Shown: one piece after another, positions 1 through 50,496 of the stretch
Layout: every line of letters starts with the position of its first letter
How positions within the stretch are numbered: position 1 is the first letter of the stretch
The notes under the pieces: generated by a model
The model's database searches: none
What the model saw: the letters and a program-made list of their open reading frames with translations, nothing else
What the model was told of the DNA's origin: nothing
Position numbers and translations under genes: made by a program
Virus record (IMG/VR): IMGVR_UViG_3300020235_000070
Location: 1 to 50,496 of that record
Strand: one strand, 5' to 3'
Length of the DNA stretch: 50,496 bases
DNA from: a virus
Lineage: Duplodnaviria > Caudoviricetes

Positions 1-141
1 CAGCTTCATGCTATTTCAAATCGACTTGATGATCCCCGAATTGGTAAGATCATTGAGAACTATCTACACGAGCTAGAGGGGATACCTAACGAGAGTTTCA
101 AAGCTCTCACCGCTATGGTTCGTTCGATGGGTAGGTTTGCA
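1..141. repeat. Terminal overlap identical to 50356-50496 (circular assembly)
   Basis: Exact 141-bp match between the start and end of the window; the ORF reads through the junction in frame. Confidence 0.97.
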
Positions 142-1344
142 AACTTCCAAGTGGATGATAGGATTGCAGACAGGTTAGTTAACACTCTTAACTTCTTTAC
201 CTACTCTGCCTCTATACCTTTCCGCGTTGGATTGATAGCTAGAAATTACTTTCAGACTACACTGGCGCTTCCGATTGTAGGCCCCGAAGCTTGGTGGGCA
301 GGAATAAAATCAGCACTAGGTGAGACTTCAGAGGGGTTTTCTAGGGAGGCTATGGCTGCGGCAAAGTTGAGGGCAATTAAAGGTAATGCGTTGAAGGTCA
401 ACGTAGTGCCTCTACATGGAGGTACGGAGGCCATCGGTGGTGTAGGTGAAGGTATCTTCGGCCAACTACGCCCCGAGCTTGCCCGAGCTGGCTTCTCAAT
501 CAGAGAACTATTCGATAGGGGATTTAGTGCATATAGAAATGGTGACGACTTTGGAAGGGTTGTTGCATTTGAAGCAGGAAGGTTCAGAGTTAATAAACAC
601 CTAGGGAAGTATATGAAATCTGGTAGGTCAGCCGACGACCTGGAGGCTTTCAAGATAGCTTCTAAGGTCAAGACTTTCGATGAGACTGTTGAAGCTCAGT
701 TTGAGAAGCTCATTGTAAACGGACAAGAAGATGCTGCTGCGGATCTAATCGGGAAGGAATTAGCAGACAAGGTACACTTTCTATACGGTGACGCTAATCA
801 TCCCCCAGGATGGGGAACTGTACCTGGGAGATTATTTGGACAGTTTGGGACTTTCCCTATTCAGTATGCTAATCATGTTGTTGAGGGTTTGACTAGAGGA
901 ACAAAAGGTGACATAGCCATGTTTGCAGCAGGACATACTGCTGTGAATTTGAGTATTGTTTCAGCAGGCGCACAGCTATTTGATGCAGACTTAGCTAGTT
1001 GGGCATTTCTACCGAGTCTACAATACACAGGTGGACCCTACGCAGAGATTCTATTAAGTTCTGTGGCTGTCGTGGGAGGTAGTGATGCAGAGAGAAGCTT
1101 AGCTCTAAGAAATATCCAGATGATGCTTCCTTGGTGGAATAGGCCAAGTATCTTTGTACCGGGATCATACTTTCTCAATGATGTGTTCAGAGCATTTGAT
1201 GAGGATGATTTTGCCACAGGGCTTGCCCGAGCTTCGGGAGTTAGGTTTCTACACGATGAACCATCTGCGTTGGATGAAGCATTTCAGAATATCCGATCCG
1301 GCTTTGGTTGGGTGAATGAGATCATCACGGATAGGCTACCGTAA
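1..1344 (+). CDS. C-terminal part of a large internal virion/ejection protein (starts at 48949, about 916 aa across the junction)
   Basis: Frame 1 is open from base 1 (QLHAISNRLDD...) and continuous with 48949-50355; large helical protein at the end of the podovirus-type structural module. Confidence 0.7.
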   Translation, partial: QLHAISNRLDDPRIGKIIENYLHELEGIPNESFKALTAMVRSMGRFANFQVDDRIADRLVNTLNFFTYSASIPFRVGLIARNYFQTTLALPIVGPEAWWAGIKSALGETSEGFSREAMAAAKLRAIKGNALKVNVVPLHGGTEAIGGVGEGIFGQLRPELARAGFSIRELFDRGFSAYRNGDDFGRVVAFEAGRFRVNKHLGKYMKSGRSADDLEAFKIASKVKTFDETVEAQFEKLIVNGQEDAAADLIGKELADKVHFLYGDANHPPGWGTVPGRLFGQFGTFPIQYANHVVEGLTRGTKGDIAMFAAGHTAVNLSIVSAGAQLFDADLASWAFLPSLQYTGGPYAEILLSSVAVVGGSDAERSLALRNIQMMLPWWNRPSIFVPGSYFLNDVFRAFDEDDFATGLARASGVRFLHDEPSALDEAFQNIRSGFGWVNEIITDRLP

Positions 1345-2171
1345 TGCTGCATGACGACGAAGATATTATTGCTCAACTTGTAGCGAGTCTGAGTAGTGGA
1401 GCTAAGAGAGTTGGACAAGGGGTAGTAGATACCGCCCAACAGTTTGATGCATTTTCACGCTTAGTAACCGCAGAGAATCTTAGGAAGGTTGCTCAGGAGT
1501 TTGGGCCTACAGGGGATGTTAAGGCCCTCGCCGTTGATGCCCCGCGAGATTTCGCAGAGGGCAGAAATGTCATGGGCACTATTGATTTACTTAGTGCTGC
1601 GCCTGGAGTCTTTGGCTTTGGTGGGGATGCACTAAGGGTGATCGGAAATGCTCTACGGAGTGGTCTTATTAAAACAGGAGATTTTCTCCATTCTAACAGT
1701 AGATCCTTTCAGGCAGTTGGAAATGCATTGGATGAAATTGTACCGGGAATGTCTGTAAGTGAAATAAGATCCCTTGATGATGCTATGGACGTTGCAGAAA
1801 TACGTCGTCAGATTAAAATACAAAGTGACACAAGGAAATTTACAGGACTTGAGGGGCCTGTTTCTGCTTCGGATGAAGTTGCGTTTTTAGAGCACCGTGT
1901 GGATGAGTTGAAGAAAGGTGTAAAAGCTGGTGCCCCTGGACAGACAGAGGGAATAATACTAGAGTTAGCCCAAACTAACAGAGACTTAACTGCTGCTACT
2001 AGTAAGCAGGCAAAAGAGTTAGGTGTGTTTGGGTCGATTCAACGGGCAGATCCTAACGCAGTTAAAGGTACTGCTATAGAGGATGAATTCGCTCAAATAG
2101 ATGCTGAGTTTGACAAATCTCTAGAGTCCTTGGGTGAGTTAATTAAGAAGCGCGTGGGTAGTGGGTCTTAA
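1344..2171 (+). CDS. Hypothetical late protein, possibly internal virion
   Basis: 275 aa; TAATG coupling to the upstream gene; last gene of the plus-strand arm. Confidence 0.6.
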   Translation: MLHDDEDIIAQLVASLSSGAKRVGQGVVDTAQQFDAFSRLVTAENLRKVAQEFGPTGDVKALAVDAPRDFAEGRNVMGTIDLLSAAPGVFGFGGDALRVIGNALRSGLIKTGDFLHSNSRSFQAVGNALDEIVPGMSVSEIRSLDDAMDVAEIRRQIKIQSDTRKFTGLEGPVSASDEVAFLEHRVDELKKGVKAGAPGQTEGIILELAQTNRDLTAATSKQAKELGVFGSIQRADPNAVKGTAIEDEFAQIDAEFDKSLESLGELIKKRVGSGS

Positions 2172-2313
2172 CTATCATTACAGGGATTGTATCTTCTTCT
2201 TCCTCAGGGTAGACCATCCAACCCCTATCTCCGGCTAAAGGTTGGTCTGGATTCGGTCCTTCCTTGAGCCATCCCCGCACTATTATATCCTGCTGTTTAA
2301 TTCTGATCTTCAC
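2143..2313 (-). CDS. Small hypothetical protein (56 aa, GTG start)
   Basis: GTGA overlap with the stop of the upstream ATPase gene; fills the gap at the convergence point. Confidence 0.45.
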   Translation of the reverse strand: MKIRIKQQDIIVRGWLKEGPNPDQPLAGDRGWMVYPEEEEDTIPVMIVKTHYPRAS

Positions 2314-3512
2314 TTGTTTGGTATTCTCAGTGAAATGTCAGTGGTGCCAGTATCTACTCTCTCAATCTCTCCGATTGTCTTAAGAAGTTCTAGTATCTTT
2401 TCCATTTCATCCAGCGGAAGATCATGGAAGAAATACGCTACAATCTTGGATCTTTTAACAGGTGTGTTAGCTGTTATGTAATCCAATACTGAGTACAACA
2501 TTCCCGAGTAGGGATTCCTACCTAATGATGTCAGCCCACGACTCAGATGTTTCTCTACATCTTCAATTAAACGTAGGGCTCTACTAAAATGTTCGTCTGT
2601 TATTATCAGATCATCCCTCTCACATACTGACAACAAGAGGGCAGTTCTTAGGGTGTGGATATGCTTACGAGCTTGGAATGTTTCCGTACCCTTTTCCGTC
2701 GGCTGATCTATATATGCAAGATACCACTCCTCCATCCTTTGAGCAAGCTTGTCGCTCTCTGGTTTTGCCCCACCTTTCAAACTTCCCATTCTTTTCAAAT
2801 CTGTAACTAACTTCTTTTTCATTGCTGCTAGAGCTTTTGTACTTGGCCCTACGTTCTTGTAGAATAAATGTCGTTGGCGGGTCTTGTTCTCAAATATGTA
2901 GACAGTTCTAGCCGCGAAACCTCCCCCGACCATATACCCTGTATTCTCCATCATCCAGTCAGGGGTAGTACATCCTAATAGATTCAAACTAGGATTTACT
3001 ATGATCTCATCCTTATGGGCTCGCGTGGAATGTTCGTACACCCCCGCAGTTTTATCTGTGTCGAACATCTTGGCGAATAGATCATAAGTTTCATCCGGCA
3101 TCGTGGATACTATATTACCAAACTCCCCTGCTATGACCACGATGGACCCGTCGATAGTCTTACTCATCTTCTCGATGATGGCTACATGCGACCCCGAGGT
3201 TGGACCTATGTTTATATAGGAAGGGTCTGAGAAAGCTATATTATCATTCAGAGCCTCTAGAAGATCCTGACAATAGCCTGCACTTGTAGACTTCCTCACC
3301 GCACCGGGTGGACCCACAAACATCACATACGACGTAGGGTATATATCGTAGTGCTTTGTGTATTCTTTGTCGAACCTGACTTTCTTCTTTAGGACGGCTG
3401 ATATGGTGAATAACGCCGTCCATGTAAGGAGCTTCTCTGACGCCTCACTTACAGGCATCGTCCAGTCTAAGAAACTTTGAAGCCAGTCTTTACAAGCTCT
3501 TGGCTTCATCAA
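2310..3512 (-). CDS. DUF3987/YfjI-like P-loop NTPase, putative replicative helicase
   Basis: Walker A-like FVGPPGAVRKST, degenerate Walker B VIAGE, GGFAAR arginine-finger-like motif, C-terminal winged-helix-like region; directly downstream of the polymerase. Confidence 0.7.
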   Translation of the reverse strand: MMKPRACKDWLQSFLDWTMPVSEASEKLLTWTALFTISAVLKKKVRFDKEYTKHYDIYPTSYVMFVGPPGAVRKSTSAGYCQDLLEALNDNIAFSDPSYINIGPTSGSHVAIIEKMSKTIDGSIVVIAGEFGNIVSTMPDETYDLFAKMFDTDKTAGVYEHSTRAHKDEIIVNPSLNLLGCTTPDWMMENTGYMVGGGFAARTVYIFENKTRQRHLFYKNVGPSTKALAAMKKKLVTDLKRMGSLKGGAKPESDKLAQRMEEWYLAYIDQPTEKGTETFQARKHIHTLRTALLLSVCERDDLIITDEHFSRALRLIEDVEKHLSRGLTSLGRNPYSGMLYSVLDYITANTPVKRSKIVAYFFHDLPLDEMEKILELLKTIGEIERVDTGTTDISLRIPNK

Positions 3513-4939
3513 CTATAGCCTTCTAACTTACCCCAATTTTGTCCGAAACTTGCTTCTACTGGAATACTGAATGTTCTGTTGTGTATGGTAAGCTCCGAAG
3601 TTAATGCTTCAATTACAGATGGAATTACCTCGTCACGGTATTCGATATTGTACTGCGTGAGAATAGAATCGTGAGTTTGAGCCAGGATCTTAAAGCCCCA
3701 AGCCCCCATCTTCACGAACATATGATAGACTTTAAGGAATCCACGATTGATATAATCTACCGATGTGGATTGTGGCACATAAGCTGTGGCTTCTTTGAAT
3801 AGAGATTGACCCCAAGCATCGTGAAACTGGAGCACTCTCCCATAAGGTGTCTTGAGAGTTCGTGTAGCTTCTAGTTGTCGGGTTATGTCCGGCCACCAGC
3901 CATTCTTAATCATAAAATACTTATCGTGCCAGATCCTTTGAGCTTCTTTAACTTGGGCAGCGGTGACTGTTACCTTGGTATCTTCGGCTTCTTCGTTGAT
4001 AACTTCTGCTCCCATAAGATGTCCCATGCGGTAGGCTGTAGCGTGATTTGTACGCTTTCCGACATATCTAATCTTAAACGAGAGCCCTTCTTTATTTCTA
4101 ACAATCCAATCCACTTCCAGAGGCTTGCCGAAAGCCGAAGAAATAGCAGCAGCCGTCTCCGCATGAAAATCGAGTCCCTCTGTATGTATACGAAGAAGCT
4201 CTGGATCTTGTGATAAGTGTGCATATACCCAACTTTCTCCTCTCTCTAGATCAAACTCTGCAAGCTCGCATCCTTTGTCTGCGATGTACATAGACTTTGT
4301 TTCTTTGGGAACTGTAGCAGAGTTTATTCCTGTGCCCCATTGGGTCTTAGAATGTGAGAATCTAGCGGTTTTGGTCCCACCTACCGAAGCCGTACCTCGA
4401 AGCCGACCATCAACGTCCTCAAAATCAGTAGGACCACCTAGCTCCCCTTTGATTATTTGAAGCCCAAGATAGGAGGAGATTTGTTTCCTCACTCCCCTAA
4501 TCTTTAAGATGTAATAACAGGCTATGTATCCTTGGTGCCATTTATACTTAGCACTTTCTTGCGTTAGAGTATCTATCTTATGTTTGCACTCAGCCATTAG
4601 AGATCGTAAGGCAGTTTCATCAGCTATCAACTTCTTCTTTCTTGTACGTCTTGGCAGACCAAGATGCCCATAGAGTAGATTGGGCACAGACTTAGGCCCC
4701 GCCTTAGATTCGACGTTAAGGTGACCGCCTATCACATAGTCCAGCCGCTCTTGGTAATCTGTCCATCTGGCTAGTGCTAAATCTTGGAGCTTTTTCTTTT
4801 CTTTCTGGTCAATACGAATACCAACTTCCATCATAGCATGGACAGGTTCCAGCATTAGATGGTCGAATTGGCATGGGTTAGAATATGTGGGAATCTCAGG
4901 TTTTGACATTGTAGAGAACCTCTTCCCAAACCAAGCCAT
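3509..4939 (-). CDS. polA: Family A DNA polymerase, polymerase domain only
   Basis: Motif A EFDLERGE, motif B RYVGKRTNHATAY, motif C QTHDS, plus TARFS, TPYGR and PQST; no exonuclease in this ORF. Confidence 0.93.
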   Translation of the reverse strand: MAWFGKRFSTMSKPEIPTYSNPCQFDHLMLEPVHAMMEVGIRIDQKEKKKLQDLALARWTDYQERLDYVIGGHLNVESKAGPKSVPNLLYGHLGLPRRTRKKKLIADETALRSLMAECKHKIDTLTQESAKYKWHQGYIACYYILKIRGVRKQISSYLGLQIIKGELGGPTDFEDVDGRLRGTASVGGTKTARFSHSKTQWGTGINSATVPKETKSMYIADKGCELAEFDLERGESWVYAHLSQDPELLRIHTEGLDFHAETAAAISSAFGKPLEVDWIVRNKEGLSFKIRYVGKRTNHATAYRMGHLMGAEVINEEAEDTKVTVTAAQVKEAQRIWHDKYFMIKNGWWPDITRQLEATRTLKTPYGRVLQFHDAWGQSLFKEATAYVPQSTSVDYINRGFLKVYHMFVKMGAWGFKILAQTHDSILTQYNIEYRDEVIPSVIEALTSELTIHNRTFSIPVEASFGQNWGKLEGYS

Positions 4940-5123
4940 CCTCTACTCTCAAGGGGATAACAAGTGAAGGGTTGAGATTCTCGTCTAGCACTATCTGTAG
5001 CCTTCCTTTACCTACGAGGTTACTTTCTATCAGTATCAGTATGATAGAGTCTAACGCTAACTGTGTTCGTGCGATTCTTTGGTTATGGTGTACTACGGCT
5101 GGATCAAGAGATTCCTCAGCCAT
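4896..5123 (-). CDS. Hypothetical protein (inside the polymerase-splitting block)
   Basis: 75 aa, GGAG RBS, overlaps its neighbours. Confidence 0.55.
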   Translation of the reverse strand: MAEESLDPAVVHHNQRIARTQLALDSIILILIESNLVGKGRLQIVLDENLNPSLVIPLRVEDGLVWEEVLYNVKT

Positions 5124-5478
5124 TAAACTTTACTCCTAGTTTATGTTCTACTATACTACGCATGTCGGATAGATGTTGTACACCTGGATGTGGCTGATCT
5201 AAGTCGTCACCAAAGAAGTCTGCTAGGGCTTTATACAACACCACTAATATATCAGGGAAGTCCTCTAGCATTTCCTGTCGGAATACAAAGAAGGGTTCTA
5301 TTATTCCTCCCTCTTTACGATCTGTGATAAGACCGTGTTGGGAGAATATAGTATCTTTGCGTGGTGTTCTACTGTACAGAAGGATCTCAACAGCTCTATG
5401 TCTGTCGTCTACAAACACAGTACATCTTTCACTTCCCTCTGACGCACTACCATGACGTTTCTCGAATCGTCTAATCAT
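5116..5478 (-). CDS. Hypothetical protein (inside the polymerase-splitting block)
   Basis: 120 aa, ATGA coupling. Confidence 0.65.
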   Translation of the reverse strand: MIRRFEKRHGSASEGSERCTVFVDDRHRAVEILLYSRTPRKDTIFSQHGLITDRKEGGIIEPFFVFRQEMLEDFPDILVVLYKALADFFGDDLDQPHPGVQHLSDMRSIVEHKLGVKFNG

Positions 5479-6008
5479 ATTAGCCTCATGTCACGAGTTA
5501 ACTCCCACCTATCTTCTGGCCTTACAAATTCTACTTCTGCCAGGGCAAACCAGTCAGATTCTTCTGGTATATCTACTACCTTTGTCCCACCCATACTATT
5601 GGATAGAATGGTATTAGACTCATGGGTGTATCCCTTAGCTACTATCATACCTTTTCCATAGAGAAAAAGGGGAACGGGATTTAGTCTTGAAGCTATTGCT
5701 ACCCCCCATTGAGCAGGAGGTTGACATAAAAAAATATCTAGGCCCATATCAGTGCCTAGAACATGGTCAATATAGATTTGCCTATCTCCACCCCTTTTCC
5801 AGTCACCTAATTCTTTTAATACATACTTGATGGCTCTGGTATTTCTAGGATCAACTAGAATATCTATATCACTTACATACTTTTCAAATCTTCCTAGAGA
5901 TCCAAGATGGGTAAACTTATTAATATGAGGGTCAAGTTTAAGGATAACTTCTGCTGCGACTTGGAACGCTTTTGCAAGGGGAAAGAGGGTTTTGCCTGGT
6001 CTGTTCAT
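5475..6008 (-). CDS. Minimal family X DNA polymerase / Pol-beta nucleotidyltransferase (palm and thumb only)
   Basis: GSLGR..SDIDILV, third Asp in LDIF, QWG helix, C-terminal EESDWFALAEVEFVRPEDR matching the PolX thumb end. Confidence 0.8.
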   Translation of the reverse strand: MNRPGKTLFPLAKAFQVAAEVILKLDPHINKFTHLGSLGRFEKYVSDIDILVDPRNTRAIKYVLKELGDWKRGGDRQIYIDHVLGTDMGLDIFLCQPPAQWGVAIASRLNPVPLFLYGKGMIVAKGYTHESNTILSNSMGGTKVVDIPEESDWFALAEVEFVRPEDRWELTRDMRLI

Positions 6009-6217
6009 GGCATGGAACCGAGTGTAGGTCTTTTGGTTATGTCCAGTCTGAACTTCTCTGTTGGATCTAGCCTTCTCAATGCTCCTCTAAATACTTCTGT
6101 TATCTGAAAGAGATTGAATGCTTCAGCATCTAATCCTTCTGGAGGAGGGTCATCCAGGTCTGCGTTCATTACATAAACTTCCTTATTGTCTATTATCATC
6201 TGTATACGGATTATCAT
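6005..6217 (-). CDS. Hypothetical protein
   Basis: 70 aa, ATGA coupling on both sides. Confidence 0.6.
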   Translation of the reverse strand: MIIRIQMIIDNKEVYVMNADLDDPPPEGLDAEAFNLFQITEVFRGALRRLDPTEKFRLDITKRPTLGSMP

Positions 6218-6453
6218 GGAACCCTCGTTGGTTTGACGGTAACTAGCTCCTCGGATACCACATCACTAGGGAGTCCATGCTTGCAGATGTTTCTCCAATG
6301 AGAGGGAGAATAGTAAGTAGCCTGCACCTCTATCTTATGGGATATGAATTTGAATCTCTTTGCAAGGTAATGTCTGATCGAACTACAAGCATCTGTTCTA
6401 CGCCCAACCTTCATCATCATTAGGTCCTTGCTTTTCTTTTGCTTCCGTTTCAT
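6214..6453 (-). CDS. Basic hypothetical protein
   Basis: 79 aa, ATGA coupling on both sides. Confidence 0.6.
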   Translation of the reverse strand: MKRKQKKSKDLMMMKVGRRTDACSSIRHYLAKRFKFISHKIEVQATYYSPSHWRNICKHGLPSDVVSEELVTVKPTRVP

Positions 6454-7553
6454 TTGAATATCACCTTTATCTCAGGCATCTGCCCGAGTGCAGTTATATG
6501 GGTTACAACGGTATCCTTCATGTTGTAGTTCCACAAAATCTCTAAGTCTCCAGTTTCTCTAGACTCTGTTCTTTCTTCTTTGTAGTAGGGCATACGAGTA
6601 TACAGACTTGTAAGGAACCCCAAGTTCCTGGGATAATCGGGGTAGATACTCGCACTAGCCACATAAGTGTCCCACCCTTTTCCTCCGTAGAATCCTCCAA
6701 CATTCCATCCATTAAACCTCTTCATAAACCCAATGTCATGCGTACCGAATTGGAATATCTTTGGGACATCTGATTCCCATACTTCTTTAGAGAACCTTAA
6801 TAGATCATGGCGTTTGTATGTTTGGCAGACGGCTGACATCTTCCCGTCCTTCTCCCATGCCCACCCTATGCAAGAGTACCGCCCGCCCCTGAAATTCTCA
6901 ATATCTAAAGAAACCCAATCAGCAGAGATAGCATCATGGGCTAGGTCGTATAGTATATCTGACTCAGGGTTTATGTACTTCTCATATTCAGGGTGTCTTA
7001 GCTCAGGATACTCACTATCCTCAATCGCGTGCATTATATCAATTAAAAATACAGGATTCCATTTCCAAACTCTGCGGATATATGAGGGGTGGTATGAGCA
7101 GAATACCTTCCTCCCTTCACCCCAACGCTCAAGGGTAGGGAGCCTCGAACCACGGCAGTTTGTAATGCCGGAGCCTGGTGTGAGTTTTCCATTCATCCTA
7201 CCCATCACGCCAGTAAGGAAGTACATGGGCCACGCGCCTAGGGCTAGGATCACGTTGGGATTGGTCCGTTTGATTTCTTCCTCTAGCTCATCCAAGCCAT
7301 CTTCTAACTGGCTGGTTCCTAGCAGGATATTAAACTTATTATCTGGGGGACGATACTTACAGAGGTTTGCTAACTTCACTTCGCTTCTAGCTATTCCCTT
7401 TCTTGCAAAATAGTCTGTTAGTAGCTCTCCAGCCTTTCCCACAAAGGGACGGCCTTGTCCTACTTCTTCTCCACCGGGAGCTTCACCCACACAGAGGATT
7501 TTATAGTCGCTCTTTGGTCCTTCAAATGGAACCCGCTGAGTGCCTATCCCCAT
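6450..7553 (-). CDS. Family-4-type uracil-DNA glycosylase domain fused to a DnaQ-like 3'-5' exonuclease (N-terminal half of the polymerase)
   Basis: UDG motifs GEAPG, FVGKAG, NLCKYRPPDN, YHPSY; Exo I LDIE, Exo II THDIGF, WDT, Exo III YNMKD. Confidence 0.9.
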   Translation of the reverse strand: MGIGTQRVPFEGPKSDYKILCVGEAPGGEEVGQGRPFVGKAGELLTDYFARKGIARSEVKLANLCKYRPPDNKFNILLGTSQLEDGLDELEEEIKRTNPNVILALGAWPMYFLTGVMGRMNGKLTPGSGITNCRGSRLPTLERWGEGRKVFCSYHPSYIRRVWKWNPVFLIDIMHAIEDSEYPELRHPEYEKYINPESDILYDLAHDAISADWVSLDIENFRGGRYSCIGWAWEKDGKMSAVCQTYKRHDLLRFSKEVWESDVPKIFQFGTHDIGFMKRFNGWNVGGFYGGKGWDTYVASASIYPDYPRNLGFLTSLYTRMPYYKEERTESRETGDLEILWNYNMKDTVVTHITALGQMPEIKVIFK

Positions 7554-7765
7554 CAGTTGATCTTAGGTAGTGGACCCTTGCCTATTGGAATTATCATCTG
7601 ATCATCTTCTGGACCTTTGAGTCTTTCTTGTAATTCTAAGGTTGCTAGATGCAGCATCCCAAAGCATATGATCGCATCTGGAACACTAGCCTTAACTCTG
7701 ATTTGCTTTCCGTCAAACTCTATGAGGATCTTATATGTTTCTTTGGTCACCGAATACCTCCTCAT
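7553..7765 (-). CDS. Hypothetical protein
   Basis: 70 aa, TGATG coupling to the UDG-exo gene. Confidence 0.6.
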   Translation of the reverse strand: MRRYSVTKETYKILIEFDGKQIRVKASVPDAIICFGMLHLATLELQERLKGPEDDQMIIPIGKGPLPKIN

Positions 7766-8093
7766 ACAGTTCTTTGGAAGAGTTGGTGGCTTCTTGGTCT
7801 GCTATCATACCATCCAGCAGGGCCAAATAAACTCTAGCATCAGCTATCCTACCGTGGATACTCTCACGCTGATTTTTGTGGCCCAGAATAAAAGCTGTTA
7901 TTCCATCCACATGCTTAAGGAAGAATACCCACAGAACTTCTTCTGGTTTTAGATTTAGGGCAGAGCCAATACGCTCAAAGTTTGCGAAGGCATTAATATC
8001 AATGTGAGCATATTCCTTTTGTCCTGCTTCCCTTAACCCAAATTCATTCTGGACCATATCTGCCATGTGGTCTGCCATTTCTTCCTTATTCAT
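7731..8093 (-). CDS. DUF1599/Nmad1-like all-helical protein (nucleotide-modification associated)
   Basis: QKEYA..NAFANF...LKH...ESIHGRIADARVY pattern; GAGGAGG RBS before MNKEE. Confidence 0.6.
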   Translation of the reverse strand: MNKEEMADHMADMVQNEFGLREAGQKEYAHIDINAFANFERIGSALNLKPEEVLWVFFLKHVDGITAFILGHKNQRESIHGRIADARVYLALLDGMIADQEATNSSKELYEEVFGDQRNI

Positions 8094-8355
8094 ATATACT
8101 AACCTCCTCGTCTGGTTCCTCTGACTCAAGCATCTTTTCATACAAGTTAAACATCTCCCTACTATGCTGCGACGACATAAAGACTCCCTCGATCCACTTA
8201 CAGTTAATGATACAGGGTGCCCCGAAGATGTCTATTGTCCTGTGGGTAGTTTTCAATCGCATAGCTACTTCGATTGCATCTAGATCCCCCTCTGGGAGCG
8301 AGAAGGCTACGTCACTACTAGAGATCACCCGTAGAAACGTCCTAGGAATTTCCAT
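8086..8355 (-). CDS. Hypothetical protein
   Basis: 89 aa, TAATG coupling. Confidence 0.6.
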   Translation of the reverse strand: MEIPRTFLRVISSSDVAFSLPEGDLDAIEVAMRLKTTHRTIDIFGAPCIINCKWIEGVFMSSQHSREMFNLYEKMLESEEPDEEVSIYE

Positions 8356-8786
8356 TAGAATTCAAAGCCCTCGGCCATGGTGATAGATTCAATACGTTCT
8401 AAGAGAGATTGTTCAATCTCCTTGAGCATAGGCATTTCAAAACCGTAAATAACATACAGCTCACCAAAGCGGGCTTGAATCAGTCGCTTCACTGTGATTG
8501 TGTCCATTAGGATCACATCACTATTAACCACCTTAGCAATTATGAATGGCTCAGGAACCACATAGAATTCTCCACCATCTGCAAAGGTAAGTTTATCCCC
8601 CGAGTATCCATTAAACATAACGTGGTCAGATGTTTCTAGATTCTCTCTTACGTCTGGACCTAGGTCTGTAACGATACCTTGATTAACTCGACGCCGGACG
8701 GAATCGGGAATAAAGATGGAACCTATCTTTTCGTCAGGATAGATCGGGTGGACAATCACATCGTTTCCAATGGCTACGGGCATCAT
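8355..8786 (-). CDS. groES: GroES/Cpn10 co-chaperonin with a C-terminal extension
   Basis: GNDVIVHP, GSIFIPDS mobile loop, QGIVTDLGP, DHVMFNGYSG, IIAKV. Confidence 0.85.
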   Translation of the reverse strand: MMPVAIGNDVIVHPIYPDEKIGSIFIPDSVRRRVNQGIVTDLGPDVRENLETSDHVMFNGYSGDKLTFADGGEFYVVPEPFIIAKVVNSDVILMDTITVKRLIQARFGELYVIYGFEMPMLKEIEQSLLERIESITMAEGFEF

Positions 8787-8986
8787 GTATCAATATCCCC
8801 TGTGAGTAGATCCTCTAAAAAATCATACAATTCATCTTCCATTTCTGGACCGTTACCAGAGATTAGCCAGTGGACGTAAGCAGAATCACTTGCAACTACG
8901 TCACCCCAAGGCACACCGCAATACTTAGGAAAGGGACAAGTTTCAAATGTCCCACCTTCATTTCTGTCCATCGGATCGAATTTCAT
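8783..8986 (-). CDS. Small protein with an ExoX-C-terminal/DUF3820-like motif
   Basis: CPFPKYCGVPWGDV..SDSAYVHWL resembles the (M)PFGKYKG...Y..WL motif; start placed at the ATG just after the tRNA-like element. Confidence 0.5.
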   Translation of the reverse strand: MKFDPMDRNEGGTFETCPFPKYCGVPWGDVVASDSAYVHWLISGNGPEMEDELYDFLEDLLTGDIDT

Positions 8987-8987
8987 A

Positions 8988-9055
8988 AAGCTGGGCGGGG
9001 ACTCGAACCCCTGACTAAACTCCCATAGATTTAGCCGCAAACCTGCGCCCGGCTT
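8988..9055 (-). ncRNA. tRNA-like element A (shortened D-arm)
   Basis: AAGCCGGGC/GCCCAGCTT closing stem, GCA-GGTT-TGC, GGCTAAA-loop-TTTAGTC, T-arm GGGG-TTCGAGT-CCCC. Confidence 0.65.
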
Positions 9056-9063
9056 ACCGGGAC

Positions 9064-9369
9064 TTAACTAGCTCTCGGTATTGCTACTGCCGCTACTCCC
9101 CATTTACCGTCAACCTGCATAGCACGACAAACAGGAACAAGGTTGAGATTCCTCTTGAGGTAGTAATTCGTACCAGAAGAATGAATGGAAGTTCTCAACT
9201 GAGCAGCCTCCCCCTCATCCTCACACTGTACGAAGAAATGCTTAGGAGGCTCATCATTCTCAGGAATGATCGCATCCCACGGATACTTCGACTTCTTAAT
9301 AACAGGGGGCATCGTTAGCCCCGACCCTACCACAATAGGGCGGTCCTTTATTTCCCTTTTACCAGCCAT
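9064..9369 (-). CDS. Hypothetical phage protein (KYPW...FFV motif, possibly DNA binding)
   Basis: 101 aa, AAGGAA RBS. Confidence 0.65.
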   Translation of the reverse strand: MAGKREIKDRPIVVGSGLTMPPVIKKSKYPWDAIIPENDEPPKHFFVQCEDEGEAAQLRTSIHSSGTNYYLKRNLNLVPVCRAMQVDGKWGVAAVAIPRAS

Positions 9370-9421
9370 GATTTCTTTCCTTTTAAGAGTTGATCGTCTA
9401 CAACTATGGGAATTTATAACT

Positions 9422-9961
9422 TCACGCTGCTACTGGAGCCCACGAACCATAGTCCTGATTCTCGTAGACTTCCCCATCTCTCTCTACAACTTCCTTAGAA
9501 AGAGTCACATCTATCAGCCTATCTACAAGCTGATCCCAACCGTTACCAAGTTCCTCAAATGCATCTGCATCCTGACCAACTTCTCCGTTGATAATCCAGC
9601 TATACTTCTGGAAAAGCTTTGCGTTTGCATCCTTTTCTTCCTTACGCCTGAACCCGCAAGCAGCCATGATGAAAGGCTTGCAGAATTTCCATCCACCTTC
9701 AGTCCTTGTGTAGCAGGAATAAGGTGTGACAGTCTTTCCAGCGATCTTGTCAGTTTGAAGCTCACCATCGTCGTCATACTGACCGACCATTTCAAGACCA
9801 TATCTCACACCGCAGGAAATGTACACATCTCCGGTGTCAGGGTGTTTGGCTTCACGCATGAAGGCAGTCCTCTTGATGATCTTGACCTGGTAACGTCCCT
9901 TTTCAAAGATAGGGATGTTAGCCTCAACGCTGGTAAAATCCGGCTCAAAAATTGGTGACAT
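9422..9961 (-). CDS. Putative single-stranded DNA-binding protein (DUF669-like)
   Basis: PDF..VE...PI..GRY.V.I N-terminus, acidic, directly downstream of the Sak4-like ATPase. Confidence 0.6.
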   Translation of the reverse strand: MSPIFEPDFTSVEANIPIFEKGRYQVKIIKRTAFMREAKHPDTGDVYISCGVRYGLEMVGQYDDDGELQTDKIAGKTVTPYSCYTRTEGGWKFCKPFIMAACGFRRKEEKDANAKLFQKYSWIINGEVGQDADAFEELGNGWDQLVDRLIDVTLSKEVVERDGEVYENQDYGSWAPVAA

Positions 9962-10019
9962 GATACTACTCCGTGAAATGAAATTATACTACACGACTAG
10001 GTACTTCTATGGGATTAGT

Positions 10020-10889
10020 TCATTTGCTTCCTCCTACGGCCTTCGCCTGTGCTTGGAACTTTATAATAGTCTTAGAGATATTAGGATCTTGATAGTCATT
10101 AGATACTATACCACCAAGGCGTGTACCCGCTATGATCTCATACGGAGAGTCTGAAGCTATAGTCCTCGCCTCAAACTTTTGTCCATTCTTCGTCATACGC
10201 CACACATTGTCAAACTTCTGTGCAATCCTAGTTCTCTGTTTACCTACAAACAATGGACGTATACCTATAAGGTCTGGTAATTGAGTCTTTCTATTAGCCT
10301 TCTGTACCTCATACTCATGGGCTATAAAAATTATATTCTTATCAATATCAAACATCCAACTTACCCATTGGCTCATTAAAGATTGAGCACCCTTCCAGTC
10401 GGAGTCGAAGGGCGCAAGAATCCCGTGTTTCATGTAGGCTTCCCAGGTAGAATAACCCTCTGCCCCAGGACTCCTAGTATCATTGGATATGTGGATGGTT
10501 TTGTTCATCTGGAAATCTTGGAGATTCGTAGCGTTGTCTAGGACAAGAGTCTCAAAGGTTCCAGTTTTGGAAGGGAAATTCTCTTTGGCATCTAGTTCCA
10601 AAGCTTCATCTAGGCAACGGGATACGGCATCACACCCAATAGGGTCTTTAACCTTACCCATCTTCCCGATGGTTTCACTGACATAATCAGTAACTAAATC
10701 TTTCTTGCCATGCTTATCTTGGAAGTGCTTTCCAAAGTAGGTCTTGACTTCATTGTCTCCACCCACACCTAAATGATAAATAGGCTCAGGAGAAGTTAAA
10801 GCAGTAAATGTCTTGCCTGTTTTTGGAGCCCCGTAGATGAGGAATTTCTCCCTACCGTCTAAAATCTCGGGACTAATCGGTGATGGCAT
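10020..10889 (-). CDS. AAA_24/Sak4-like recombination ATPase
   Basis: LIYGAPKTGKT Walker A, TLVLDN Walker B, IFIAHE, FDNVW. Confidence 0.8.
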   Translation of the reverse strand: MPSPISPEILDGREKFLIYGAPKTGKTFTALTSPEPIYHLGVGGDNEVKTYFGKHFQDKHGKKDLVTDYVSETIGKMGKVKDPIGCDAVSRCLDEALELDAKENFPSKTGTFETLVLDNATNLQDFQMNKTIHISNDTRSPGAEGYSTWEAYMKHGILAPFDSDWKGAQSLMSQWVSWMFDIDKNIIFIAHEYEVQKANRKTQLPDLIGIRPLFVGKQRTRIAQKFDNVWRMTKNGQKFEARTIASDSPYEIIAGTRLGGIVSNDYQDPNISKTIIKFQAQAKAVGGSK

Positions 10890-11265
10890 CTTCGTCCTTT
10901 ATGGGATGTAGTGGGATTGACTCGGTAGAAATTTCTTCCATAACTTTTAGGGGATCTTCGCCACGTTGTACTCGTTTGATTAACTTGTAGACGTTGTGTA
11001 TCGGTTGAGGATACATTCCATCTGGAACACCAATCTCTTTGAGAATCATATCTAAGGTCAACCTAAGTGTAGCCCGCTCATGTTGTCTTACTTGGGTCTT
11101 TTCCCTAGTTAGATGCTCTCTGATATAGGCTGCATCTTTGTCAGTAAACTTGATCTTGAACTTGATTCCAGAGTGTGACTTATCGCCTAGTTCTAATACA
11201 ATCCAGAAAGGGTCTTTGAAGGTTACGCCTAGGACTTTACCCTCTAAGACTGTCGTTTGGATCAT
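10873..11265 (-). CDS. Hypothetical protein
   Basis: 130 aa, GGAGG RBS. Confidence 0.65.
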   Translation of the reverse strand: MIQTTVLEGKVLGVTFKDPFWIVLELGDKSHSGIKFKIKFTDKDAAYIREHLTREKTQVRQHERATLRLTLDMILKEIGVPDGMYPQPIHNVYKLIKRVQRGEDPLKVMEEISTESIPLHPIKDEDAITD

Positions 11266-11420
11266 TACTTATTCCTCCTTCGACTAAGCCTAGATTGCTT
11301 ACGAGACTTTTTCTTGCGAAGTATAGCTTTAGGAGATAGATGTTTGAAGAAGAATCTACTTCCAGCTTCGTTGTCTAGGATAACTGCGTGGCCCTGTTGG
11401 GCTCGGCGTCTTGCACTCAT
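11265..11420 (-). CDS. Small, very basic protein (51 aa)
   Basis: MSARRRAQQ...RKKKSRKQSRLSRRRNK; GGAGG RBS; ATGA and TAATG coupling. Confidence 0.6.
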   Translation of the reverse strand: MSARRRAQQGHAVILDNEAGSRFFFKHLSPKAILRKKKSRKQSRLSRRRNK

Positions 11421-11707
11421 AGAGTACCTCCACCTGTCCTTATTAGTTTACTGACTTCTTCATATTTCTTTCCGAGAACTTTTCTTAGCTTCTCTCTAAC
11501 CATGTACGCTGATTCCATTGGCTGTAGATGTTCTGGCCCAGGAATCTGTCTCCACATTCCACCTGAATTTATGTTAGATACCCACATAGATCCATCATCA
11601 CACAATGCTACCAAAAGAGATAGGGGTGTACTCATGTTATCCATACCAGGTTCAACTATAGATGTTAACTGGATAACCTTTCTATCTGTGTCGTCTTGTA
11701 AAAACAT
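11417..11707 (-). CDS. Hypothetical protein
   Basis: 96 aa from MFLQDD; TAATG coupling. Confidence 0.6.
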   Translation of the reverse strand: MFLQDDTDRKVIQLTSIVEPGMDNMSTPLSLLVALCDDGSMWVSNINSGGMWRQIPGPEHLQPMESAYMVREKLRKVLGKKYEEVSKLIRTGGGTL

Positions 11708-11778
11708 TATGAAACCAACAGGTAAACGAGGACCGTAGCACAAATTATGAAGTATATAACATCACTTTCCTGCGTCAT
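11707..11778 (-). CDS. Single-pass membrane micropeptide (23 aa)
   Basis: MTQESDVIYFIICATVLVYLLVS; ATGA and TAATG overlaps exactly fill the gap. Confidence 0.5.
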   Translation of the reverse strand: MTQESDVIYFIICATVLVYLLVS

Positions 11779-12827
11779 AACTCGGACTCCTCTGCGTCAG
11801 GATCAGCAAAATCCCAATGGGAATACACAGTGTAATTCTCTAACCATTTTTCCATCATATAGGCACTACTCCCGTTTTCCTCACAAAGATCAAAGTATGG
11901 GCAACGTCCAAAATCTTGACAGGCTATCGTGCGTTGAGGAAATGCTAAGTATCCTAGTTCCTCTACTCTAGACCACATCATCACGATCATCTGACGTTCC
12001 ATCATACGAGAGGCAAGCCAAGCTTCCTGTTGGCCTCGTGTGTATGTGAAATGATGCTGGTGAATCTCTGGCCCTTTGGTCTTGGTATTATATAGAGTCT
12101 CCACTAATACCTCAAACTCCTCGCCGCGTAGCATCTCACCGCCCCACTTATAACCCTGCATTTGGCTGCTAGGATTAAACTTGTCCTTATATTTGTCACC
12201 CATTCTGGACGTAGATTTGAAGTCCTTAATCATGTCCTTGTCATTGAGTGTTATATACTTTATAAACTGGTCAACTCTCCCACCATGACGGGCCTGGACA
12301 TAGGTTCCTTCCCTACATTTAATACAAGTCTCGCCTTCTTTCTCTGTGATACTTGTCCATCCACATGAAAGGCAGATAACAAACGGAAGTTCAATATCAA
12401 ATGAATCCTCGGAACGAGTAACTAGGATAGTTCCTTTAGTCATCTGTTCTTCAATTCTTGTTCTAGCTAGATTACAAGATTCGTATAACCTGAGCATATT
12501 TAGATAGGCCCACTTACTATCAGCAGGAGGCAATTCTAACAATTCTGCTGCCTCGGTTCTAGCTGCCTCGTGGATGGCATCAGTCATTCCTGAGCCAGAT
12601 TCTTTCATAGCTAGTTCTGCAAGCTCTCTATACTTATGGTAGGCTAGACCAAATTTGATTGGATAAGACACACCAATAGAACCACGACGTAGGCCATACC
12701 TAATGAACCCGCGTCTAGGGCATCTACCGTATTCAGTCTCCGTGGAATCATCCGATATTTCCTCGAAGGGATACATCGGAAGTGATACCTTCCACTTCTT
12801 AGTATTTATCTTAGTCTCAACCTTCAT
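11775..12827 (-). CDS. PD-(D/E)xK exonuclease (RecB/AddB/Cas4-like) with an inserted Zn ribbon
   Basis: CPRR, FGLAYH, GRVD, IKDFKS, QMQGY, C-terminal C..FGRCPYFDLC; internal CLSC...CIKC. Confidence 0.85.
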   Translation of the reverse strand: MKVETKINTKKWKVSLPMYPFEEISDDSTETEYGRCPRRGFIRYGLRRGSIGVSYPIKFGLAYHKYRELAELAMKESGSGMTDAIHEAARTEAAELLELPPADSKWAYLNMLRLYESCNLARTRIEEQMTKGTILVTRSEDSFDIELPFVICLSCGWTSITEKEGETCIKCREGTYVQARHGGRVDQFIKYITLNDKDMIKDFKSTSRMGDKYKDKFNPSSQMQGYKWGGEMLRGEEFEVLVETLYNTKTKGPEIHQHHFTYTRGQQEAWLASRMMERQMIVMMWSRVEELGYLAFPQRTIACQDFGRCPYFDLCEENGSSAYMMEKWLENYTVYSHWDFADPDAEESEL

Positions 12828-13044
12828 CTTCGTCCTCTACATAATCATTCATTTCTGCGGCTGCTGATTCCACCGCTTCAGATACTTCTCCATCTAAGAC
12901 TGTATGGTCATGTAGTTCATTAAACTTCTTGAGAGATAAATTCAAAAAAAATTTCAACATCCCTCGACTAGGAAATATCAACTTGAATTCATCGACAGCA
13001 ACCTTATCAAGCTCGATGGTGGTTTTGTAATACTCAATCATCAT
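12817..13044 (-). CDS. Hypothetical protein
   Basis: 75 aa ORF in the operon. Confidence 0.55.
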   Translation of the reverse strand: MMIEYYKTTIELDKVAVDEFKLIFPSRGMLKFFLNLSLKKFNELHDHTVLDGEVSEAVESAAAEMNDYVEDEDEG

Positions 13045-13047
13045 GCT

Positions 13048-13200
13048 TCATGGTAGGATGTACCAAGAGTCAGGGTCAGATTCGTAGGACCATTTCATCT
13101 TGTTAGCGGCTAGGTCCACTAGGAATATACTTTCCATTAAGGTCCAATGAAAGTACACTCTCCACCATTGAGGGGAGAAGTTGTAATGGACCAACGCCAC
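13048..13200 (-). CDS. Hypothetical protein (start uncertain)
   Basis: Aromatic-rich ORF filling the gap. Confidence 0.4.
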   Translation of the reverse strand: MALVHYNFSPQWWRVYFHWTLMESIFLVDLAANKMKWSYESDPDSWYILP

Positions 13201-13201
13201 A

Positions 13202-13408
13202 CTACACTGAAGCGCCACTGTCGCCCCCTGCGTCAATGATCTGTTTCATTTCATCTACGCTCATATCTGCTGGAGCGTGAAACTCTCCCCCTTCTGCAAA
13301 TCTTACGACCACTCGCTCATAGGGGGTGGAATACCAAATGCGGCGAACATCTTCCACTGTCACATACTCAGGATTGCCGTCATGGTTGATAAGACGTATG
13401 AGAGTCAC
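13202..13408 (-). CDS. Hypothetical protein
   Basis: 68 aa ORF in the operon. Confidence 0.55.
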   Translation of the reverse strand: MTLIRLINHDGNPEYVTVEDVRRIWYSTPYERVVVRFAEGGEFHAPADMSVDEMKQIIDAGGDSGASV

Positions 13409-13414
13409 GGTTGG

Positions 13415-13810
13415 TTATCCATCCTTTAATCCATTCATATGCGGCCACATCCAAGCTGGTCTACAATGATACCACCATGTTATTGGAATATCTTTTTGAG
13501 GAACCAACGCCACACTCCCACACCAATGCTCAGGATCATCGTGATATGTGTTGCAGCGTTTACATTTTACTAACTCTGAGATACCTGCCAACTTTCTTTC
13601 TGCTTTTCTAAGTGGAGAGTCATTAAGATAGACTACTTCGTAAGGCTTCTTAGTACCCTCTGCATAGAATTCATAGTGACTACTATATACATCATCATCC
13701 CTCATTTCTTGTGTTACAAATTTATCATACTTACTGTACCACTTCTTCATCTTATCTAAATCTTCGGGCTTACTTGGAGTTAGATCATCAAGGATTAAGA
13801 ATTTATTCAT
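13415..13810 (-). CDS. Hypothetical protein with a C-terminal Cys/His cluster
   Basis: CKRC..H...HWC. Confidence 0.6.
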   Translation of the reverse strand: MNKFLILDDLTPSKPEDLDKMKKWYSKYDKFVTQEMRDDDVYSSHYEFYAEGTKKPYEVVYLNDSPLRKAERKLAGISELVKCKRCNTYHDDPEHWCGSVALVPQKDIPITWWYHCRPAWMWPHMNGLKDG

Positions 13811-14348
13811 CGGGTGTCCAATACAATTCTGCGTATTCCACTTTCGTACTCAACGTAATTCCCTTGTCCTCGTGGTCCATAAATCCCCAATCATTAGTCT
13901 TAGTCCAATCGAATAACTTCTGCTTATCCTCTGGCTTTAGAATAACATTCGGGAATCGTAGCTCAACATACCCTTGCTTCTCACCCTCTAGAGCCCCGGC
14001 AAGTACATCAAATAGATTCACGCCGGATTCTATTGTTCCTTTGACGACTCTATTATTGCTTCCACTATCCGAAACAGTGTCCTCCCCAACAGCAACCCCA
14101 ACGGGACCGCGAGTATATTCAGCGACAACAGCATCGTGTTCCACCTTAAATTTGAAGTTATGGAAAATAGAATCGTAGTAGTGTTTTAAGTCTTGGAATT
14201 TTTTAGACGCAAGGACGGCCTCGCGTAGCTTGTAGGCAAGCTTGGTAGGATTAGTGGTTTCAAACCGGAAGTTTTCCTTAGCTTCTAACAACTGATCTAG
14301 CTGAGGTTTATTCCGATTGACCGCGTGGCGAGTAAGATTATAACCCAT
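13803..14348 (-). CDS. Hypothetical protein
   Basis: 181 aa, overlaps its neighbours. Confidence 0.7.
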   Translation of the reverse strand: MGYNLTRHAVNRNKPQLDQLLEAKENFRFETTNPTKLAYKLREAVLASKKFQDLKHYYDSIFHNFKFKVEHDAVVAEYTRGPVGVAVGEDTVSDSGSNNRVVKGTIESGVNLFDVLAGALEGEKQGYVELRFPNVILKPEDKQKLFDWTKTNDWGFMDHEDKGITLSTKVEYAELYWTPDE

Positions 14349-14541
14349 TGGGTCTTATGGGACGAGGATAATGTCCTTCAAGCTTCTTGTATTCTTCACG
14401 GAAGGATTCTTTTGCATCCAACCAGCGACCTTTATGCTTACACAGTTTGAGTATTGCAAAGAGGTGTCTTATTGGAGAGCAATCGTCGAAGAAGGTTTTG
14501 TGCTCCCGCCAAATCTTGTTAAAAGCTGATCTAACTAACAT
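14338..14541 (-). CDS. Hypothetical protein
   Basis: 67 aa, GAGG RBS. Confidence 0.55.
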   Translation of the reverse strand: MLVRSAFNKIWREHKTFFDDCSPIRHLFAILKLCKHKGRWLDAKESFREEYKKLEGHYPRPIRPNGL

Positions 14542-14776
14542 AATTTACCCTCTCTGGAAAATCTTTGTAAATTTCCATAAATGCATTTCTTAAGCCTGGC
14601 TTGAGTAGCTCGTGAAATGTGTCCCGCGTTACCTCACCTAGTTTATCGTAGGCTGGATCATCTAGTAGGTCTGTAATGGGTTGGACGTACAATCTCTCTG
14701 CTAACAACGCCGAGCACAGTACACCCGCCGCAACCCGATTACGGACTAGGGTTAGAAACTTTCTTCGACTTAGCAT
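14531..14776 (-). CDS. Small protein with a twin-arginine-like N-terminus and a segment similar to the major capsid N-terminus
   Basis: MLSRRKFL; RDTFHELLKPGLRNAFMEIYKDFPE versus MCP RGAFNHLLRPGLRRDFRDSYMGFEE; GGAGG RBS. Confidence 0.7.
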   Translation of the reverse strand: MLSRRKFLTLVRNRVAAGVLCSALLAERLYVQPITDLLDDPAYDKLGEVTRDTFHELLKPGLRNAFMEIYKDFPERVNYVS

Positions 14777-14939
14777 CTAAGACCTCCCCATGTGAATTAA
14801 ACCTACAATCACACGCCGAACAATTATATTCCCATTCGTTAGTTGTCGCTAGTAGATATATTTCTACGTATTGTTTGCAATTTGGGCATATCTCTTTCAG
14901 GTACATCATCTTCTCCTGCTGCTGCTCTTGCCTCGTCAA
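14739..14939 (-). CDS. Zn-ribbon protein
   Basis: CPNC...CSAC; start uncertain. Confidence 0.5.
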   Translation of the reverse strand: MTRQEQQQEKMMYLKEICPNCKQYVEIYLLATTNEWEYNCSACDCRFNSHGEVLDAKSKKVSNPSP

Positions 14940-15423
14940 TTAAAGCTGCATCGTGGTCTGATAGAAGCGAAAGTTTGTCTAATCTTTCCAGCCAAATCTG
15001 TTCATGTTCTCCTCTACCTGGTCCTAATATCTCATCCACATCTTGTACAGAGTAGTGTATAGAATAAATGAACGCATTCATTTTCTTCACAGTAGTAATC
15101 ATATCGACGTTGTTGGTATCTTCGCATGATTGTACTATAAAGTAACTCAACATTCCCATACAATAACATAGGAGATCCCAATGTAGGGGTTGTTGAGCGG
15201 CCTCTTTATAATCTTCTAGACCTAGGGCTCTGATTATGAATGTGTTAATTAAATCTTGACGTTCCTCTATGGACAAATGTTTTGCATCGACAACCTCCAT
15301 CCTAGATGTGATGGTTTCTTCGAGAGTTTGCTTCAATGGTTTTGGAACGTAGTGGAGACAATTACACTTAGGGCAACTCCCACCGGGATGGTGGTGTCCA
15401 CAGAGACAGTACACTTTGGTCAC
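14839..15423 (-). CDS. Hypothetical protein with an N-terminal Cys/His finger
   Basis: CLCGHHH...CPKCNC; GTGA coupling. Confidence 0.6.
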   Translation of the reverse strand: MTKVYCLCGHHHPGGSCPKCNCLHYVPKPLKQTLEETITSRMEVVDAKHLSIEERQDLINTFIIRALGLEDYKEAAQQPLHWDLLCYCMGMLSYFIVQSCEDTNNVDMITTVKKMNAFIYSIHYSVQDVDEILGPGRGEHEQIWLERLDKLSLLSDHDAALIDEARAAAGEDDVPERDMPKLQTIRRNISTSDN

Positions 15424-15554
15424 TTGGTTGGCACCAACTCCCGCTCTTTCTCTGTCTCTTTCTTTTCTGGCTGCGGCTGCGTGTGGGGCGTTTTCTGTGG
15501 AATTACTTCGGGCTCGATCTCATGCTCTCTGATTGGCAATCCGATGTCACTCAT
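15420..15554 (-). CDS. Small Pro/Glu-rich peptide (44 aa)
   Basis: MSDIGLPIREHEIEPEVIPQ...; GAGGAG RBS. Confidence 0.55.
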   Translation of the reverse strand: MSDIGLPIREHEIEPEVIPQKTPHTQPQPEKKETEKERELVPTK

Positions 15555-15852
15555 TTTGATCTCCTCTTATTAAGTCAACTGCAACACCGTGACCTCTACT
15601 CGCTTCATCCCATGTACAATATCTCTCTTGGTATCCATCGTTTTCTCCACCAAAGATCATCGTTTCAAATAGGAGTGGTGGACCAGCACGACCATATCCA
15701 TGATCTAGACCAAGAAAAACTGTTGAGATTCTTACATCCCCAATATTGGTAACGTCCACATGACGATTAGTATATTCCAGGGCTCTAGCACCTGTCAGAA
15801 GATCCACCTTAAAAGGATTATGTTTCTCATCGAGAATATACCAATCAATCAT
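15547..15852 (-). CDS. Phage hypothetical protein (ISTVFLGLDH...LFETMIFGG type)
   Basis: Motif pattern I associate with phage early genes; ATGA coupling. Confidence 0.7.
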   Translation of the reverse strand: MIDWYILDEKHNPFKVDLLTGARALEYTNRHVDVTNIGDVRISTVFLGLDHGYGRAGPPLLFETMIFGGENDGYQERYCTWDEASRGHGVAVDLIRGDQNE

Positions 15853-16073
15853 TTGTGAATCCTTTCTCTGAGGTATCGTACATACTCTGGACTAGGTAAT
15901 CTTACAGATCCTACTGCTTCACCATCTACTGTAATAGTAGCGTAGTGTACATCTGGTTCATCTTCATTTGAGGCTACAGAATTAAGCTTAACTATCCACT
16001 CACATTCTTCTGGTGGTTTAAGCTCCTCCTTTTTTGCCCCATCATATCCTGATGTTGACGGTATGCTACCCAC
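15849..16073 (-). CDS. Hypothetical protein
   Basis: 74 aa ORF in the operon. Confidence 0.55.
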   Translation of the reverse strand: MGSIPSTSGYDGAKKEELKPPEECEWIVKLNSVASNEDEPDVHYATITVDGEAVGSVRLPSPEYVRYLRERIHK

Positions 16074-16266
16074 TCTTGTTTACCTCCTCTATCCTATCTT
16101 TAGCTACCTTGAGATACCCCGGTATAACAAAGTTGAATAGCATCCCCTCCGTTATAGGGAATTTGTCATATTCTTTTGAAAATGGTGCAAGAATATTCCC
16201 TAATTCTACAGCATGATTGTGTAGTCTCTCGTAGTCAAGATCCATTTGTGAATCCTTATCACTCAT
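16066..16266 (-). CDS. Hypothetical protein
   Basis: 66 aa ORF in the operon. Confidence 0.55.
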   Translation of the reverse strand: MSDKDSQMDLDYERLHNHAVELGNILAPFSKEYDKFPITEGMLFNFVIPGYLKVAKDRIEEVNKSG

Positions 16267-16654
16267 CTGGTTCTAACCTGTCATAGTCTGGAAACTTATA
16301 AGGCTTCTTCATCATACCCTTCGGTTGCCAAATTATAGGCAACTCGCGCATAGCATCGTACTCGTCTAGTGATATAGCTAGTGTAGCAGATGTAGGGAGT
16401 GCTTTTTTATCGTACAACTCCATTACATTCTTTCTATCAATAGTTATATCTATCATATACTTATGAATCCCACTCTCTCCACACACAGTAGTCTGCTCAA
16501 ATAACTTTGCCCATATGTAATAGGCAATCTGTTTGTCCTCTTTCCAGTAATGCTCTACCCATTCGATGTAGTCTGTACCCAACAAAAACATAAGTTTTGC
16601 AGGCTTCTTACCAACTACATCTGTGCCATGTCTGTATAGTATATTTTTACTCAT
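16259..16654 (-). CDS. Hypothetical protein (LYRHGT N-terminus)
   Basis: 131 aa ORF. Confidence 0.6.
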   Translation of the reverse strand: MSKNILYRHGTDVVGKKPAKLMFLLGTDYIEWVEHYWKEDKQIAYYIWAKLFEQTTVCGESGIHKYMIDITIDRKNVMELYDKKALPTSATLAISLDEYDAMRELPIIWQPKGMMKKPYKFPDYDRLEPDE

Positions 16655-16664
16655 ATTATTTTAA

Positions 16665-16789
16665 GGGGCTTTCACACCGTAGTCGGACCCATGCTTACGT
16701 TCGGGGAGCCACCCCCTGCTGTGACCCGATTAATCTTATCACCGTAATTGTAGCCACCAATTACAAGAATCTACTATGCTACTAACCCC
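16665..16789 (-). ncRNA. Structured RNA with an AGUA/GAA (loop E/sarcin-ricin type) internal loop and a three-way junction
   Basis: GGGGTT-AGTA-GCAT..GTAG / CTAC.GTGT-GAA-AGCCCC; arms GTAATTG/CAATTAC and TCGGGTC/GGTCCGA with GGGG/CCCC. Confidence 0.6.
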
Positions 16790-16791
16790 AT

Positions 16792-16876
16792 TGGAGGGGT
16801 GAGGATTTGAACCTCACTAGGCAACGGCGGAACCCCACAGTTCTTTACCGCACCTTCCGGGTGATTTCTCCCCTCC
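16792..16876 (-). ncRNA. tRNA-like element B
   Basis: Perfect 7-bp acceptor GGAGGGG/CCCCTCC-A and T-arm TGAGG-TTCAAAT-CCTCA; D and anticodon arms are non-canonical. Confidence 0.7.
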
Positions 16877-16882
16877 ATTAAA

Positions 16883-17302
16883 TCAATCCCAAGGACACCA
16901 AACGAGATGGATTCCTCTGGCTTCAAAGTAAGGTTGCATTTCTTTGATTCTGTCAAACGGAGTGTAATCAGCATCACCAGACTGATCGTTGAGTTTCATT
17001 ACTGTATTACAATCGTTGTTCTCCTCAATGTTGTGTCTTTTCACGCCCCATTCTGGGCACTCCACGAGCCAATCGTCATAGAATCCATCAAACTCACCCT
17101 GTCGCATATCAAATAAAACATCCGCGTCTATATCCGTTAACAGAGAGATACCAACTAAGTGTTCTATCTCAACACCGCGATCTCTTGCATCAATTCCCAT
17201 GATACATCCACAGAAATCTCCATTCTGTAACTCACCCAAAATCCCTTTCGCGGGTTCTCCTCTGATCCATTCAGAGTTTTTCACCAAAAGCTTTCTCATC
17301 AT
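16883..17302 (-). CDS. Hypothetical protein
   Basis: Start at MMRKLL with a GGAGG RBS; WIRG...CGCIMG motif. Confidence 0.65.
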   Translation of the reverse strand: MMRKLLVKNSEWIRGEPAKGILGELQNGDFCGCIMGIDARDRGVEIEHLVGISLLTDIDADVLFDMRQGEFDGFYDDWLVECPEWGVKRHNIEENNDCNTVMKLNDQSGDADYTPFDRIKEMQPYFEARGIHLVWCPWD

Positions 17303-17335
17303 AATCCTCCTATGGGAACGAGAAATAGTACAAAA

Positions 17336-17445
17336 GAGAGGCCCGGAATCGAACCGGGAGATCATCGCTTTGGATGTGATCGCCTCCTAAGTTCCTAGCT
17401 TTTTCTGTGCAGCAGAATCGCAGCTAGGCCCCCCTAGGCACTCTC
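17336..17445 (-). ncRNA. tRNA-like element C (extended first arm)
   Basis: GAGAG/CTCTC closing stem, long CCTAGG..CCTAGCT..TTCTG/CAGAA..AGCTAGG..CTTAGG arm, GATCA/TGATC arm, T-arm CCCGG-TTCGATT-CCGGG. Confidence 0.7.
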
Positions 17446-17494
17446 AGCGTTTCACCAATAAACATTACACACACTTGTTGGGTTCGACGGGATA

Positions 17495-17641
17495 TTACTT
17501 CCCGTCTAATCTCTCATAATACACCTCCTTTTCTTCTAGCTTTTCTTTGTGTCTGTTTTCTTCTAGATGTGTGAGACAGAAGAACTCTCCACCTTCAGCA
17601 GCTCTGTAACACTCATCTTCTTCCCATTGACACTTAGCCAT
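17495..17641 (-). CDS. Small Cys/His protein (48 aa)
   Basis: MAKCQWEEDEC...FC..H; AAGGA RBS. Confidence 0.5.
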   Translation of the reverse strand: MAKCQWEEDECYRAAEGGEFFCLTHLEENRHKEKLEEKEVYYERLDGK

Positions 17642-17646
17642 TATGT

Positions 17647-17853
17647 TTATCCTTCCCCCGAACGCTGTTTTAATTGAATTTCTTTACAATCATCCAGTGC
17701 CCGTTCAAGAAAATCTACGAAAGCATCTGTCGTAGCAAAGAAAGTTAGGTTAGGTTTTCCATTCACCCAAACCTGCACTTGATTTCCATGTGATGAAAAA
17801 AATTTCATCGGCGTAAATTGTCCAACAGCATACGCCTTGAGTTCTACTATCAT
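17647..17853 (-). CDS. Hypothetical protein
   Basis: 68 aa, ATGA coupling. Confidence 0.55.
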   Translation of the reverse strand: MIVELKAYAVGQFTPMKFFSSHGNQVQVWVNGKPNLTFFATTDAFVDFLERALDDCKEIQLKQRSGEG

Positions 17854-18467
17854 TCGTCTTGATAGAGATTGAGGAAATCACTCAATCGAATCACACTCAC
17901 AGGACAATGGTATCTAGCTTCCAGTTTATCAGCAGCTATTTTGTAATCCGCATAAACTACCCTTCCCTCGTGGGAGCCCATAGCCGCATTTGCTGCTTGT
18001 ACCTGCAATCCACCAGAAATCTGTGCTACGAGCATCCAAAGCTCCTCGACAATACATATCTGAGCCCGGTATCCATACTCATGCTCAACAACATGGCCTG
18101 AGCTACCAATTAAACCTACAGCCTGACCAATTTGTAGTCTGTGGAGTCCATTGAGTAGTTCAACAGACTTGTAGGAATAAATTCCATAATCATGGTATGG
18201 ATCGTTACTGACTCTCAACGCACCACGAGTTCTTACAGGATTCCACGAACACACTCTAGCAAGCTTTCCATTCTGCATCTTTTTCGTAGTTTGTGTCGGA
18301 GATTCCCAAACCATCTGTGCCGATGCGGAATATAACATCACATCCGGCCATTCAATACTCCAAGACCTCCACCCTACTAGGGGCTTAGTCCCTTTCTGTG
18401 GCTTAGGAGCAAAGAATTTATTAACTTTCTCTGGTCCCTTTCGCTCACCGTATCGGTAACTTCCCAT
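17850..18467 (-). CDS. Hypothetical protein with GWRxW...GIY...VEHExGYRA motifs (possible ADP-ribosyltransferase-like fold)
   Basis: Motif spacing; the fold assignment is an inference. Confidence 0.6.
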   Translation of the reverse strand: MGSYRYGERKGPEKVNKFFAPKPQKGTKPLVGWRSWSIEWPDVMLYSASAQMVWESPTQTTKKMQNGKLARVCSWNPVRTRGALRVSNDPYHDYGIYSYKSVELLNGLHRLQIGQAVGLIGSSGHVVEHEYGYRAQICIVEELWMLVAQISGGLQVQAANAAMGSHEGRVVYADYKIAADKLEARYHCPVSVIRLSDFLNLYQDE

Positions 18468-18616
18468 CAGTCAAAGAATAACATTAGGTGAAAAGGGCCT
18501 AGTGTCATATCTAGTCCGAGAACATCGAAGTTCACTAAAAATCCAAGTCCCCAAACACCTACATCAATCTCAAATACAGCCCTTGTACTTCCTTTGTGAT
18601 TTAGTTCGAGTATCAT
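18467..18616 (-). CDS. Small hydrophobic protein (49 aa)
   Basis: AAGGAG RBS, TGATG coupling. Confidence 0.5.
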   Translation of the reverse strand: MILELNHKGSTRAVFEIDVGVWGLGFLVNFDVLGLDMTLGPFHLMLFFD

Positions 18617-18631
18617 AGTGGGGCTCCTTAC

Positions 18632-18718
18632 TTACTTTCTAACTACATGAATAGAGAATATTAGGCCAGCTATCATAGCAAGTAAAAAGATTATTACCTG
18701 CCCTTGGAAATGTGTCAT
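18632..18718 (-). CDS. Single-pass membrane micropeptide (28 aa)
   Basis: MTHFQGQVIIFLLAMIAGLIFSIHVVRK; ATGA coupling. Confidence 0.45.
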   Translation of the reverse strand: MTHFQGQVIIFLLAMIAGLIFSIHVVRK

Positions 18719-18780
18719 AAACCTAATACTATCCAGATGATTGCCATGTACAGCACCAGTAACAGGGCTGTCGATTCCAT
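18715..18780 (-). CDS. Single-pass membrane micropeptide (21 aa)
   Basis: MESTALLLVLYMAIIWIVLGL. Confidence 0.4.
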   Translation of the reverse strand: MESTALLLVLYMAIIWIVLGL

Positions 18781-18787
18781 CACGAAA

Positions 18788-19000
18788 TTAGTTTTGTGCT
18801 TTCTCATTGTGGGGTTCCTTTTCCAGCGTGTGTCGTTTTCTGCTCCTACTTGCCGGAGCTTCCAAAACCCATGCAATAAATCTATCTATCGCGGGTCGAT
18901 CCCGGCGGATGAAATTCCTCATACTGAGGTGTGAGAGTTTCCATGCAGAATAGATACTCTCGTTATTATTCACCCAAAGTTCCCTTTCGGTGTCATTCAT
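18788..19000 (-). CDS. Hypothetical protein
   Basis: MNDTERELWVNNNESIY... Confidence 0.6.
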   Translation of the reverse strand: MNDTERELWVNNNESIYSAWKLSHLSMRNFIRRDRPAIDRFIAWVLEAPASRSRKRHTLEKEPHNEKAQN

Positions 19001-19184
19001 TCTTTTCTTTCTCGATTGAGTCCAACTTATCCTCAATCCATCTTTCGTCATTCAGCATATCGGCCCGGTCTGCCATTTCATCAACCTGAGCCTCGCTTGC
19101 CATTTCACTCAATTCCTCGTCGGACTTGTCTGGATACTCTGCATCCAACCGCTCGAAGTGAGCAAACCAATTATCGCTTGACAT
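18993..19184 (-). CDS. Small acidic protein
   Basis: AAGGAGG RBS before MSSDNW; strongly Asp/Glu-rich. Confidence 0.6.
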   Translation of the reverse strand: MSSDNWFAHFERLDAEYPDKSDEELSEMASEAQVDEMADRADMLNDERWIEDKLDSIEKEKNE

Positions 19185-19215
19185 GGGATAAAACCTCCTT
19201 CTTATGGGAAAAACG

Positions 19216-19308
19216 ACCATAGGGGCAGGATCAGCCTCTCAACAATCCACTTACCGGCGCGCCGGGTGCCACAGCCTTTTGATTGGGCGGAATGACTCCC
19301 TCTACGGT
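19216..19308 (-). ncRNA. Degenerate cloverleaf-like element F
   Basis: ACCGTAG.GG/CCCTATGGT closing stem, GCC/GGC and CCGG/CCGG arms, GGATTG-TTGAGAGGC-TGATCC arm with a UGAGA T-loop-like sequence. Confidence 0.45.
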
Positions 19309-19499
19309 TAAACTATTTGCTGGACTCCTGCCAGCGCATACAATTTTGCTGGATCATCTACAACCAGCGGCATTTTGAAGTGACGTTCTTTGGTTGAGCG
19401 TACTGTTATTATCTCACCCGCTTTATTCTGATACTGACTATCACACGGAAACAATCTATTGCTTCCTAAATGGCATCCACCGCTAACAAATTTCCACAT
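19308..19499 (-). CDS. Hypothetical protein
   Basis: 63 aa, GGAGGAGG RBS. Confidence 0.6.
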   Translation of the reverse strand: MWKFVSGGCHLGSNRLFPCDSQYQNKAGEIITVRSTKERHFKMPLVVDDPAKLYALAGVQQIV

Positions 19500-19520
19500 A
19501 AAATTCCTCCTCCTTAAAAA

Positions 19521-19606
19521 TGCCCCTTATGGGATTTCATACCCAATCCTCTACCGCGACTTCCGGTAACGTGCACGATCCTGAGAATACACACACCCTA
19601 GGGGCA
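19521..19606 (-). ncRNA. tRNA-like element D
   Basis: TGCCCCT/AGGGGCA, GTGTG/TGCAC arm, TTACCG-GAAGTCG-CGGTAG arm, TGGG-TATGAAAT-CCCA T-like arm. Confidence 0.6.
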
Positions 19607-19611
19607 AAATA

Positions 19612-19699
19612 GAGGGGCTGGGAATCGAACCCAGAATAGGCAATCTCGTTTCCTATTCCTCCTGCCAAGCTATCTTCCAGTAACTTGGGAGGCACCCTC
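19612..19699 (-). ncRNA. tRNA-like element E (same architecture as C)
   Basis: GAGGG/CCCTC, TG linker, CCTCC-CAAGTTA/TAGCTTG-GGAGG arm, AATAGG/CCTATT arm, T-arm CTGGG-TTCGATT-CCCAG. Confidence 0.7.
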
Positions 19700-19704
19700 A
19701 GGTT

Positions 19705-19756
19705 TTCTCCTTCGAGGAACTAGACGTATCTTCTCCTTCGAGGAACTAAGACGTAT
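19705..19756. repeat. Tandem direct repeat, 2 x about 26 bp
   Basis: TTCTCCTTCGAGGAACTA(A)GACGTAT twice. Confidence 0.85.
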
Positions 19757-19757
19757 A

Positions 19758-19785
19758 GGCCAGTTTCTAGTCATGGCCCAGGACT
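19758..19785 (-). ncRNA. Compact H-type pseudoknot
   Basis: AGTC-CTG-GGCCA-T-GACT-AGAAAC-TGGCC: S1 AGTC/GACT, S2 GGCCA/TGGCC. Confidence 0.55.
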
Positions 19786-19840
19786 TTCAGAGAGTGGGTC
19801 CACAGCCCTGAGTGGGCAATCCCTCATTCTCCCTGATAAC

Positions 19841-20083
19841 TTACTTCGCCTTCTGTTCTTGAATGTACGGCCAAACTACCATTTTCCAAGCCGTCCACAA
19901 AATCGTGGAGTTTCTAATCTTTCCAAACGACCTCGCTTTGGCTAGGAATCCATCAAAGATTTTCTTTCTTTCTTTTGCATCTTCCATAGAAATTATTCCG
20001 GGTGTAGGTTTGGACCAAGAGTTAGCTCGTTCCTGATGCCAAATTTTCTGGCCCACATGGGATTTCTTTGATTTAATACTCAC
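19841..20083 (-). CDS. Basic hypothetical protein (GTG start likely)
   Basis: GTGA coupling to the upstream micropeptide. Confidence 0.55.
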   Translation of the reverse strand: MSIKSKKSHVGQKIWHQERANSWSKPTPGIISMEDAKERKKIFDGFLAKARSFGKIRNSTILWTAWKMVVWPYIQEQKAK

Positions 20084-20151
20084 GACACTAGCGCCATGTA
20101 AAAGACTATCACGATTGTCAGTCTCCACAGCGACCATACTATATCTATCAT
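20080..20151 (-). CDS. Single-pass membrane micropeptide (23 aa)
   Basis: MIDIVWSLWRLTIVIVFYMALVS; ATGA and GTGA overlaps. Confidence 0.45.
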   Translation of the reverse strand: MIDIVWSLWRLTIVIVFYMALVS

Positions 20152-22388
20152 GCCGCCTGTCCACCTTCAAGGTACATTTCTTCCTTGATCTTCTTAATCA
20201 GATCCATCATAAAAGTTCCTTCAACATCCCGAGAGAGTTCTATTCCTTCGACACTCGCCTCAATGATGTCAAACTTCTCATCCAGTAATTCCTGATGCCA
20301 CCGTTCTATCTTCACATCACACTGTAGATAATAGGCATCAATCGGGTGTGGATCTCTCATTCTCTGATGCGCCCGACCTTCACACTGTTCGTGCCATTTC
20401 GGGGACCAAAGTTGATCGTTGAAGATTACCCAGTAACAATATTCTATGTTATGTGATTCTTTCGATGCTTCCGTTGTCACAACATACTTGACATTTGGAT
20501 CTCCCCGAGCCGACTCGAATATCTCATCGCGCTTCTCAGGAACCATCGTGTGAAAATCACCGTTCGCTTTGTATACTGTACAAACAGCCTCATGTCCTAG
20601 TTCTTGAGCGATTCTATACGCTGATCCCTTATACTTTGCGAAGATTAAACCTGGCTTTCCAGTTTCTTCGTTCAGTTGCTCGGCCAGTTCCACAGTAAAT
20701 GGAACCTTTTCTGCCGAGCATATCATGGATAGTCTTAAAAGCTCTGCTAAGATATGAGTTACAGATGTAGCATCCGGCTTGTCTCCACTCGGATCGAATA
20801 TCTCTAGCTTCCGGTAGAATCCAGCCAGCACTTCCTCGTACCGAATCATTCCTTCATCCGACATAGAAGATATATTTACAACCCTATTCACATCTTCCAT
20901 ATCTTCCTGCACATCCCCACGCCTACGCCGAATGAATCTCGGTCGAAGCATCTCGTGAAGTTGTGCGACGTTTTGAGGAACCTTACCATCCCGCGTGTAT
21001 GTATCCTCAAACGCTTTGTGACTTGCAAATGTTATGGGATCAATCAGATTCAACAACGGCCAAAATTCTCCAGTCCTATTAATAACCGGAGAAGCTGTTG
21101 CAGGAATCACGTATTCGATCCCACCTAGTTTCCTGTGTGCTTTCGAGCGGTGTGTGTCGAGATTCCTAATCTGGTGTGCTTCGTCGATGCCTAGGAATTT
21201 TACACCGGCTGCAATAAAAATACTCGGCCAGTTGTAATTCTTAGGATCATCTTTTGCTGTACCTTCTTCTTTCACATACGTTCCCATCATATCATGGGAT
21301 ATAAGTATGTACGGCGCACCAGCTAGAATCTTTCCAATCGCTTCGATCTTCTTACCGTTTGTATTCACACACAGTACGGGAGTCTCACCCGTTAGATTGA
21401 GAATCTCACGCTTGAAATTTGGAATAGATCCAGACTTGACAGAAAATACTATCTGAGCCTTTGGTTCTTCCATCCTCAAAATCTCTGCTATAGCTATCAT
21501 TTCACAGGTTTTACCCAACCCCGTGTCGTCAGCTATAATCAGTTTCCCACCATTCACCAGAGCAAACTCAACACATACTCTTTGGAACGGCAGAAGATAA
21601 TCATGGAACGGCTCGTGAATCTGTTTCTTAGCGTTCCAGACTATCCTGTCCAGCTTCCAGATTCGTGGATCTTTTGAATCTTCTTGACCCACAATTTCAT
21701 CCAGCCGAGCGCGATCTTCAACCTGCTTAAGTATCACACCACGCGCCGCATCGGAGTATACTACCCCGGTTGTATTCTCAAGAACCGTAAAGATTCTCCA
21801 GCCTTCGGACAATGGAATAGTCCACGCATCTGACCAGTTCCACACAGCACCGGGTAATTCACTAAACCCCGCACCATACGTGGCCGCGTTCGGACCTTTC
21901 TTTGCCTCAAAAACTATATTACTTTTTGTAGATTTAATATCCACAAACCATTCTGGTGCGGTGAGGAACCAATTCAAATCATCCTCAACACCAACATCCC
22001 AAGAAACTGTCAGTAGCGGTAAAGCTTCCAGCTTTTCCTTGCAATCATCCCATGCTTTAATGGGAATCAAATTCATGGCGGGACGTTCTAGACCATCGTC
22101 GGGCGCACCATACTCTCTACGGACTTCACCCTTAAAGGCTCGTCCCGGTACACTTTTCCAAATTTCTAGAACATCCGGTCTGAATAAACTCTCACAAACC
22201 AGATTCCCACCACTTCTTGCTGTTACCACAACCTTGATTTCTTTCTTAGCGAGATCCTCAGCTTTCTTCAAAGCTTCTACTTCGGCATTAGCTAGTCGGA
22301 TCTCCTTTTTCTTTTCTTGCAAAGCTAACAGTTTCTCCTGTAGCTTCGCCTCCTCAGCATCCAATAGCTGAAGTTCTTCCACCGACAT
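20148..22388 (-). CDS. SNF2-family SF2 helicase/ATPase
   Basis: LLPFQ, IADDTGLGKT, IDEAH, ATASP, QCEGRAHQR; AAGGAG RBS before MSVEEL. Confidence 0.9.
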   Translation of the reverse strand: MSVEELQLLDAEEAKLQEKLLALQEKKKEIRLANAEVEALKKAEDLAKKEIKVVVTARSGGNLVCESLFRPDVLEIWKSVPGRAFKGEVRREYGAPDDGLERPAMNLIPIKAWDDCKEKLEALPLLTVSWDVGVEDDLNWFLTAPEWFVDIKSTKSNIVFEAKKGPNAATYGAGFSELPGAVWNWSDAWTIPLSEGWRIFTVLENTTGVVYSDAARGVILKQVEDRARLDEIVGQEDSKDPRIWKLDRIVWNAKKQIHEPFHDYLLPFQRVCVEFALVNGGKLIIADDTGLGKTCEMIAIAEILRMEEPKAQIVFSVKSGSIPNFKREILNLTGETPVLCVNTNGKKIEAIGKILAGAPYILISHDMMGTYVKEEGTAKDDPKNYNWPSIFIAAGVKFLGIDEAHQIRNLDTHRSKAHRKLGGIEYVIPATASPVINRTGEFWPLLNLIDPITFASHKAFEDTYTRDGKVPQNVAQLHEMLRPRFIRRRRGDVQEDMEDVNRVVNISSMSDEGMIRYEEVLAGFYRKLEIFDPSGDKPDATSVTHILAELLRLSMICSAEKVPFTVELAEQLNEETGKPGLIFAKYKGSAYRIAQELGHEAVCTVYKANGDFHTMVPEKRDEIFESARGDPNVKYVVTTEASKESHNIEYCYWVIFNDQLWSPKWHEQCEGRAHQRMRDPHPIDAYYLQCDVKIERWHQELLDEKFDIIEASVEGIELSRDVEGTFMMDLIKKIKEEMYLEGGQAA

Positions 22389-22434
22389 TGTGGGGCTCCT
22401 TTGAAAAGGTACATCTTCCTGATTAAATATGAAA

Positions 22435-22517
22435 TTCCCGTCCAAGTTTCGAGGCTTGGTTCTTGCGAGGATTGGAAGCGCATAATCCTGTCACGCTCTG
22501 CCGTGACGACACGGGAA
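22435..22517 (-). ncRNA. tRNA-like cloverleaf G
   Basis: TTCCCGT/ACGGGAA, GTCACG/CGTGAC, AGGATT/AATCCT, CCAAG-CCTCGAAA-CTTGG; all four stems are perfect Watson-Crick. Confidence 0.7.
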
Positions 22518-22526
22518 ACGAGATCC

Positions 22527-22712
22527 TTATTTCCAGCTTGCGATCACACCCTCAGCTTTATTCACACCACGAATCTCCGATTTCAACAATCCCTGACCAG
22601 CATGAAATCCTTTTTTCCAAGCGGATTGTTCCATATAACAACCCACTCCCACCAACGATACAAACCACGCGATAGCGAGTACAATTTCCAAGTCCATGAT
22701 TTTTCTCCTCAA
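22527..22712 (-). CDS. Small membrane-anchored protein
   Basis: Hydrophobic IVLAIAWFVSLVGVG; AGGAG RBS before MDLEI. Confidence 0.6.
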   Translation of the reverse strand: MRRKIMDLEIVLAIAWFVSLVGVGCYMEQSAWKKGFHAGQGLLKSEIRGVNKAEGVIASWK

Positions 22713-23182
22713 TCTAGGAAGATAGCGTGTGTCACGCGGGAACGTGCAACGGGGAAAGAATCTCCGATACCAAATACTGAGCCATAACCCACGTAAATAA
22801 CTTTGTCACTTACGCGAAGCACAGCTATATTTGCTGGATGATCTTTGAGCCAACGGCCTACGGTGGGAAACCTATCTGTAATCTGAACCCGAGCCGATTG
22901 TCCAACCCTACGCCCGAGTCCTAGATTCGTAGACTGTACTCTACGTCCTAAAACTTTTGCCACACTTGCTATTTCCCTGAACCCATTTCCTGCGTCCCAA
23001 TCTGAGCCAGCTTCCAACAATCTATCAGCCGCCTCACATATCGTAATACCTAAAACTGAACTCACAACCCTTGGAGCCTGTTCCTGAGAATATCTAAGTA
23101 TTTCCCAGTTCCACTCCCTACTTTGTTCGTTTTCCGCGATCATTTTCTTTTTCCTTTTGTGGGAAGGAAATCGTACCGACAT
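22709..23182 (-). CDS. Hypothetical protein, first gene of the leftward arm
   Basis: 157 aa; the start may be MIAEN (AAGGA RBS). Confidence 0.6.
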   Translation of the reverse strand: MSVRFPSHKRKKKMIAENEQSREWNWEILRYSQEQAPRVVSSVLGITICEAADRLLEAGSDWDAGNGFREIASVAKVLGRRVQSTNLGLGRRVGQSARVQITDRFPTVGRWLKDHPANIAVLRVSDKVIYVGYGSVFGIGDSFPVARSRVTHAIFLD

Positions 23183-23223
23183 ATGTAATTTATCAGCTTT
23201 CGATCCGTTCCGCTAGGGGGGGC

Positions 23224-23312
23224 TAAGTCCTTTGATACCAACGACTTACGGGATCGGGTGTTGAGTTGATTGCCCTTACCTTATTCGCAAGTCGTTATGC
23301 TGCAACGACTTA
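23224..23312. promoter_or_regulatory. Two copies of an imperfect palindrome (T/C)AAGTC(G/C)TT-N7-AACGACTTA
   Basis: 23224-23248 and 23288-23312. Confidence 0.7.
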
Positions 23313-23365
23313 CAGCACTATCTCACAGTCATTTCGGGCGAAAACACCTTAATTCACCGTAAATC

Positions 23366-23625
23366 CCACGTATTCCATGTGTTCCACGTGTGAAAAATGA
23401 CTCCCCACCTACTCGTATGGTATGCCGTGGGTGGTTTAGTATATTTTTTTATTTATATAATAGACTCTTACAAGCCCCAACAGGATAGAGTTACCTAGCC
23501 CATCATTACCATTGGCATCATGGCATCTAGTTAGATGATGAGATAGAGTGCTACCGAAGGCAATCGACAGGAGAAAATGTATGTAGGGTGTCATTTATCC
23601 CACGTGGACGGCATGGTATCTATGG
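23366..23625. repeat. Putative replication origin: inverted arrays of 9-bp repeats flanking an AT-rich core
   Basis: CCACGTATT-CCATGTGTT-CCACGTGTG-AAAAATGAC mirrored at 23583-23625; TATATTTTTTATTTATATAATA in between. Confidence 0.5.
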
Positions 23626-23640
23626 ACGGTCGTTAAACTG

Positions 23641-23704
23641 GCATCAATTATGTCAAGTGCTTCGTGAATTAGATTAACGCGTCAATTATACTTGGCGTCA
23701 ATTA
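23641..23704. promoter_or_regulatory. Three GC(A/G)TCAATTA boxes, operator-like
   Basis: GCATCAATTA at 23641, GCGTCAATTA at 23679 and 23695. Confidence 0.5.
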
Positions 23705-23955
23705 AATAATGGATGGATTCTCAGCAGGATATTTTCAAGAATATACACCCGAACAAAAACCGAAGGGTAATTTCAGTTTGGGCCTTGCGCGAGCCCTTGC
23801 TATTGCGTAGATTCCATATCAGGATAGGATCGGGGCCGCCGAAAGGCCTGCCGCATACAGCCTTCCCGAGGGACCGTAGATAACCCATCGCTGGACTACG
23901 CCCGAATTTTTCCAAGTGTTCGATTTTTTTTCCTTCCTTAGACGAGGATTCAATA

Positions 23956-24474
23956 ATGGCTGATGCCAGCAACACACCGGCACCAAAGCCGAAGTTTGGT
24001 TTGGTTCCCAAATCGTTTGACGTTTCCAATGTGGACCACTTGGAAATTGTCCAGACGAAGCCGATTAGTTTCCACGAGCCCAAGCCTGAAAAGGCTCCGA
24101 AGGGTTGGAAATACGATTCCAAGAATGATCAGAAATTCTCGGTCGGCTTGGTCGTGCCGGAAGCTACGGCGGCAGGAATTTCGGCTTACATGGAATTCTA
24201 TTCCACCAATGGGCCGAAGCACGATGGGTCCGCGAAAGATGGTGCGGAGTTCGTCGCCGAGTGCGTTCGGAAACGGATTTCCGATAATGTCAATAGCTAT
24301 CTCGATTCTGGCGCTATTGATCTCGCACCACGATTTCTTCCTGCAATTTCGCGGTTAGGATTCGTTGACGAAAACGAAGCGAGAGCTTCGAGGTTCTTGG
24401 CTTGGACCGTAGCAAATCCCGGCAAACAGCCCGGTCCAACCGAAATGAAGGAGATTTTCGGAACGGTTGCGTAG
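23956..24474 (+). CDS. Orphan hypothetical protein in the control region
   Basis: 172 aa, GAGGA RBS, codon usage unlike the rest of the genome. Confidence 0.7.
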   Translation: MADASNTPAPKPKFGLVPKSFDVSNVDHLEIVQTKPISFHEPKPEKAPKGWKYDSKNDQKFSVGLVVPEATAAGISAYMEFYSTNGPKHDGSAKDGAEFVAECVRKRISDNVNSYLDSGAIDLAPRFLPAISRLGFVDENEARASRFLAWTVANPGKQPGPTEMKEIFGTVA

Positions 24475-24491
24475 CCAACATTTCTGTAAAG

Positions 24492-24564
24492 TCTGATGGC
24501 GGCCCACGATTTTCACGGCTCACCCGAAATTCCGTTGAGAATCGTAGGGCCGCCTCAGATTTTT
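24492..24564 (+). terminator. Long hairpin followed by a T run (terminator or processing site)
   Basis: TCTGA.GGCGGCCC.ACGATTTTCA.CGG / CCG.TGAGAATCGT.GGGCCGCC.TCAGA then TTTTT. Confidence 0.6.
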
Positions 24565-24586
24565 GCCTCATTACAGCAGCTTAACA

Positions 24587-24635
24587 TGAGAGTGTTGGCT
24601 GGACGACATTTCTGAAAGTGTTGGCTGGACGACAT
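24587..24635. repeat. Direct repeat, 2 x 23 bp, period 26
   Basis: TGA(G/A)AGTGTTGGCTGGACGACAT twice. Confidence 0.85.
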
Positions 24636-24875
24636 AACGCCCTGCGTTACTAATATCCCACCGCGTTACTATTAACGCCCTCCGTTATTAATAACGGCTC
24701 CCGTTATCAGCATCTTAAGCGCCAAAACCCCCCACCCCCCAAAATCCATGGCACGATTATTGCGGATTCTGCGTGTAACGAAGCATAAAAAATTTAAAAA
24801 GGTTTTTTTGAATAAATAAATCTATAGGGAATTAAGGGTATAGAATTATAAAGAGGATGGGGAAAAGTTTACCCC

Positions 24876-24905
24876 TTGACAAACATCGGTACTGCACCTT
24901 ATTAT
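24876..24905 (+). promoter_or_regulatory. Sigma70-type promoter for the structural operon
   Basis: TTGACA-18 bp-TATTAT with an AT-rich upstream region. Confidence 0.7.
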
Positions 24906-24973
24906 AGGGGGTGATTAGAGGGGGAGGAAAGGGAAGGCATCCCCGTAAAAGCCCGTATACTTTTGGAGATACC

Positions 24974-25114
24974 ATGCCAAGTCACTCAGAACTAGAAAGG
25001 GCTAAAAGACGGAGGCCCGCTCGGTCTAGTACAAAGGGTAGGAGTTCGCCTAGGAAAGCAAAGGGTGGGTCGCCAGTTAGAAGCAAGAGAGCCGCTAAAA
25101 GAGGCAGGAGATAA
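24974..25114 (+). CDS. Protamine-like Arg/Lys/Ser-rich peptide (46 aa)
   Basis: GGAG RBS; MPSHSELERAKRRRPARSSTKGRSSPRK... Confidence 0.6.
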   Translation: MPSHSELERAKRRRPARSSTKGRSSPRKAKGGSPVRSKRAAKRGRR

Positions 25115-25116
25115 AC

Positions 25117-25473
25117 ATGGCAAGAGGCCAGCCGATTGATCTGGGTTCGCTGGTAATTCCCCAGGATCAGCAAGAGAGTAGTTTTATAGATTTTAGGAAG
25201 AAGCCGCTAAGGGGAATTATTATCTTTGCGCCATTGGAATTGAATGGGGCGGTTACTATGGAGGTGAGTGGAAATTTCTTTTTACAGTTGTCGAATCCAG
25301 AATTGATTACCTGGCAGAAACTACAATCTGGTGGGCAAAATATTCCGGTAGGTGCGAATCAGGCGGTGCCGTTGGACTTTGTAGGGTGGGATGCATTTAG
25401 GCTTGTATCGAATCAGGCTGGTGGAGAGAGTGTGGAGAGAGTCTTTGTGGTTAAGGGGGTAGAGGAATTATGA
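25117..25473 (+). CDS. Putative beta-rich virion protein
   Basis: 118 aa, AGGAG RBS. Confidence 0.6.
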   Translation: MARGQPIDLGSLVIPQDQQESSFIDFRKKPLRGIIIFAPLELNGAVTMEVSGNFFLQLSNPELITWQKLQSGGQNIPVGANQAVPLDFVGWDAFRLVSNQAGGESVERVFVVKGVEEL

Positions 25474-25748
25474 GCCTAGTCGAATGGTTCAAAGCGTGGA
25501 GAAGGGGGGAAAAGCGTGTGGGACCAAAAGGAGCAAGGGGACGGGTTTTTACTAAGAAGCATTATGTAGAGCCGACTGTGGGATATGCGAAGCCCAAGAG
25601 TGGAGGAGTCCCCGCAAAAACAGAGCCGATAGGTCAGATTTCTGCTAGGGTTTGGAGAGCTGATAAAGGTGAGTGGGAAGATCATGGAGTTATATCAAGA
25701 GGTCCACTGAAGGACGGTGTTATACAGAATCAGAAGGGGGAGAAATAA
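25470..25748 (+). CDS. Hypothetical protein
   Basis: 92 aa, ATGA coupling. Confidence 0.65.
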   Translation: MSLVEWFKAWRRGEKRVGPKGARGRVFTKKHYVEPTVGYAKPKSGGVPAKTEPIGQISARVWRADKGEWEDHGVISRGPLKDGVIQNQKGEK

Positions 25749-25751
25749 AAC

Positions 25752-26129
25752 ATGGCTACAATCTACACGGATGTAGGGGAGGCAAAGGTTGTAGATATTA
25801 TCGACGGATCTGCTTCTTCTCCCGTAGATATTGGAACGGGAAATAACTTCATAGCGTGGGGAACTGGAGGTGGGACGGCGGTTAAAGGGAGTACAACGCT
25901 TTTTACTGAAGCTGCCGAGGCCAGAGTTGGTGGAACAGTTACTCAGCCATCTGCGGATATTAACCAGTGGGTAGCGGAGATTACTTCTGCTTCTGGTCAG
26001 ACGATTACAAACGCTGGATTGTTTGATGCGTCAAGTAGTGGAGTCTTGGTTATTCATGGAGACTTTACTGGGATTGTTCTAAACACTTCAGATAAGATTG
26101 AGTTCACTATCTCTCTAGAACAAACATGA
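25752..26129 (+). CDS. Virion structural protein (tail-fibre N-terminal/collar-like domain)
   Basis: IAWGTG..A..GSTTL..E...TITNAGLFDA...DKIEFT pattern. Confidence 0.6.
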   Translation: MATIYTDVGEAKVVDIIDGSASSPVDIGTGNNFIAWGTGGGTAVKGSTTLFTEAAEARVGGTVTQPSADINQWVAEITSASGQTITNAGLFDASSSGVLVIHGDFTGIVLNTSDKIEFTISLEQT

Positions 26130-26332
26130 GTATTAGCATTGAGCAGCGGAAGGATGTAGTCTGGCACGAGTATCAGATACATGAGCAGCACCGCTGTTTG
26201 CTGCGGGTGATGGCAAAGCACTTAAATGCCATGCAGAGTCCAGCCAAACCACCTATCACGGAGGAGACTATACTCCAAGAAATGCTGGACGATATTGTTG
26301 AGCCACCACCTGACGAGATTCCGCGTGGCTAA
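26126..26332 (+). CDS. Hypothetical protein
   Basis: 68 aa, coupled on both sides. Confidence 0.6.
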   Translation: MSISIEQRKDVVWHEYQIHEQHRCLLRVMAKHLNAMQSPAKPPITEETILQEMLDDIVEPPPDEIPRG

Positions 26333-28743
26333 TGTCAGATATTCTCGTCAACAAGGTCAGTTCCTCGGCACAAACTAGTACCGACAGTTGGGTAGACGTA
26401 ACTGATCTGGTTCAATCGTCAGTAACGGTAGACAGCACCGATGATGTGCTGCTGCTGATTGCCACCATCTCCATAGATCAAAGCAATTCCAACGACGATT
26501 GTATCACCCTGCGCTTCGCAGTTGATGATGTGCGGGAAGGTCCAGAGATTGCAATGTTCAAGGACGAAACGAATGGCGGCTGCGGAGCCGCTATCTGTTG
26601 GGCGCTGACGGGAATCAGCGGTAGTCACAAGTTCGCTCTCCAGATGCAGAGCAGGGGCAGCAAACATGGTGACCTGGATACTGGTAGGGTTCGCAGCTTC
26701 CAGGTAATTGCGATCACCGATGCCACCATCCTAGTCAACAAAACCTCCTTGGCATCAGACACCGTTGGCGCAACTTGGTCCGACATCGCTGGTCTGACGG
26801 ATACTCAGACTGTTACGGCAGGAAGCATCTTGTTGCTCCTCGGAAATATGATGGGGACGCTAGATGGCGGTGAGTGGGTATATCGGCAACGCTTCACCGT
26901 AGGCGGATCGTTTGAAGGCCCTGATATGTCGTGCTTTAAGGACAACTCCAATGAGGGTTGCGGCCAGAGCATGATGTGGATGAAATCCGGCATTTCTGGC
27001 AGTACAGCTTTTGCCCTCCAATGGGAGAATATCAGTGGGGACGCAACCGCAGACGTTAATAGGGTCAGGAGTCTGCAAGTCATTGAGATCACCGCTAATG
27101 CCAACCTACCATTCACACCAGCAGTAAGTCAGGCAGCAGACGGACTGACCTCCTCCTATACGGATATAGCGGGCATGACAGGCTCGTTTACCGTGGACGG
27201 GACAGGCAGCATCCTAATCATAGCAGCGGGAGTTTCTCCTGTCGCCGACGGACAAGATGAATGTGGCTCCTACAGGATTTACGATGGCTCGACAGGAGAG
27301 GGGCCTGAGAATTACTGTTTTAGTGATACCACTGACGAATCCTGTGGGCACAGTGTCTATTGGGCAGTTACGGGCAAGTCCGGTTCTCATACCTTCACGA
27401 CCAGGGGCCTGAATGTTCAAGGCGTAGTGAATATGGAGACAGGCCGCAATCGCAGCTTCTGTATACTGGAGCTAACGGTAGCGGCAGGTGGTGCGACATT
27501 TTTCAAAGTAATACCGGCGACGGCAATAGGGGTAGGGGTTCTTGGTAGTACAACTACATTTGCCAGAACACTACCAGCCACAACTATTGGCACTCCAGTA
27601 GTTGCAACTATTAAGACTGGGATTCAGGCACTTTTAGCTACAGCAATAGGAGTAGCTACTGTAAATACAGCTTCATCGTTCTTTAGAACCCTATCAGCTA
27701 CGGCAATAGCTGTGCCGGTTTTACTGAAAAAGATGTTTGTTACACTTGCAGCAACTTCTATAGGCACAGCAGTATTAGTAACAATTAAGTCAATTTTACA
27801 GACTTTAGCAGCCACAGCAATAGGAGTAGCAACTCTCAATACAATATCTACACATCTTAGAACTCTTGTGGCTACGGCAACTGGTACGGCTACATTAAAT
27901 ACCGTATCGACATTCTTCAGGACTCTGGCAGCTACGGCTGTAGGATCTGCTGCTTTAGTTAAGAAGATGTTCGTGACTTTGACAGCTACCGCTGTTGGGG
28001 TTGCAACAATAGTAGCAGTTAAGTTTTTCAGTGTAGCTCTGGCAGCAGTTTCTACTGGTGTGGCGACTTTAGGTACGATTGCTACACATCTCAGAACATT
28101 AGCTGCTACGGCTATAGGAATAGCTACATTAACTAGGATTAATACGTTTGTAAGAACCTTAGCCGCTACAGCCGTAGGTTCAGCAACATTAGTAAAGAAA
28201 ATGTTTGTAACCATTACCGCTAGGTCGATGGGGATTGCGACTCTCGTAGCAGTTAAGTTCTTTAATGTAACTATGGCTGCTACAGCAGTTGGCGTAGCGG
28301 TGTTAGGAAGGATTGTAACAAATGTACAAGCTCTGATTGCTACGGCAGTTGGAATTGTTACACTTAATACGATTAGAACAGCTTTCGTGACTCTGGCTGT
28401 AATAGCGGTGGGTGTTCCGTCTTTAGTCAAGAGGATGTTTGTCACGCTGGTAGTTATAGCGGTTGTAAATCCGATCTTAGAAGCAACCAAGTTCTTCAGT
28501 GTTCTACTAGCTGCAATAGCTACAGGGGTTGTAACATTAAATACCAGGATCTCATTTACTAAGACTCTAGCGGCAACGGCTGTAGGTGTAGCTACGTTAG
28601 CTCAGAGATTAACCCTAAGTCTATTACTGATAGTTATAGCTGTAGGAGTTGCAGGACTCACAGCATTTCAGATATTTCCAAAACTAGCTGGAAAGCTAAC
28701 AAGGATAGCATCACGATTTACTTCCTCAGGGGAAATAACATAA
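26332..28743 (+). CDS. Large fibre/adhesin-like virion protein: three ~128-aa beta-sandwich repeats plus an 18-20 aa repeat stalk
   Basis: Three internal repeats sharing EGP...F.D...CG...W...G.SGS..F...RS; TLAATAVG.ATL-type repeats. Confidence 0.75.
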   Translation: MSDILVNKVSSSAQTSTDSWVDVTDLVQSSVTVDSTDDVLLLIATISIDQSNSNDDCITLRFAVDDVREGPEIAMFKDETNGGCGAAICWALTGISGSHKFALQMQSRGSKHGDLDTGRVRSFQVIAITDATILVNKTSLASDTVGATWSDIAGLTDTQTVTAGSILLLLGNMMGTLDGGEWVYRQRFTVGGSFEGPDMSCFKDNSNEGCGQSMMWMKSGISGSTAFALQWENISGDATADVNRVRSLQVIEITANANLPFTPAVSQAADGLTSSYTDIAGMTGSFTVDGTGSILIIAAGVSPVADGQDECGSYRIYDGSTGEGPENYCFSDTTDESCGHSVYWAVTGKSGSHTFTTRGLNVQGVVNMETGRNRSFCILELTVAAGGATFFKVIPATAIGVGVLGSTTTFARTLPATTIGTPVVATIKTGIQALLATAIGVATVNTASSFFRTLSATAIAVPVLLKKMFVTLAATSIGTAVLVTIKSILQTLAATAIGVATLNTISTHLRTLVATATGTATLNTVSTFFRTLAATAVGSAALVKKMFVTLTATAVGVATIVAVKFFSVALAAVSTGVATLGTIATHLRTLAATAIGIATLTRINTFVRTLAATAVGSATLVKKMFVTITARSMGIATLVAVKFFNVTMAATAVGVAVLGRIVTNVQALIATAVGIVTLNTIRTAFVTLAVIAVGVPSLVKRMFVTLVVIAVVNPILEATKFFSVLLAAIATGVVTLNTRISFTKTLAATAVGVATLAQRLTLSLLLIVIAVGVAGLTAFQIFPKLAGKLTRIASRFTSSGEIT

Positions 28744-28795
28744 TGGGTGACGTGACGAGTGTTGGTAGGATTGGTAGAATCAGTTAGGGAGCATT

Positions 28796-29350
28796 ATGCC
28801 TACAAAGTTAATTAAGAACTGGTCTTTGAAACACGAAGCCGTCGTGCAGATGCGACTGGCTGGTTGGCCTGTTCCAGATATTGCTAAGGAGTGTAGATAT
28901 TCTAAGGTTAGGGTATCTCAGATTCTTGGTGATCCAAAGGCGAAGTTAGTTGTTGCAGAGACTATTGAAAGACTTCGCAGGAAGTCAGAGGAGCAACTTG
29001 AGGGGAAGATAATAGCACTCTCAGGAGATGCATTAGATCGTCTTGGTGAGACTATTAGACATGAGGATTTCCTACTCGGATCTGACGCAAAGAAACATCA
29101 AGATAACCTTAGCCTAGGGTTTTTACGTGGGGCTGGTGTTTTGAATGGTATGGAGAATGGGGCTAGAGATACAGTTGAGAAAAAGGCTCCTATAGATGCA
29201 TCTTTGTCTAAGAGACTTGTAGAGGCTTTGGAAGAATCCAACAAAGCTGATAAACTCAGGATACTCAAAGTAAGAGAGGACGCAAAGGAAAAAGAGGAAA
29301 TAGATGAACAGATTAAAGAAGCTGACTTTGAAATTGTGGAAGTAAAATGA
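28796..29350 (+). CDS. terS: Terminase small subunit (putative)
   Basis: N-terminal HTH (DIAKECRYSKVRVSQIL) and a helical body; directly upstream of TerL. Confidence 0.65.
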   Translation: MPTKLIKNWSLKHEAVVQMRLAGWPVPDIAKECRYSKVRVSQILGDPKAKLVVAETIERLRRKSEEQLEGKIIALSGDALDRLGETIRHEDFLLGSDAKKHQDNLSLGFLRGAGVLNGMENGARDTVEKKAPIDASLSKRLVEALEESNKADKLRILKVREDAKEKEEIDEQIKEADFEIVEVK

Positions 29351-30999
29351 ACGATCTAGGGGGATTTGGCGATCTCTTTGATGAGGCTAGTATTACGGTC
29401 GCTAGGAGAAACGCTGAACATAAAGCTAGGGATTGGTCCTCCGACGATGTAGCTATGCTCAGGAGAAAGTGTAAGAATGATCTATTCTTTCTCGCTAGGG
29501 GACCACTAGAGTATACACGGCTATCTCCTAAGTTTCATGGGGATCTAACAGGGTGGATGGCTAGGACTAGGAACGAGCAGTATAAAATGACCCTGCTGGC
29601 TCGTGGTCATTACAAGTCTACTCTAAAGACTATTGCTGAAAGTATCCAGATGACCCTACCAAATGATGTAGGGATTTTAGAGCACCCATTCTGCCTAGGC
29701 ACAAATGCAACAATTCTCATATCCCACGAAGTTCGAGAGCGAGCCGCTGACTTCCTATTTGAAATTGCGGCAGCGTTTACTAGAAAGCCTGGAATGTTGG
29801 CCCTCTTCCCAGAGTGTATCCCAAATAAGAATCTGCAAAGAATCAACAAGTGGCAGTTGGAGCTACCTAGAACTGAGCACCCTAAAGAGGCCACATTTAA
29901 CACGATTGGAGCTGGAGGAGCTGCACAAGGTGGACACTTCAACTGGTTAATGCTAGATGACCTTATTGGGGAGAAAGCGCGGGACTCTGAGACTATTATG
30001 CGAACCAATCTTAATTGGTTTGATAATATCAATTCTCTACTTGGTGCTAGTGACTTTGAAATAGATGGGTGGGATTTGATCGGGACGCGATGGGCGTATA
30101 ACGATACCTATTCTCACGCTATGGAGAGGTATGGGATCAATCTAGAGACTTCTGTTCTTAATTGCATAGGGCCTAAAGAGATAGAGAAGTTTGGTGGTGG
30201 GCTATTGACTGTATATGCCCGTGGTGCTATTGAAAACAATCAACCCGTTTTTGGAGAACAGTTCACACTAGCTAAACTAGCAGTTCTGAGGAAGAATAGA
30301 CTAGTTTGGGCTGCTCAATATGCTAATAATCCCTCTGAAAGTGGTCTAAATGAGTTCCCTTGGAGATTAAAGTTCTACAATATGGACGCTAGGGAGAACA
30401 TTGTTGTATTTACAGGGGACGGGAGCTTTAGAAGGACCAAGAGTGAGTTGGATATATGCATATTAACAGATCCATCTATGGGAGAAACAACACATGCAGA
30501 TGAAACTGGTATTATGGTTGTCGGCGTTGACCATAAGTTCAATATATTTATACTGGAAACAATCAAGAAGAGGCTCCTTCCCCCCGCATATGTAGATGAG
30601 CTGTTTAGACTACACTTTAAGTACAACCCAAGAGTTATTACTATTGAGGAAGTTAACTTCTCCGCGATCTATAAGTATTGGATTGAGGAAAAGAGCAATA
30701 ACATGGGCGTCCACCCCCCTATTCGCCCCTATAAGCCCGGAAACACGCGATCTAAGCCTGCAAGAATTAGAGGGCTTTCCCACCTGTTTTCTGCGGGCCA
30801 AGTATACTGCCACGAGCAAATGCACGACTTTAGGGACGAATATGAGCAATTTCCTATGGGAAAATCAGAACATTTACTAGATGCGCTTGCTCAGGGTCCA
30901 GAATTCTGGAGAAAAGGCTTGAGTAGAGCTGAATTAGACCACCAACAGGACGTTGTGAATGAATTAATTGACGAGCGTTCTGAATTAACCGGATATTGA
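29347..30999 (+). CDS. terL: Terminase large subunit
   Basis: ARGHYKST Walker A, LMLDD Walker B, IGTRW, ILTDPS, IEE and EHLLDALA nuclease motifs. Confidence 0.93.
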   Translation: MNDLGGFGDLFDEASITVARRNAEHKARDWSSDDVAMLRRKCKNDLFFLARGPLEYTRLSPKFHGDLTGWMARTRNEQYKMTLLARGHYKSTLKTIAESIQMTLPNDVGILEHPFCLGTNATILISHEVRERAADFLFEIAAAFTRKPGMLALFPECIPNKNLQRINKWQLELPRTEHPKEATFNTIGAGGAAQGGHFNWLMLDDLIGEKARDSETIMRTNLNWFDNINSLLGASDFEIDGWDLIGTRWAYNDTYSHAMERYGINLETSVLNCIGPKEIEKFGGGLLTVYARGAIENNQPVFGEQFTLAKLAVLRKNRLVWAAQYANNPSESGLNEFPWRLKFYNMDARENIVVFTGDGSFRRTKSELDICILTDPSMGETTHADETGIMVVGVDHKFNIFILETIKKRLLPPAYVDELFRLHFKYNPRVITIEEVNFSAIYKYWIEEKSNNMGVHPPIRPYKPGNTRSKPARIRGLSHLFSAGQVYCHEQMHDFRDEYEQFPMGKSEHLLDALAQGPEFWRKGLSRAELDHQQDVVNELIDERSELTGY

Positions 31000-31289
31000 T
31001 AATGTCAGAGCCAGGAGAACTAAAAGATACGATTTCACAGGCTTTAGCCGTAGCTACAGATAGAATGAGCCCCCCTAGGGACGAACATAGTGATTATGCG
31101 ATGAGAAGATTGGAAGTAGCACAACTATTAGAGGATCTTACTGGAGATAAGATCAAGGCGCTGGAGGTTCTGAGGAGATTTGAGGCAGGACTTTGGGCTA
31201 CAGCACTATTGTATAACGAGAACGCTGCACAAGCCCATCAATCATTTGGTGTAGGATTCGACGCCTTTTGTAAAGAACTAAAAGCGTAA
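30996..31289 (+). CDS. Hypothetical protein
   Basis: About 95 aa ORF. Confidence 0.6.
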   Translation: MIMSEPGELKDTISQALAVATDRMSPPRDEHSDYAMRRLEVAQLLEDLTGDKIKALEVLRRFEAGLWATALLYNENAAQAHQSFGVGFDAFCKELKA

Positions 31290-31298
31290 GGAGATAGA

Positions 31299-31721
31299 AT
31301 GTTGTTACAGGTAATCCAAGAAATCGCACAATCTGTATCAGAGGAGGGCTTGCCTACTGGTGGTATAGTTGGTATATTCCTAGGTATGGCAGCGGTTTCT
31401 GTGTTTATGCTGGACCGGCTTGTATTCATCTTACAATCTCGTGGAATCATACCCACTAGAAAGGGTAACCCAAACGGACAACATAAACTAGGTGATCTTC
31501 ATAAGTGGTATACCCCAGATAAACCTGGAGGCGTACCTCCGTTTGTAACCTGGTTCGCGTTGGACGAGTTTCGTGAAACACAGACTAAGTTGGAGAGTGC
31601 AATCAAAAACAATACGGAAACGACTCAACTGCTGATCCAGACTCTACAGGTTATGCAGGAATCGTCAAATCTGAGAGATGAGCAAATCCAGAAGATAATC
31701 AGTAAGTTGGAAGCGGCTTAA
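31299..31721 (+). CDS. Membrane protein with a C-terminal coiled coil (holin/lysis-associated?)
   Basis: One TM segment plus a heptad-like tail; AAGGAG RBS. Confidence 0.5.
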   Translation: MLLQVIQEIAQSVSEEGLPTGGIVGIFLGMAAVSVFMLDRLVFILQSRGIIPTRKGNPNGQHKLGDLHKWYTPDKPGGVPPFVTWFALDEFRETQTKLESAIKNNTETTQLLIQTLQVMQESSNLRDEQIQKIISKLEAA

Positions 31722-31731
31722 GGGGGATTCT

Positions 31732-32007
31732 ATGAGTTTCTTAGACATGCTATTTCCTATACTACTAGGTGTAGGAACACAACAGATATTTGGTGGAATC
31801 AAGAAAGTCTCAAAGCTCGTTGATCGACTTCCAGCTCCATTCCAGCAACTTAGTGTTGTAGTTATCGCAGCAGGAGTTACTTGGGGATCTCAGTATATAC
31901 CAGGTTTAGATCAAATCATAAGTATGGCTGATCCTAGCCTAGCAGCATCCATTAGTGCAGCTACCGCGTTTGGTGTTCATCGTCCGAGCAGGTTGAGGGA
32001 GAAATAA
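31732..32007 (+). CDS. Putative holin
   Basis: 91 aa, 2-3 hydrophobic segments, basic C-terminus. Confidence 0.5.
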   Translation: MSFLDMLFPILLGVGTQQIFGGIKKVSKLVDRLPAPFQQLSVVVIAAGVTWGSQYIPGLDQIISMADPSLAASISAATAFGVHRPSRLREK

Positions 32008-32008
32008 G

Positions 32009-33979
32009 GTGACAAACGCTTTAGTCTATGATGCAGCATATAGGGGTGATGTTGCAATCCAAGGACCAGAGGAAGTATCCTTTGATGATGTAGGTATCAG
32101 AGGGAACTGGCCTAGGATGATTAAGTTGGAAAAGGATGTAGAAGAAAATCTTAGGTTGTGGATAGATTCAGAGATAGAAGCATTTAATCTAGAAAGAGCA
32201 GATATTCTAGAAGATTGGATCACATGGCAGAAGCTCTATTGGGCAGAGCCACTTAAGAAAGTCAAGAACTTTCCCTTTAAGAAAGCTGCGAATGTTGTCA
32301 TACCTCTAGCTGCGATTGCTGTAGAAGCATTTCAAGCTAGGATTATGAACACATTGTTTTCAGTCGAACCATTCTGGTCTATCAGACCTAGGGCCAAAGA
32401 ATGGATTATGGCTGCAAAGCCTTTCGAGAAGTATCTCCAATCTGAGGTTGAGAACGGTGAGACTCTAAGGACTTATGAGTTTTGTAACGAGACTACGACG
32501 GAGTTGGTTAAGCTTGGGACTTGTGTTGGTAAGACAGGATACGAGAAGCTAACTAAAAAGAGTAAGCGGCATGTAGGTGGTGAAGATCAGGATTTCTATG
32601 TAACGGTTAAGAATGGCCCAACTATGGGTAGAGTTCCTCTAGCTAATTTCTTTATGAGGTTCTCTGAGTTAGATCCTGATACTGCACCGTTGGTGGGAGA
32701 AAAGCACAGGTTCTCCTGGGGCCAATTAAAGAGGTTTGCTGGTGATGGTAGGATGCGGAAGGAAGAAATTGAGAAGATCAAAGAGTTTTGGGTAGATAGG
32801 ATAAACCCAAGTGCAGAACCTAACGATGGGGATGTACTTGCTAGGGAGATAGATAAGCTTGCAAACACTGAGCCTATGTGGACTCAGGAGTTTGAGGTAT
32901 ATGAGTTCTGGTGCTCATTTGATGTAGATGAAGATGGCATAAATGAAGAGATCGTAATTGATTATCATAAAGAGAGTAGGCGTTTTCTATCTATACGGTA
33001 TAATTGGTATGATGATCTTCATAGGCCGTATGACATCTGTAATTTTATTAATGTGGAAGGGATTTGGCCTGGAATAGGACTGTGTAAGACTACGCAGCAA
33101 TTTCAGGAAGAAGTTACGACCATCCACAGGCAGAGACTAGATAATGCGACTCTTGCTAATATGGCCCAGATTGTTCTTAAGAAAGGCATGGGCTATGGAC
33201 CCGGTGAGCCAGTCTTTCCAGGCAAGATGTGGTTCGTTGATGATCCGACTAAGGATATACGAGAATTCAAACTTTCAGAAATATACCCTTCTGCTTTTAA
33301 CAACGAAGAAAGTCTCGTCAGATGGTTTGAGAAGAGGACAGGCGTTAATGAGGTTGTCCTTGGAATTCCACAAGAAGGAACGCCGGGAACCGCTACATCT
33401 GATCTGACCAGACTTGCGGAGGGTAATAAGAAGTTTGATCTCGTGATGAAGAATATTAAACGGTGGCTTGGGGCCATTGGAGTAAATGTTGTAACGAATT
33501 ACCAGTTGTTTGGTAATCAGAATGTACACTGGTTGGTTTTGGGTGAGGACGGAGTATGGGTTGATGCTATATTAAATATGCCTGGTATTCTAATCAGGCG
33601 GGGTGCGGTTATAGAGTTAACTGTTACAGATTCTATAACTAATAGGGATGTAGAGCAGCAACAGTGGATGAGCCTATTCCAACTTATTACGAATTACTAT
33701 CGGAGCGTGGCAGAACTGGCGCAGTTGCTTGGACCAGAAGTATTTGGTACAGTTGTGCAGAAAGCTCTTATATCGTCCGACGAAGCTCTTAGACGGCTTC
33801 TTGATACATTCGGTATCACTGATTCGGACAGATTTTCCCTAGTATCGGAGCCACCTAATGCAAACGGAGACAATCCACAGGGAGCACCCGCCGGGCCTGG
33901 AGCCATTGGACCGACTGGAGGAGGTGGAGCTACAGCGCCTAATAGACTTAGTGGGGATGCCGGGGTGGGCAATATTTAG
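32009..33979 (+). CDS. Portal protein
   Basis: 656 aa after TerL; KLGTCVGK, GIGL, RQRLDN, RTGV..V.LG...TAT pattern of P22-like portals. Confidence 0.88.
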   Translation: MTNALVYDAAYRGDVAIQGPEEVSFDDVGIRGNWPRMIKLEKDVEENLRLWIDSEIEAFNLERADILEDWITWQKLYWAEPLKKVKNFPFKKAANVVIPLAAIAVEAFQARIMNTLFSVEPFWSIRPRAKEWIMAAKPFEKYLQSEVENGETLRTYEFCNETTTELVKLGTCVGKTGYEKLTKKSKRHVGGEDQDFYVTVKNGPTMGRVPLANFFMRFSELDPDTAPLVGEKHRFSWGQLKRFAGDGRMRKEEIEKIKEFWVDRINPSAEPNDGDVLAREIDKLANTEPMWTQEFEVYEFWCSFDVDEDGINEEIVIDYHKESRRFLSIRYNWYDDLHRPYDICNFINVEGIWPGIGLCKTTQQFQEEVTTIHRQRLDNATLANMAQIVLKKGMGYGPGEPVFPGKMWFVDDPTKDIREFKLSEIYPSAFNNEESLVRWFEKRTGVNEVVLGIPQEGTPGTATSDLTRLAEGNKKFDLVMKNIKRWLGAIGVNVVTNYQLFGNQNVHWLVLGEDGVWVDAILNMPGILIRRGAVIELTVTDSITNRDVEQQQWMSLFQLITNYYRSVAELAQLLGPEVFGTVVQKALISSDEALRRLLDTFGITDSDRFSLVSEPPNANGDNPQGAPAGPGAIGPTGGGGATAPNRLSGDAGVGNI

Positions 33980-34280
33980 ACGAATAATGGATGATTTTCA
34001 TGTTGGCCTTCTTTCACAGAACGCTTCAACACCAGACGAAGCTCTTGCGAAAGTAAAAACTGAGGAGGGATTTGGCCTTGCCCTCTACCTAATCTCTAGG
34101 GTTTCTAGTCGAAAGGAGATCAATTATGGTGAAGATGCCGTGGGACAAGGAAAAGAAAGAGGACAAAGAAAGTACGTCGAAAACATCAGCAGGGGACTTG
34201 GATTTGGGGGACGACAAGAAAGACCCACCGAAGAAGGTGGAGACGATTACAGATCCGCCCCCAACTCCTACGGGAACTGA
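33858..34280 (+). CDS. Small head-module protein overlapping the portal and scaffold genes
   Basis: L..LVGMPGWAIF pattern typical of the gene following P22-like portals; GGAG RBS. Confidence 0.5.
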   Translation: MQTETIHREHPPGLEPLDRLEEVELQRLIDLVGMPGWAIFRRIMDDFHVGLLSQNASTPDEALAKVKTEEGFGLALYLISRVSSRKEINYGEDAVGQGKERGQRKYVENISRGLGFGGRQERPTEEGGDDYRSAPNSYGN

Positions 34281-34977
34281 AAGTCCCTTTGGTCATCCCG
34301 ATTTGAAAGGGATGTCAGAAGATGATATTGCAAATAGACTTGCACTATTAAATTCTACTGTAAAAGAACAAGGCGCAGCATTATCAGAAGCTACAAGAGC
34401 TGCTGCGTCAGTAACTAGTCCTACAGTAGAAGGTACACCTGAGCGTAAAACGTCAACTGCTGCTGAGTTCTGGGAAGATCCTGCTAAAGAGATCAAGACC
34501 ATGATTCAAGAGCAGATGGAAGAAACTATTAAACCTTTCAGAGAGGATCTACAGGCTGGAAGGGCACGAACAGCTTTGGAAAGGGTTACATCTAGACACC
34601 CTGACTTTGCTGAAAGAAAACCTATGATAGATTCTTTGCTATCTAGAATGGGAATAGAAGATCCAGATGAAGGAACTCTGGAAATGCTGTTTCATACAGC
34701 AGTAGGATTGCAGGTACAGGCAGGAGGAAATGCGACAGTTAAGGCAGAAGATCCAACCAGGGTAGAAGATTCACAGCGCAGAGATCCTCCACCTCAACAT
34801 GCCCCATCTAGCCATCCTGTTGCAAAGGGCACAGAAGGTAAGAAAGAATACAGAGAACTCACCGAGAGCGAGAAGGAAGTTCGTAGGATGCAGGGATTTA
34901 AGACGGATAATGAATACCTCGATTGGCTGGAATTAGACGATGCAGACCTATTAACCGAGGCTAAGACCAATGATTGA
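34126..34977 (+). CDS. Capsid scaffolding protein
   Basis: Acidic and helical, FWEDP, HPDF, C-terminal LTESEKEV...EYL; AAGGAG RBS. Confidence 0.75.
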   Translation: MVKMPWDKEKKEDKESTSKTSAGDLDLGDDKKDPPKKVETITDPPPTPTGTESPFGHPDLKGMSEDDIANRLALLNSTVKEQGAALSEATRAAASVTSPTVEGTPERKTSTAAEFWEDPAKEIKTMIQEQMEETIKPFREDLQAGRARTALERVTSRHPDFAERKPMIDSLLSRMGIEDPDEGTLEMLFHTAVGLQVQAGGNATVKAEDPTRVEDSQRRDPPPQHAPSSHPVAKGTEGKKEYRELTESEKEVRRMQGFKTDNEYLDWLELDDADLLTEAKTND

Positions 34978-35917
34978 CCCGATTGAAATTACACCAGATA
35001 AGGCAGGGGAACAGTATGATCTGCCAGAAGATGATCTGCCACAGGATGATATGCCAGAAGATGAGGGTGAGGGCAAGCAGGAGACAACAGCCTTTACTGC
35101 TGAAGAAGCTCTGGATGCTATAGCAGAAGCAGACGCGGATCTACCTCTCAATGAGTTGGCAGAGAATATAAAAGATCAACTGGTGGAGGCTGTTGAGGGG
35201 ATTATAGAAGAAGCTGCGGAAGCTGCTGAAGCTGTGACTGAAACTGTAGTACCAGATCCAGATGCGGAACAGGAAATCTGGGAACCTGGAGAACTTGCAA
35301 AGGTATATCCTTCTGAGGTTCCTGTTGAGGAACCTACAACTATCCATCGAACGCGACTTCCAGGGGACGAGATAAAAGCAGAACCCACAGTAGAGCGAGA
35401 TATTAAAGCTGCTGCTACTGAGTATAGTGTGAGTCAGTTGGAAATGGCTCACCAGTTTCTGAATAAGTATGGTATCAGAACAGATAAGCTCTCCGATCTA
35501 CAGGTTATGGAGAAGCTCCAGAAGATCCAAGATGCTAGAGAAGTTGCATCTCAGGTTCTTTCTCGTGGTAGAGTTATGGATACTGTGGACCGTATCTTAG
35601 AGGATCTACCAGACGGGTTGGTAGGGGAATTCAAGCGAGATAACGATCTTGATATATCTCGTGCTAGGGCTCTGCATTGGCAAGTGTATATAGATAAAGA
35701 GCTTGCTCAACAGACACTTACTGCCGCAGATGATGGGTGTGTTAGGTTAGGCGATCTAATACTTATGGTTATACCAGAGGAGACTTACGTTGGTAATCGC
35801 CTCGCAAGGGCTGACAGACTAGCCGAAAGGAGGGTAGTAAGGAAAAGAAAGGGGAAGCCAAAACAAGGGGACGAGATTATGGGAGCCGATCCCAAAGTCC
35901 CCATCATTCAACTGTAG
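34970..35917 (+). CDS. Head-module protein with a long acidic N-terminus
   Basis: C-terminal RLGDLILMVIPEE motif; lies between the scaffold and cement genes. Confidence 0.65.
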   Translation: MIDPIEITPDKAGEQYDLPEDDLPQDDMPEDEGEGKQETTAFTAEEALDAIAEADADLPLNELAENIKDQLVEAVEGIIEEAAEAAEAVTETVVPDPDAEQEIWEPGELAKVYPSEVPVEEPTTIHRTRLPGDEIKAEPTVERDIKAAATEYSVSQLEMAHQFLNKYGIRTDKLSDLQVMEKLQKIQDAREVASQVLSRGRVMDTVDRILEDLPDGLVGEFKRDNDLDISRARALHWQVYIDKELAQQTLTAADDGCVRLGDLILMVIPEETYVGNRLARADRLAERRVVRKRKGKPKQGDEIMGADPKVPIIQL

Positions 35918-35926
35918 GAGATAGTT

Positions 35927-36403
35927 ATGGGACTGCAAAGGTTCCAGCCTGCAAGACGGGCTTCTGGCCCGCCGGAAATTGCGGAGTTTGATATTCAAGC
36001 TTCTGCAACTTTCCCAGCAGGCGCTCCGGTGCAGCGGGATACCGTAGAATCCGATATTGAAGAAGCTGCCGGTGGCGCAACCGTCGATGGTATTATCGGA
36101 ATAGGTATGTTTGGTGTAACTGCGGGATTGCCCGCTCCGAAAGGTAGCACAGGATTCGGAACCAGAGTTCTAGTGGCGATAGCAAACCACGATCAAGAAT
36201 TCTGGGGGATGCTTTCAGACGGGACTGATGTTCAGGTTCCTGATTCTGGAAATGAGGGTACGGACTACGGAATAGTCAAAGTCAGTGGCGAGTGGTATGT
36301 GGATGAATCCGATATCAGCGACGTTGTTTTGACAGTTACGAAGTCGTTCCCTGACAACAGGACTCTGTTGTTCAAATTCCTCGCAAGCGCCGTATCTTTC
36401 TAA
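35927..36403 (+). CDS. Capsid cement/decoration protein (putative)
   Basis: 158 aa, Gly/Ala-rich, directly upstream of the MCP. Confidence 0.6.
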   Translation: MGLQRFQPARRASGPPEIAEFDIQASATFPAGAPVQRDTVESDIEEAAGGATVDGIIGIGMFGVTAGLPAPKGSTGFGTRVLVAIANHDQEFWGMLSDGTDVQVPDSGNEGTDYGIVKVSGEWYVDESDISDVVLTVTKSFPDNRTLLFKFLASAVSF

Positions 36404-36415
36404 AGGAGGAGTATT

Positions 36416-37321
36416 ATGCATGTACGCGGCGCATTTAATCATCTGCTGCGCCCAGGGCTTCGGAGAGACTTCAGAGACAGTTATATGGGCTTTGAAGAAG
36501 AGTATAGCAGGATTCTCCGTACTGGAACTATGGATAGAGCAGAAGTAGAAGTTACCACCATTTCTAGTCTGCCAAGACAGGTACAGATGGCTGAAGGTGA
36601 GTCATTTACTATCGTTGACGCAGAGCTGGCTGACAAGATTGTTTATTCGGATACTCAGTTCGGTCTTGGGATTTCAATATCTCAGGAGCTTATGGAGGAC
36701 GATCAGTATAACAAGGCTAATCAGTCTGCGAAGTGGTTGGCACGTTCCACGAGGCTTTCACAAGAGCATGAGGTTGGGGATTGGCTTGACGATGCTTTTG
36801 ATGGAAACACGTTCACAGGATTTGAGGGAGAGTCCCTAATCTCTGCTTCGCATGAACTTATCGGATCGGATCAAACGTGGTCTAACCAGATTGCTGGAAA
36901 TCTCCAGCTTGGTGTGACTTCTCTCCAGGCAGCGTTTGAGCTTGGTGAGCAGACAGTAGATCATGTCAATGAGCCGATTCCGGTTCGTATTGACACGTTG
37001 TTTATTAATATCGCAGAAGAGTGGATGGCAAGACAGCTCACGATGAACGAGCATGAGCCGTTTACTTCTGACCGCAATATTAACGCAACACGTAGTAAGA
37101 GGCAGCTTTCTTTCGTTGTTTCTCACTACAAAGATCAGACTGGTTCGGACTGGTTTGCGCGTGACACGCAGATGCACGATGCACATTTCCTGTTTAGAGT
37201 GCGTCCACAGTTCCCTGACTGGTTTGAGGACAAAACTCGTTCTGCTTTCTTCGCCTCAAGGCAGAGGTTCCTCGTCTATCACTACGATCCTAGAGGCTGG
37301 ATCGGATCTAACGCGGCCTAG
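36416..37321 (+). CDS. Major capsid protein (HK97 fold, Mu gpT-like)
   Basis: LLRPGLR, EGE, ISQELMEDDQY, L.SASH, DPRGWIGS; strong GGAGGAG RBS. Confidence 0.9.
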   Translation: MHVRGAFNHLLRPGLRRDFRDSYMGFEEEYSRILRTGTMDRAEVEVTTISSLPRQVQMAEGESFTIVDAELADKIVYSDTQFGLGISISQELMEDDQYNKANQSAKWLARSTRLSQEHEVGDWLDDAFDGNTFTGFEGESLISASHELIGSDQTWSNQIAGNLQLGVTSLQAAFELGEQTVDHVNEPIPVRIDTLFINIAEEWMARQLTMNEHEPFTSDRNINATRSKRQLSFVVSHYKDQTGSDWFARDTQMHDAHFLFRVRPQFPDWFEDKTRSAFFASRQRFLVYHYDPRGWIGSNAA

Positions 37322-37335
37322 GGGGGCATATTATT

Positions 37336-38043
37336 ATGGGTGCTACCCATCGCTCAGGGCCGGTTCTTCTCTCTGGCAGGGATCTAGACCGAGAATGGTT
37401 TGTTGATCTGCCTGTGTGGGGAGATCCTGATTTTCTCGTTAAGATGGATGATTTTGACGGGATCGCGATTGATTTGACTAACGACTGGACTCAGCTAGAA
37501 GATGGTAATGCTTCTATGGCGATAGAGGCGGATACTGAGGGTGGTCGGCTTCTCATGTCTACTAGTGCGAACGATAATGAGGGCACTAGTATTCAGGGAA
37601 ATGAAATCTTTCGTGTCGCGACCAGCAGGAATATTTGGTTTGAGACTAAGATTCAACTCTTAGATGCCACTAACTCCGAGTATTGCTCTGGTCTTACTAT
37701 TAACTTTATCACTGATCCAGAGGCCATTCTTGCTTCGCCTGACAGGATCGTGTTTGAGAAGCTCGATGGGAATGAGGACATTATCTGCATCACTGAGATA
37801 GGTGGTGTGGAAACGAGAATTGATTCTCAGCGAGACGTTGTTGCTGCAACGGATATAACACTTGGGTTCAGAGTTGTTGGTACGGGCCTAGTGTTATTCT
37901 ACGTGGATAGGCAGTTAGTCGCTACTGTTACCACAAACATTCCTGACGATGAAAACTTGGCCCTCGCAGCTTACGTTTTAGCCGGTGATGCTGCTGGTAC
38001 AACTCTGGCGATTGATTATATCTCTGGAGTTCAGTCAAGATAA
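37336..38043 (+). CDS. Virion structural protein (beta-sandwich)
   Basis: THRSGPV N-terminus, DDF, WFETKI, FYVD, IDYI. Confidence 0.65.
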   Translation: MGATHRSGPVLLSGRDLDREWFVDLPVWGDPDFLVKMDDFDGIAIDLTNDWTQLEDGNASMAIEADTEGGRLLMSTSANDNEGTSIQGNEIFRVATSRNIWFETKIQLLDATNSEYCSGLTINFITDPEAILASPDRIVFEKLDGNEDIICITEIGGVETRIDSQRDVVAATDITLGFRVVGTGLVLFYVDRQLVATVTTNIPDDENLALAAYVLAGDAAGTTLAIDYISGVQSR

Positions 38044-38055
38044 GGAGCTTAACTT

Positions 38056-38304
38056 ATGAAAACTAAAGCCTTAATAGTCGGGGGCTTAGCTTCATTTGAA
38101 GGCCCGTGGGTACATCTGGACGAAGGAGAATGGTTAGTCGAGCCATCGCCAGATTTTGAAATTCATCTTTCTGGTACTGATAAACTGTGGTATCCAGAGC
38201 CAGATGGGGAGTATGAGTTTACTGGTCCCATTAGAATTAGAGCCTTTGTTGTAGACGATTACAAAGGTGATGGAGTATTTATCCAAGCAAGGAAACTCAC
38301 ATGA
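38056..38304 (+). CDS. Hypothetical protein
   Basis: 82 aa, AAGGAG RBS. Confidence 0.6.
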   Translation: MKTKALIVGGLASFEGPWVHLDEGEWLVEPSPDFEIHLSGTDKLWYPEPDGEYEFTGPIRIRAFVVDDYKGDGVFIQARKLT

Positions 38305-38651
38305 AGGCAGAAGAATGGGATGCGATAACACACTTCAGTTCATACGAATTTCCACATCCTGAAGAAATGGAGATTGAACTTATCTCTATGCTGTCAAAGG
38401 CTAGGGATATATCTGGGATACCTTATAAAGTGAGTTCTTCATTTAGGGACGGTGATCCCCGAACTCATGGACAAGGTGAGGGAGTTGATATTAAAGCTGC
38501 TACAGGTAGGCAAAGGTATTTGATAGTTATAGGACTACTCGAAGCAGGCTTTGTTCGTATCGGTATATACAATAAGCATATCCATGCGGATGTGGGACAC
38601 GAAGATGATGGATTCCCGCAGCGTGTCATTTGGCCGGGGAAATCGAAATGA
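38301..38651 (+). CDS. Peptidase M15A-type endolysin
   Basis: HFS..EF, SSFR, H..G.GVDI, RIGIY..HIHAD zinc-ligand motifs. Confidence 0.85.
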   Translation: MKAEEWDAITHFSSYEFPHPEEMEIELISMLSKARDISGIPYKVSSSFRDGDPRTHGQGEGVDIKAATGRQRYLIVIGLLEAGFVRIGIYNKHIHADVGHEDDGFPQRVIWPGKSK

Positions 38652-39364
38652 GCCTTACAGTCACCAGAATGATCTCGTTGTTGCGAAAAGGTCTTGGGGG
38701 TATAACTGCTACAGAACTACCGGATGCTGATGCAGAAGAACTCTTAAATATGTCTCTATGGGAACTGGAGGATAAGTACCCTTTTGAAACCAAAGAGACA
38801 GTCTTTACTTCAACCCTCAAGGTAAATAAGTTTGAATATAACCTAGGTGGGATCTCTCGACTTGATGCTTTGGTTTCGATCTCTTGGGTTGATACAAATG
38901 GTCAAAGTCATAAGCTAGATAGAATGACTAGAGCCAGGTATGATGAGATTTTCGAGGATGGAACTGGAAGTGATCCTGTGGGGCCTCCGGTTCAGTTTTT
39001 GAGGGAAGGTAACGTACTTACAGTATGGCCCCCGCCTAGTGATGAAGAAGATGGAAAGACACTCAACATAGCCCTCAAAGAATCTGTAGAATCTCTGTCA
39101 GGTGGAGCTGATACTACGGGATTGCCTAGAAACTGGGATGAACTTGTGTTGATGGGAGCTATATCCAGAGGCCACTTCTACAGCCTCGACTATTCTCAAG
39201 CTAGGGAATCTAGAAATTTCCAAGTAGGTGTTATACGTTCTACAGTTTCTACGGAGGCAAAGGAAGAAGAAGATTCTCGTTATGCAGGACTTGAGGTTGC
39301 TTGGGATAGACCCTCATCCCCTGGAAGTATTGACTCAGATTCAGATTCAGTACCTAGGAGATAG
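38648..39364 (+). CDS. Head-tail adaptor protein
   Basis: LLN..LWEL...YPF, EYNL, GPP..F.......WPPP, LP..W.EL..GA. Confidence 0.7.
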   Translation: MSLTVTRMISLLRKGLGGITATELPDADAEELLNMSLWELEDKYPFETKETVFTSTLKVNKFEYNLGGISRLDALVSISWVDTNGQSHKLDRMTRARYDEIFEDGTGSDPVGPPVQFLREGNVLTVWPPPSDEEDGKTLNIALKESVESLSGGADTTGLPRNWDELVLMGAISRGHFYSLDYSQARESRNFQVGVIRSTVSTEAKEEEDSRYAGLEVAWDRPSSPGSIDSDSDSVPRR

Positions 39365-39366
39365 CT

Positions 39367-39597
39367 TTGACTACTTGGACTAAAAAGTCTCCTTCAGCTT
39401 CGATTGATTGGTTAAAAACAGTCACGTTTGAGAAAGATTCAGATGGTTTTTACTTTGGAGCTTCTGGAATAATTAAAGGAAAAGTTCCATCTAAGGGAGC
39501 AGATAACTTCTACAGACTTGCTGGTACGCTGGAAGGTTCAGGATCGTATCTCGTTGGTAAGACTGTAGGTAACTTTATACAATCGGAGTTGAGATGA
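39367..39597 (+). CDS. Hypothetical protein
   Basis: 76 aa, TTG start with an AGGAG RBS. Confidence 0.5.
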   Translation: MTTWTKKSPSASIDWLKTVTFEKDSDGFYFGASGIIKGKVPSKGADNFYRLAGTLEGSGSYLVGKTVGNFIQSELR

Positions 39598-40796
39598 GTC
39601 CATTTCCTGATGGAACCGAGGTAGACGGGAATATTCCCTACATAGGGCAGTTCTTTGATAAAGGTGGGACCGTCTTTAATGTAGTGCATCCTGATTTTGG
39701 TGCGACAGGAGACGGGGCTACCGATGATGGGCCAGCGTGGAATCTAGCTGTTACTAATATGCCTGCTAATGGTGGGACTATTCAAGTTCCTGCTGGAACG
39801 TATGAACTAACAACTGCTTTCGACTTTGCAGCAAAGGATGGAATTGTACTCTGGCTTATGCCAGGGGTGGTGTTGACAGGGGAAGCTCTCCCCACGCCTA
39901 CAGGGGATAACTTTATCCTAGACTGGCGTTCTGGTGAAATAAATCAATATGGTGCAGGTACGGAAACATCGACTACTACCAATATCAATATTGCTGGTAG
40001 CACTCTAAATAAGTCTAGTATCAGAATAAACGAAGGAGATGCACCATCCACTCCGGTTAATGGAGATATATGGGTTACTAATGCCGGACTGTTTGTCTTT
40101 ATTAACGGAGGTACAGTAGGACCACTTCTTGGTGGGCCGCTCTCAGTTGCTGCGGAAGATATAACAGGAACGACAATGGCTATAAATGTCGTCGCCTTTC
40201 CGGGTTTAATTTCAACAGGAGTTATTACGGCTGGCGAATTCGTTACACTTCATGTTACGGGTCAGACTGCGATAGGGGTTGCACTTGGTGGTACTGCTAG
40301 ACTACGAGTAGTTTTGGATACCGATGGGGAAAACATAGCTAGATTTGAACACTCTGGCTCTCCAGAACCAAGGGGATTAAAGATTGAATATACTGGTGCT
40401 GCACCAAATAGCACCGGATGTAACTTCTTACAGATGCGAGATACAGGAAACATTCGTGCCTTCTTTGTATCAAATGGTGGACTCCATAACCCTCAGTCTA
40501 ATGATTTAGATATATCAGATGAAAGGACTAAGAGTGTTATAGGTCCACTAGATGCAGAAGCAGCTTGGAGTGCTATTGGAGGTATTGAGGTTGTTCGTTA
40601 TAAAGACAAAGGTCAGAAGGACGCAAGGATAGCCATTGGAGCTACAGCACAATGTATACGCGACTGTATGCCTGAGTCAACTCGTCGTTGGCACGATGAA
40701 ACTAAGCTGATGGGAGTCTACAATAAAGACGTTGTATTTTCCCTAGTCAGATTAGTTCAAGATTTACGAGATCGCGTTGTGGAACTGGAGAACTGA
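39594..40796 (+). CDS. Tail spike/fibre with a pectate-lyase-3-type start and a C-terminal S74 intramolecular chaperone
   Basis: FNV..DFGATGDGATDD, VPAGTY; SDERTK, GATAQ, terminal coiled coil. Confidence 0.8.
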   Translation: MSPFPDGTEVDGNIPYIGQFFDKGGTVFNVVHPDFGATGDGATDDGPAWNLAVTNMPANGGTIQVPAGTYELTTAFDFAAKDGIVLWLMPGVVLTGEALPTPTGDNFILDWRSGEINQYGAGTETSTTTNINIAGSTLNKSSIRINEGDAPSTPVNGDIWVTNAGLFVFINGGTVGPLLGGPLSVAAEDITGTTMAINVVAFPGLISTGVITAGEFVTLHVTGQTAIGVALGGTARLRVVLDTDGENIARFEHSGSPEPRGLKIEYTGAAPNSTGCNFLQMRDTGNIRAFFVSNGGLHNPQSNDLDISDERTKSVIGPLDAEAAWSAIGGIEVVRYKDKGQKDARIAIGATAQCIRDCMPESTRRWHDETKLMGVYNKDVVFSLVRLVQDLRDRVVELEN

Positions 40797-41236
40797 TGTT
40801 AGTTAAGAATATCTTCATAAAGGATAAGCTTGCAGCTTTGCGGGAGTGTGGCAAGACCACTCCTCCGATGCATATTGCGATGGAAATGGTGAAGTTGCAG
40901 AAGCTTATGTTGTATCAACTTGATGATATTAGTGAGTTGAACAATGGGCTGATAAGTAAGTATGGAGAGGAGAAGGATGGAACACAGGCTATTGGACCTA
41001 CATCGCCAGGTTGGAAGGCATATGCCAAAGGTTACACTGAGCTTATGGAATTAGAGGTTGAACTTGGTGATCCGTTTGTTATTTACCAAGAAGATGGTGA
41101 GATTAGTTGGGATGAAGATGGTCAAAACACGATAATCCTTTCTCCAAATGTCATTGTAGATATGGGTGATCTTTTGGATATTAGGATCTTAGATGAGAAG
41201 GACATTAAGATCGTTGAATCTGGAGGAAAAAGCTGA
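40796..41236 (+). CDS. Tail-fibre-associated hypothetical protein
   Basis: LISKYGEEKDG...ELMELEVE pattern; TGATG coupling. Confidence 0.6.
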   Translation: MLVKNIFIKDKLAALRECGKTTPPMHIAMEMVKLQKLMLYQLDDISELNNGLISKYGEEKDGTQAIGPTSPGWKAYAKGYTELMELEVELGDPFVIYQEDGEISWDEDGQNTIILSPNVIVDMGDLLDIRILDEKDIKIVESGGKS

Positions 41237-41883
41237 TGTGCGCGTATTCTGTATTATGGAATGAAGCCACGCCTATAGGTACGTCTACGAACGCTAATAC
41301 ACTGGACACAGAGATACAGGAAGTCAAGGAATCTATCCGAGAGAGGATGAATGATATTCTCGATCCGAATACTCTTTGGGAAGATAATGATGCTCAACCC
41401 AAGCTTCTAGATTTCGCCTCAATACGCGACATTTCTACCCTGACTGGAACTCCACAGGTTGCACTAGTTTACAATGATACTACCCAAACTATAGTTACTG
41501 GCGTTGCGTTGTTAGTTCCATTTGATTCTGAACACTTCGATACCAACGACTTCCACGACAATGTTTCCAATAACTCTAGGCTAACCGTCACAGAAGCAGG
41601 GTACTATCGGATATATATGGATCTACAAATCAATGCTGGTGCTAATGGTGACTCTTTAACCTATAAGCTGTTTAAGAATGGGAATCCCTTGCATGAAATG
41701 CGACGACAGTTTGATCCTGTTACTGCTGAGTTAAGTAATATCGGTTTTGATGTTGTAGACCTATCGGCTGTGGATGATTTCTACGAAATAGAACTTGCAC
41801 AAGGTAGTGGTAGTAACTGGAGTATTCTCCAAGATACAGATTTGGGCTTCTTTGGTATAGAGAAGTTAAATGGTACAACCTAG
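41236..41883 (+). CDS. Virion protein with a C-terminal C1q/TNF-like domain
   Basis: VPFDSE.FDT...SRLTV.EAGYY.I...DFYEI. Confidence 0.65.
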   Translation: MCAYSVLWNEATPIGTSTNANTLDTEIQEVKESIRERMNDILDPNTLWEDNDAQPKLLDFASIRDISTLTGTPQVALVYNDTTQTIVTGVALLVPFDSEHFDTNDFHDNVSNNSRLTVTEAGYYRIYMDLQINAGANGDSLTYKLFKNGNPLHEMRRQFDPVTAELSNIGFDVVDLSAVDDFYEIELAQGSGSNWSILQDTDLGFFGIEKLNGTT

Positions 41884-43492
41884 CAACGCAACGGTCACTC
41901 AGCTTAAGCCTGCTGCTGAGGATCTAAAAGGGTACGCGCACGAAGAAGAACTTGGGGGGTTACTTGAGGTTACCGATCTCACCCCAGGTATGATGACTTC
42001 TCCGCCTAGGTCAAGTCGGGCTTCTGGTAGTTCTCTTTCTATTATCAATGGAAGAATTAGGGATGGAGGAATTGCTCGACGTGGAGGCTATCCCGACTTC
42101 ATAACCAAGCCTGACTCCAACCCGATCATGCGGCTTATAAGTTTTCATGGAGAGGGTAACGATAATAGAATAGTTAGAGTATCTAACGGTGGACTTCATG
42201 TAGCAAATACAACTGCTAATTGGACTTCCTACACCGGAACACCCTATTCTATATTCCTAAGAACTGACTATGCACAGATACTAGGGAATCTGTATTTGTC
42301 TAACCCTAGTAAGAAGATCATAAGTATTGATTTTCTAGATCAAAGCTATGCAGAACTATCCGATGTTAATGCACCTACCTGTAAGTATATTACATCCTTT
42401 GCTGAGAGAATCCTTGCAGCATATATCTATCATCCTACTGATGGTGAGTTACCTTTTGGACTCCAATGGTCTATAAATGCAGACCCATCGGTATGGACAG
42501 GGAATGGTTCTGGATCAGAGAATCTAATTCAATCTCCATCTGACACAGGGGATGAGATAACAGGATTGTTCACGATCAGTAATGTCGGTGTGATAATGAG
42601 AGAGCGGTCCATATGGCTAATCACTCGCCAACCTTTCTCCTCTGCACCATTTAGATTTACTGCCGTAGCCAATATTGGATGTGACATGCCTTGGAGTATT
42701 GCTAGGGTGAGTGATGAACAGGGTAAGGTTACAGGACTGATATTTGCAGACAATAGAACTAGAGGGATCTATTCTTTCACACCTGGATCTAGGCCCAAAA
42801 GATTAGATGGATCGGTAGCTGTTGAAGATCAGTTGTTTACTACTATGACTGATCCTAAGCTTGCAGTAGGAACATATGACCCACGGAATGAGAATTACCA
42901 TATAGGGCTTCCAACTACTGCTCCGCCCACAACCGATCTACAAAAGTTCTGGGTAGTAAATATCAAGTATGGTGGGGCTATTCTTGCTGATGATGGCCCG
43001 GTTTGTACATCTATTGATGTGGTGACAGATATTGGTGCTCCGCTTATGATAGATGATTTGGTTGGGGTGATAGATGATCTAACTGGGGTAATTGATGATT
43101 TGGGTGGAGTATTCAAATTTGAGCCGATACTTGTAAAGGGAGATACTGCTGGTCAGTCTATTGTAGAAGATGATGATGAGGCTGGCGCACATACCTTTAC
43201 ATGGACTAGTCAGGATCTCGGGTCTGTATCCAGAGAAAGGTTAATAAAGATTGTTCAGATAGCTATAAGTGCTAGTGGATCTGGCAATACAATATTTGAG
43301 TGGTCTACAGATGCCGTTGTTTGGACTACACTTAAAACCTTTGCTGATGTATCAGCGTTGAGTAAGATAGGATTCAAGAAACAGTTGAGGGGCGATAGAA
43401 TATATTGGAGAGTTACTTCCTTAGCTCCTGATTTTACAATGACAGAGTGGTGGGCCAAGGTTCAGGAGTTGGGTTTGAAGGACATAGCATGA
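41870..43492 (+). CDS. Tail nozzle / DNA stabilisation protein (P22 gp10-like)
   Basis: RRGG, LQWS..DP..W, GDEITGL, ERSIW, IGC...SI; beta-propeller-like. Confidence 0.7.
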   Translation: MVQPSNATVTQLKPAAEDLKGYAHEEELGGLLEVTDLTPGMMTSPPRSSRASGSSLSIINGRIRDGGIARRGGYPDFITKPDSNPIMRLISFHGEGNDNRIVRVSNGGLHVANTTANWTSYTGTPYSIFLRTDYAQILGNLYLSNPSKKIISIDFLDQSYAELSDVNAPTCKYITSFAERILAAYIYHPTDGELPFGLQWSINADPSVWTGNGSGSENLIQSPSDTGDEITGLFTISNVGVIMRERSIWLITRQPFSSAPFRFTAVANIGCDMPWSIARVSDEQGKVTGLIFADNRTRGIYSFTPGSRPKRLDGSVAVEDQLFTTMTDPKLAVGTYDPRNENYHIGLPTTAPPTTDLQKFWVVNIKYGGAILADDGPVCTSIDVVTDIGAPLMIDDLVGVIDDLTGVIDDLGGVFKFEPILVKGDTAGQSIVEDDDEAGAHTFTWTSQDLGSVSRERLIKIVQIAISASGSGNTIFEWSTDAVVWTTLKTFADVSALSKIGFKKQLRGDRIYWRVTSLAPDFTMTEWWAKVQELGLKDIA

Positions 43493-43776
43493 CCACTTTT
43501 GTAGAGGATGGTGATACTGATTTCCAATTAAATATAATACTTAATCAAGGCCTTGAATTAAGTGATAACTTTAAGGGGGCCTTACTTGAGACTAGTCTAG
43601 TAGCTGGAGTTAACACAGTCCTACATGGTTTAGGATTTATACCAATAGGGTATATAGTGCTTTATACAGAAGATGAAACAACAATCTTTGGAACGGATGT
43701 AACATTGTGGACAATAGAACAGATATTCTTGAATTCGAGTGCACCGAGCCCGAGGGTACGGTTGTTCGTACTGTAA
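43489..43776 (+). CDS. Small tail protein
   Basis: HGLGFIPIGY (H.LG..P) fibre-type motif. Confidence 0.55.
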   Translation: MTTFVEDGDTDFQLNIILNQGLELSDNFKGALLETSLVAGVNTVLHGLGFIPIGYIVLYTEDETTIFGTDVTLWTIEQIFLNSSAPSPRVRLFVL

Positions 43777-44396
43777 CACCTACCAAACTCTCTGCTGAAA
43801 GACTCGGATTCCTCTGGGAGAAGCTATCTGAGTTCGATGTGCTATTTAATGACTTTGTAAATGGCGATCTTCGAGCTTTTATAAGTCATTTTATAGTTCA
43901 GGTCGATGGTGAACTCAAGCCAACTGGATTATTCTGGGACGTAGACGATGTGGGGATATTACTTTTGAAGGAAATGATTCCCCTCCAATCTGCTGAAGCC
44001 CACTTTGTTTTTTGGGATAGGAGATTTAGGGGTAGAGAGAATTTGTGTAGGGGGATGCTCAAGCATGTGTTTGACCAGTTTAAGTTTGAACGGATAGAAG
44101 TTAGGGTTCCTCTGTATGCTCAGGATACTATCCTAGCTGTTGAAAGATTGGGCTTTGTAAAGGAAGGTAGACTCAGGCGGTGTGTGCCATATAAAGGTGA
44201 TTGGTTTGGTGTGAACATATACTCAGTTCTCCCTGATGAAGTTGAAGGGGATTTCTCAATAACTAACAGCCAAGGTAGAAACGCACGACACACAACTTGT
44301 ATGGAATGTGGAAATAAGTTTGATGCTGCCATTAAAAAGAGGAAGATCATGCGTCCTGTAAAGAGGGCTAAGGAGGTTCATAATGACCGGGCCTAA
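43707..44396 (+). CDS. GNAT (RimJ/RimL-like) acetyltransferase
   Basis: RFRGRE, ERLGFVKEGRLR; GNAT genes commonly sit here in podovirus tail modules. Confidence 0.75.
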   Translation: MDNRTDILEFECTEPEGTVVRTVTPTKLSAERLGFLWEKLSEFDVLFNDFVNGDLRAFISHFIVQVDGELKPTGLFWDVDDVGILLLKEMIPLQSAEAHFVFWDRRFRGRENLCRGMLKHVFDQFKFERIEVRVPLYAQDTILAVERLGFVKEGRLRRCVPYKGDWFGVNIYSVLPDEVEGDFSITNSQGRNARHTTCMECGNKFDAAIKKRKIMRPVKRAKEVHNDRA

Positions 44397-44988
44397 CATT
44401 GACAAGGTAGGAACAGAATCTCAGGCTTCGCCTTTAACTGACGATATTCTTAAGCAGTTACAGGGTATCTTGTCCCAAGGAGGATTAGGTACTGGAGCTG
44501 GTCCTCTACAGAGAGAAGCCGGAACTGCAATCCAGCAATTTGTAAAGGCTCTCCAGGGTACTCTTGGTGGAAGATCAGAGGGTGTTAATAAATTGATTGG
44601 TGGCCTTGAAGCCGGTAGTAAACGTAGGACTGATACGGCTGCTGCGGATCAAAGAGAGGCATTTGGAATAACAGGCAGTAGGTTTGGATCTCCATTAGCA
44701 ACCAGTGAAGCTTTGTTAAGAAGTGAATCTGCTACGGGATTAGATCAGACTATCGGAGGGATATTAGAAACCTCTCGTCAGTTTGATACCAATGCACTTC
44801 TTGCAGGTATATCACAGTTGTTTGGTCAAGGTCAAGCAAACACTAACGCGTTCACAAATCTACTACCTCTAGGTGTATTTCAGGAAGAAGTTATTGCGAC
44901 CCCTGGAGTATTCGATCAAATTCTTGCTGGATCTATTCAAGCTGGAAGTAATTTCCTGCTTCCTAATCCAGCTGGAGCGGTCACATAA
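44383..44988 (+). CDS. Putative DNA ejection/pilot protein
   Basis: Gly/Gln/Ala-rich, G.RFGS; AAGGAGG RBS. Confidence 0.55.
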   Translation: MTGPNIDKVGTESQASPLTDDILKQLQGILSQGGLGTGAGPLQREAGTAIQQFVKALQGTLGGRSEGVNKLIGGLEAGSKRRTDTAAADQREAFGITGSRFGSPLATSEALLRSESATGLDQTIGGILETSRQFDTNALLAGISQLFGQGQANTNAFTNLLPLGVFQEEVIATPGVFDQILAGSIQAGSNFLLPNPAGAVT

Positions 44989-46880
44989 TGGGTGTTACAG
45001 TTATTGATTCAGGTGAGGGGGCACTATCTAGGGCTATTGCTAGTGTAGGTGATGCTCTAGGTAAAAGACTTCGTGAACGTCAGAATAACGCTGATAGGAT
45101 CATCCGTAATCCAGCTAGATTTGCCAGTGTAGCAGAAGCTTATAGAGCAGCATTAAACGTAAGCGACGACGCTGGTGCGACTCTAATAGAGAGTCTTAGG
45201 GTTCCAGATGATTTTGGGGATACTCTTTTAGCTCTACAGGCTACTCCTGCTGAATTGGGTAGAGCTGCTGATATAGAAGGTGACGTTCCCGGTAGAGTAT
45301 CTGCTGGTAAAGGGATAACAGCGGATTTGGTAGTTGCTAAGGCTGAGGCTGAGATAAGTTCTGGTGTTATCGAGACAGAACTAAATGCCAGAATTGCCAC
45401 GGGAGATTTGACTGCAGCAAGTGTTGAGGCTCTCCTTGGGTCTGGAGTCATAGACTCAGAACTCGCAGAGAGATTGGCAGTATCTTTGCTAGGTGCTGAT
45501 ACTGCTACGGTTCGTAGAGATGTAGGAATTCCAGAAGCAGAAGCAGCGGCAGATTTAGGGACGGCTGCTGTAACGACGGCAAAAACTGGTCAAATCATCA
45601 CACAGAATCTTGCTGAAGCTGAAGTTACTGCTGCTAGAATGGGTGCTCTTGTTGCGGGACAAAGAGATGAGGTTCTCTTAAACTCTGGCATGATAGCTTT
45701 GTCCTCTAAGAATGATCTACGGCAGATTATCTTAGATGGAAAGAGGCTTACAGCCGAACAGATTCTTGATCTTCCTAGAGTAAGGGTTGTAACAGAGCTA
45801 GGGGTTCTGACTCAACAACAACTCGAAGCTGAATATCAAGTTGGACTCATAAGGCATAGGATAGTAGAAGGTGTACCTCAGCTGACAATTTCAAGGGAAG
45901 TTCTTCAACTCAATGCTGATATTGCAGGGATCACGGACTCGATAAGATTTGCTAAAGCAGCCGGGGAATACCTCGACTCACTGGATCAAACTACAGCAAA
46001 TGGACGCCGACTGTTTAATGAGTTTATCTTGGGAATGGAGAATCCCTCATTCCTAGCTCACATTGGTATACATGAGCAGCTTACTGAGAGAGCTAGACTG
46101 ACCCGAGCGGCTGTATCCGCCTCTACTAGTGCGGAGATATTCTCTAATACCCTGACGATGATGCAGGAAATAGAGGATGCTGTTAACGCCTTAGCAGAAG
46201 CAGATTCAGACGAAAGACCATTTGCTCGACTGCAATTAGAGAACCTTAGGCACCTATCTGCTAAGATGATGGTGTCAGGAAGGCTCGAACCTATAGACTT
46301 GATCGGTGCCGATATGCATGGCAAAAGGTTTGAGTATTTCTATACAGATATTGACTCTGACGCAGTACACTTTGCTATAGGTGTTGCAGGTGAAGGGCTG
46401 TTAGATGGTGAATCTTCTGAGAAAGTCCTAGAGGATATTCACGAACCTCAAGATGAGTTTGGCGGTAGATCCTTGTATGATACTATGTCTCCTAGAGATC
46501 AAGAGATGTTTGACGAGAAGTTTCCTGTGTTGATCGAAGATGTTGAGGCTGCACGAGGAATTATTGCTACCAGACTTATAGTTTCAAGGCCTAGTCCTAG
46601 AGAAGCAGAGGCAAGAACTCAAGCGGCACAGAATCGAGAGGTTGTACTCTCAAGAGCTAGGGAAACAATGGAAACAGCCCCTCGGGAACTGTTAACCGCT
46701 CAGGATGCCGGGGATAAAAGGCAAATAGGTATTCTCGAAAGAAGGATAGGACAGGCACAAAGATTGCTCGCTCAAGGGCCTCTCTTTGATAACCTAATGA
46801 TTCTCCCTGGCACAAGTCCACAAGACTTACTCGACCTAGTAAATGCAACATTCCCAGAAGTAGGCAACTTACCTAGATGA
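44988..46880 (+). CDS. Putative internal virion/ejection protein
   Basis: 630 aa, Ala-rich and helical with weak internal repeats. Confidence 0.55.
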   Translation: MGVTVIDSGEGALSRAIASVGDALGKRLRERQNNADRIIRNPARFASVAEAYRAALNVSDDAGATLIESLRVPDDFGDTLLALQATPAELGRAADIEGDVPGRVSAGKGITADLVVAKAEAEISSGVIETELNARIATGDLTAASVEALLGSGVIDSELAERLAVSLLGADTATVRRDVGIPEAEAAADLGTAAVTTAKTGQIITQNLAEAEVTAARMGALVAGQRDEVLLNSGMIALSSKNDLRQIILDGKRLTAEQILDLPRVRVVTELGVLTQQQLEAEYQVGLIRHRIVEGVPQLTISREVLQLNADIAGITDSIRFAKAAGEYLDSLDQTTANGRRLFNEFILGMENPSFLAHIGIHEQLTERARLTRAAVSASTSAEIFSNTLTMMQEIEDAVNALAEADSDERPFARLQLENLRHLSAKMMVSGRLEPIDLIGADMHGKRFEYFYTDIDSDAVHFAIGVAGEGLLDGESSEKVLEDIHEPQDEFGGRSLYDTMSPRDQEMFDEKFPVLIEDVEAARGIIATRLIVSRPSPREAEARTQAAQNREVVLSRARETMETAPRELLTAQDAGDKRQIGILERRIGQAQRLLAQGPLFDNLMILPGTSPQDLLDLVNATFPEVGNLPR

Positions 46881-48949
46881 ACACACCACAAAATAGGTTT
46901 GCCATAGCTGTTAGGCAACGACGTTTATCCGCACTCGGCCCTGATCCAGCTACCGACGAACTTGCATCGGGACTAGTCCCAAGCGAAGAACCCGAGCTTT
47001 CTACCAATCGTTTTGCTGTAGCTGCCAGAGTTAGGGGTGTTAGTTTAGCTGAGGTTGGAGGATTTACACGCAGAGAGACTGACATAGGTATAACTGAGGC
47101 TTTGGGTGCAGGAATTAAGCAGGGTTTCTTAGACCCACTTACTATCTTTGGACTCGAAATTGAAACTCCCGATCTAGATACAACGGGTGAAAAGGTTGCT
47201 AATGTTCTTGGTTCATTCATTGGACTTGGTATTGGTTTTATTCCCTTCGCTTTTGGTAGTGGTGCTATACTCAAAGGTATTGGACTCACTAAGCGTATAC
47301 CGAGACTCCTCACTTCGATTGAAGGAGTAACAACTAGAAATCCTCTATATGGATTCATCCAAAATACTCTAGCAGGTACAGTTCAGATTGCAGGAACCAG
47401 TGAAGAAATCAGTGATCTTCCTTTGAATATAGCTATAGGTGCTTCGTTTGGTGCTGCTGTAGAAGGATTGTTTCTTGCTAGGGCTATGAAAGGCAGACGA
47501 GGAGCTTCTAGTACGGCTAAGGAAGTTGCTGATGGAAGTCCTCATGGGGATATTCCAGTAGACTTGGATCTGACTATCAAGGAAATTGTTATTGCACCTA
47601 ATAATGCATCACATGGTGCCCCTAGAATTAGAACAGAGATCAAGAGTTTGTTTGAGGAAGATAGGACGTATGATGAAGCACTGACTCTTTTAGCTCAGGA
47701 ACATGCTGAGACTGTTAGGATTCCTGGCTTGAAAGAGACTCAACCTACCGTGGACTTTGCTAGGAGCTTGTATCCAAATGCTCAGATCCTGTCTAGAAGT
47801 GTCCGAGGCAGAGAAGCCTTTGAGGTTCTAGTACATAATCCTACTGATCCGGCGGATCTACTAACTCCGAAGCAGATTCAACAGTGGAAGAAGTTTGGAT
47901 TCGCAGAGGGACAAGAGATTTTATATGGTAGTCCAGCTAAATCGTATAAGGCTACGGGGAAGATAGTTGAGCCCGGATTTGTCCAGCTTATAGATCCCCT
48001 TAGACCTCGCAATCCGTTTGCTGTTAGGATAGAGGAAGCTACTAGACCGTTACTGGCTAGATTCTTTACTGAATCCAATGTCCGTCGTGCAACACTTCAA
48101 CGGGCTATAATAGCTAACGAAGGTGAAATAGGTATGGTCATACCGTCTGCTGCTAGAGGTGAAAGTGCAGCTCTGACGGCTAAGAGAGGAATAGTGGATG
48201 TTGCTGAGTATGAGGAAATATCTAGTTTTCCAGCATGGTTAGAAAAGCATAAGGTTGCATTGGCTGATATTGATGCTGCTGATATTGAAGAAGCTGCACA
48301 GATACTAGGTAGAACTCTTGGAATCAAGGGTTTAGTAATTAAAGAATCTGGTCTTACGGTTAGTGTTAAAGTTTTCGATCAAAGGACTGTAAACTTCATA
48401 ACCCAACCTCCCATAATCGGTGCACCTCGTGGTGAACTTCCAGCAGGTGTTACTGAGGCTACTCGTCCTAGACTTCGTATAAGACCCGTAGACGGAGCAG
48501 CAGTAAGACTACCGGATGGAACAATACGAACAGGTTCTAGTCACTTTGAGATTGCACAAGAGCTTAGAGCAGAGGGACTTGAATCAGCCTTCAATAAAGC
48601 TACTGATGGATTTATTGATACCTCTGGTAACTTCATAAGCAAGGAAAAGGGCTTTAGACTTGAGGAAATATTTGAACAGCTTGGGGACGTTCCCAATGTA
48701 GGTTTAACATTAGATAACTCTGTGACTTCCCTAGGCCCTAATGGAGAGACAATACTTCACAGCTTTGAACCCTCTTGGAGAAATTCAATGGGTTCTGCAC
48801 TACGACGGCAGGGTGTGACTGAGAGGGATCTTCCAGCTCACTTGGATATGTTTGTTGCACAGATGGAAAAGCGTTTGGATGGTCTAATGGATGCTGAATT
48901 TATAGCCATGAAAAATGCTTCTGAAATTAAGTTTGGAGATTGCCTCTAA
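46877..48949 (+). CDS. Putative internal virion/ejection protein with hydrophobic segments
   Basis: 690 aa; Gly-rich hydrophobic helices near the N-terminus. Confidence 0.55.
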   Translation: MNTPQNRFAIAVRQRRLSALGPDPATDELASGLVPSEEPELSTNRFAVAARVRGVSLAEVGGFTRRETDIGITEALGAGIKQGFLDPLTIFGLEIETPDLDTTGEKVANVLGSFIGLGIGFIPFAFGSGAILKGIGLTKRIPRLLTSIEGVTTRNPLYGFIQNTLAGTVQIAGTSEEISDLPLNIAIGASFGAAVEGLFLARAMKGRRGASSTAKEVADGSPHGDIPVDLDLTIKEIVIAPNNASHGAPRIRTEIKSLFEEDRTYDEALTLLAQEHAETVRIPGLKETQPTVDFARSLYPNAQILSRSVRGREAFEVLVHNPTDPADLLTPKQIQQWKKFGFAEGQEILYGSPAKSYKATGKIVEPGFVQLIDPLRPRNPFAVRIEEATRPLLARFFTESNVRRATLQRAIIANEGEIGMVIPSAARGESAALTAKRGIVDVAEYEEISSFPAWLEKHKVALADIDAADIEEAAQILGRTLGIKGLVIKESGLTVSVKVFDQRTVNFITQPPIIGAPRGELPAGVTEATRPRLRIRPVDGAAVRLPDGTIRTGSSHFEIAQELRAEGLESAFNKATDGFIDTSGNFISKEKGFRLEEIFEQLGDVPNVGLTLDNSVTSLGPNGETILHSFEPSWRNSMGSALRRQGVTERDLPAHLDMFVAQMEKRLDGLMDAEFIAMKNASEIKFGDCL

Positions 48950-50496
48950 TGGCTAAGATATGTGGAGTTCCTGTTTCTATATCAAAGATGGCCCAAGCTG
49001 CTGACTTAGAGGTGAAGCCAACTATTGATGGTAGATGGAGAATCTTCCGACGCAGTAACAAGTCTAAAGTAGCTACTGTGTCTACAGAGTTAGAAGCCCG
49101 TGAAGCTATCAATAGGTTTGTGGGTGAAGGGATGCCAGACTTGGATGCAAGCGTGACCATCCCCGTTAGAGGTACTCCTTTATCTCAAACTGGTGCTACA
49201 CAGCAAAGTCAATTAACCGTAAAGCGGGAATTCATATCTACGGTCCAAGTTGGATTCGCAGCAAGATTCTTTACTCCTGCTAAACAGTTTATGCAGGCTG
49301 TTGAAAGGTCTGGTCACGGTCCAGCGTTTACCAAGATATATCAAGTTACACAGGTTGCTATGGGCAAGTTTAATGAGGCGATAGCCTTTACTACGGTGCC
49401 TGTATTAAAGGGAATGTTTGGGGCTACAAAGAAAGGTGGGGAGCAAACTTTCCAAGAGGCTGCAAAGAAATTAGATAAACTTTTTAAGTCTTTTACTCCT
49501 GAGCAAAGGAGACTAGCTACACTCCATAGTGAACACTTTACCAAGCAAGAACTAGCCCGGCCCGGTGTTCTTCTTGAAGAAGGTATGGATGCTACAAACA
49601 TCGCACTAGCAGATGGATTTTCAGCTCTTGGTGTAGCAGAAGATATTCCCTCCATGATTAGGACTAACGCAATCATAGATGATTTTCTTAGTAACAGAAA
49701 AGATATGATTGAAGTTCAGATTCCTAAGATGGAGAATGCGATATTAGAAGGCAGACTTCCTCCTGAGTTCAGCCGACGTATCCAAGGTATGCTAGATAAT
49801 GCTGGCACAGAGACTACGGCAGACGATCTTATGAAGATCATGGGGATTTCTGCTGAAGAAGTTGAAGGTATGCAAGCCTTGAGGACAATCATCGACAACG
49901 AAGATATAAACATTCCAGCTATATATAGGTACGCTACGGCTGAGGATTTGAAGCCAGGATTTAAGAATGGTCGTGAGCAGTTTGCAGCGACTAGGGGGAT
50001 GCTACCAGAGGTTGTGAAGCTCTCGAATCAGAGAATGACATTGATTCAAGCGGCCTTTGATCGTACTGGAGCATCTGCTTCTCAGGTTGTAGGGGCACAG
50101 TATCCAATCTTTAGGGAGTTTATCTCAGCAGGGGTACTACCTGGGAATCAGTTTGGTAATTCTTCTAGGGGTGCAGTTAAAAGGTGGGCCAGGGTCTTGC
50201 AGGATCTACCCGAAGGTGATGAGATATTAAAGCGTAGGGTTCTATCTGGACATCTAGATCCACACGAACTGAACCCGGCAGTTACAGCCCTGAGGCATAT
50301 TAGGAATATACTACTAAGGGAACACTTTGATCCTGTCATGCCTGGGGCTATGGCACAGCTTCATGCTATTTCAAATCGACTTGATGATCCCCGAATTGGT
50401 AAGATCATTGAGAACTATCTACACGAGCTAGAGGGGATACCTAACGAGAGTTTCAAAGCTCTCACCGCTATGGTTCGTTCGATGGGTAGGTTTGCA
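48949..50496 (+). CDS. N-terminal part of the large internal virion protein (continues at position 1; missing from the ORF track)
   Basis: TAATG coupling at 48947-48951; frame joins 1-1344 through the terminal overlap. Confidence 0.75.
   Translation, partial: MAKICGVPVSISKMAQAADLEVKPTIDGRWRIFRRSNKSKVATVSTELEAREAINRFVGEGMPDLDASVTIPVRGTPLSQTGATQQSQLTVKREFISTVQVGFAARFFTPAKQFMQAVERSGHGPAFTKIYQVTQVAMGKFNEAIAFTTVPVLKGMFGATKKGGEQTFQEAAKKLDKLFKSFTPEQRRLATLHSEHFTKQELARPGVLLEEGMDATNIALADGFSALGVAEDIPSMIRTNAIIDDFLSNRKDMIEVQIPKMENAILEGRLPPEFSRRIQGMLDNAGTETTADDLMKIMGISAEEVEGMQALRTIIDNEDINIPAIYRYATAEDLKPGFKNGREQFAATRGMLPEVVKLSNQRMTLIQAAFDRTGASASQVVGAQYPIFREFISAGVLPGNQFGNSSRGAVKRWARVLQDLPEGDEILKRRVLSGHLDPHELNPAVTALRHIRNILLREHFDPVMPGAMAQLHAISNRLDDPRIGKIIENYLHELEGIPNESFKALTAMVRSMGRFA
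50356..50496. repeat. Terminal overlap identical to 1-141
   Basis: Exact match. Confidence 0.97.

What the first reader, a model, noticed from the sequence alone, without database searches (positions are those of the whole stretch)
8988..22517. Dispersed set of about seven non-canonical tRNA-like cloverleaves punctuating the early operon
Seen: most sizeable intergenic gaps on the early (minus) strand fold into a tRNA-shaped element, at 8988-9055, 16792-16876, 17336-17445, 19216-19308, 19521-19606, 19612-19699 and 22435-22517. All are in the sense orientation. They keep a closing acceptor-like stem stacked on a T-arm (four have a canonical GTTCRANT loop), but the D and anticodon arms are shrunken, elongated or lack a 7-nt loop with U33. 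None has a CCA following the discriminator position. Established: RNase P and RNase Z recognise the acceptor/T-arm half of tRNA, and tRNA mimicry is known in bacterial Y RNAs, tmRNA and mascRNA. Inference: these are not decoding tRNAs. They could be processing signals that cut the long early transcript, as in mitochondrial tRNA punctuation, or released tRNA mimics that act as decoys for anticodon nucleases or other tRNA-binding defence and stress sensors. This is my best candidate for an undescribed system.
Basis: partly seen in the sequence, partly recalled or inferred. Interest (0 to 1): 0.85.

Follow-up and report, generated by a model that had tools for sequence, protein, structure and literature searches.

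The report
tRNA-derived RNA modules in phage operon
An uncultured 50-kb phage and its relatives carry, between their early genes, conserved RNA structures that keep only the "top half" of a tRNA (acceptor stem plus T-arm), most likely as signals for the host's tRNA-cutting enzymes to cut up the early transcript and release small RNAs.

Summary
The window is a complete phage genome. No tRNA or Rfam family is called. The T-loop string GGTTCRANTCC occurs 4 times, all on the early-gene strand (0.23 expected), each closed by an acceptor-like stem (elements 1, 2, 3, 6).

Per element:
- Element 7 is homologous to a relative's element with a canonical T-loop.
- Element 4 is a conserved structured RNA but not tRNA-like.
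- Element 5 is unsupported.
- Elements 3 and 4 show 7 compensatory pairs each and almost no broken pairs.

Across about 40 related loci there are 28 non-tRNA T-arm sites (24 with a 5-bp T-stem), 44-156 nt long, mixed with genuine bacterial-type tRNAs. Unrelated viral DNA of equal size has none with a T-stem.

Best reading: phage counterparts of plant-mitochondrial "t-elements". These would be tRNA-derived acceptor/T-arm modules cut by host RNase P and RNase Z, which punctuates the early mRNA and releases small RNAs. This is inferred. Transcript ends could not be tested because the run index was unreachable.

The intron-tRNA and Y-RNA readings failed their tests. A general antisense role is not supported. 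The one exception is element 2, whose conserved hairpin is complementary to a recurrent ribosome-binding-site motif, including the helicase's.

The parts
22435..22517 (-). Element 7. It has a 6-7 bp closing stem, a conserved 6-bp hairpin with a GCAGAG loop, a variable middle, and a 5-bp hairpin with a degenerate 8-nt loop in the T-arm position. It lies 47 nt upstream of the helicase ATG.
   Evidence: Homologues are in L002, L064, L045 and (5' part only) L054. The L045 copy has a canonical GGTTCGATTCC T-loop in the same place. Fold z = -2.1.
22390..22399 (-). GGAGCCCCAC motif at the ribosome-binding site of the SNF2 helicase gene, ending 1 nt before the ATG. It is complementary to the apical hairpin of element 2.
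   Evidence: 11-nt pairing with 1 G.U, duplex -22.9 kcal/mol.
19705..19756 (-). 26-nt tandem repeat (2.0 copies) immediately upstream of element 6.
19612..19699 (-). Element 6. It has a canonical T-arm (CUGGG-UUCGAUU-CCCAG), a 5+1 bp acceptor-like stem with a bulged U, a 13-bp long arm and a 6-bp arm with an 11-nt loop. Its top half has the same ends as element 3 of L002. It forms a tandem pair with element 5.
   Evidence: Best RF00005 hit in the genome, 14.7 bits against a cut-off of 29. No homologue found in relatives.
19521..19606 (-). Element 5. It has a 7-bp G/C-rich closing stem followed by UUUUU, and a T-position hairpin with an 8-nt loop (UAUGAAAU). This is the weakest member.
   Evidence: z = -1.37; 20 of 200 shuffles fold as well; no homologue; no tRNA after any excision.
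19216..19308 (-). Element 4. It is a conserved four-way-junction RNA with a 9-bp closing stem and a conserved bulged A. One hairpin has an AAUCAAA loop, one is variable, and the 3' hairpin ends in a GAGA tetraloop. It is not tRNA-like.
   Evidence: Homologues in L002 and L064. 25 pairs, 7 compensatory, 1 broken cell.
18809..18818 (-). GGAACCCCAC motif 1 nt before an ATG (30-codon ORF).
18618..18627 (-). GGAGCCCCAC motif 1 nt before the ATG of a 49-codon gene.
17486..17506 (-). 7-bp hairpin at the 3' end of the cistron upstream of element 3. It is conserved in L002 with one G-C to G.U change and could cap the 3' end of the upstream mRNA after cleavage.
17336..17445 (-). Element 3. It has a canonical T-arm and a 5+1 bp acceptor-like stem with a bulged U. 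The D-arm is replaced by a covarying three-helix rod with a conserved GGGG bulge and an invariant 18-nt apex. The second arm can be read as an anticodon arm with the loop AUCCAAA.
   Evidence: (7 compensatory pairs, 0 broken).
16792..16876 (-). Element 2. It has a perfect 7-bp acceptor stem plus a 5-bp T-stem with a UUCAAAU loop and discriminator A. A 15-nt single-stranded linker and one long arm replace the D and anticodon arms.
   Evidence: (z = -2.44). 3 of 7 acceptor pairs are changed on both sides relative to L002.
16829..16843 (-). Apical hairpin of element 2 (GAACUGUGGGGUUCC). It is identical in the window and L002 and is the reverse complement of the RBS motif GGA[AG]CCCCAC(A).
8988..9055 (-). 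Element 1 (68 nt). It has a T-arm with a UUCGAGU loop on a 4-bp stem, a 9-bp closing stem with one mismatch, a 7-bp arm with a 10-nt loop (UCUAUGGGAG) and a 3-bp mini-hairpin. It lies just upstream of the gene that precedes the GroES-like gene.
   Evidence: z = -1.91; T-loop matches the tmRNA model, 10.7 bits. The homologous region of the only close relative is not on its contig.

Best explanation
The elements are tRNA-derived RNA modules embedded in the long early transcript of a tailed phage with an unknown, probably bacterial, host. Selection has kept the coaxial acceptor-stem/T-arm 'top half'. This is the part of tRNA that RNase P, RNase Z, the CCA-adding enzyme and the T-loop-modifying enzymes recognise. 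The D and anticodon half has been lost, shrunk or replaced by lineage-specific helices.

Proposed mechanism (inferred, not shown):
1. Host RNase P cuts at the 5' end of each module.
2. RNase Z, or another 3' nuclease, cuts after the discriminator. No module, and no genuine tRNA in this clade, encodes CCA.
3. This divides the polycistronic early mRNA into segments with defined ends and so 'punctuates' it.
4. It also releases stable small RNAs of 44-156 nt. In the window's clade their inserts carry conserved loops and may have functions of their own.

In kind, these are phage counterparts of plant-mitochondrial t-elements.
For: SHOWN
1. The T-loop motif is enriched and confined to one strand. 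The window has 4 copies vs 0.23 expected, all on the sense strand. 44 related loci have 47 sense vs 2 antisense copies. In complete relatives the motif lies on the helicase strand in 8 of 9 cases.
2. The top half is the recurrent unit. Of 31 non-tRNA sites, 27 have a 5-bp T-stem. 15 have a perfect 7-bp stem abutting it, vs 0-4 of 31 at seven offset controls and a mean of 2.5 (maximum 7) in 200 shuffles.
3. Background control: 318 kb of unrelated viral contigs have 5 motif sites, 0 with a T-stem. 322 kb of the clade have 28 non-tRNA sites, 24 with a T-stem.
4. Interiors are unconstrained in size (44-156 nt). The smallest are an acceptor stem, a 13-19 nt linker and a T-arm.
5. 27 of 28 elements lie outside ATG-initiated ORFs. 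They occupy the same operon slots as genuine tRNAs, for example L040, where tRNA-Gln, a 50-nt mini, tRNA-Pro, tRNA-Ser and a 118-nt element follow one another within 3.3 kb.
6. The structures are under selection: 7 compensatory pairs each in e3 and e4, with G.U pairs that work only on the sense strand.
7. No sigma-70-like promoter enrichment inside the operon (29 vs 32.4 in shuffles), consistent with one long transcript.
8. A conserved hairpin ends the cistron upstream of e3.

FROM THE LITERATURE (passages read)
- Acceptor/T-stem-loop model hairpins are cleaved efficiently by E. coli RNase P RNA. RNase P also cuts phage M3 RNA, the P1/P7 C4 RNA precursor and mRNAs (PMC11143913).
- t-elements found with GGTTCRANYCC direct RNase P/Z cleavage and receive partial CCA (PMC1920247).
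Against: - No transcript-end data. The run index could not be reached in 7 tries, so cleavage is entirely inferred.
- Several window elements are imperfect substrates on paper. e3 and e6 have a 5+1 bp acceptor stem with a bulged U, e1 has a 9+4 stack with a mismatch, and e5 and e7 have degenerate 8-nt loops in the T position.
- 14 of 28 non-tRNA elements end in U1:A72 rather than G1:C72, and the N-1 base shows no preference.
- No 3' RCCA is present to pair with RNase P RNA, although the same is true of the clade's real tRNAs (0 of 11).
- The invariant loops of e2, e3 and e4 between genomes whose helicases are only 66% identical are not explained by a pure processing signal.
- e4 is not tRNA-like, so at least one element needs another explanation.
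- The host and its RNase repertoire are unknown.
Confidence: 0.45

Rival explanations
1. Payload-centred reading, which is compatible with processing. The tRNA top half is only an excision-and-stability scaffold, and the real function lies in the inserts, which act in trans. The concrete case is element 2. Once it is transcribed from the distal part of the operon and released, its apical hairpin would pair with the GGA[AG]CCCCAC(A) motif at the ribosome-binding sites of several promoter-proximal early genes, including the helicase, and shut off their translation. This would work like the RNase P-processed C4 antisense RNA of P1/P7.
For: - The motif occurs 3 times (window), 6 times (L002) and 4 times (L064) on the sense strand, vs 0.12 and 0.03 expected in the window and L002.
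- 13 of 13 copies end 0-3 nt before an ATG.
- The only antisense copy in each of the window and L002 lies in the e2 hairpin, a 15-mer that is identical in both while the rest of e2 has diverged.
- Duplex energies are -22.9 to -26.7 kcal/mol, vs a median of -12.5 for 40 window initiation regions. The two motif-bearing regions rank first and second.
- e3 and e6 share one top half but have different inserts.
- The loops of e3 and e4 are invariant.
Against: - The unbiased test is negative. Complementarity of 9 nt or more between all seven elements and 40 SD+ATG contexts gives 18 hits, vs 15.56 for shuffled elements (66 of 200 shuffles reach 18) and 15 in coding-region controls.
- No 12-mer targets exist for any conserved loop.
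- The perfect 10-nt match of the e3 loop at 18033-18042 is not conserved in L002.
- The e2 seed is partly buried in a 5-bp stem.
- The motif and e2 are confined to the closest clade, so covariation of seed and target could not be tested.
- The pairing was first noticed by eye.
Confidence: 0.25
2. Released tRNA mimics act as decoys or inhibitors for host factors that bind the acceptor/T-arm half of tRNA. Examples would be defence toxins that modify or cut the acceptor end, or tRNA-sensing stress systems.
For: - Many copies are expressed early from one operon, and only the top half is conserved.
- Half of the elements have an unusual U1:A72 end that real tRNAs of the clade lack (14 of 28 vs 0 of 11).
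- tRNA-targeting defence and phage counter-measures are an active arms race. The example seen is Septu cleaving tRNA-Tyr (search listing and start of abstract only, PMC13096335).
- That some toxins act on the CCA end is recalled from memory, not from any call.
Against: - Most known anti-phage tRNases cut anticodon or variable loops, which these elements lack.
- A decoy would have to compete with a very large cellular tRNA pool (general knowledge).
- No defence or anti-defence gene was recognised next to the elements. PADLOC was not run.
- The literature search found no precedent.
Confidence: 0.1
3. They are working tRNA genes that the finders miss. One version has non-canonical (archaeal BHB-type) introns. 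The other has aberrant but decoding-competent tRNAs, of which element 3 as tRNA-Trp(CCA) with an insertion in the D-arm is the best case.
For: - One helicase homologue is labelled as coming from a Nitrososphaerales archaeon MAG.
- e3 gives ARAGORN tRNA-Trp(cca) after excision in 24 of 2,970 variants (window) and 10 of 2,970 (L002). With the top half kept and the interior shuffled, the total is 28 of 59,400 and no replicate exceeds 7.
- The loop AUCCAAA and a 5-nt variable region are identical in both genomes.
Against: - 0 positives for e1, e2, e4, e5, e6, e7 and for two L002 elements over every single excision of 6-65 nt.
- The excisions and acceptor registers that ARAGORN proposes for the window and L002 copies of e3 are not homologous.
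- The covarying helices contradict the D-stem ARAGORN used.
- Minis of 44-57 nt are too short to be tRNAs.
- The genuine tRNAs of the clade are bacterial in type. tRNA-Tyr is class II, and bacterial-style tRNA-Leu is my reading of the sequences in that call. One relative encodes a tmRNA at 115.7 bits.
- No RtcB ligase in the window.
Confidence: 0.07
4. They are decaying tRNA pseudogenes, or merely cis-acting structure such as mRNA stabilisers or weak terminators, with no tRNA-enzyme involvement.
For: - Single-sequence fold z-scores are modest.
- The T-arms of e3 and e6 followed by U-runs are flagged as terminator-like.
- e5 ends in a G/C stem followed by U5.
- The elements grade into real tRNAs in relatives.
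Against: - Compensatory changes and invariant loops show purifying selection on the fold.
- The exact T-loop consensus is kept in 28 sites where a generic hairpin would serve as a stabiliser.
- The closing stem abuts the T-stem with tRNA geometry, 7+5 bp with a 0-1 nt gap.
Confidence: 0.1

Closest known systems
Plant-mitochondrial t-elements (passages of PMC1920247 read)
   Same: - Dispersed tRNA-like elements with non-canonical cloverleaves.
- Recognised by the same GGTTCRANYCC T-arm motif.
- Lie next to protein genes inside longer transcripts.
- Lack encoded CCA.
- Proposed, and partly shown, to be cut by RNase P and RNase Z to make mRNA ends.
   Different: - These are in a tailed phage rather than an organelle.
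- There are up to seven per 21-kb operon.
- Sizes run from 44-nt minihelices to 156 nt.
- In the window's clade the inserts are conserved, with covariation and invariant loops.
- No transcript ends have been mapped.
C4 antisense RNA of phages P1/P7. The RNase P substrate status is from the text and reference list of PMC11143913. The mode of action is recalled.
   Same: A phage RNA that is co-transcribed with its targets and excised by RNase P thanks to a tRNA-like fold. As I recall, it blocks a ribosome-binding region by base pairing. This is what element 2 could do.
   Different: - No Rfam family matched e2, even at E up to 10.
- e2 has a full acceptor/T-arm with a canonical T-loop.
- Its putative targets are a multi-gene RBS motif.
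- No experimental data exist.
tRNA-like stable RNAs of T-even phages. Only the title of Moen, Seidman and McClain 1978 was seen, in the reference list of PMC11143913. The details are recalled.
   Same: Small phage-encoded RNAs with tRNA-like features that are made alongside phage tRNAs and processed by RNase P.
   Different: Those sit in a dedicated tRNA cluster. Here the elements are interspersed among protein genes, and most genomes of the closest clade have no genuine tRNA at all.
Bacterial and phage Y RNAs (YrlA) (passages of PMC4201824 read)
   Same: A non-coding RNA with a tRNA-like module (T-arm, acceptor-like stem). M. smegmatis YrlA is cut by RNase P and receives CCA. Y RNAs are also found in phages.
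   Different: - YrlA is encoded next to Ro60, and the window has no TROVE gene.
- In YrlA the 5' and 3' ends form the Ro-binding helix and the 'acceptor' is an internal hairpin with a D-arm mimic. Here the termini form the acceptor stem and there is no D-arm.
- No Rfam hit.
tmRNA tRNA-like domain
   Same: An acceptor stem plus T-arm without an anticodon arm. The T-loop of e1 matches the tmRNA model locally (10.7 bits). A distant relative encodes a real tmRNA (L077, 115.7 bits).
   Different: The elements are 68-110 nt with no tag reading frame and no pseudoknots, and they score far below the family cut-off of 47 bits.
Animal mitochondrial tRNA punctuation, mascRNA and gammaherpesvirus tRNA-miRNA units, and synthetic tRNA scaffolds (all recalled, no call)
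   Same: They use a tRNA or tRNA-like fold as a cleavage and stability cassette within a longer transcript.
   Different: Those are eukaryotic or engineered systems. No natural bacterial-virus example with this architecture turned up in my searches.

Membership tests
tRNA (Rfam RF00005 / ARAGORN) | Scores at or above the family threshold | tested here: not met
   ARAGORN default finds 0 genes. Rfam gathering finds 0. The best RF00005 score is 14.7 bits against 29. None of the non-tRNA elements in 13 related loci passes either.
tRNA (Rfam RF00005 / ARAGORN) | T-arm: 5-bp stem with a 7-nt loop UUCRANY | tested here: met
   Met in e2, e3 and e6 (5-bp stem) and e1 (4-bp stem). Not met in e4, e5 or e7.
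tRNA (Rfam RF00005 / ARAGORN) | 7-bp acceptor stem directly stacked on the T-stem | tested here: inconclusive
   e2 is perfect at 7+5. e3 and e6 have 5+1 bp with a bulged U. e1 has 9+4 with one mismatch. Clade-wide, 15 of 31 sites are perfect.
tRNA (Rfam RF00005 / ARAGORN) | Anticodon arm (5 bp, 7-nt loop with U33) and D-arm with G18 G19 | tested here: not met
   Folds show neither. Only e3 offers an alternative-register loop, AUCCAAA, and its D-arm is replaced by a covarying rod.
Intron-containing (archaeal BHB-type) tRNA gene | Removing one intron yields a canonical tRNA, homologously in relatives | tested here: not met
   An exhaustive single-excision scan gives 0 positives for six of the seven elements. 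The e3 solutions are not homologous between the window and L002. BHB motifs were not searched explicitly.
Y RNA / YrlA | Encoded beside a Ro60 (TROVE) gene, with a Ro-binding terminal helix | tested here: not met
   No TROVE match in six frames of the window, and the control genomes did respond. No Y RNA family hit. The topology differs from the description in PMC4201824.
tmRNA | Rfam RF00023 score at or above 47 bits, with a tag ORF and pseudoknots | tested here: not met
   Only a 15-nt T-loop match at 10.7 bits.
t-element-like processing module (functional class) | GGTTCRANYCC T-arm within a non-canonical tRNA-like fold, inside a longer transcript | tested here: met
   compared with the definition in PMC1920247.
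t-element-like processing module (functional class) | mRNA and small-RNA ends coincide with the element boundaries; cleavage by RNase P/Z; non-templated C/CCA added | not testable with these tools
   The look-up of sequencing runs could not be reached in 7 attempts, so read laying could not be used.
C4-type antisense RNA | Sequence and structure match to the curated family | tested here: not met
   No Rfam family matched e2 at gathering or at E up to 10. That Rfam holds a C4 family is recalled, not checked.
C4-type antisense RNA | Complementarity to RBS regions of co-transcribed genes | tested here: met
   e2 only: 10-11 nt to 3 window sites, and predicted for 6 L002 sites. Function was not tested.

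The most novel reading that the evidence does not exclude
A clade of uncultured phages uses the tRNA top half as a general-purpose excision-and-stability cassette. Any RNA inserted between the acceptor 5' strand and the T-arm is cut out of the early polycistronic transcript by the host's own tRNA-maturation enzymes and accumulates as a small RNA. This would be a natural version of the synthetic tRNA scaffold.

The cassettes arose from phage tRNA genes and now carry diverse payloads. One of them, element 2, would be a delayed-action antisense RNA that switches off translation of the promoter-proximal early genes, including the SNF2 helicase, through a shared RBS-spacer motif. That would give the phage an RNA-based early-gene timer.
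Probability: 0.2. Interest if true: 0.8.

Novelty: new variant of a known kind. Interest (0 to 1): 0.6.

Why it matters
If the cuts occur, this phage group organises early gene expression by borrowing the host's tRNA-maturation machinery. That strategy is known from organelles but, as far as five full-text searches show, has not been described for bacterial viruses.

It would explain a class of phage intergenic 'dark matter' that tRNA finders and Rfam miss. It gives a simple search rule: a T-loop motif plus an abutting closing stem, on the sense strand. It shows a full evolutionary series from genuine tRNA genes to 44-nt minihelices within one virus clade.

The element 2 / RBS-motif pair is a directly testable candidate for an RNA timer of early translation. 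The natural 'tRNA scaffold' idea also matters for RNA engineering.

Tried and rejected
- **Generic cloverleaf descriptor** (any 7-nt-loop hairpin plus closing stem): not enriched by strand (99 vs 97). Dropped as evidence.
- **DNA-pattern scans of IMG/VR** with a 17-mer of e3 and a 15-mer of e2: only the L002 contig is a true relative. The other 31 stretches of DNA are chance matches, mostly in coding sequence.
- **The 205-aa neighbour protein as an anchor**: only 3 non-self homologues. Switched to the helicase profile.
- **Genome-contig scan** with the helicase profile: no relatives. Annotated phages: nothing above about 25% identity and no DNA similarity. The host is unassigned.
- **Archaeal-host / intron idea** (from the MAG label): rejected, see the rival explanations.
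- **First complementarity test**: flawed. The gene filter removed the helicase and small genes, and G.U pairs were ignored. It was replaced, which is negative overall.
- **k-mers recurring upstream of ATG in each relative**: noisy. Only L002's AAGGAGCCCCAC stands out, and no seed/target covariation could be tested.
- **e1 loop vs UCCCAUAG**: 7 copies in the window vs 2.07 expected (1 of 100 shuffles reach 7), and not seen in L002. Kept only as a note.
- **TTCCTCGAA motif**: not enriched (13 vs 14.07).
- **Slot after the helicase stop in 11 more distant relatives**: no e4-like element.
- **Phage-encoded RNA enzymes**: none found.
**The look-up of sequencing runs** was unreachable 7 times, so read laying was never used. 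Supplementary files were not consulted. The phage lists in the supplement of PMC4201824 might name phage tRNA-like RNAs that I could not see.

Full report
**What the window is.** The window is a complete viral record of 50,496 bp with direct terminal repeats. Small genes and replication genes lie on the minus strand from about 23.2 kb down to 2.1 kb. They include an SNF2 helicase (20148-22445), a Sak4-like protein, a GroES-like protein, a UDG/exonuclease, PolA and a DUF3987 helicase. An SU10-type portal and a capsid-like gene lie on the plus strand. No annotated phage is close: there is no DNA match, and the best helicase identity is about 25%. No relative was found in cellular genomes.

**Checking the observation.**
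- ARAGORN finds no tRNA. Rfam finds nothing at gathering thresholds. Even at E up to 10, only a 15-nt T-loop match to the tmRNA model appears. The tRNA model peaks at 14.7 bits against a cut-off of 29.
- GGTTCRANTCC occurs 4 times, all on the minus strand, against 0.23 expected.
- Each is closed by an acceptor-like stem. Element 2 has the perfect tRNA geometry of 7 + 5 bp plus a discriminator.
- None of the seven has CCA, and all sit between cistrons.
- Single-sequence folding energies are only modestly better than shuffles (z from -0.3 to -2.4).
- A generic 'hairpin plus closing stem' descriptor is not enriched on the sense strand (99 vs 97).
- On sequence alone, therefore, only the four T-loop-bearing elements are demonstrably tRNA-like.

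**Conservation.** A relative with a 66%-identical helicase (L002) carries homologues of elements 2, 3, 4 and 7, plus another T-arm element upstream of its helicase. A third genome fragment (L064) carries elements 4 and 7.
- Element 3: all 32 predicted pairs hold in both genomes. 7 have changed on both sides and 3 on one side, against 0-1 double changes when partners are slid by 1-3 columns.
- Element 4: 25 pairs, 7 compensatory. One pair is G-C, A-U and C-G in the three genomes. One cell is broken.
- Element 2: its acceptor stem differs at 3 of 7 pairs, all compensated (sequences).
- Element 7: 2 compensatory pairs and a further U-A to C-G swap in a distant fragment, L054. Its odd 8-nt loop aligns with a canonical GGTTCGATTCC T-loop in L045.
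- Several substitutions create G.U pairs that exist only on the sense strand, so the selected object is RNA in the sense orientation.
- These structures were derived from the same few sequences, so the counts lean towards them. With 2-4 genomes this is good evidence of selection, not a statistical proof.
- Element 4, although clearly a conserved RNA, ends in a GAGA tetraloop hairpin rather than a T-arm.
- Element 5 has no homologue and no support beyond a plausible fold.

**The wider clade.** A helicase profile retrieved 44 loci totalling 398,693 nt.
- The T-loop motif occurs there 47 times on the helicase strand and twice on the other.
- ARAGORN tRNAs in these loci, duplicates included. Rfam agrees on those in the 13 loci I re-checked, and it shows that one further site is the end of a phage tmRNA.
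- After removing duplicate loci and adding the window, 31 sense-strand sites are not tRNAs. 27 of them have a 5-bp T-stem. 15 have a perfect 7-bp stem abutting it, against 0-4 of 31 at offset positions and a mean of 2.5 (maximum 7) with shuffled upstream sequence.
- Allowing one mismatch, 28 have a closing stem. 27 of those lie outside ATG-initiated ORFs, 0 have CCA, and 14 end in U1:A72, against 0 of 11 real tRNAs.
- Lengths run from 44 to 156 nt. The shortest are nothing but an acceptor stem, a short linker and a T-arm.
- They share operon slots with real tRNAs, as in L040.
- As a background, 318 kb of unrelated viral contigs that I happened to hold contain 5 motif sites, none with a T-stem. 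322 kb of the clade contain 28 non-tRNA sites, 24 with a T-stem.
- In the complete relatives that could be searched, 8 of 9 motif sites lie on the helicase strand.

**What they are not.**
- *Intron-containing tRNAs.* I considered this because one helicase homologue is labelled as from a Nitrososphaerales MAG. Exhaustive single-segment excision followed by default ARAGORN gives no tRNA for six of the seven elements. The minis are too short. The clade's genuine tRNAs are bacterial in type (a class II tRNA-Tyr), and a relative encodes a tmRNA.
- *Element 3 is a partial exception.* Excision yields tRNA-Trp(CCA) in both genomes far more often than when the interior is shuffled with the top half kept: 29 of 2,970 and 32 of 2,970 positives, against 28 of 59,400. 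In an alternative register its second arm has a 7-nt loop AUCCAAA. However, the proposed excisions are not homologous between the two genomes, and the covarying helices contradict the D-stem ARAGORN used. I read element 3 as derived from a tRNA-Trp gene, not as a clean intron-bearing one.
- *Y RNAs.* There is no TROVE gene, no family hit, and a different topology from the one described in PMC4201824.
- *Phage-encoded enzymes.* There is no phage CCA-adding enzyme and no RtcB.

**Mechanism.** The part kept across non-homologous elements is the acceptor/T-arm minihelix.
- According to the passages I read, synthetic hairpins made of exactly this domain are cut efficiently and at the canonical site by E. 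coli RNase P RNA. RNase P also processes phage M3 RNA, the P1/P7 C4 antisense RNA precursor and mRNAs (PMC11143913).
- Plant-mitochondrial t-elements were found with the same GGTTCRANYCC motif. They direct RNase P/Z cleavage that creates mRNA ends, and they acquire partial CCA (PMC1920247).
- I therefore think the elements are cut out of the long early transcript by host RNase P and a 3' nuclease such as RNase Z. No internal promoter enrichment was seen.
- This would segment the mRNA. A conserved hairpin that could cap the upstream fragment precedes element 3.
- The evolutionary series from tRNA to minihelix suggests that the phage's tRNA genes lost decoding function while their processing function was retained.
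- All of this is inference. The tool that could have supplied transcript ends was unreachable on seven attempts.

**More than a cutting signal?** In the window's clade the inserts are conserved. Stems covary while loops are invariant: an 18-nt apex and a 12-nt loop in e3, a 15-nt hairpin in e2, and a 28-nt 3' module in e4. Elements 3 and 6 share one top half but carry different inserts. This suggests payloads riding on a tRNA scaffold.
- A systematic test for antisense targets at translation-initiation regions was negative overall: 18 hits against 15.56 expected. An earlier version of that test was flawed.
- The exception is element 2. Its invariant hairpin is the reverse complement of GGA[AG]CCCCAC(A).
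- That motif occurs 3, 6 and 4 times on the sense strand of the three closest genomes (0.12 and 0.03 expected in the first two). It always ends 0-3 nt before a start codon, including the helicase's.
- Predicted duplexes are -23 to -27 kcal/mol, against a median of -12.5 for other initiation regions.
- This resembles what I recall of the C4 RNA. It is a lead that was first noticed by eye, it is limited to one clade, and it is untested.

**Verdict.** The finding is real for five of the seven elements as tRNA-derived modules. One further element (e4) is a real but different structured RNA, and one (e5) is unsupported. The kind of element is known from plant mitochondria. Its occurrence in a phage clade, the size series and the conserved payloads appear to be new. 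Five full-text searches found no description of it, although subscription journals and supplements were not searchable.

Noticed in passing
window 9404-9411, 10007-10014, 17310-17317 (minus strand), variant near 19200; element 1 loop at 9021-9028: UCCCAUAG recurs in three early 5'-UTRs. Its only plus-strand copy is the complement sitting in the 10-nt loop of element 1. Genome-wide the count is 7 vs 2.07 expected (1 of 100 shuffles reach 7). The motif is not seen in L002's UTRs.
   Followed up: partly
L077 7971-8271: A distant relative of this phage group encodes a full tmRNA (Rfam 115.7 bits against a cut-off of 47). My T-loop scan had first counted its 3' end as a non-tRNA element.
   Followed up: partly
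28 non-tRNA elements in related loci: Half of the non-tRNA elements (14 of 28) end in a U1:A72 pair, against 0 of 11 genuine tRNAs in the same loci. Their discriminators are U, A or C and never G. Unexplained.
   Followed up: no
window 22435-22517 vs L002 12708-12848 and L064 767-907: Element 7 lies upstream of the helicase in the window. In L002 and L064 it lies downstream of the helicase, after a small gene, and carries about 58 extra nucleotides in the middle. The slot upstream of the helicase holds different tRNA-like elements in L002, L045 and L051 (in L051 a class II tRNA-Tyr). The modules appear to move or be replaced.
   Followed up: partly
window 19705-19756: A 26-nt tandem repeat (2.0 copies, 96% matches) lies directly upstream of element 6. 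Each copy can fold into a small hairpin that covers an AGGAG. The element 6 + element 5 pair and this repeat are absent from L002.
   Followed up: partly
protein P0013: A 46%-identical helicase homologue is labelled by NCBI as from a Nitrososphaerales archaeon MAG (36-kb contig). Given the bacterial-type tRNAs and the tmRNA in the clade, this may be a viral contig binned into an archaeal MAG.
   Followed up: partly
L042 9303-9375, L043 6452-6525, L077 5657-5729: Three different relatives carry a tRNA-Ile with anticodon UAU, an uncommon way of reading AUA in bacteria.
   Followed up: no
window 17340-17358 and 19615-19632 (minus strand): The T-arms of elements 3 and 6, followed by U-rich tracts, are flagged by the simple terminator scan. 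Terminator-like sites overall number 20 vs 12.3 in shuffles.
   Followed up: no
window 8355-8786 (minus strand): A GroES/Cpn10-like co-chaperonin gene (Pfam 38.4 bits) lies in the early operon, one gene downstream of element 1.
   Followed up: no
window 16655-16791 (minus strand): The 137-nt gap between element 2 and the next gene folds into a closed multi-hairpin structure (-38.5 kcal/mol), but only z = -1.2 against shuffles. It has no counterpart in L002, where the next gene follows element 2 directly.
   Followed up: partly

Follow-up and report, generated by a model that had tools for sequence, protein, structure and literature searches.

A small phage gene joins a twin-arginine-type leader to a copy of the N-arm of the phage's own major capsid protein

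Sequence comparisons give good support to the conclusion that a ~50-kb tailed phage carries, in its replication arm, a real and translated accessory gene (P0002). Judged by homology, the gene product is a fragment paralogue of the phage's own major capsid protein (MCP) and not a capsid protein. The window, by which we mean the whole stretch of DNA analysed, is a complete virus record of 50,496 bp with direct terminal repeats. Its plus-strand structural arm encodes the large terminase, the portal, and the MCP, and on its minus-strand arm lie genes for a helicase and a Sak4-like annealing protein, an exonuclease-like gene, and numerous small open reading frames (ORFs) without a family. The initial annotation had called P0002 an early gene: its location in the minus-strand replication arm stands, and "early" is a reasonable reading of that position only. 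The gene, its parts, and the MCP gene are placed as follows.

14531..14776, minus strand: P0002 ORF, 81 aa plus stop, ATG at 14776; relatives exist in databases
14783..14787, minus strand: RBS-like GGAGG, 6 nt 5' of the P0002 ATG, read from the sequence
14690..14776, minus strand: P0002 leader, residues 1 to 29, with [NS]-R-R-x-F-L, a basic cluster R12-N13-R14, and uncharged residues 15 to 26 with small residues at i/i+4
14636..14689, minus strand: P0002 linker, residues 30 to 47, common to P0005 and partly to P0010, without MCP similarity
14549..14635, minus strand: P0002 copy of the capsid N-arm, residues 48 to 76, homologous to MCP residues 1/2 to 29
36416..37321, plus strand: MCP gene, 301 aa, HK97 fold, Mu gpT-like / Phage_capsid_4; source of the copied segment
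36416..36520, plus strand: part of the MCP gene encoding the N-arm, residues 1 to 35, where alignments of the MCP family show the highest conservation

The coordinates, minus strand, and 81-aa length of the P0002 ORF agree with the initial annotation. Two contigs from independent marine runs carry it with zero listed differences, one (X3) spanning the whole ORF and the other (X4) spanning it up to position 14746. Searches of Pfam, PHROGs, and NCBIfam returned no family for P0002 apart from a sub-threshold match to TIGR01409, and a search of P0002 and its region against the phage GenBank collection gave neither a DNA nor a protein match. Scanning positions 13600 to 15600 for promoters and terminators yielded none exceeding shuffled expectation. 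The AlphaFold2 (AF2) model of P0002 is of low confidence (pLDDT 65) and was for this reason left out of fold searches; at the same low confidence it draws the leader as a single helix over residues 4 to 31.

The 301-aa product of 36416..37321 on the plus strand is an HK97-fold MCP. It matches phrog_371 in PHROGs (1.9e-7), shows weak matches to Phage_capsid_4 and Mu gpT, and has more than 180 close relatives of equal length, many of them bearing PF25209. Its AF2 model (pLDDT 86, pTM 0.82) retrieved the D3, Mu (9jod), and HK97 capsids in Foldseek at E values of 1e-10 to 1e-11; at E≤0.001 it had 376 or more matches in the PDB, and these include the Mu capsid and HK97. In the model, the N-arm comprises residues 1 to 34 and precedes the E-loop (residues 43 to 78). 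The N-arm has short helices at residues 7 to 10, 17 to 25, and 30 to 33, and its first 15 residues are modeled at a pLDDT below 50. Residues 75 to 108 take in two strands (75 to 89) and a short helix and run into the beginning of the spine helix. Family alignments place the highest conservation of the MCP in its N-terminal 23 residues.

It is this most conserved segment that the C-terminal part of P0002 resembles. Residues 49 to 76 of P0002 align without gaps to MCP residues 2 to 29 with 12 of 28 positions identical (hand count), and BLASTP of the pair reports 12 of 30 identical at an E value of 6e-6. Across the six frames of the window, the top non-self ungapped match of P0002 was the MCP N-terminus with a score of 62, which was reached by none of 300 shuffles (mean, 40.1; standard deviation, 3.6; maximum, 56). 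An MCP-family hidden Markov model (HMM; 115 sequences) matched the same P0002 residues at an E value of 4.2e-6 with Z=12, and at 0.0021 when all 7,854 stop-to-stop frames of nine genomes were searched, namely, the window and eight complete or near-complete IMG/VR relatives. The reverse search agreed, the profile of the small-protein family matching the N-terminus of the MCP in 11 of the 17 records of related phages. Chance resemblance is ruled out by the HMM E values together with the shuffles. The profile matches, significant in both directions, bear out both the capsid similarity that had been noticed by eye and the proposal of a two-part chimera whose C-terminal part is homologous to the MCP N-terminus. 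The gene had also been placed about 22 kb from the capsid gene on the opposite strand, and the distance is 21.6 kb, with the MCP on the plus strand.

Compared with HK97-fold MCPs (PF25209/PF10124), the 81-aa P0002 matched MCP positions 2 to 29 alone and does not qualify as one of them. A complex prediction of the MCP with P0002 residues 36 to 81 returned a score of 0.00; run without controls, it counts neither for nor against binding.

P0002 belongs to a small undescribed gene family. A near-length search found five relatives (P0005 to P0009), and an all-length HMMER search added six (P0010 to P0014 and P0017). Alignments and tail-only BLAST define the family by a conserved 29-aa leader joined to a tail that is homologous to its fellow tails. 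The leader is nearly invariant in every relative with an intact N-terminus, and an alignment of nine leader sequences contains 16 invariant columns. Two longer proteins without the leader were set aside, P0015 (1229 aa), which had matched merely via a weak internal repeat, and P0016 (467 aa); the all-length search returned zero long proteins bearing the leader. Scans with leader patterns gave 33 pattern matches in IMG/VR and 25 in genome contigs, with 0 relatives in either. No prophage relatives were found in 185,579 species genomes; the sole match, obtained on scanning the genome contigs with the MCP, was a 51-kb contig binned in a metagenome-assembled genome (MAG), on which the family profile finds the MCP alone.

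Among the nine genomes, the small gene was detected in three, the window and the relatives G001 and G008. Non-MCP frames matching the MCP or N-arm HMM at E≤0.03 were three small replication-arm ORFs and, more weakly, the next ORF of the window. The two ORFs in relatives and the weaker one are as follows.

31152-31385, plus strand: G001 N-arm-copy ORF, matching the MCP/N-arm HMM, 70 aa
17547-17798, minus strand: G008 N-arm-copy ORF, matching the MCP/N-arm HMM
14338..14541, minus strand: downstream 67-aa ORF of the window, overlapping the P0002 end; first 12 residues MCP-N-terminus-like

The G001 protein has a leader unrelated in sequence that begins M-N-R-R-G-F-L, and behind it an N-arm copy; the initial annotation had advised looking for the same fusion in related phages. 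In the G008 ORF, which overlaps another ORF, the N-terminus is different and lacks the motif. In otherwise collinear arms, the small gene occupies three distinct positions. It precedes a 181-aa gene in the window, and in G001 it lies between homologues of the window's 75-aa gene and of the exonuclease-like gene. In G008 and in two further members with DNA (L001 and L002), it comes before a Cpn10-like gene and after a gene without a family match that might, at a guess, encode a single-strand-binding protein. These three insertion positions point to the behavior of a mobile accessory gene. Nine of the ten neighbors of P0002 lack a PHROG match, and no receptor gene was recognized among them. The overlapping 67-aa ORF may be a second, leaderless derivative of the N-arm: it matches the N-arm HMM at an E value of 0.02 over 7,854 frames, and its start-anchored profile score (z, 5.3) was reached by 0 of 5000 shuffles. 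A search of 36- to 118-aa proteins found no relatives of it.

The leader codons were compared in three of the five family members with DNA, namely, the window, L001, and L002. Differences were mainly third-position and synonymous, with pS of 0.38 to 0.89 and pN of 0.04 to 0.17, giving pN/pS ratios of 0.17, 0.21, and 0.11; the DNA 5' of the leader was not conserved among the compared members. Since the differences are biased toward synonymous change and the upstream DNA is unconserved, we attribute leader conservation to selection on the translated peptide, and the same two observations rule out a DNA or RNA element as its cause. A spurious ORF is ruled out by the conserved family together with these pN/pS values. 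A related proposal, that P0002 is a nonfunctional relic or a product of chance, a capsid-gene leftover lying inside a spurious ORF, is largely refuted, and we regard it as very improbable. No family library recognizes P0002, and phage genomes contain many gene fragments, both of which would suit a relic. However, chance is ruled out by the HMMs and shuffles, the family exists with pN/pS of 0.11 to 0.21, and conservation within the tails is motif specific.

The tails tell more about origin. Nine of 12 family proteins are matched by the MCP HMM, seven on the N-arm and two on MCP residues 75 to 108. Matches running from HMM position 1 or 2 to positions 29 to 49 were obtained for P0006 (1.5e-10), P0010 (1.4e-9), P0007 (2e-8), P0005 (1.5e-7), P0002 (4.2e-6), P0011 (7e-6), and P0017 (8.5e-3), and matches to positions 75 to 108 were obtained for P0009 (3.9e-6) and P0012 (7.6e-4). 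P0008, P0013, and P0014 had no significant match to the MCP HMM. With the leader removed, the tails form one connected similarity network by BLAST, which P0008, P0013, and P0014 join through P0011, P0012, and one another. The tails of G001 and G008 also match other tails (P0005: 50% identity, E of 2.6e-8; 36%, E of 1.8e-5). Several tails have internal deletions, and the length after the leader ranges from 45 to 88 aa. The connected network fits a single ancestral capture of approximately the first 110 MCP residues followed by differing deletions. These comparisons thus give good support to an old duplication of part of the MCP gene of this phage as the source of the small gene. The captured segment probably reached beyond the N-arm and took in the first strands of the P-domain, to about residue 110.

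What the copies keep of the arm is selective. MCP residues F7, L10, L11, R/K12, P13, G14, L15, F19, and Y23 are kept, and the hydrophobic motif is retained in eight to nine of the nine N-arm-bearing members. D18 and R20 are each at least 90% conserved in MCPs, yet the copies have D in three of nine and R in one of nine. The motif L-[LM]-x-P-G-L is kept in six of 14 members, degenerate in two, and absent from six. The copy is old. P0002 is no closer to its own MCP (12 of 34 identical) than to that of G001 (13 of 34), the residues common to copy and MCP are encoded by different codons, and between the window and G001 the tails are ~43% identical (hand count) while the MCPs are 72% identical. The first two of these observations also reject recent gene conversion from the capsid gene.

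We also considered whether the leader might be the effector, a membrane-active peptide or one that binds host machinery (for example, blocking or using Tat or Sec), with the tail a slowly eroding passenger. The 16 invariant columns in nine sequences, at saturated synonymous change, are what this would predict, as are the tail deletions, the three of 12 members without an MCP match, and the spread of tail lengths from 45 to 88 aa. Protein E of phiX174, with its conserved N-terminal membrane part and replaceable C-terminal part, offers a parallel. But the N-arm motif outlasts deep divergence, replacement of the leader (G001), and absence of the leader (G008), which is unlike mere bulk, and all tails are still mutually homologous. 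We consider a leader-only effector unlikely.

The leader itself looks like a twin-arginine signal. P0002 begins M-L-S-R-R-K-F-L, in which S-R-R-K-F-L at residues 3 to 8 agrees with the Tat consensus [ST]-R-R-x-F-L-K. Of the 12 family members whose N-terminus is assessable, 11 carry the form [NS]-R-R-x-F-L, the otherwise unrelated G001 leader included; in P0011, R-L replaces R-R. The family layout consists of the motif, three residues, R-N-R, 11 to 12 uncharged residues with small ones at i/i+4, and an acidic residue. In P0002, 12 uncharged residues (15 to 26) follow R12/N13/R14, and in the G001 leader 13 uncharged residues come directly after R-R. Against the curated Tat model TIGR01409, P0002 reaches 14.3 bits (E, 0.039) where the cutoff is 16.7, and P0006, P0011, P0012, P0017, and the G001 ORF give no match; Pfam TAT_signal PF10518 gave no match at E≤10. 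Compared with the h-region of a Tat signal, the arginines R12 and R14 separate the motif from the 11- to 12-residue uncharged stretch, and no conserved small-x-small or A-x-A-type cleavage site was seen across members. The language-model clusters nearest to P0002 were those of the Fe-hydrogenase small subunit (0.91), PF10518 (0.90), and the Rieske TAT signal (0.87), and the G001 protein scored lower against the same Tat-bearing clusters (0.82 and 0.80); these similarities serve as leads only.

The leader thus appears signal-like and of twin-arginine type, at a level below formal Tat assignment. The Tat-like N-terminus of the initial annotation holds as far as the consensus motif and its presence in 11 of 12 members; membership of a Tat family does not follow. 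Loss of the twin arginines or of LLxPGL in homologs had been named as evidence that would speak against that annotation, and such loss is found in part, in the R-L of P0011 and in the retention of L-[LM]-x-P-G-L by six of 14 members. There is, in addition, only a hint that the leader itself might derive from another copy of the MCP N-terminus. In a post-hoc, start-anchored comparison, the first 12 residues of leader and MCP were alike in three members (z, 2.8 to 2.9; p, ~0.004 to 0.005), and the likeness was not significant for P0017 and G001.

A signal-like leader raises the idea of an exported propeptide, from which the leader would be cleaved, releasing the capsid-like peptide to work beyond the cytoplasm, for example, in phage-phage signaling or as a blocker in the periplasm. 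A conserved leader with a variable C-terminal part, the signal-like n-region and h-region, and language-model neighbors bearing Tat signals would all suit it. We nevertheless judge it highly unlikely, given the lack of a conserved cleavage site and of a receptor gene among neighbors that are nine of ten without a PHROG; moreover, a signal peptide has no reason to copy a capsid arm.

The reading we prefer is that P0002 acts by mimicry of the N-arm. Its leader would carry the protein to the cytoplasmic membrane, either by targeting of the Tat type or as a short anchor. Once there, the copied arm would serve as a competitive surrogate of the real one, binding whatever reads the N-arm and yet being unable to form a lattice. 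The imitation would rest on the hydrophobic face of the arm, which the tail retains, without the charged residues that a lattice subunit preserves. If made early, such a mimic could block or divert a host sensor ahead of the appearance of the real MCP. We tentatively favor as its target a host factor that recognizes the capsid N-arm, for example, a capsid-sensing abortive-infection or immune sensor, because the tail evolves much faster than the arm that it copies, the gene resembles an arms-race accessory gene, and MCPs are immune triggers. Lit/Gol and PifA/T7 gp10 are capsid-triggered systems of this sort, and the Lit case involves a short capsid peptide. Capsid proteins further trigger CapRel, Thoeris, and CBASS immunity, according to the review PMC13728456. 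More broadly, P0002 could be a membrane- or Tat-targeted self-mimic that either silences or diverts a host sensor or poisons the assembly of rival phages, with siblings carrying MCP residues 75 to 108 directed at other surfaces; this wider claim is doubtful. Mimicry gains from the co-occurrence of an N-arm copy and an RR-type leader in two versions whose leaders are unrelated.

Several observations weigh against mimicry. True Tat export would place the N-arm copy outside the cytoplasm, away from sensors and from assembly, and an extracytoplasmic tail would therefore fit none of the cytoplasmic targets. The leader fails the curated Tat model, carries R12 and R14, has a short hydrophobic stretch, and lacks a conserved cleavage site, and P0011 has R-L rather than R-R. 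Copying a trigger could switch a sensor on instead of blocking it. The leader is conserved far better than the tail, and the three of 12 members without a significant MCP match and the several with deletions suggest that the tail may be dispensable.

The partner that reads the arm might instead belong to the phage; the initial annotation had suggested a decoy, a tether, or an assembly inhibitor, any of which may be correct. A leader-anchored copy could interfere with or tether assembly by binding a phage-side partner of the N-arm, and so poison related coinfecting phages or hold and localize the phage's own assembly. Candidate partners would be a neighboring MCP subunit, the putative scaffold encoded by 34970..35917, and the 158-aa product of 35927..36403. 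The copied pieces are indeed MCP segments, the N-arm in most and, in P0009 and P0012, the strands at residues 75 to 89 with the start of the spine helix. The N-arm, moreover, is the best conserved part of the MCP in this clade, so that one mimic could hit many related phages. N-arms make contacts between subunits in HK97-type shells. In the Mu capsid, N-arm conformation varies among subunits, as described in PMC11915804. Against such a partner, a conserved one should constrain the mimic, yet tails are ~43% identical where MCPs are 72% identical. A mimic of a near-invariant arm would also strike the phage's own MCP, true Tat export would put the membrane between the tail and its partner, and presence in only three of nine genomes puts the gene outside the core assembly pathway. 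We hold interference with assembly to be improbable and retain mimicry directed at a host sensor as the tentative preference.

Few triggers of bacterial antiphage immunity are commoner than capsid proteins, and no part of this capsid family is better conserved than the N-arm. A fast-evolving, mobile arm-copy gene whose product goes to the membrane could be a phage answer to capsid sensing or to competitors, and it would indicate which part of the capsid gets "read." The family is also a clear case of the birth of a new gene, in which a targeting leader and a structural-gene fragment came together. Should the tail be a passenger, the near-invariant leader would still mark an interaction, under strong constraint, with the envelope or the export machinery of the host. 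Searches of an open-access library for capsid decoys or mimics, phage Tat signals, and truncated capsid proteins turned up no such gene.

Among known proteins, the closest comparison is with the N-arm of Mu gpT-like/Phage_capsid_4 MCPs (PF10124, PF25209), to which P0002 residues 48 to 76 are homologous with core residues kept and with short helices predicted at corresponding places. P0002 differs from these MCPs in that its arm is internal, after leader and linker, whereas that of an MCP is at the free N-terminus, and, having neither an E-loop nor a P-domain nor an A-domain, it cannot be a shell subunit. With Tat signals (TIGR01409, PF10518) it shares [ST/N]-R-R-x-F-L at residues 3 to 8 followed by a weakly hydrophobic stretch. 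Unlike them, the family leader scores below the cutoff, has two interposed arginines and 11 to 12 uncharged residues, and is without a conserved cleavage site; it is far more conserved than ordinary signal peptides. The ligand in CapRel-SJ46/MCP, Thoeris/major head proteins, Lit/Gol, and PifA/T7 gp10 is the capsid protein itself, whereas here the arm copy is a separate gene, and the likeness would lie in a capsid segment as a potential sensor ligand. P4 Sid, SaPI CpmB, and PICI Ccm, each either a small protein or an MCP homologue, bind to capsid proteins and change the course of assembly. They are, however, satellite encoded and act on a helper, and none is a leader-bearing N-arm fragment. Ocr is a DNA mimic that acts as a competitive inhibitor. 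ICP1 Gp145 is an antitoxin mimic, as stated in PMC13728456. P0002 would share the logic of these two, in which a small protein made early mimics a ligand and takes over the site where that ligand binds, but it would imitate the phage's own structural protein and do so with a membrane- or export-type leader. The family can be placed among the phage accessory genes assembled from fragments of other genes, with mimicry as its possible mode of action.

The 81-aa ORF that carries the conserved leader and a copy of the N-terminal arm (N-arm) of the window's major capsid protein (MCP) is followed directly by a second small ORF whose N-terminus is also MCP-like.

14338..14541, minus strand: 67-aa ORF, starting 11 nt inside the end of the 81-aa ORF (stop codon counted)

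By hand count, 7 of its 12 first residues are identical to those of the window's MCP. In a start-anchored profile test, the match of this N-terminus to the MCP start gave a z of 5.3, a score that none of 5,000 shuffles reached, and a second short MCP match was found farther along the ORF, where approximately residues 47 to 64 correspond to MCP positions 18 to 35. A database search of 36- to 118-aa proteins found no relatives of the ORF. The 67-aa ORF is possibly another N-arm derivative, one lacking the leader, in which case the locus would be a degenerate tandem.

A similar comparison was made for the leader itself (14690..14776, minus strand). When anchored at the start codons, its first 12 residues resemble the first 12 of the MCP consensus, encoded at 36416..36451 on the plus strand (z of ∼2.9, p of ∼0.004). 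The program hmmalign sets the leaders of P0013 and P0014, two database relatives of the 81-aa protein, onto N-arm positions 1 to 12. The twin-arginine-like motif of the leader possibly derives from a further copy of the capsid N-terminus.

A 196-base contig from sequencing run X2 matches window positions 14364..14541 with 29 differences, and the match ends exactly at 14541, the junction of the two small ORFs, where the contig has a loose end. A related strain may have a mosaic boundary here.

The start of the 81-aa ORF is overlapped, by 38 nt and in a different frame, by another small ORF, which also overlaps the tail of a 194-aa ORF (14839..15423).

14739..14939, minus strand: 66-aa ORF with two C-x-x-C pairs and a weak match to Lar-like restriction alleviation proteins (phrog_6422, E of 0.0025)

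In region 17544..17970 of the related phage genome G008 (sequence L099), the N-arm-copy ORF (74 aa from its putative start) overlaps a 128-aa ORF, in another frame, along the 3′ portion of the latter. The N-terminal part of that 128-aa ORF resembles DUF4031, a likeness recognized by eye only.

A Cpn10 (GroES)-like gene is present in the window and in L001, L002, and G008.

Window 8355..8786, minus strand: Cpn10-like gene, by BLAST similarity to the L001, L002, and G008 copies only
L002 10277-10714, L001 673-1116, and L099 (G008) 16026-16541: Cpn10-like genes matching Pfam PF00166 (5e-7 to 1.5e-5)

Matches to this gene occur in eight of the nine complete genomes compared, with none listed for the related phage G001. 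The leader-bearing ORFs of L001 and L002 adjoin or overlap the Cpn10-like gene at its start. Phage co-chaperonins serve capsid-protein folding in T4, and in that light this proximity could be either relevant or incidental.

Metagenomes are rich in the MCP clade, with 186 proteins at E ≤ 1e-5 and many contigs of 46 to 52 kb, whereas its only occurrence among 185,579 species genomes was a 51-kb contig (L102) binned in a metagenome-assembled genome (MAG). One MCP relative carries the name of an archaeal MAG, given by its source. The clade looks lytic and uncultivated, and its bin labels should not be taken as hosts.

Directly upstream of the MCP gene lie two further genes.

34970..35917, plus strand: 315-aa protein, acidic in its N-terminal part and basic at its C-terminus
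35927..36403, plus strand: 158-aa protein

Neither matched a family in Pfam or PHROGs. The 315-aa protein is scaffold-like by position and composition, and both products are natural candidate partners of the MCP N-arm; the 158-aa gene occupies the same place as the decoration gene in lambda.
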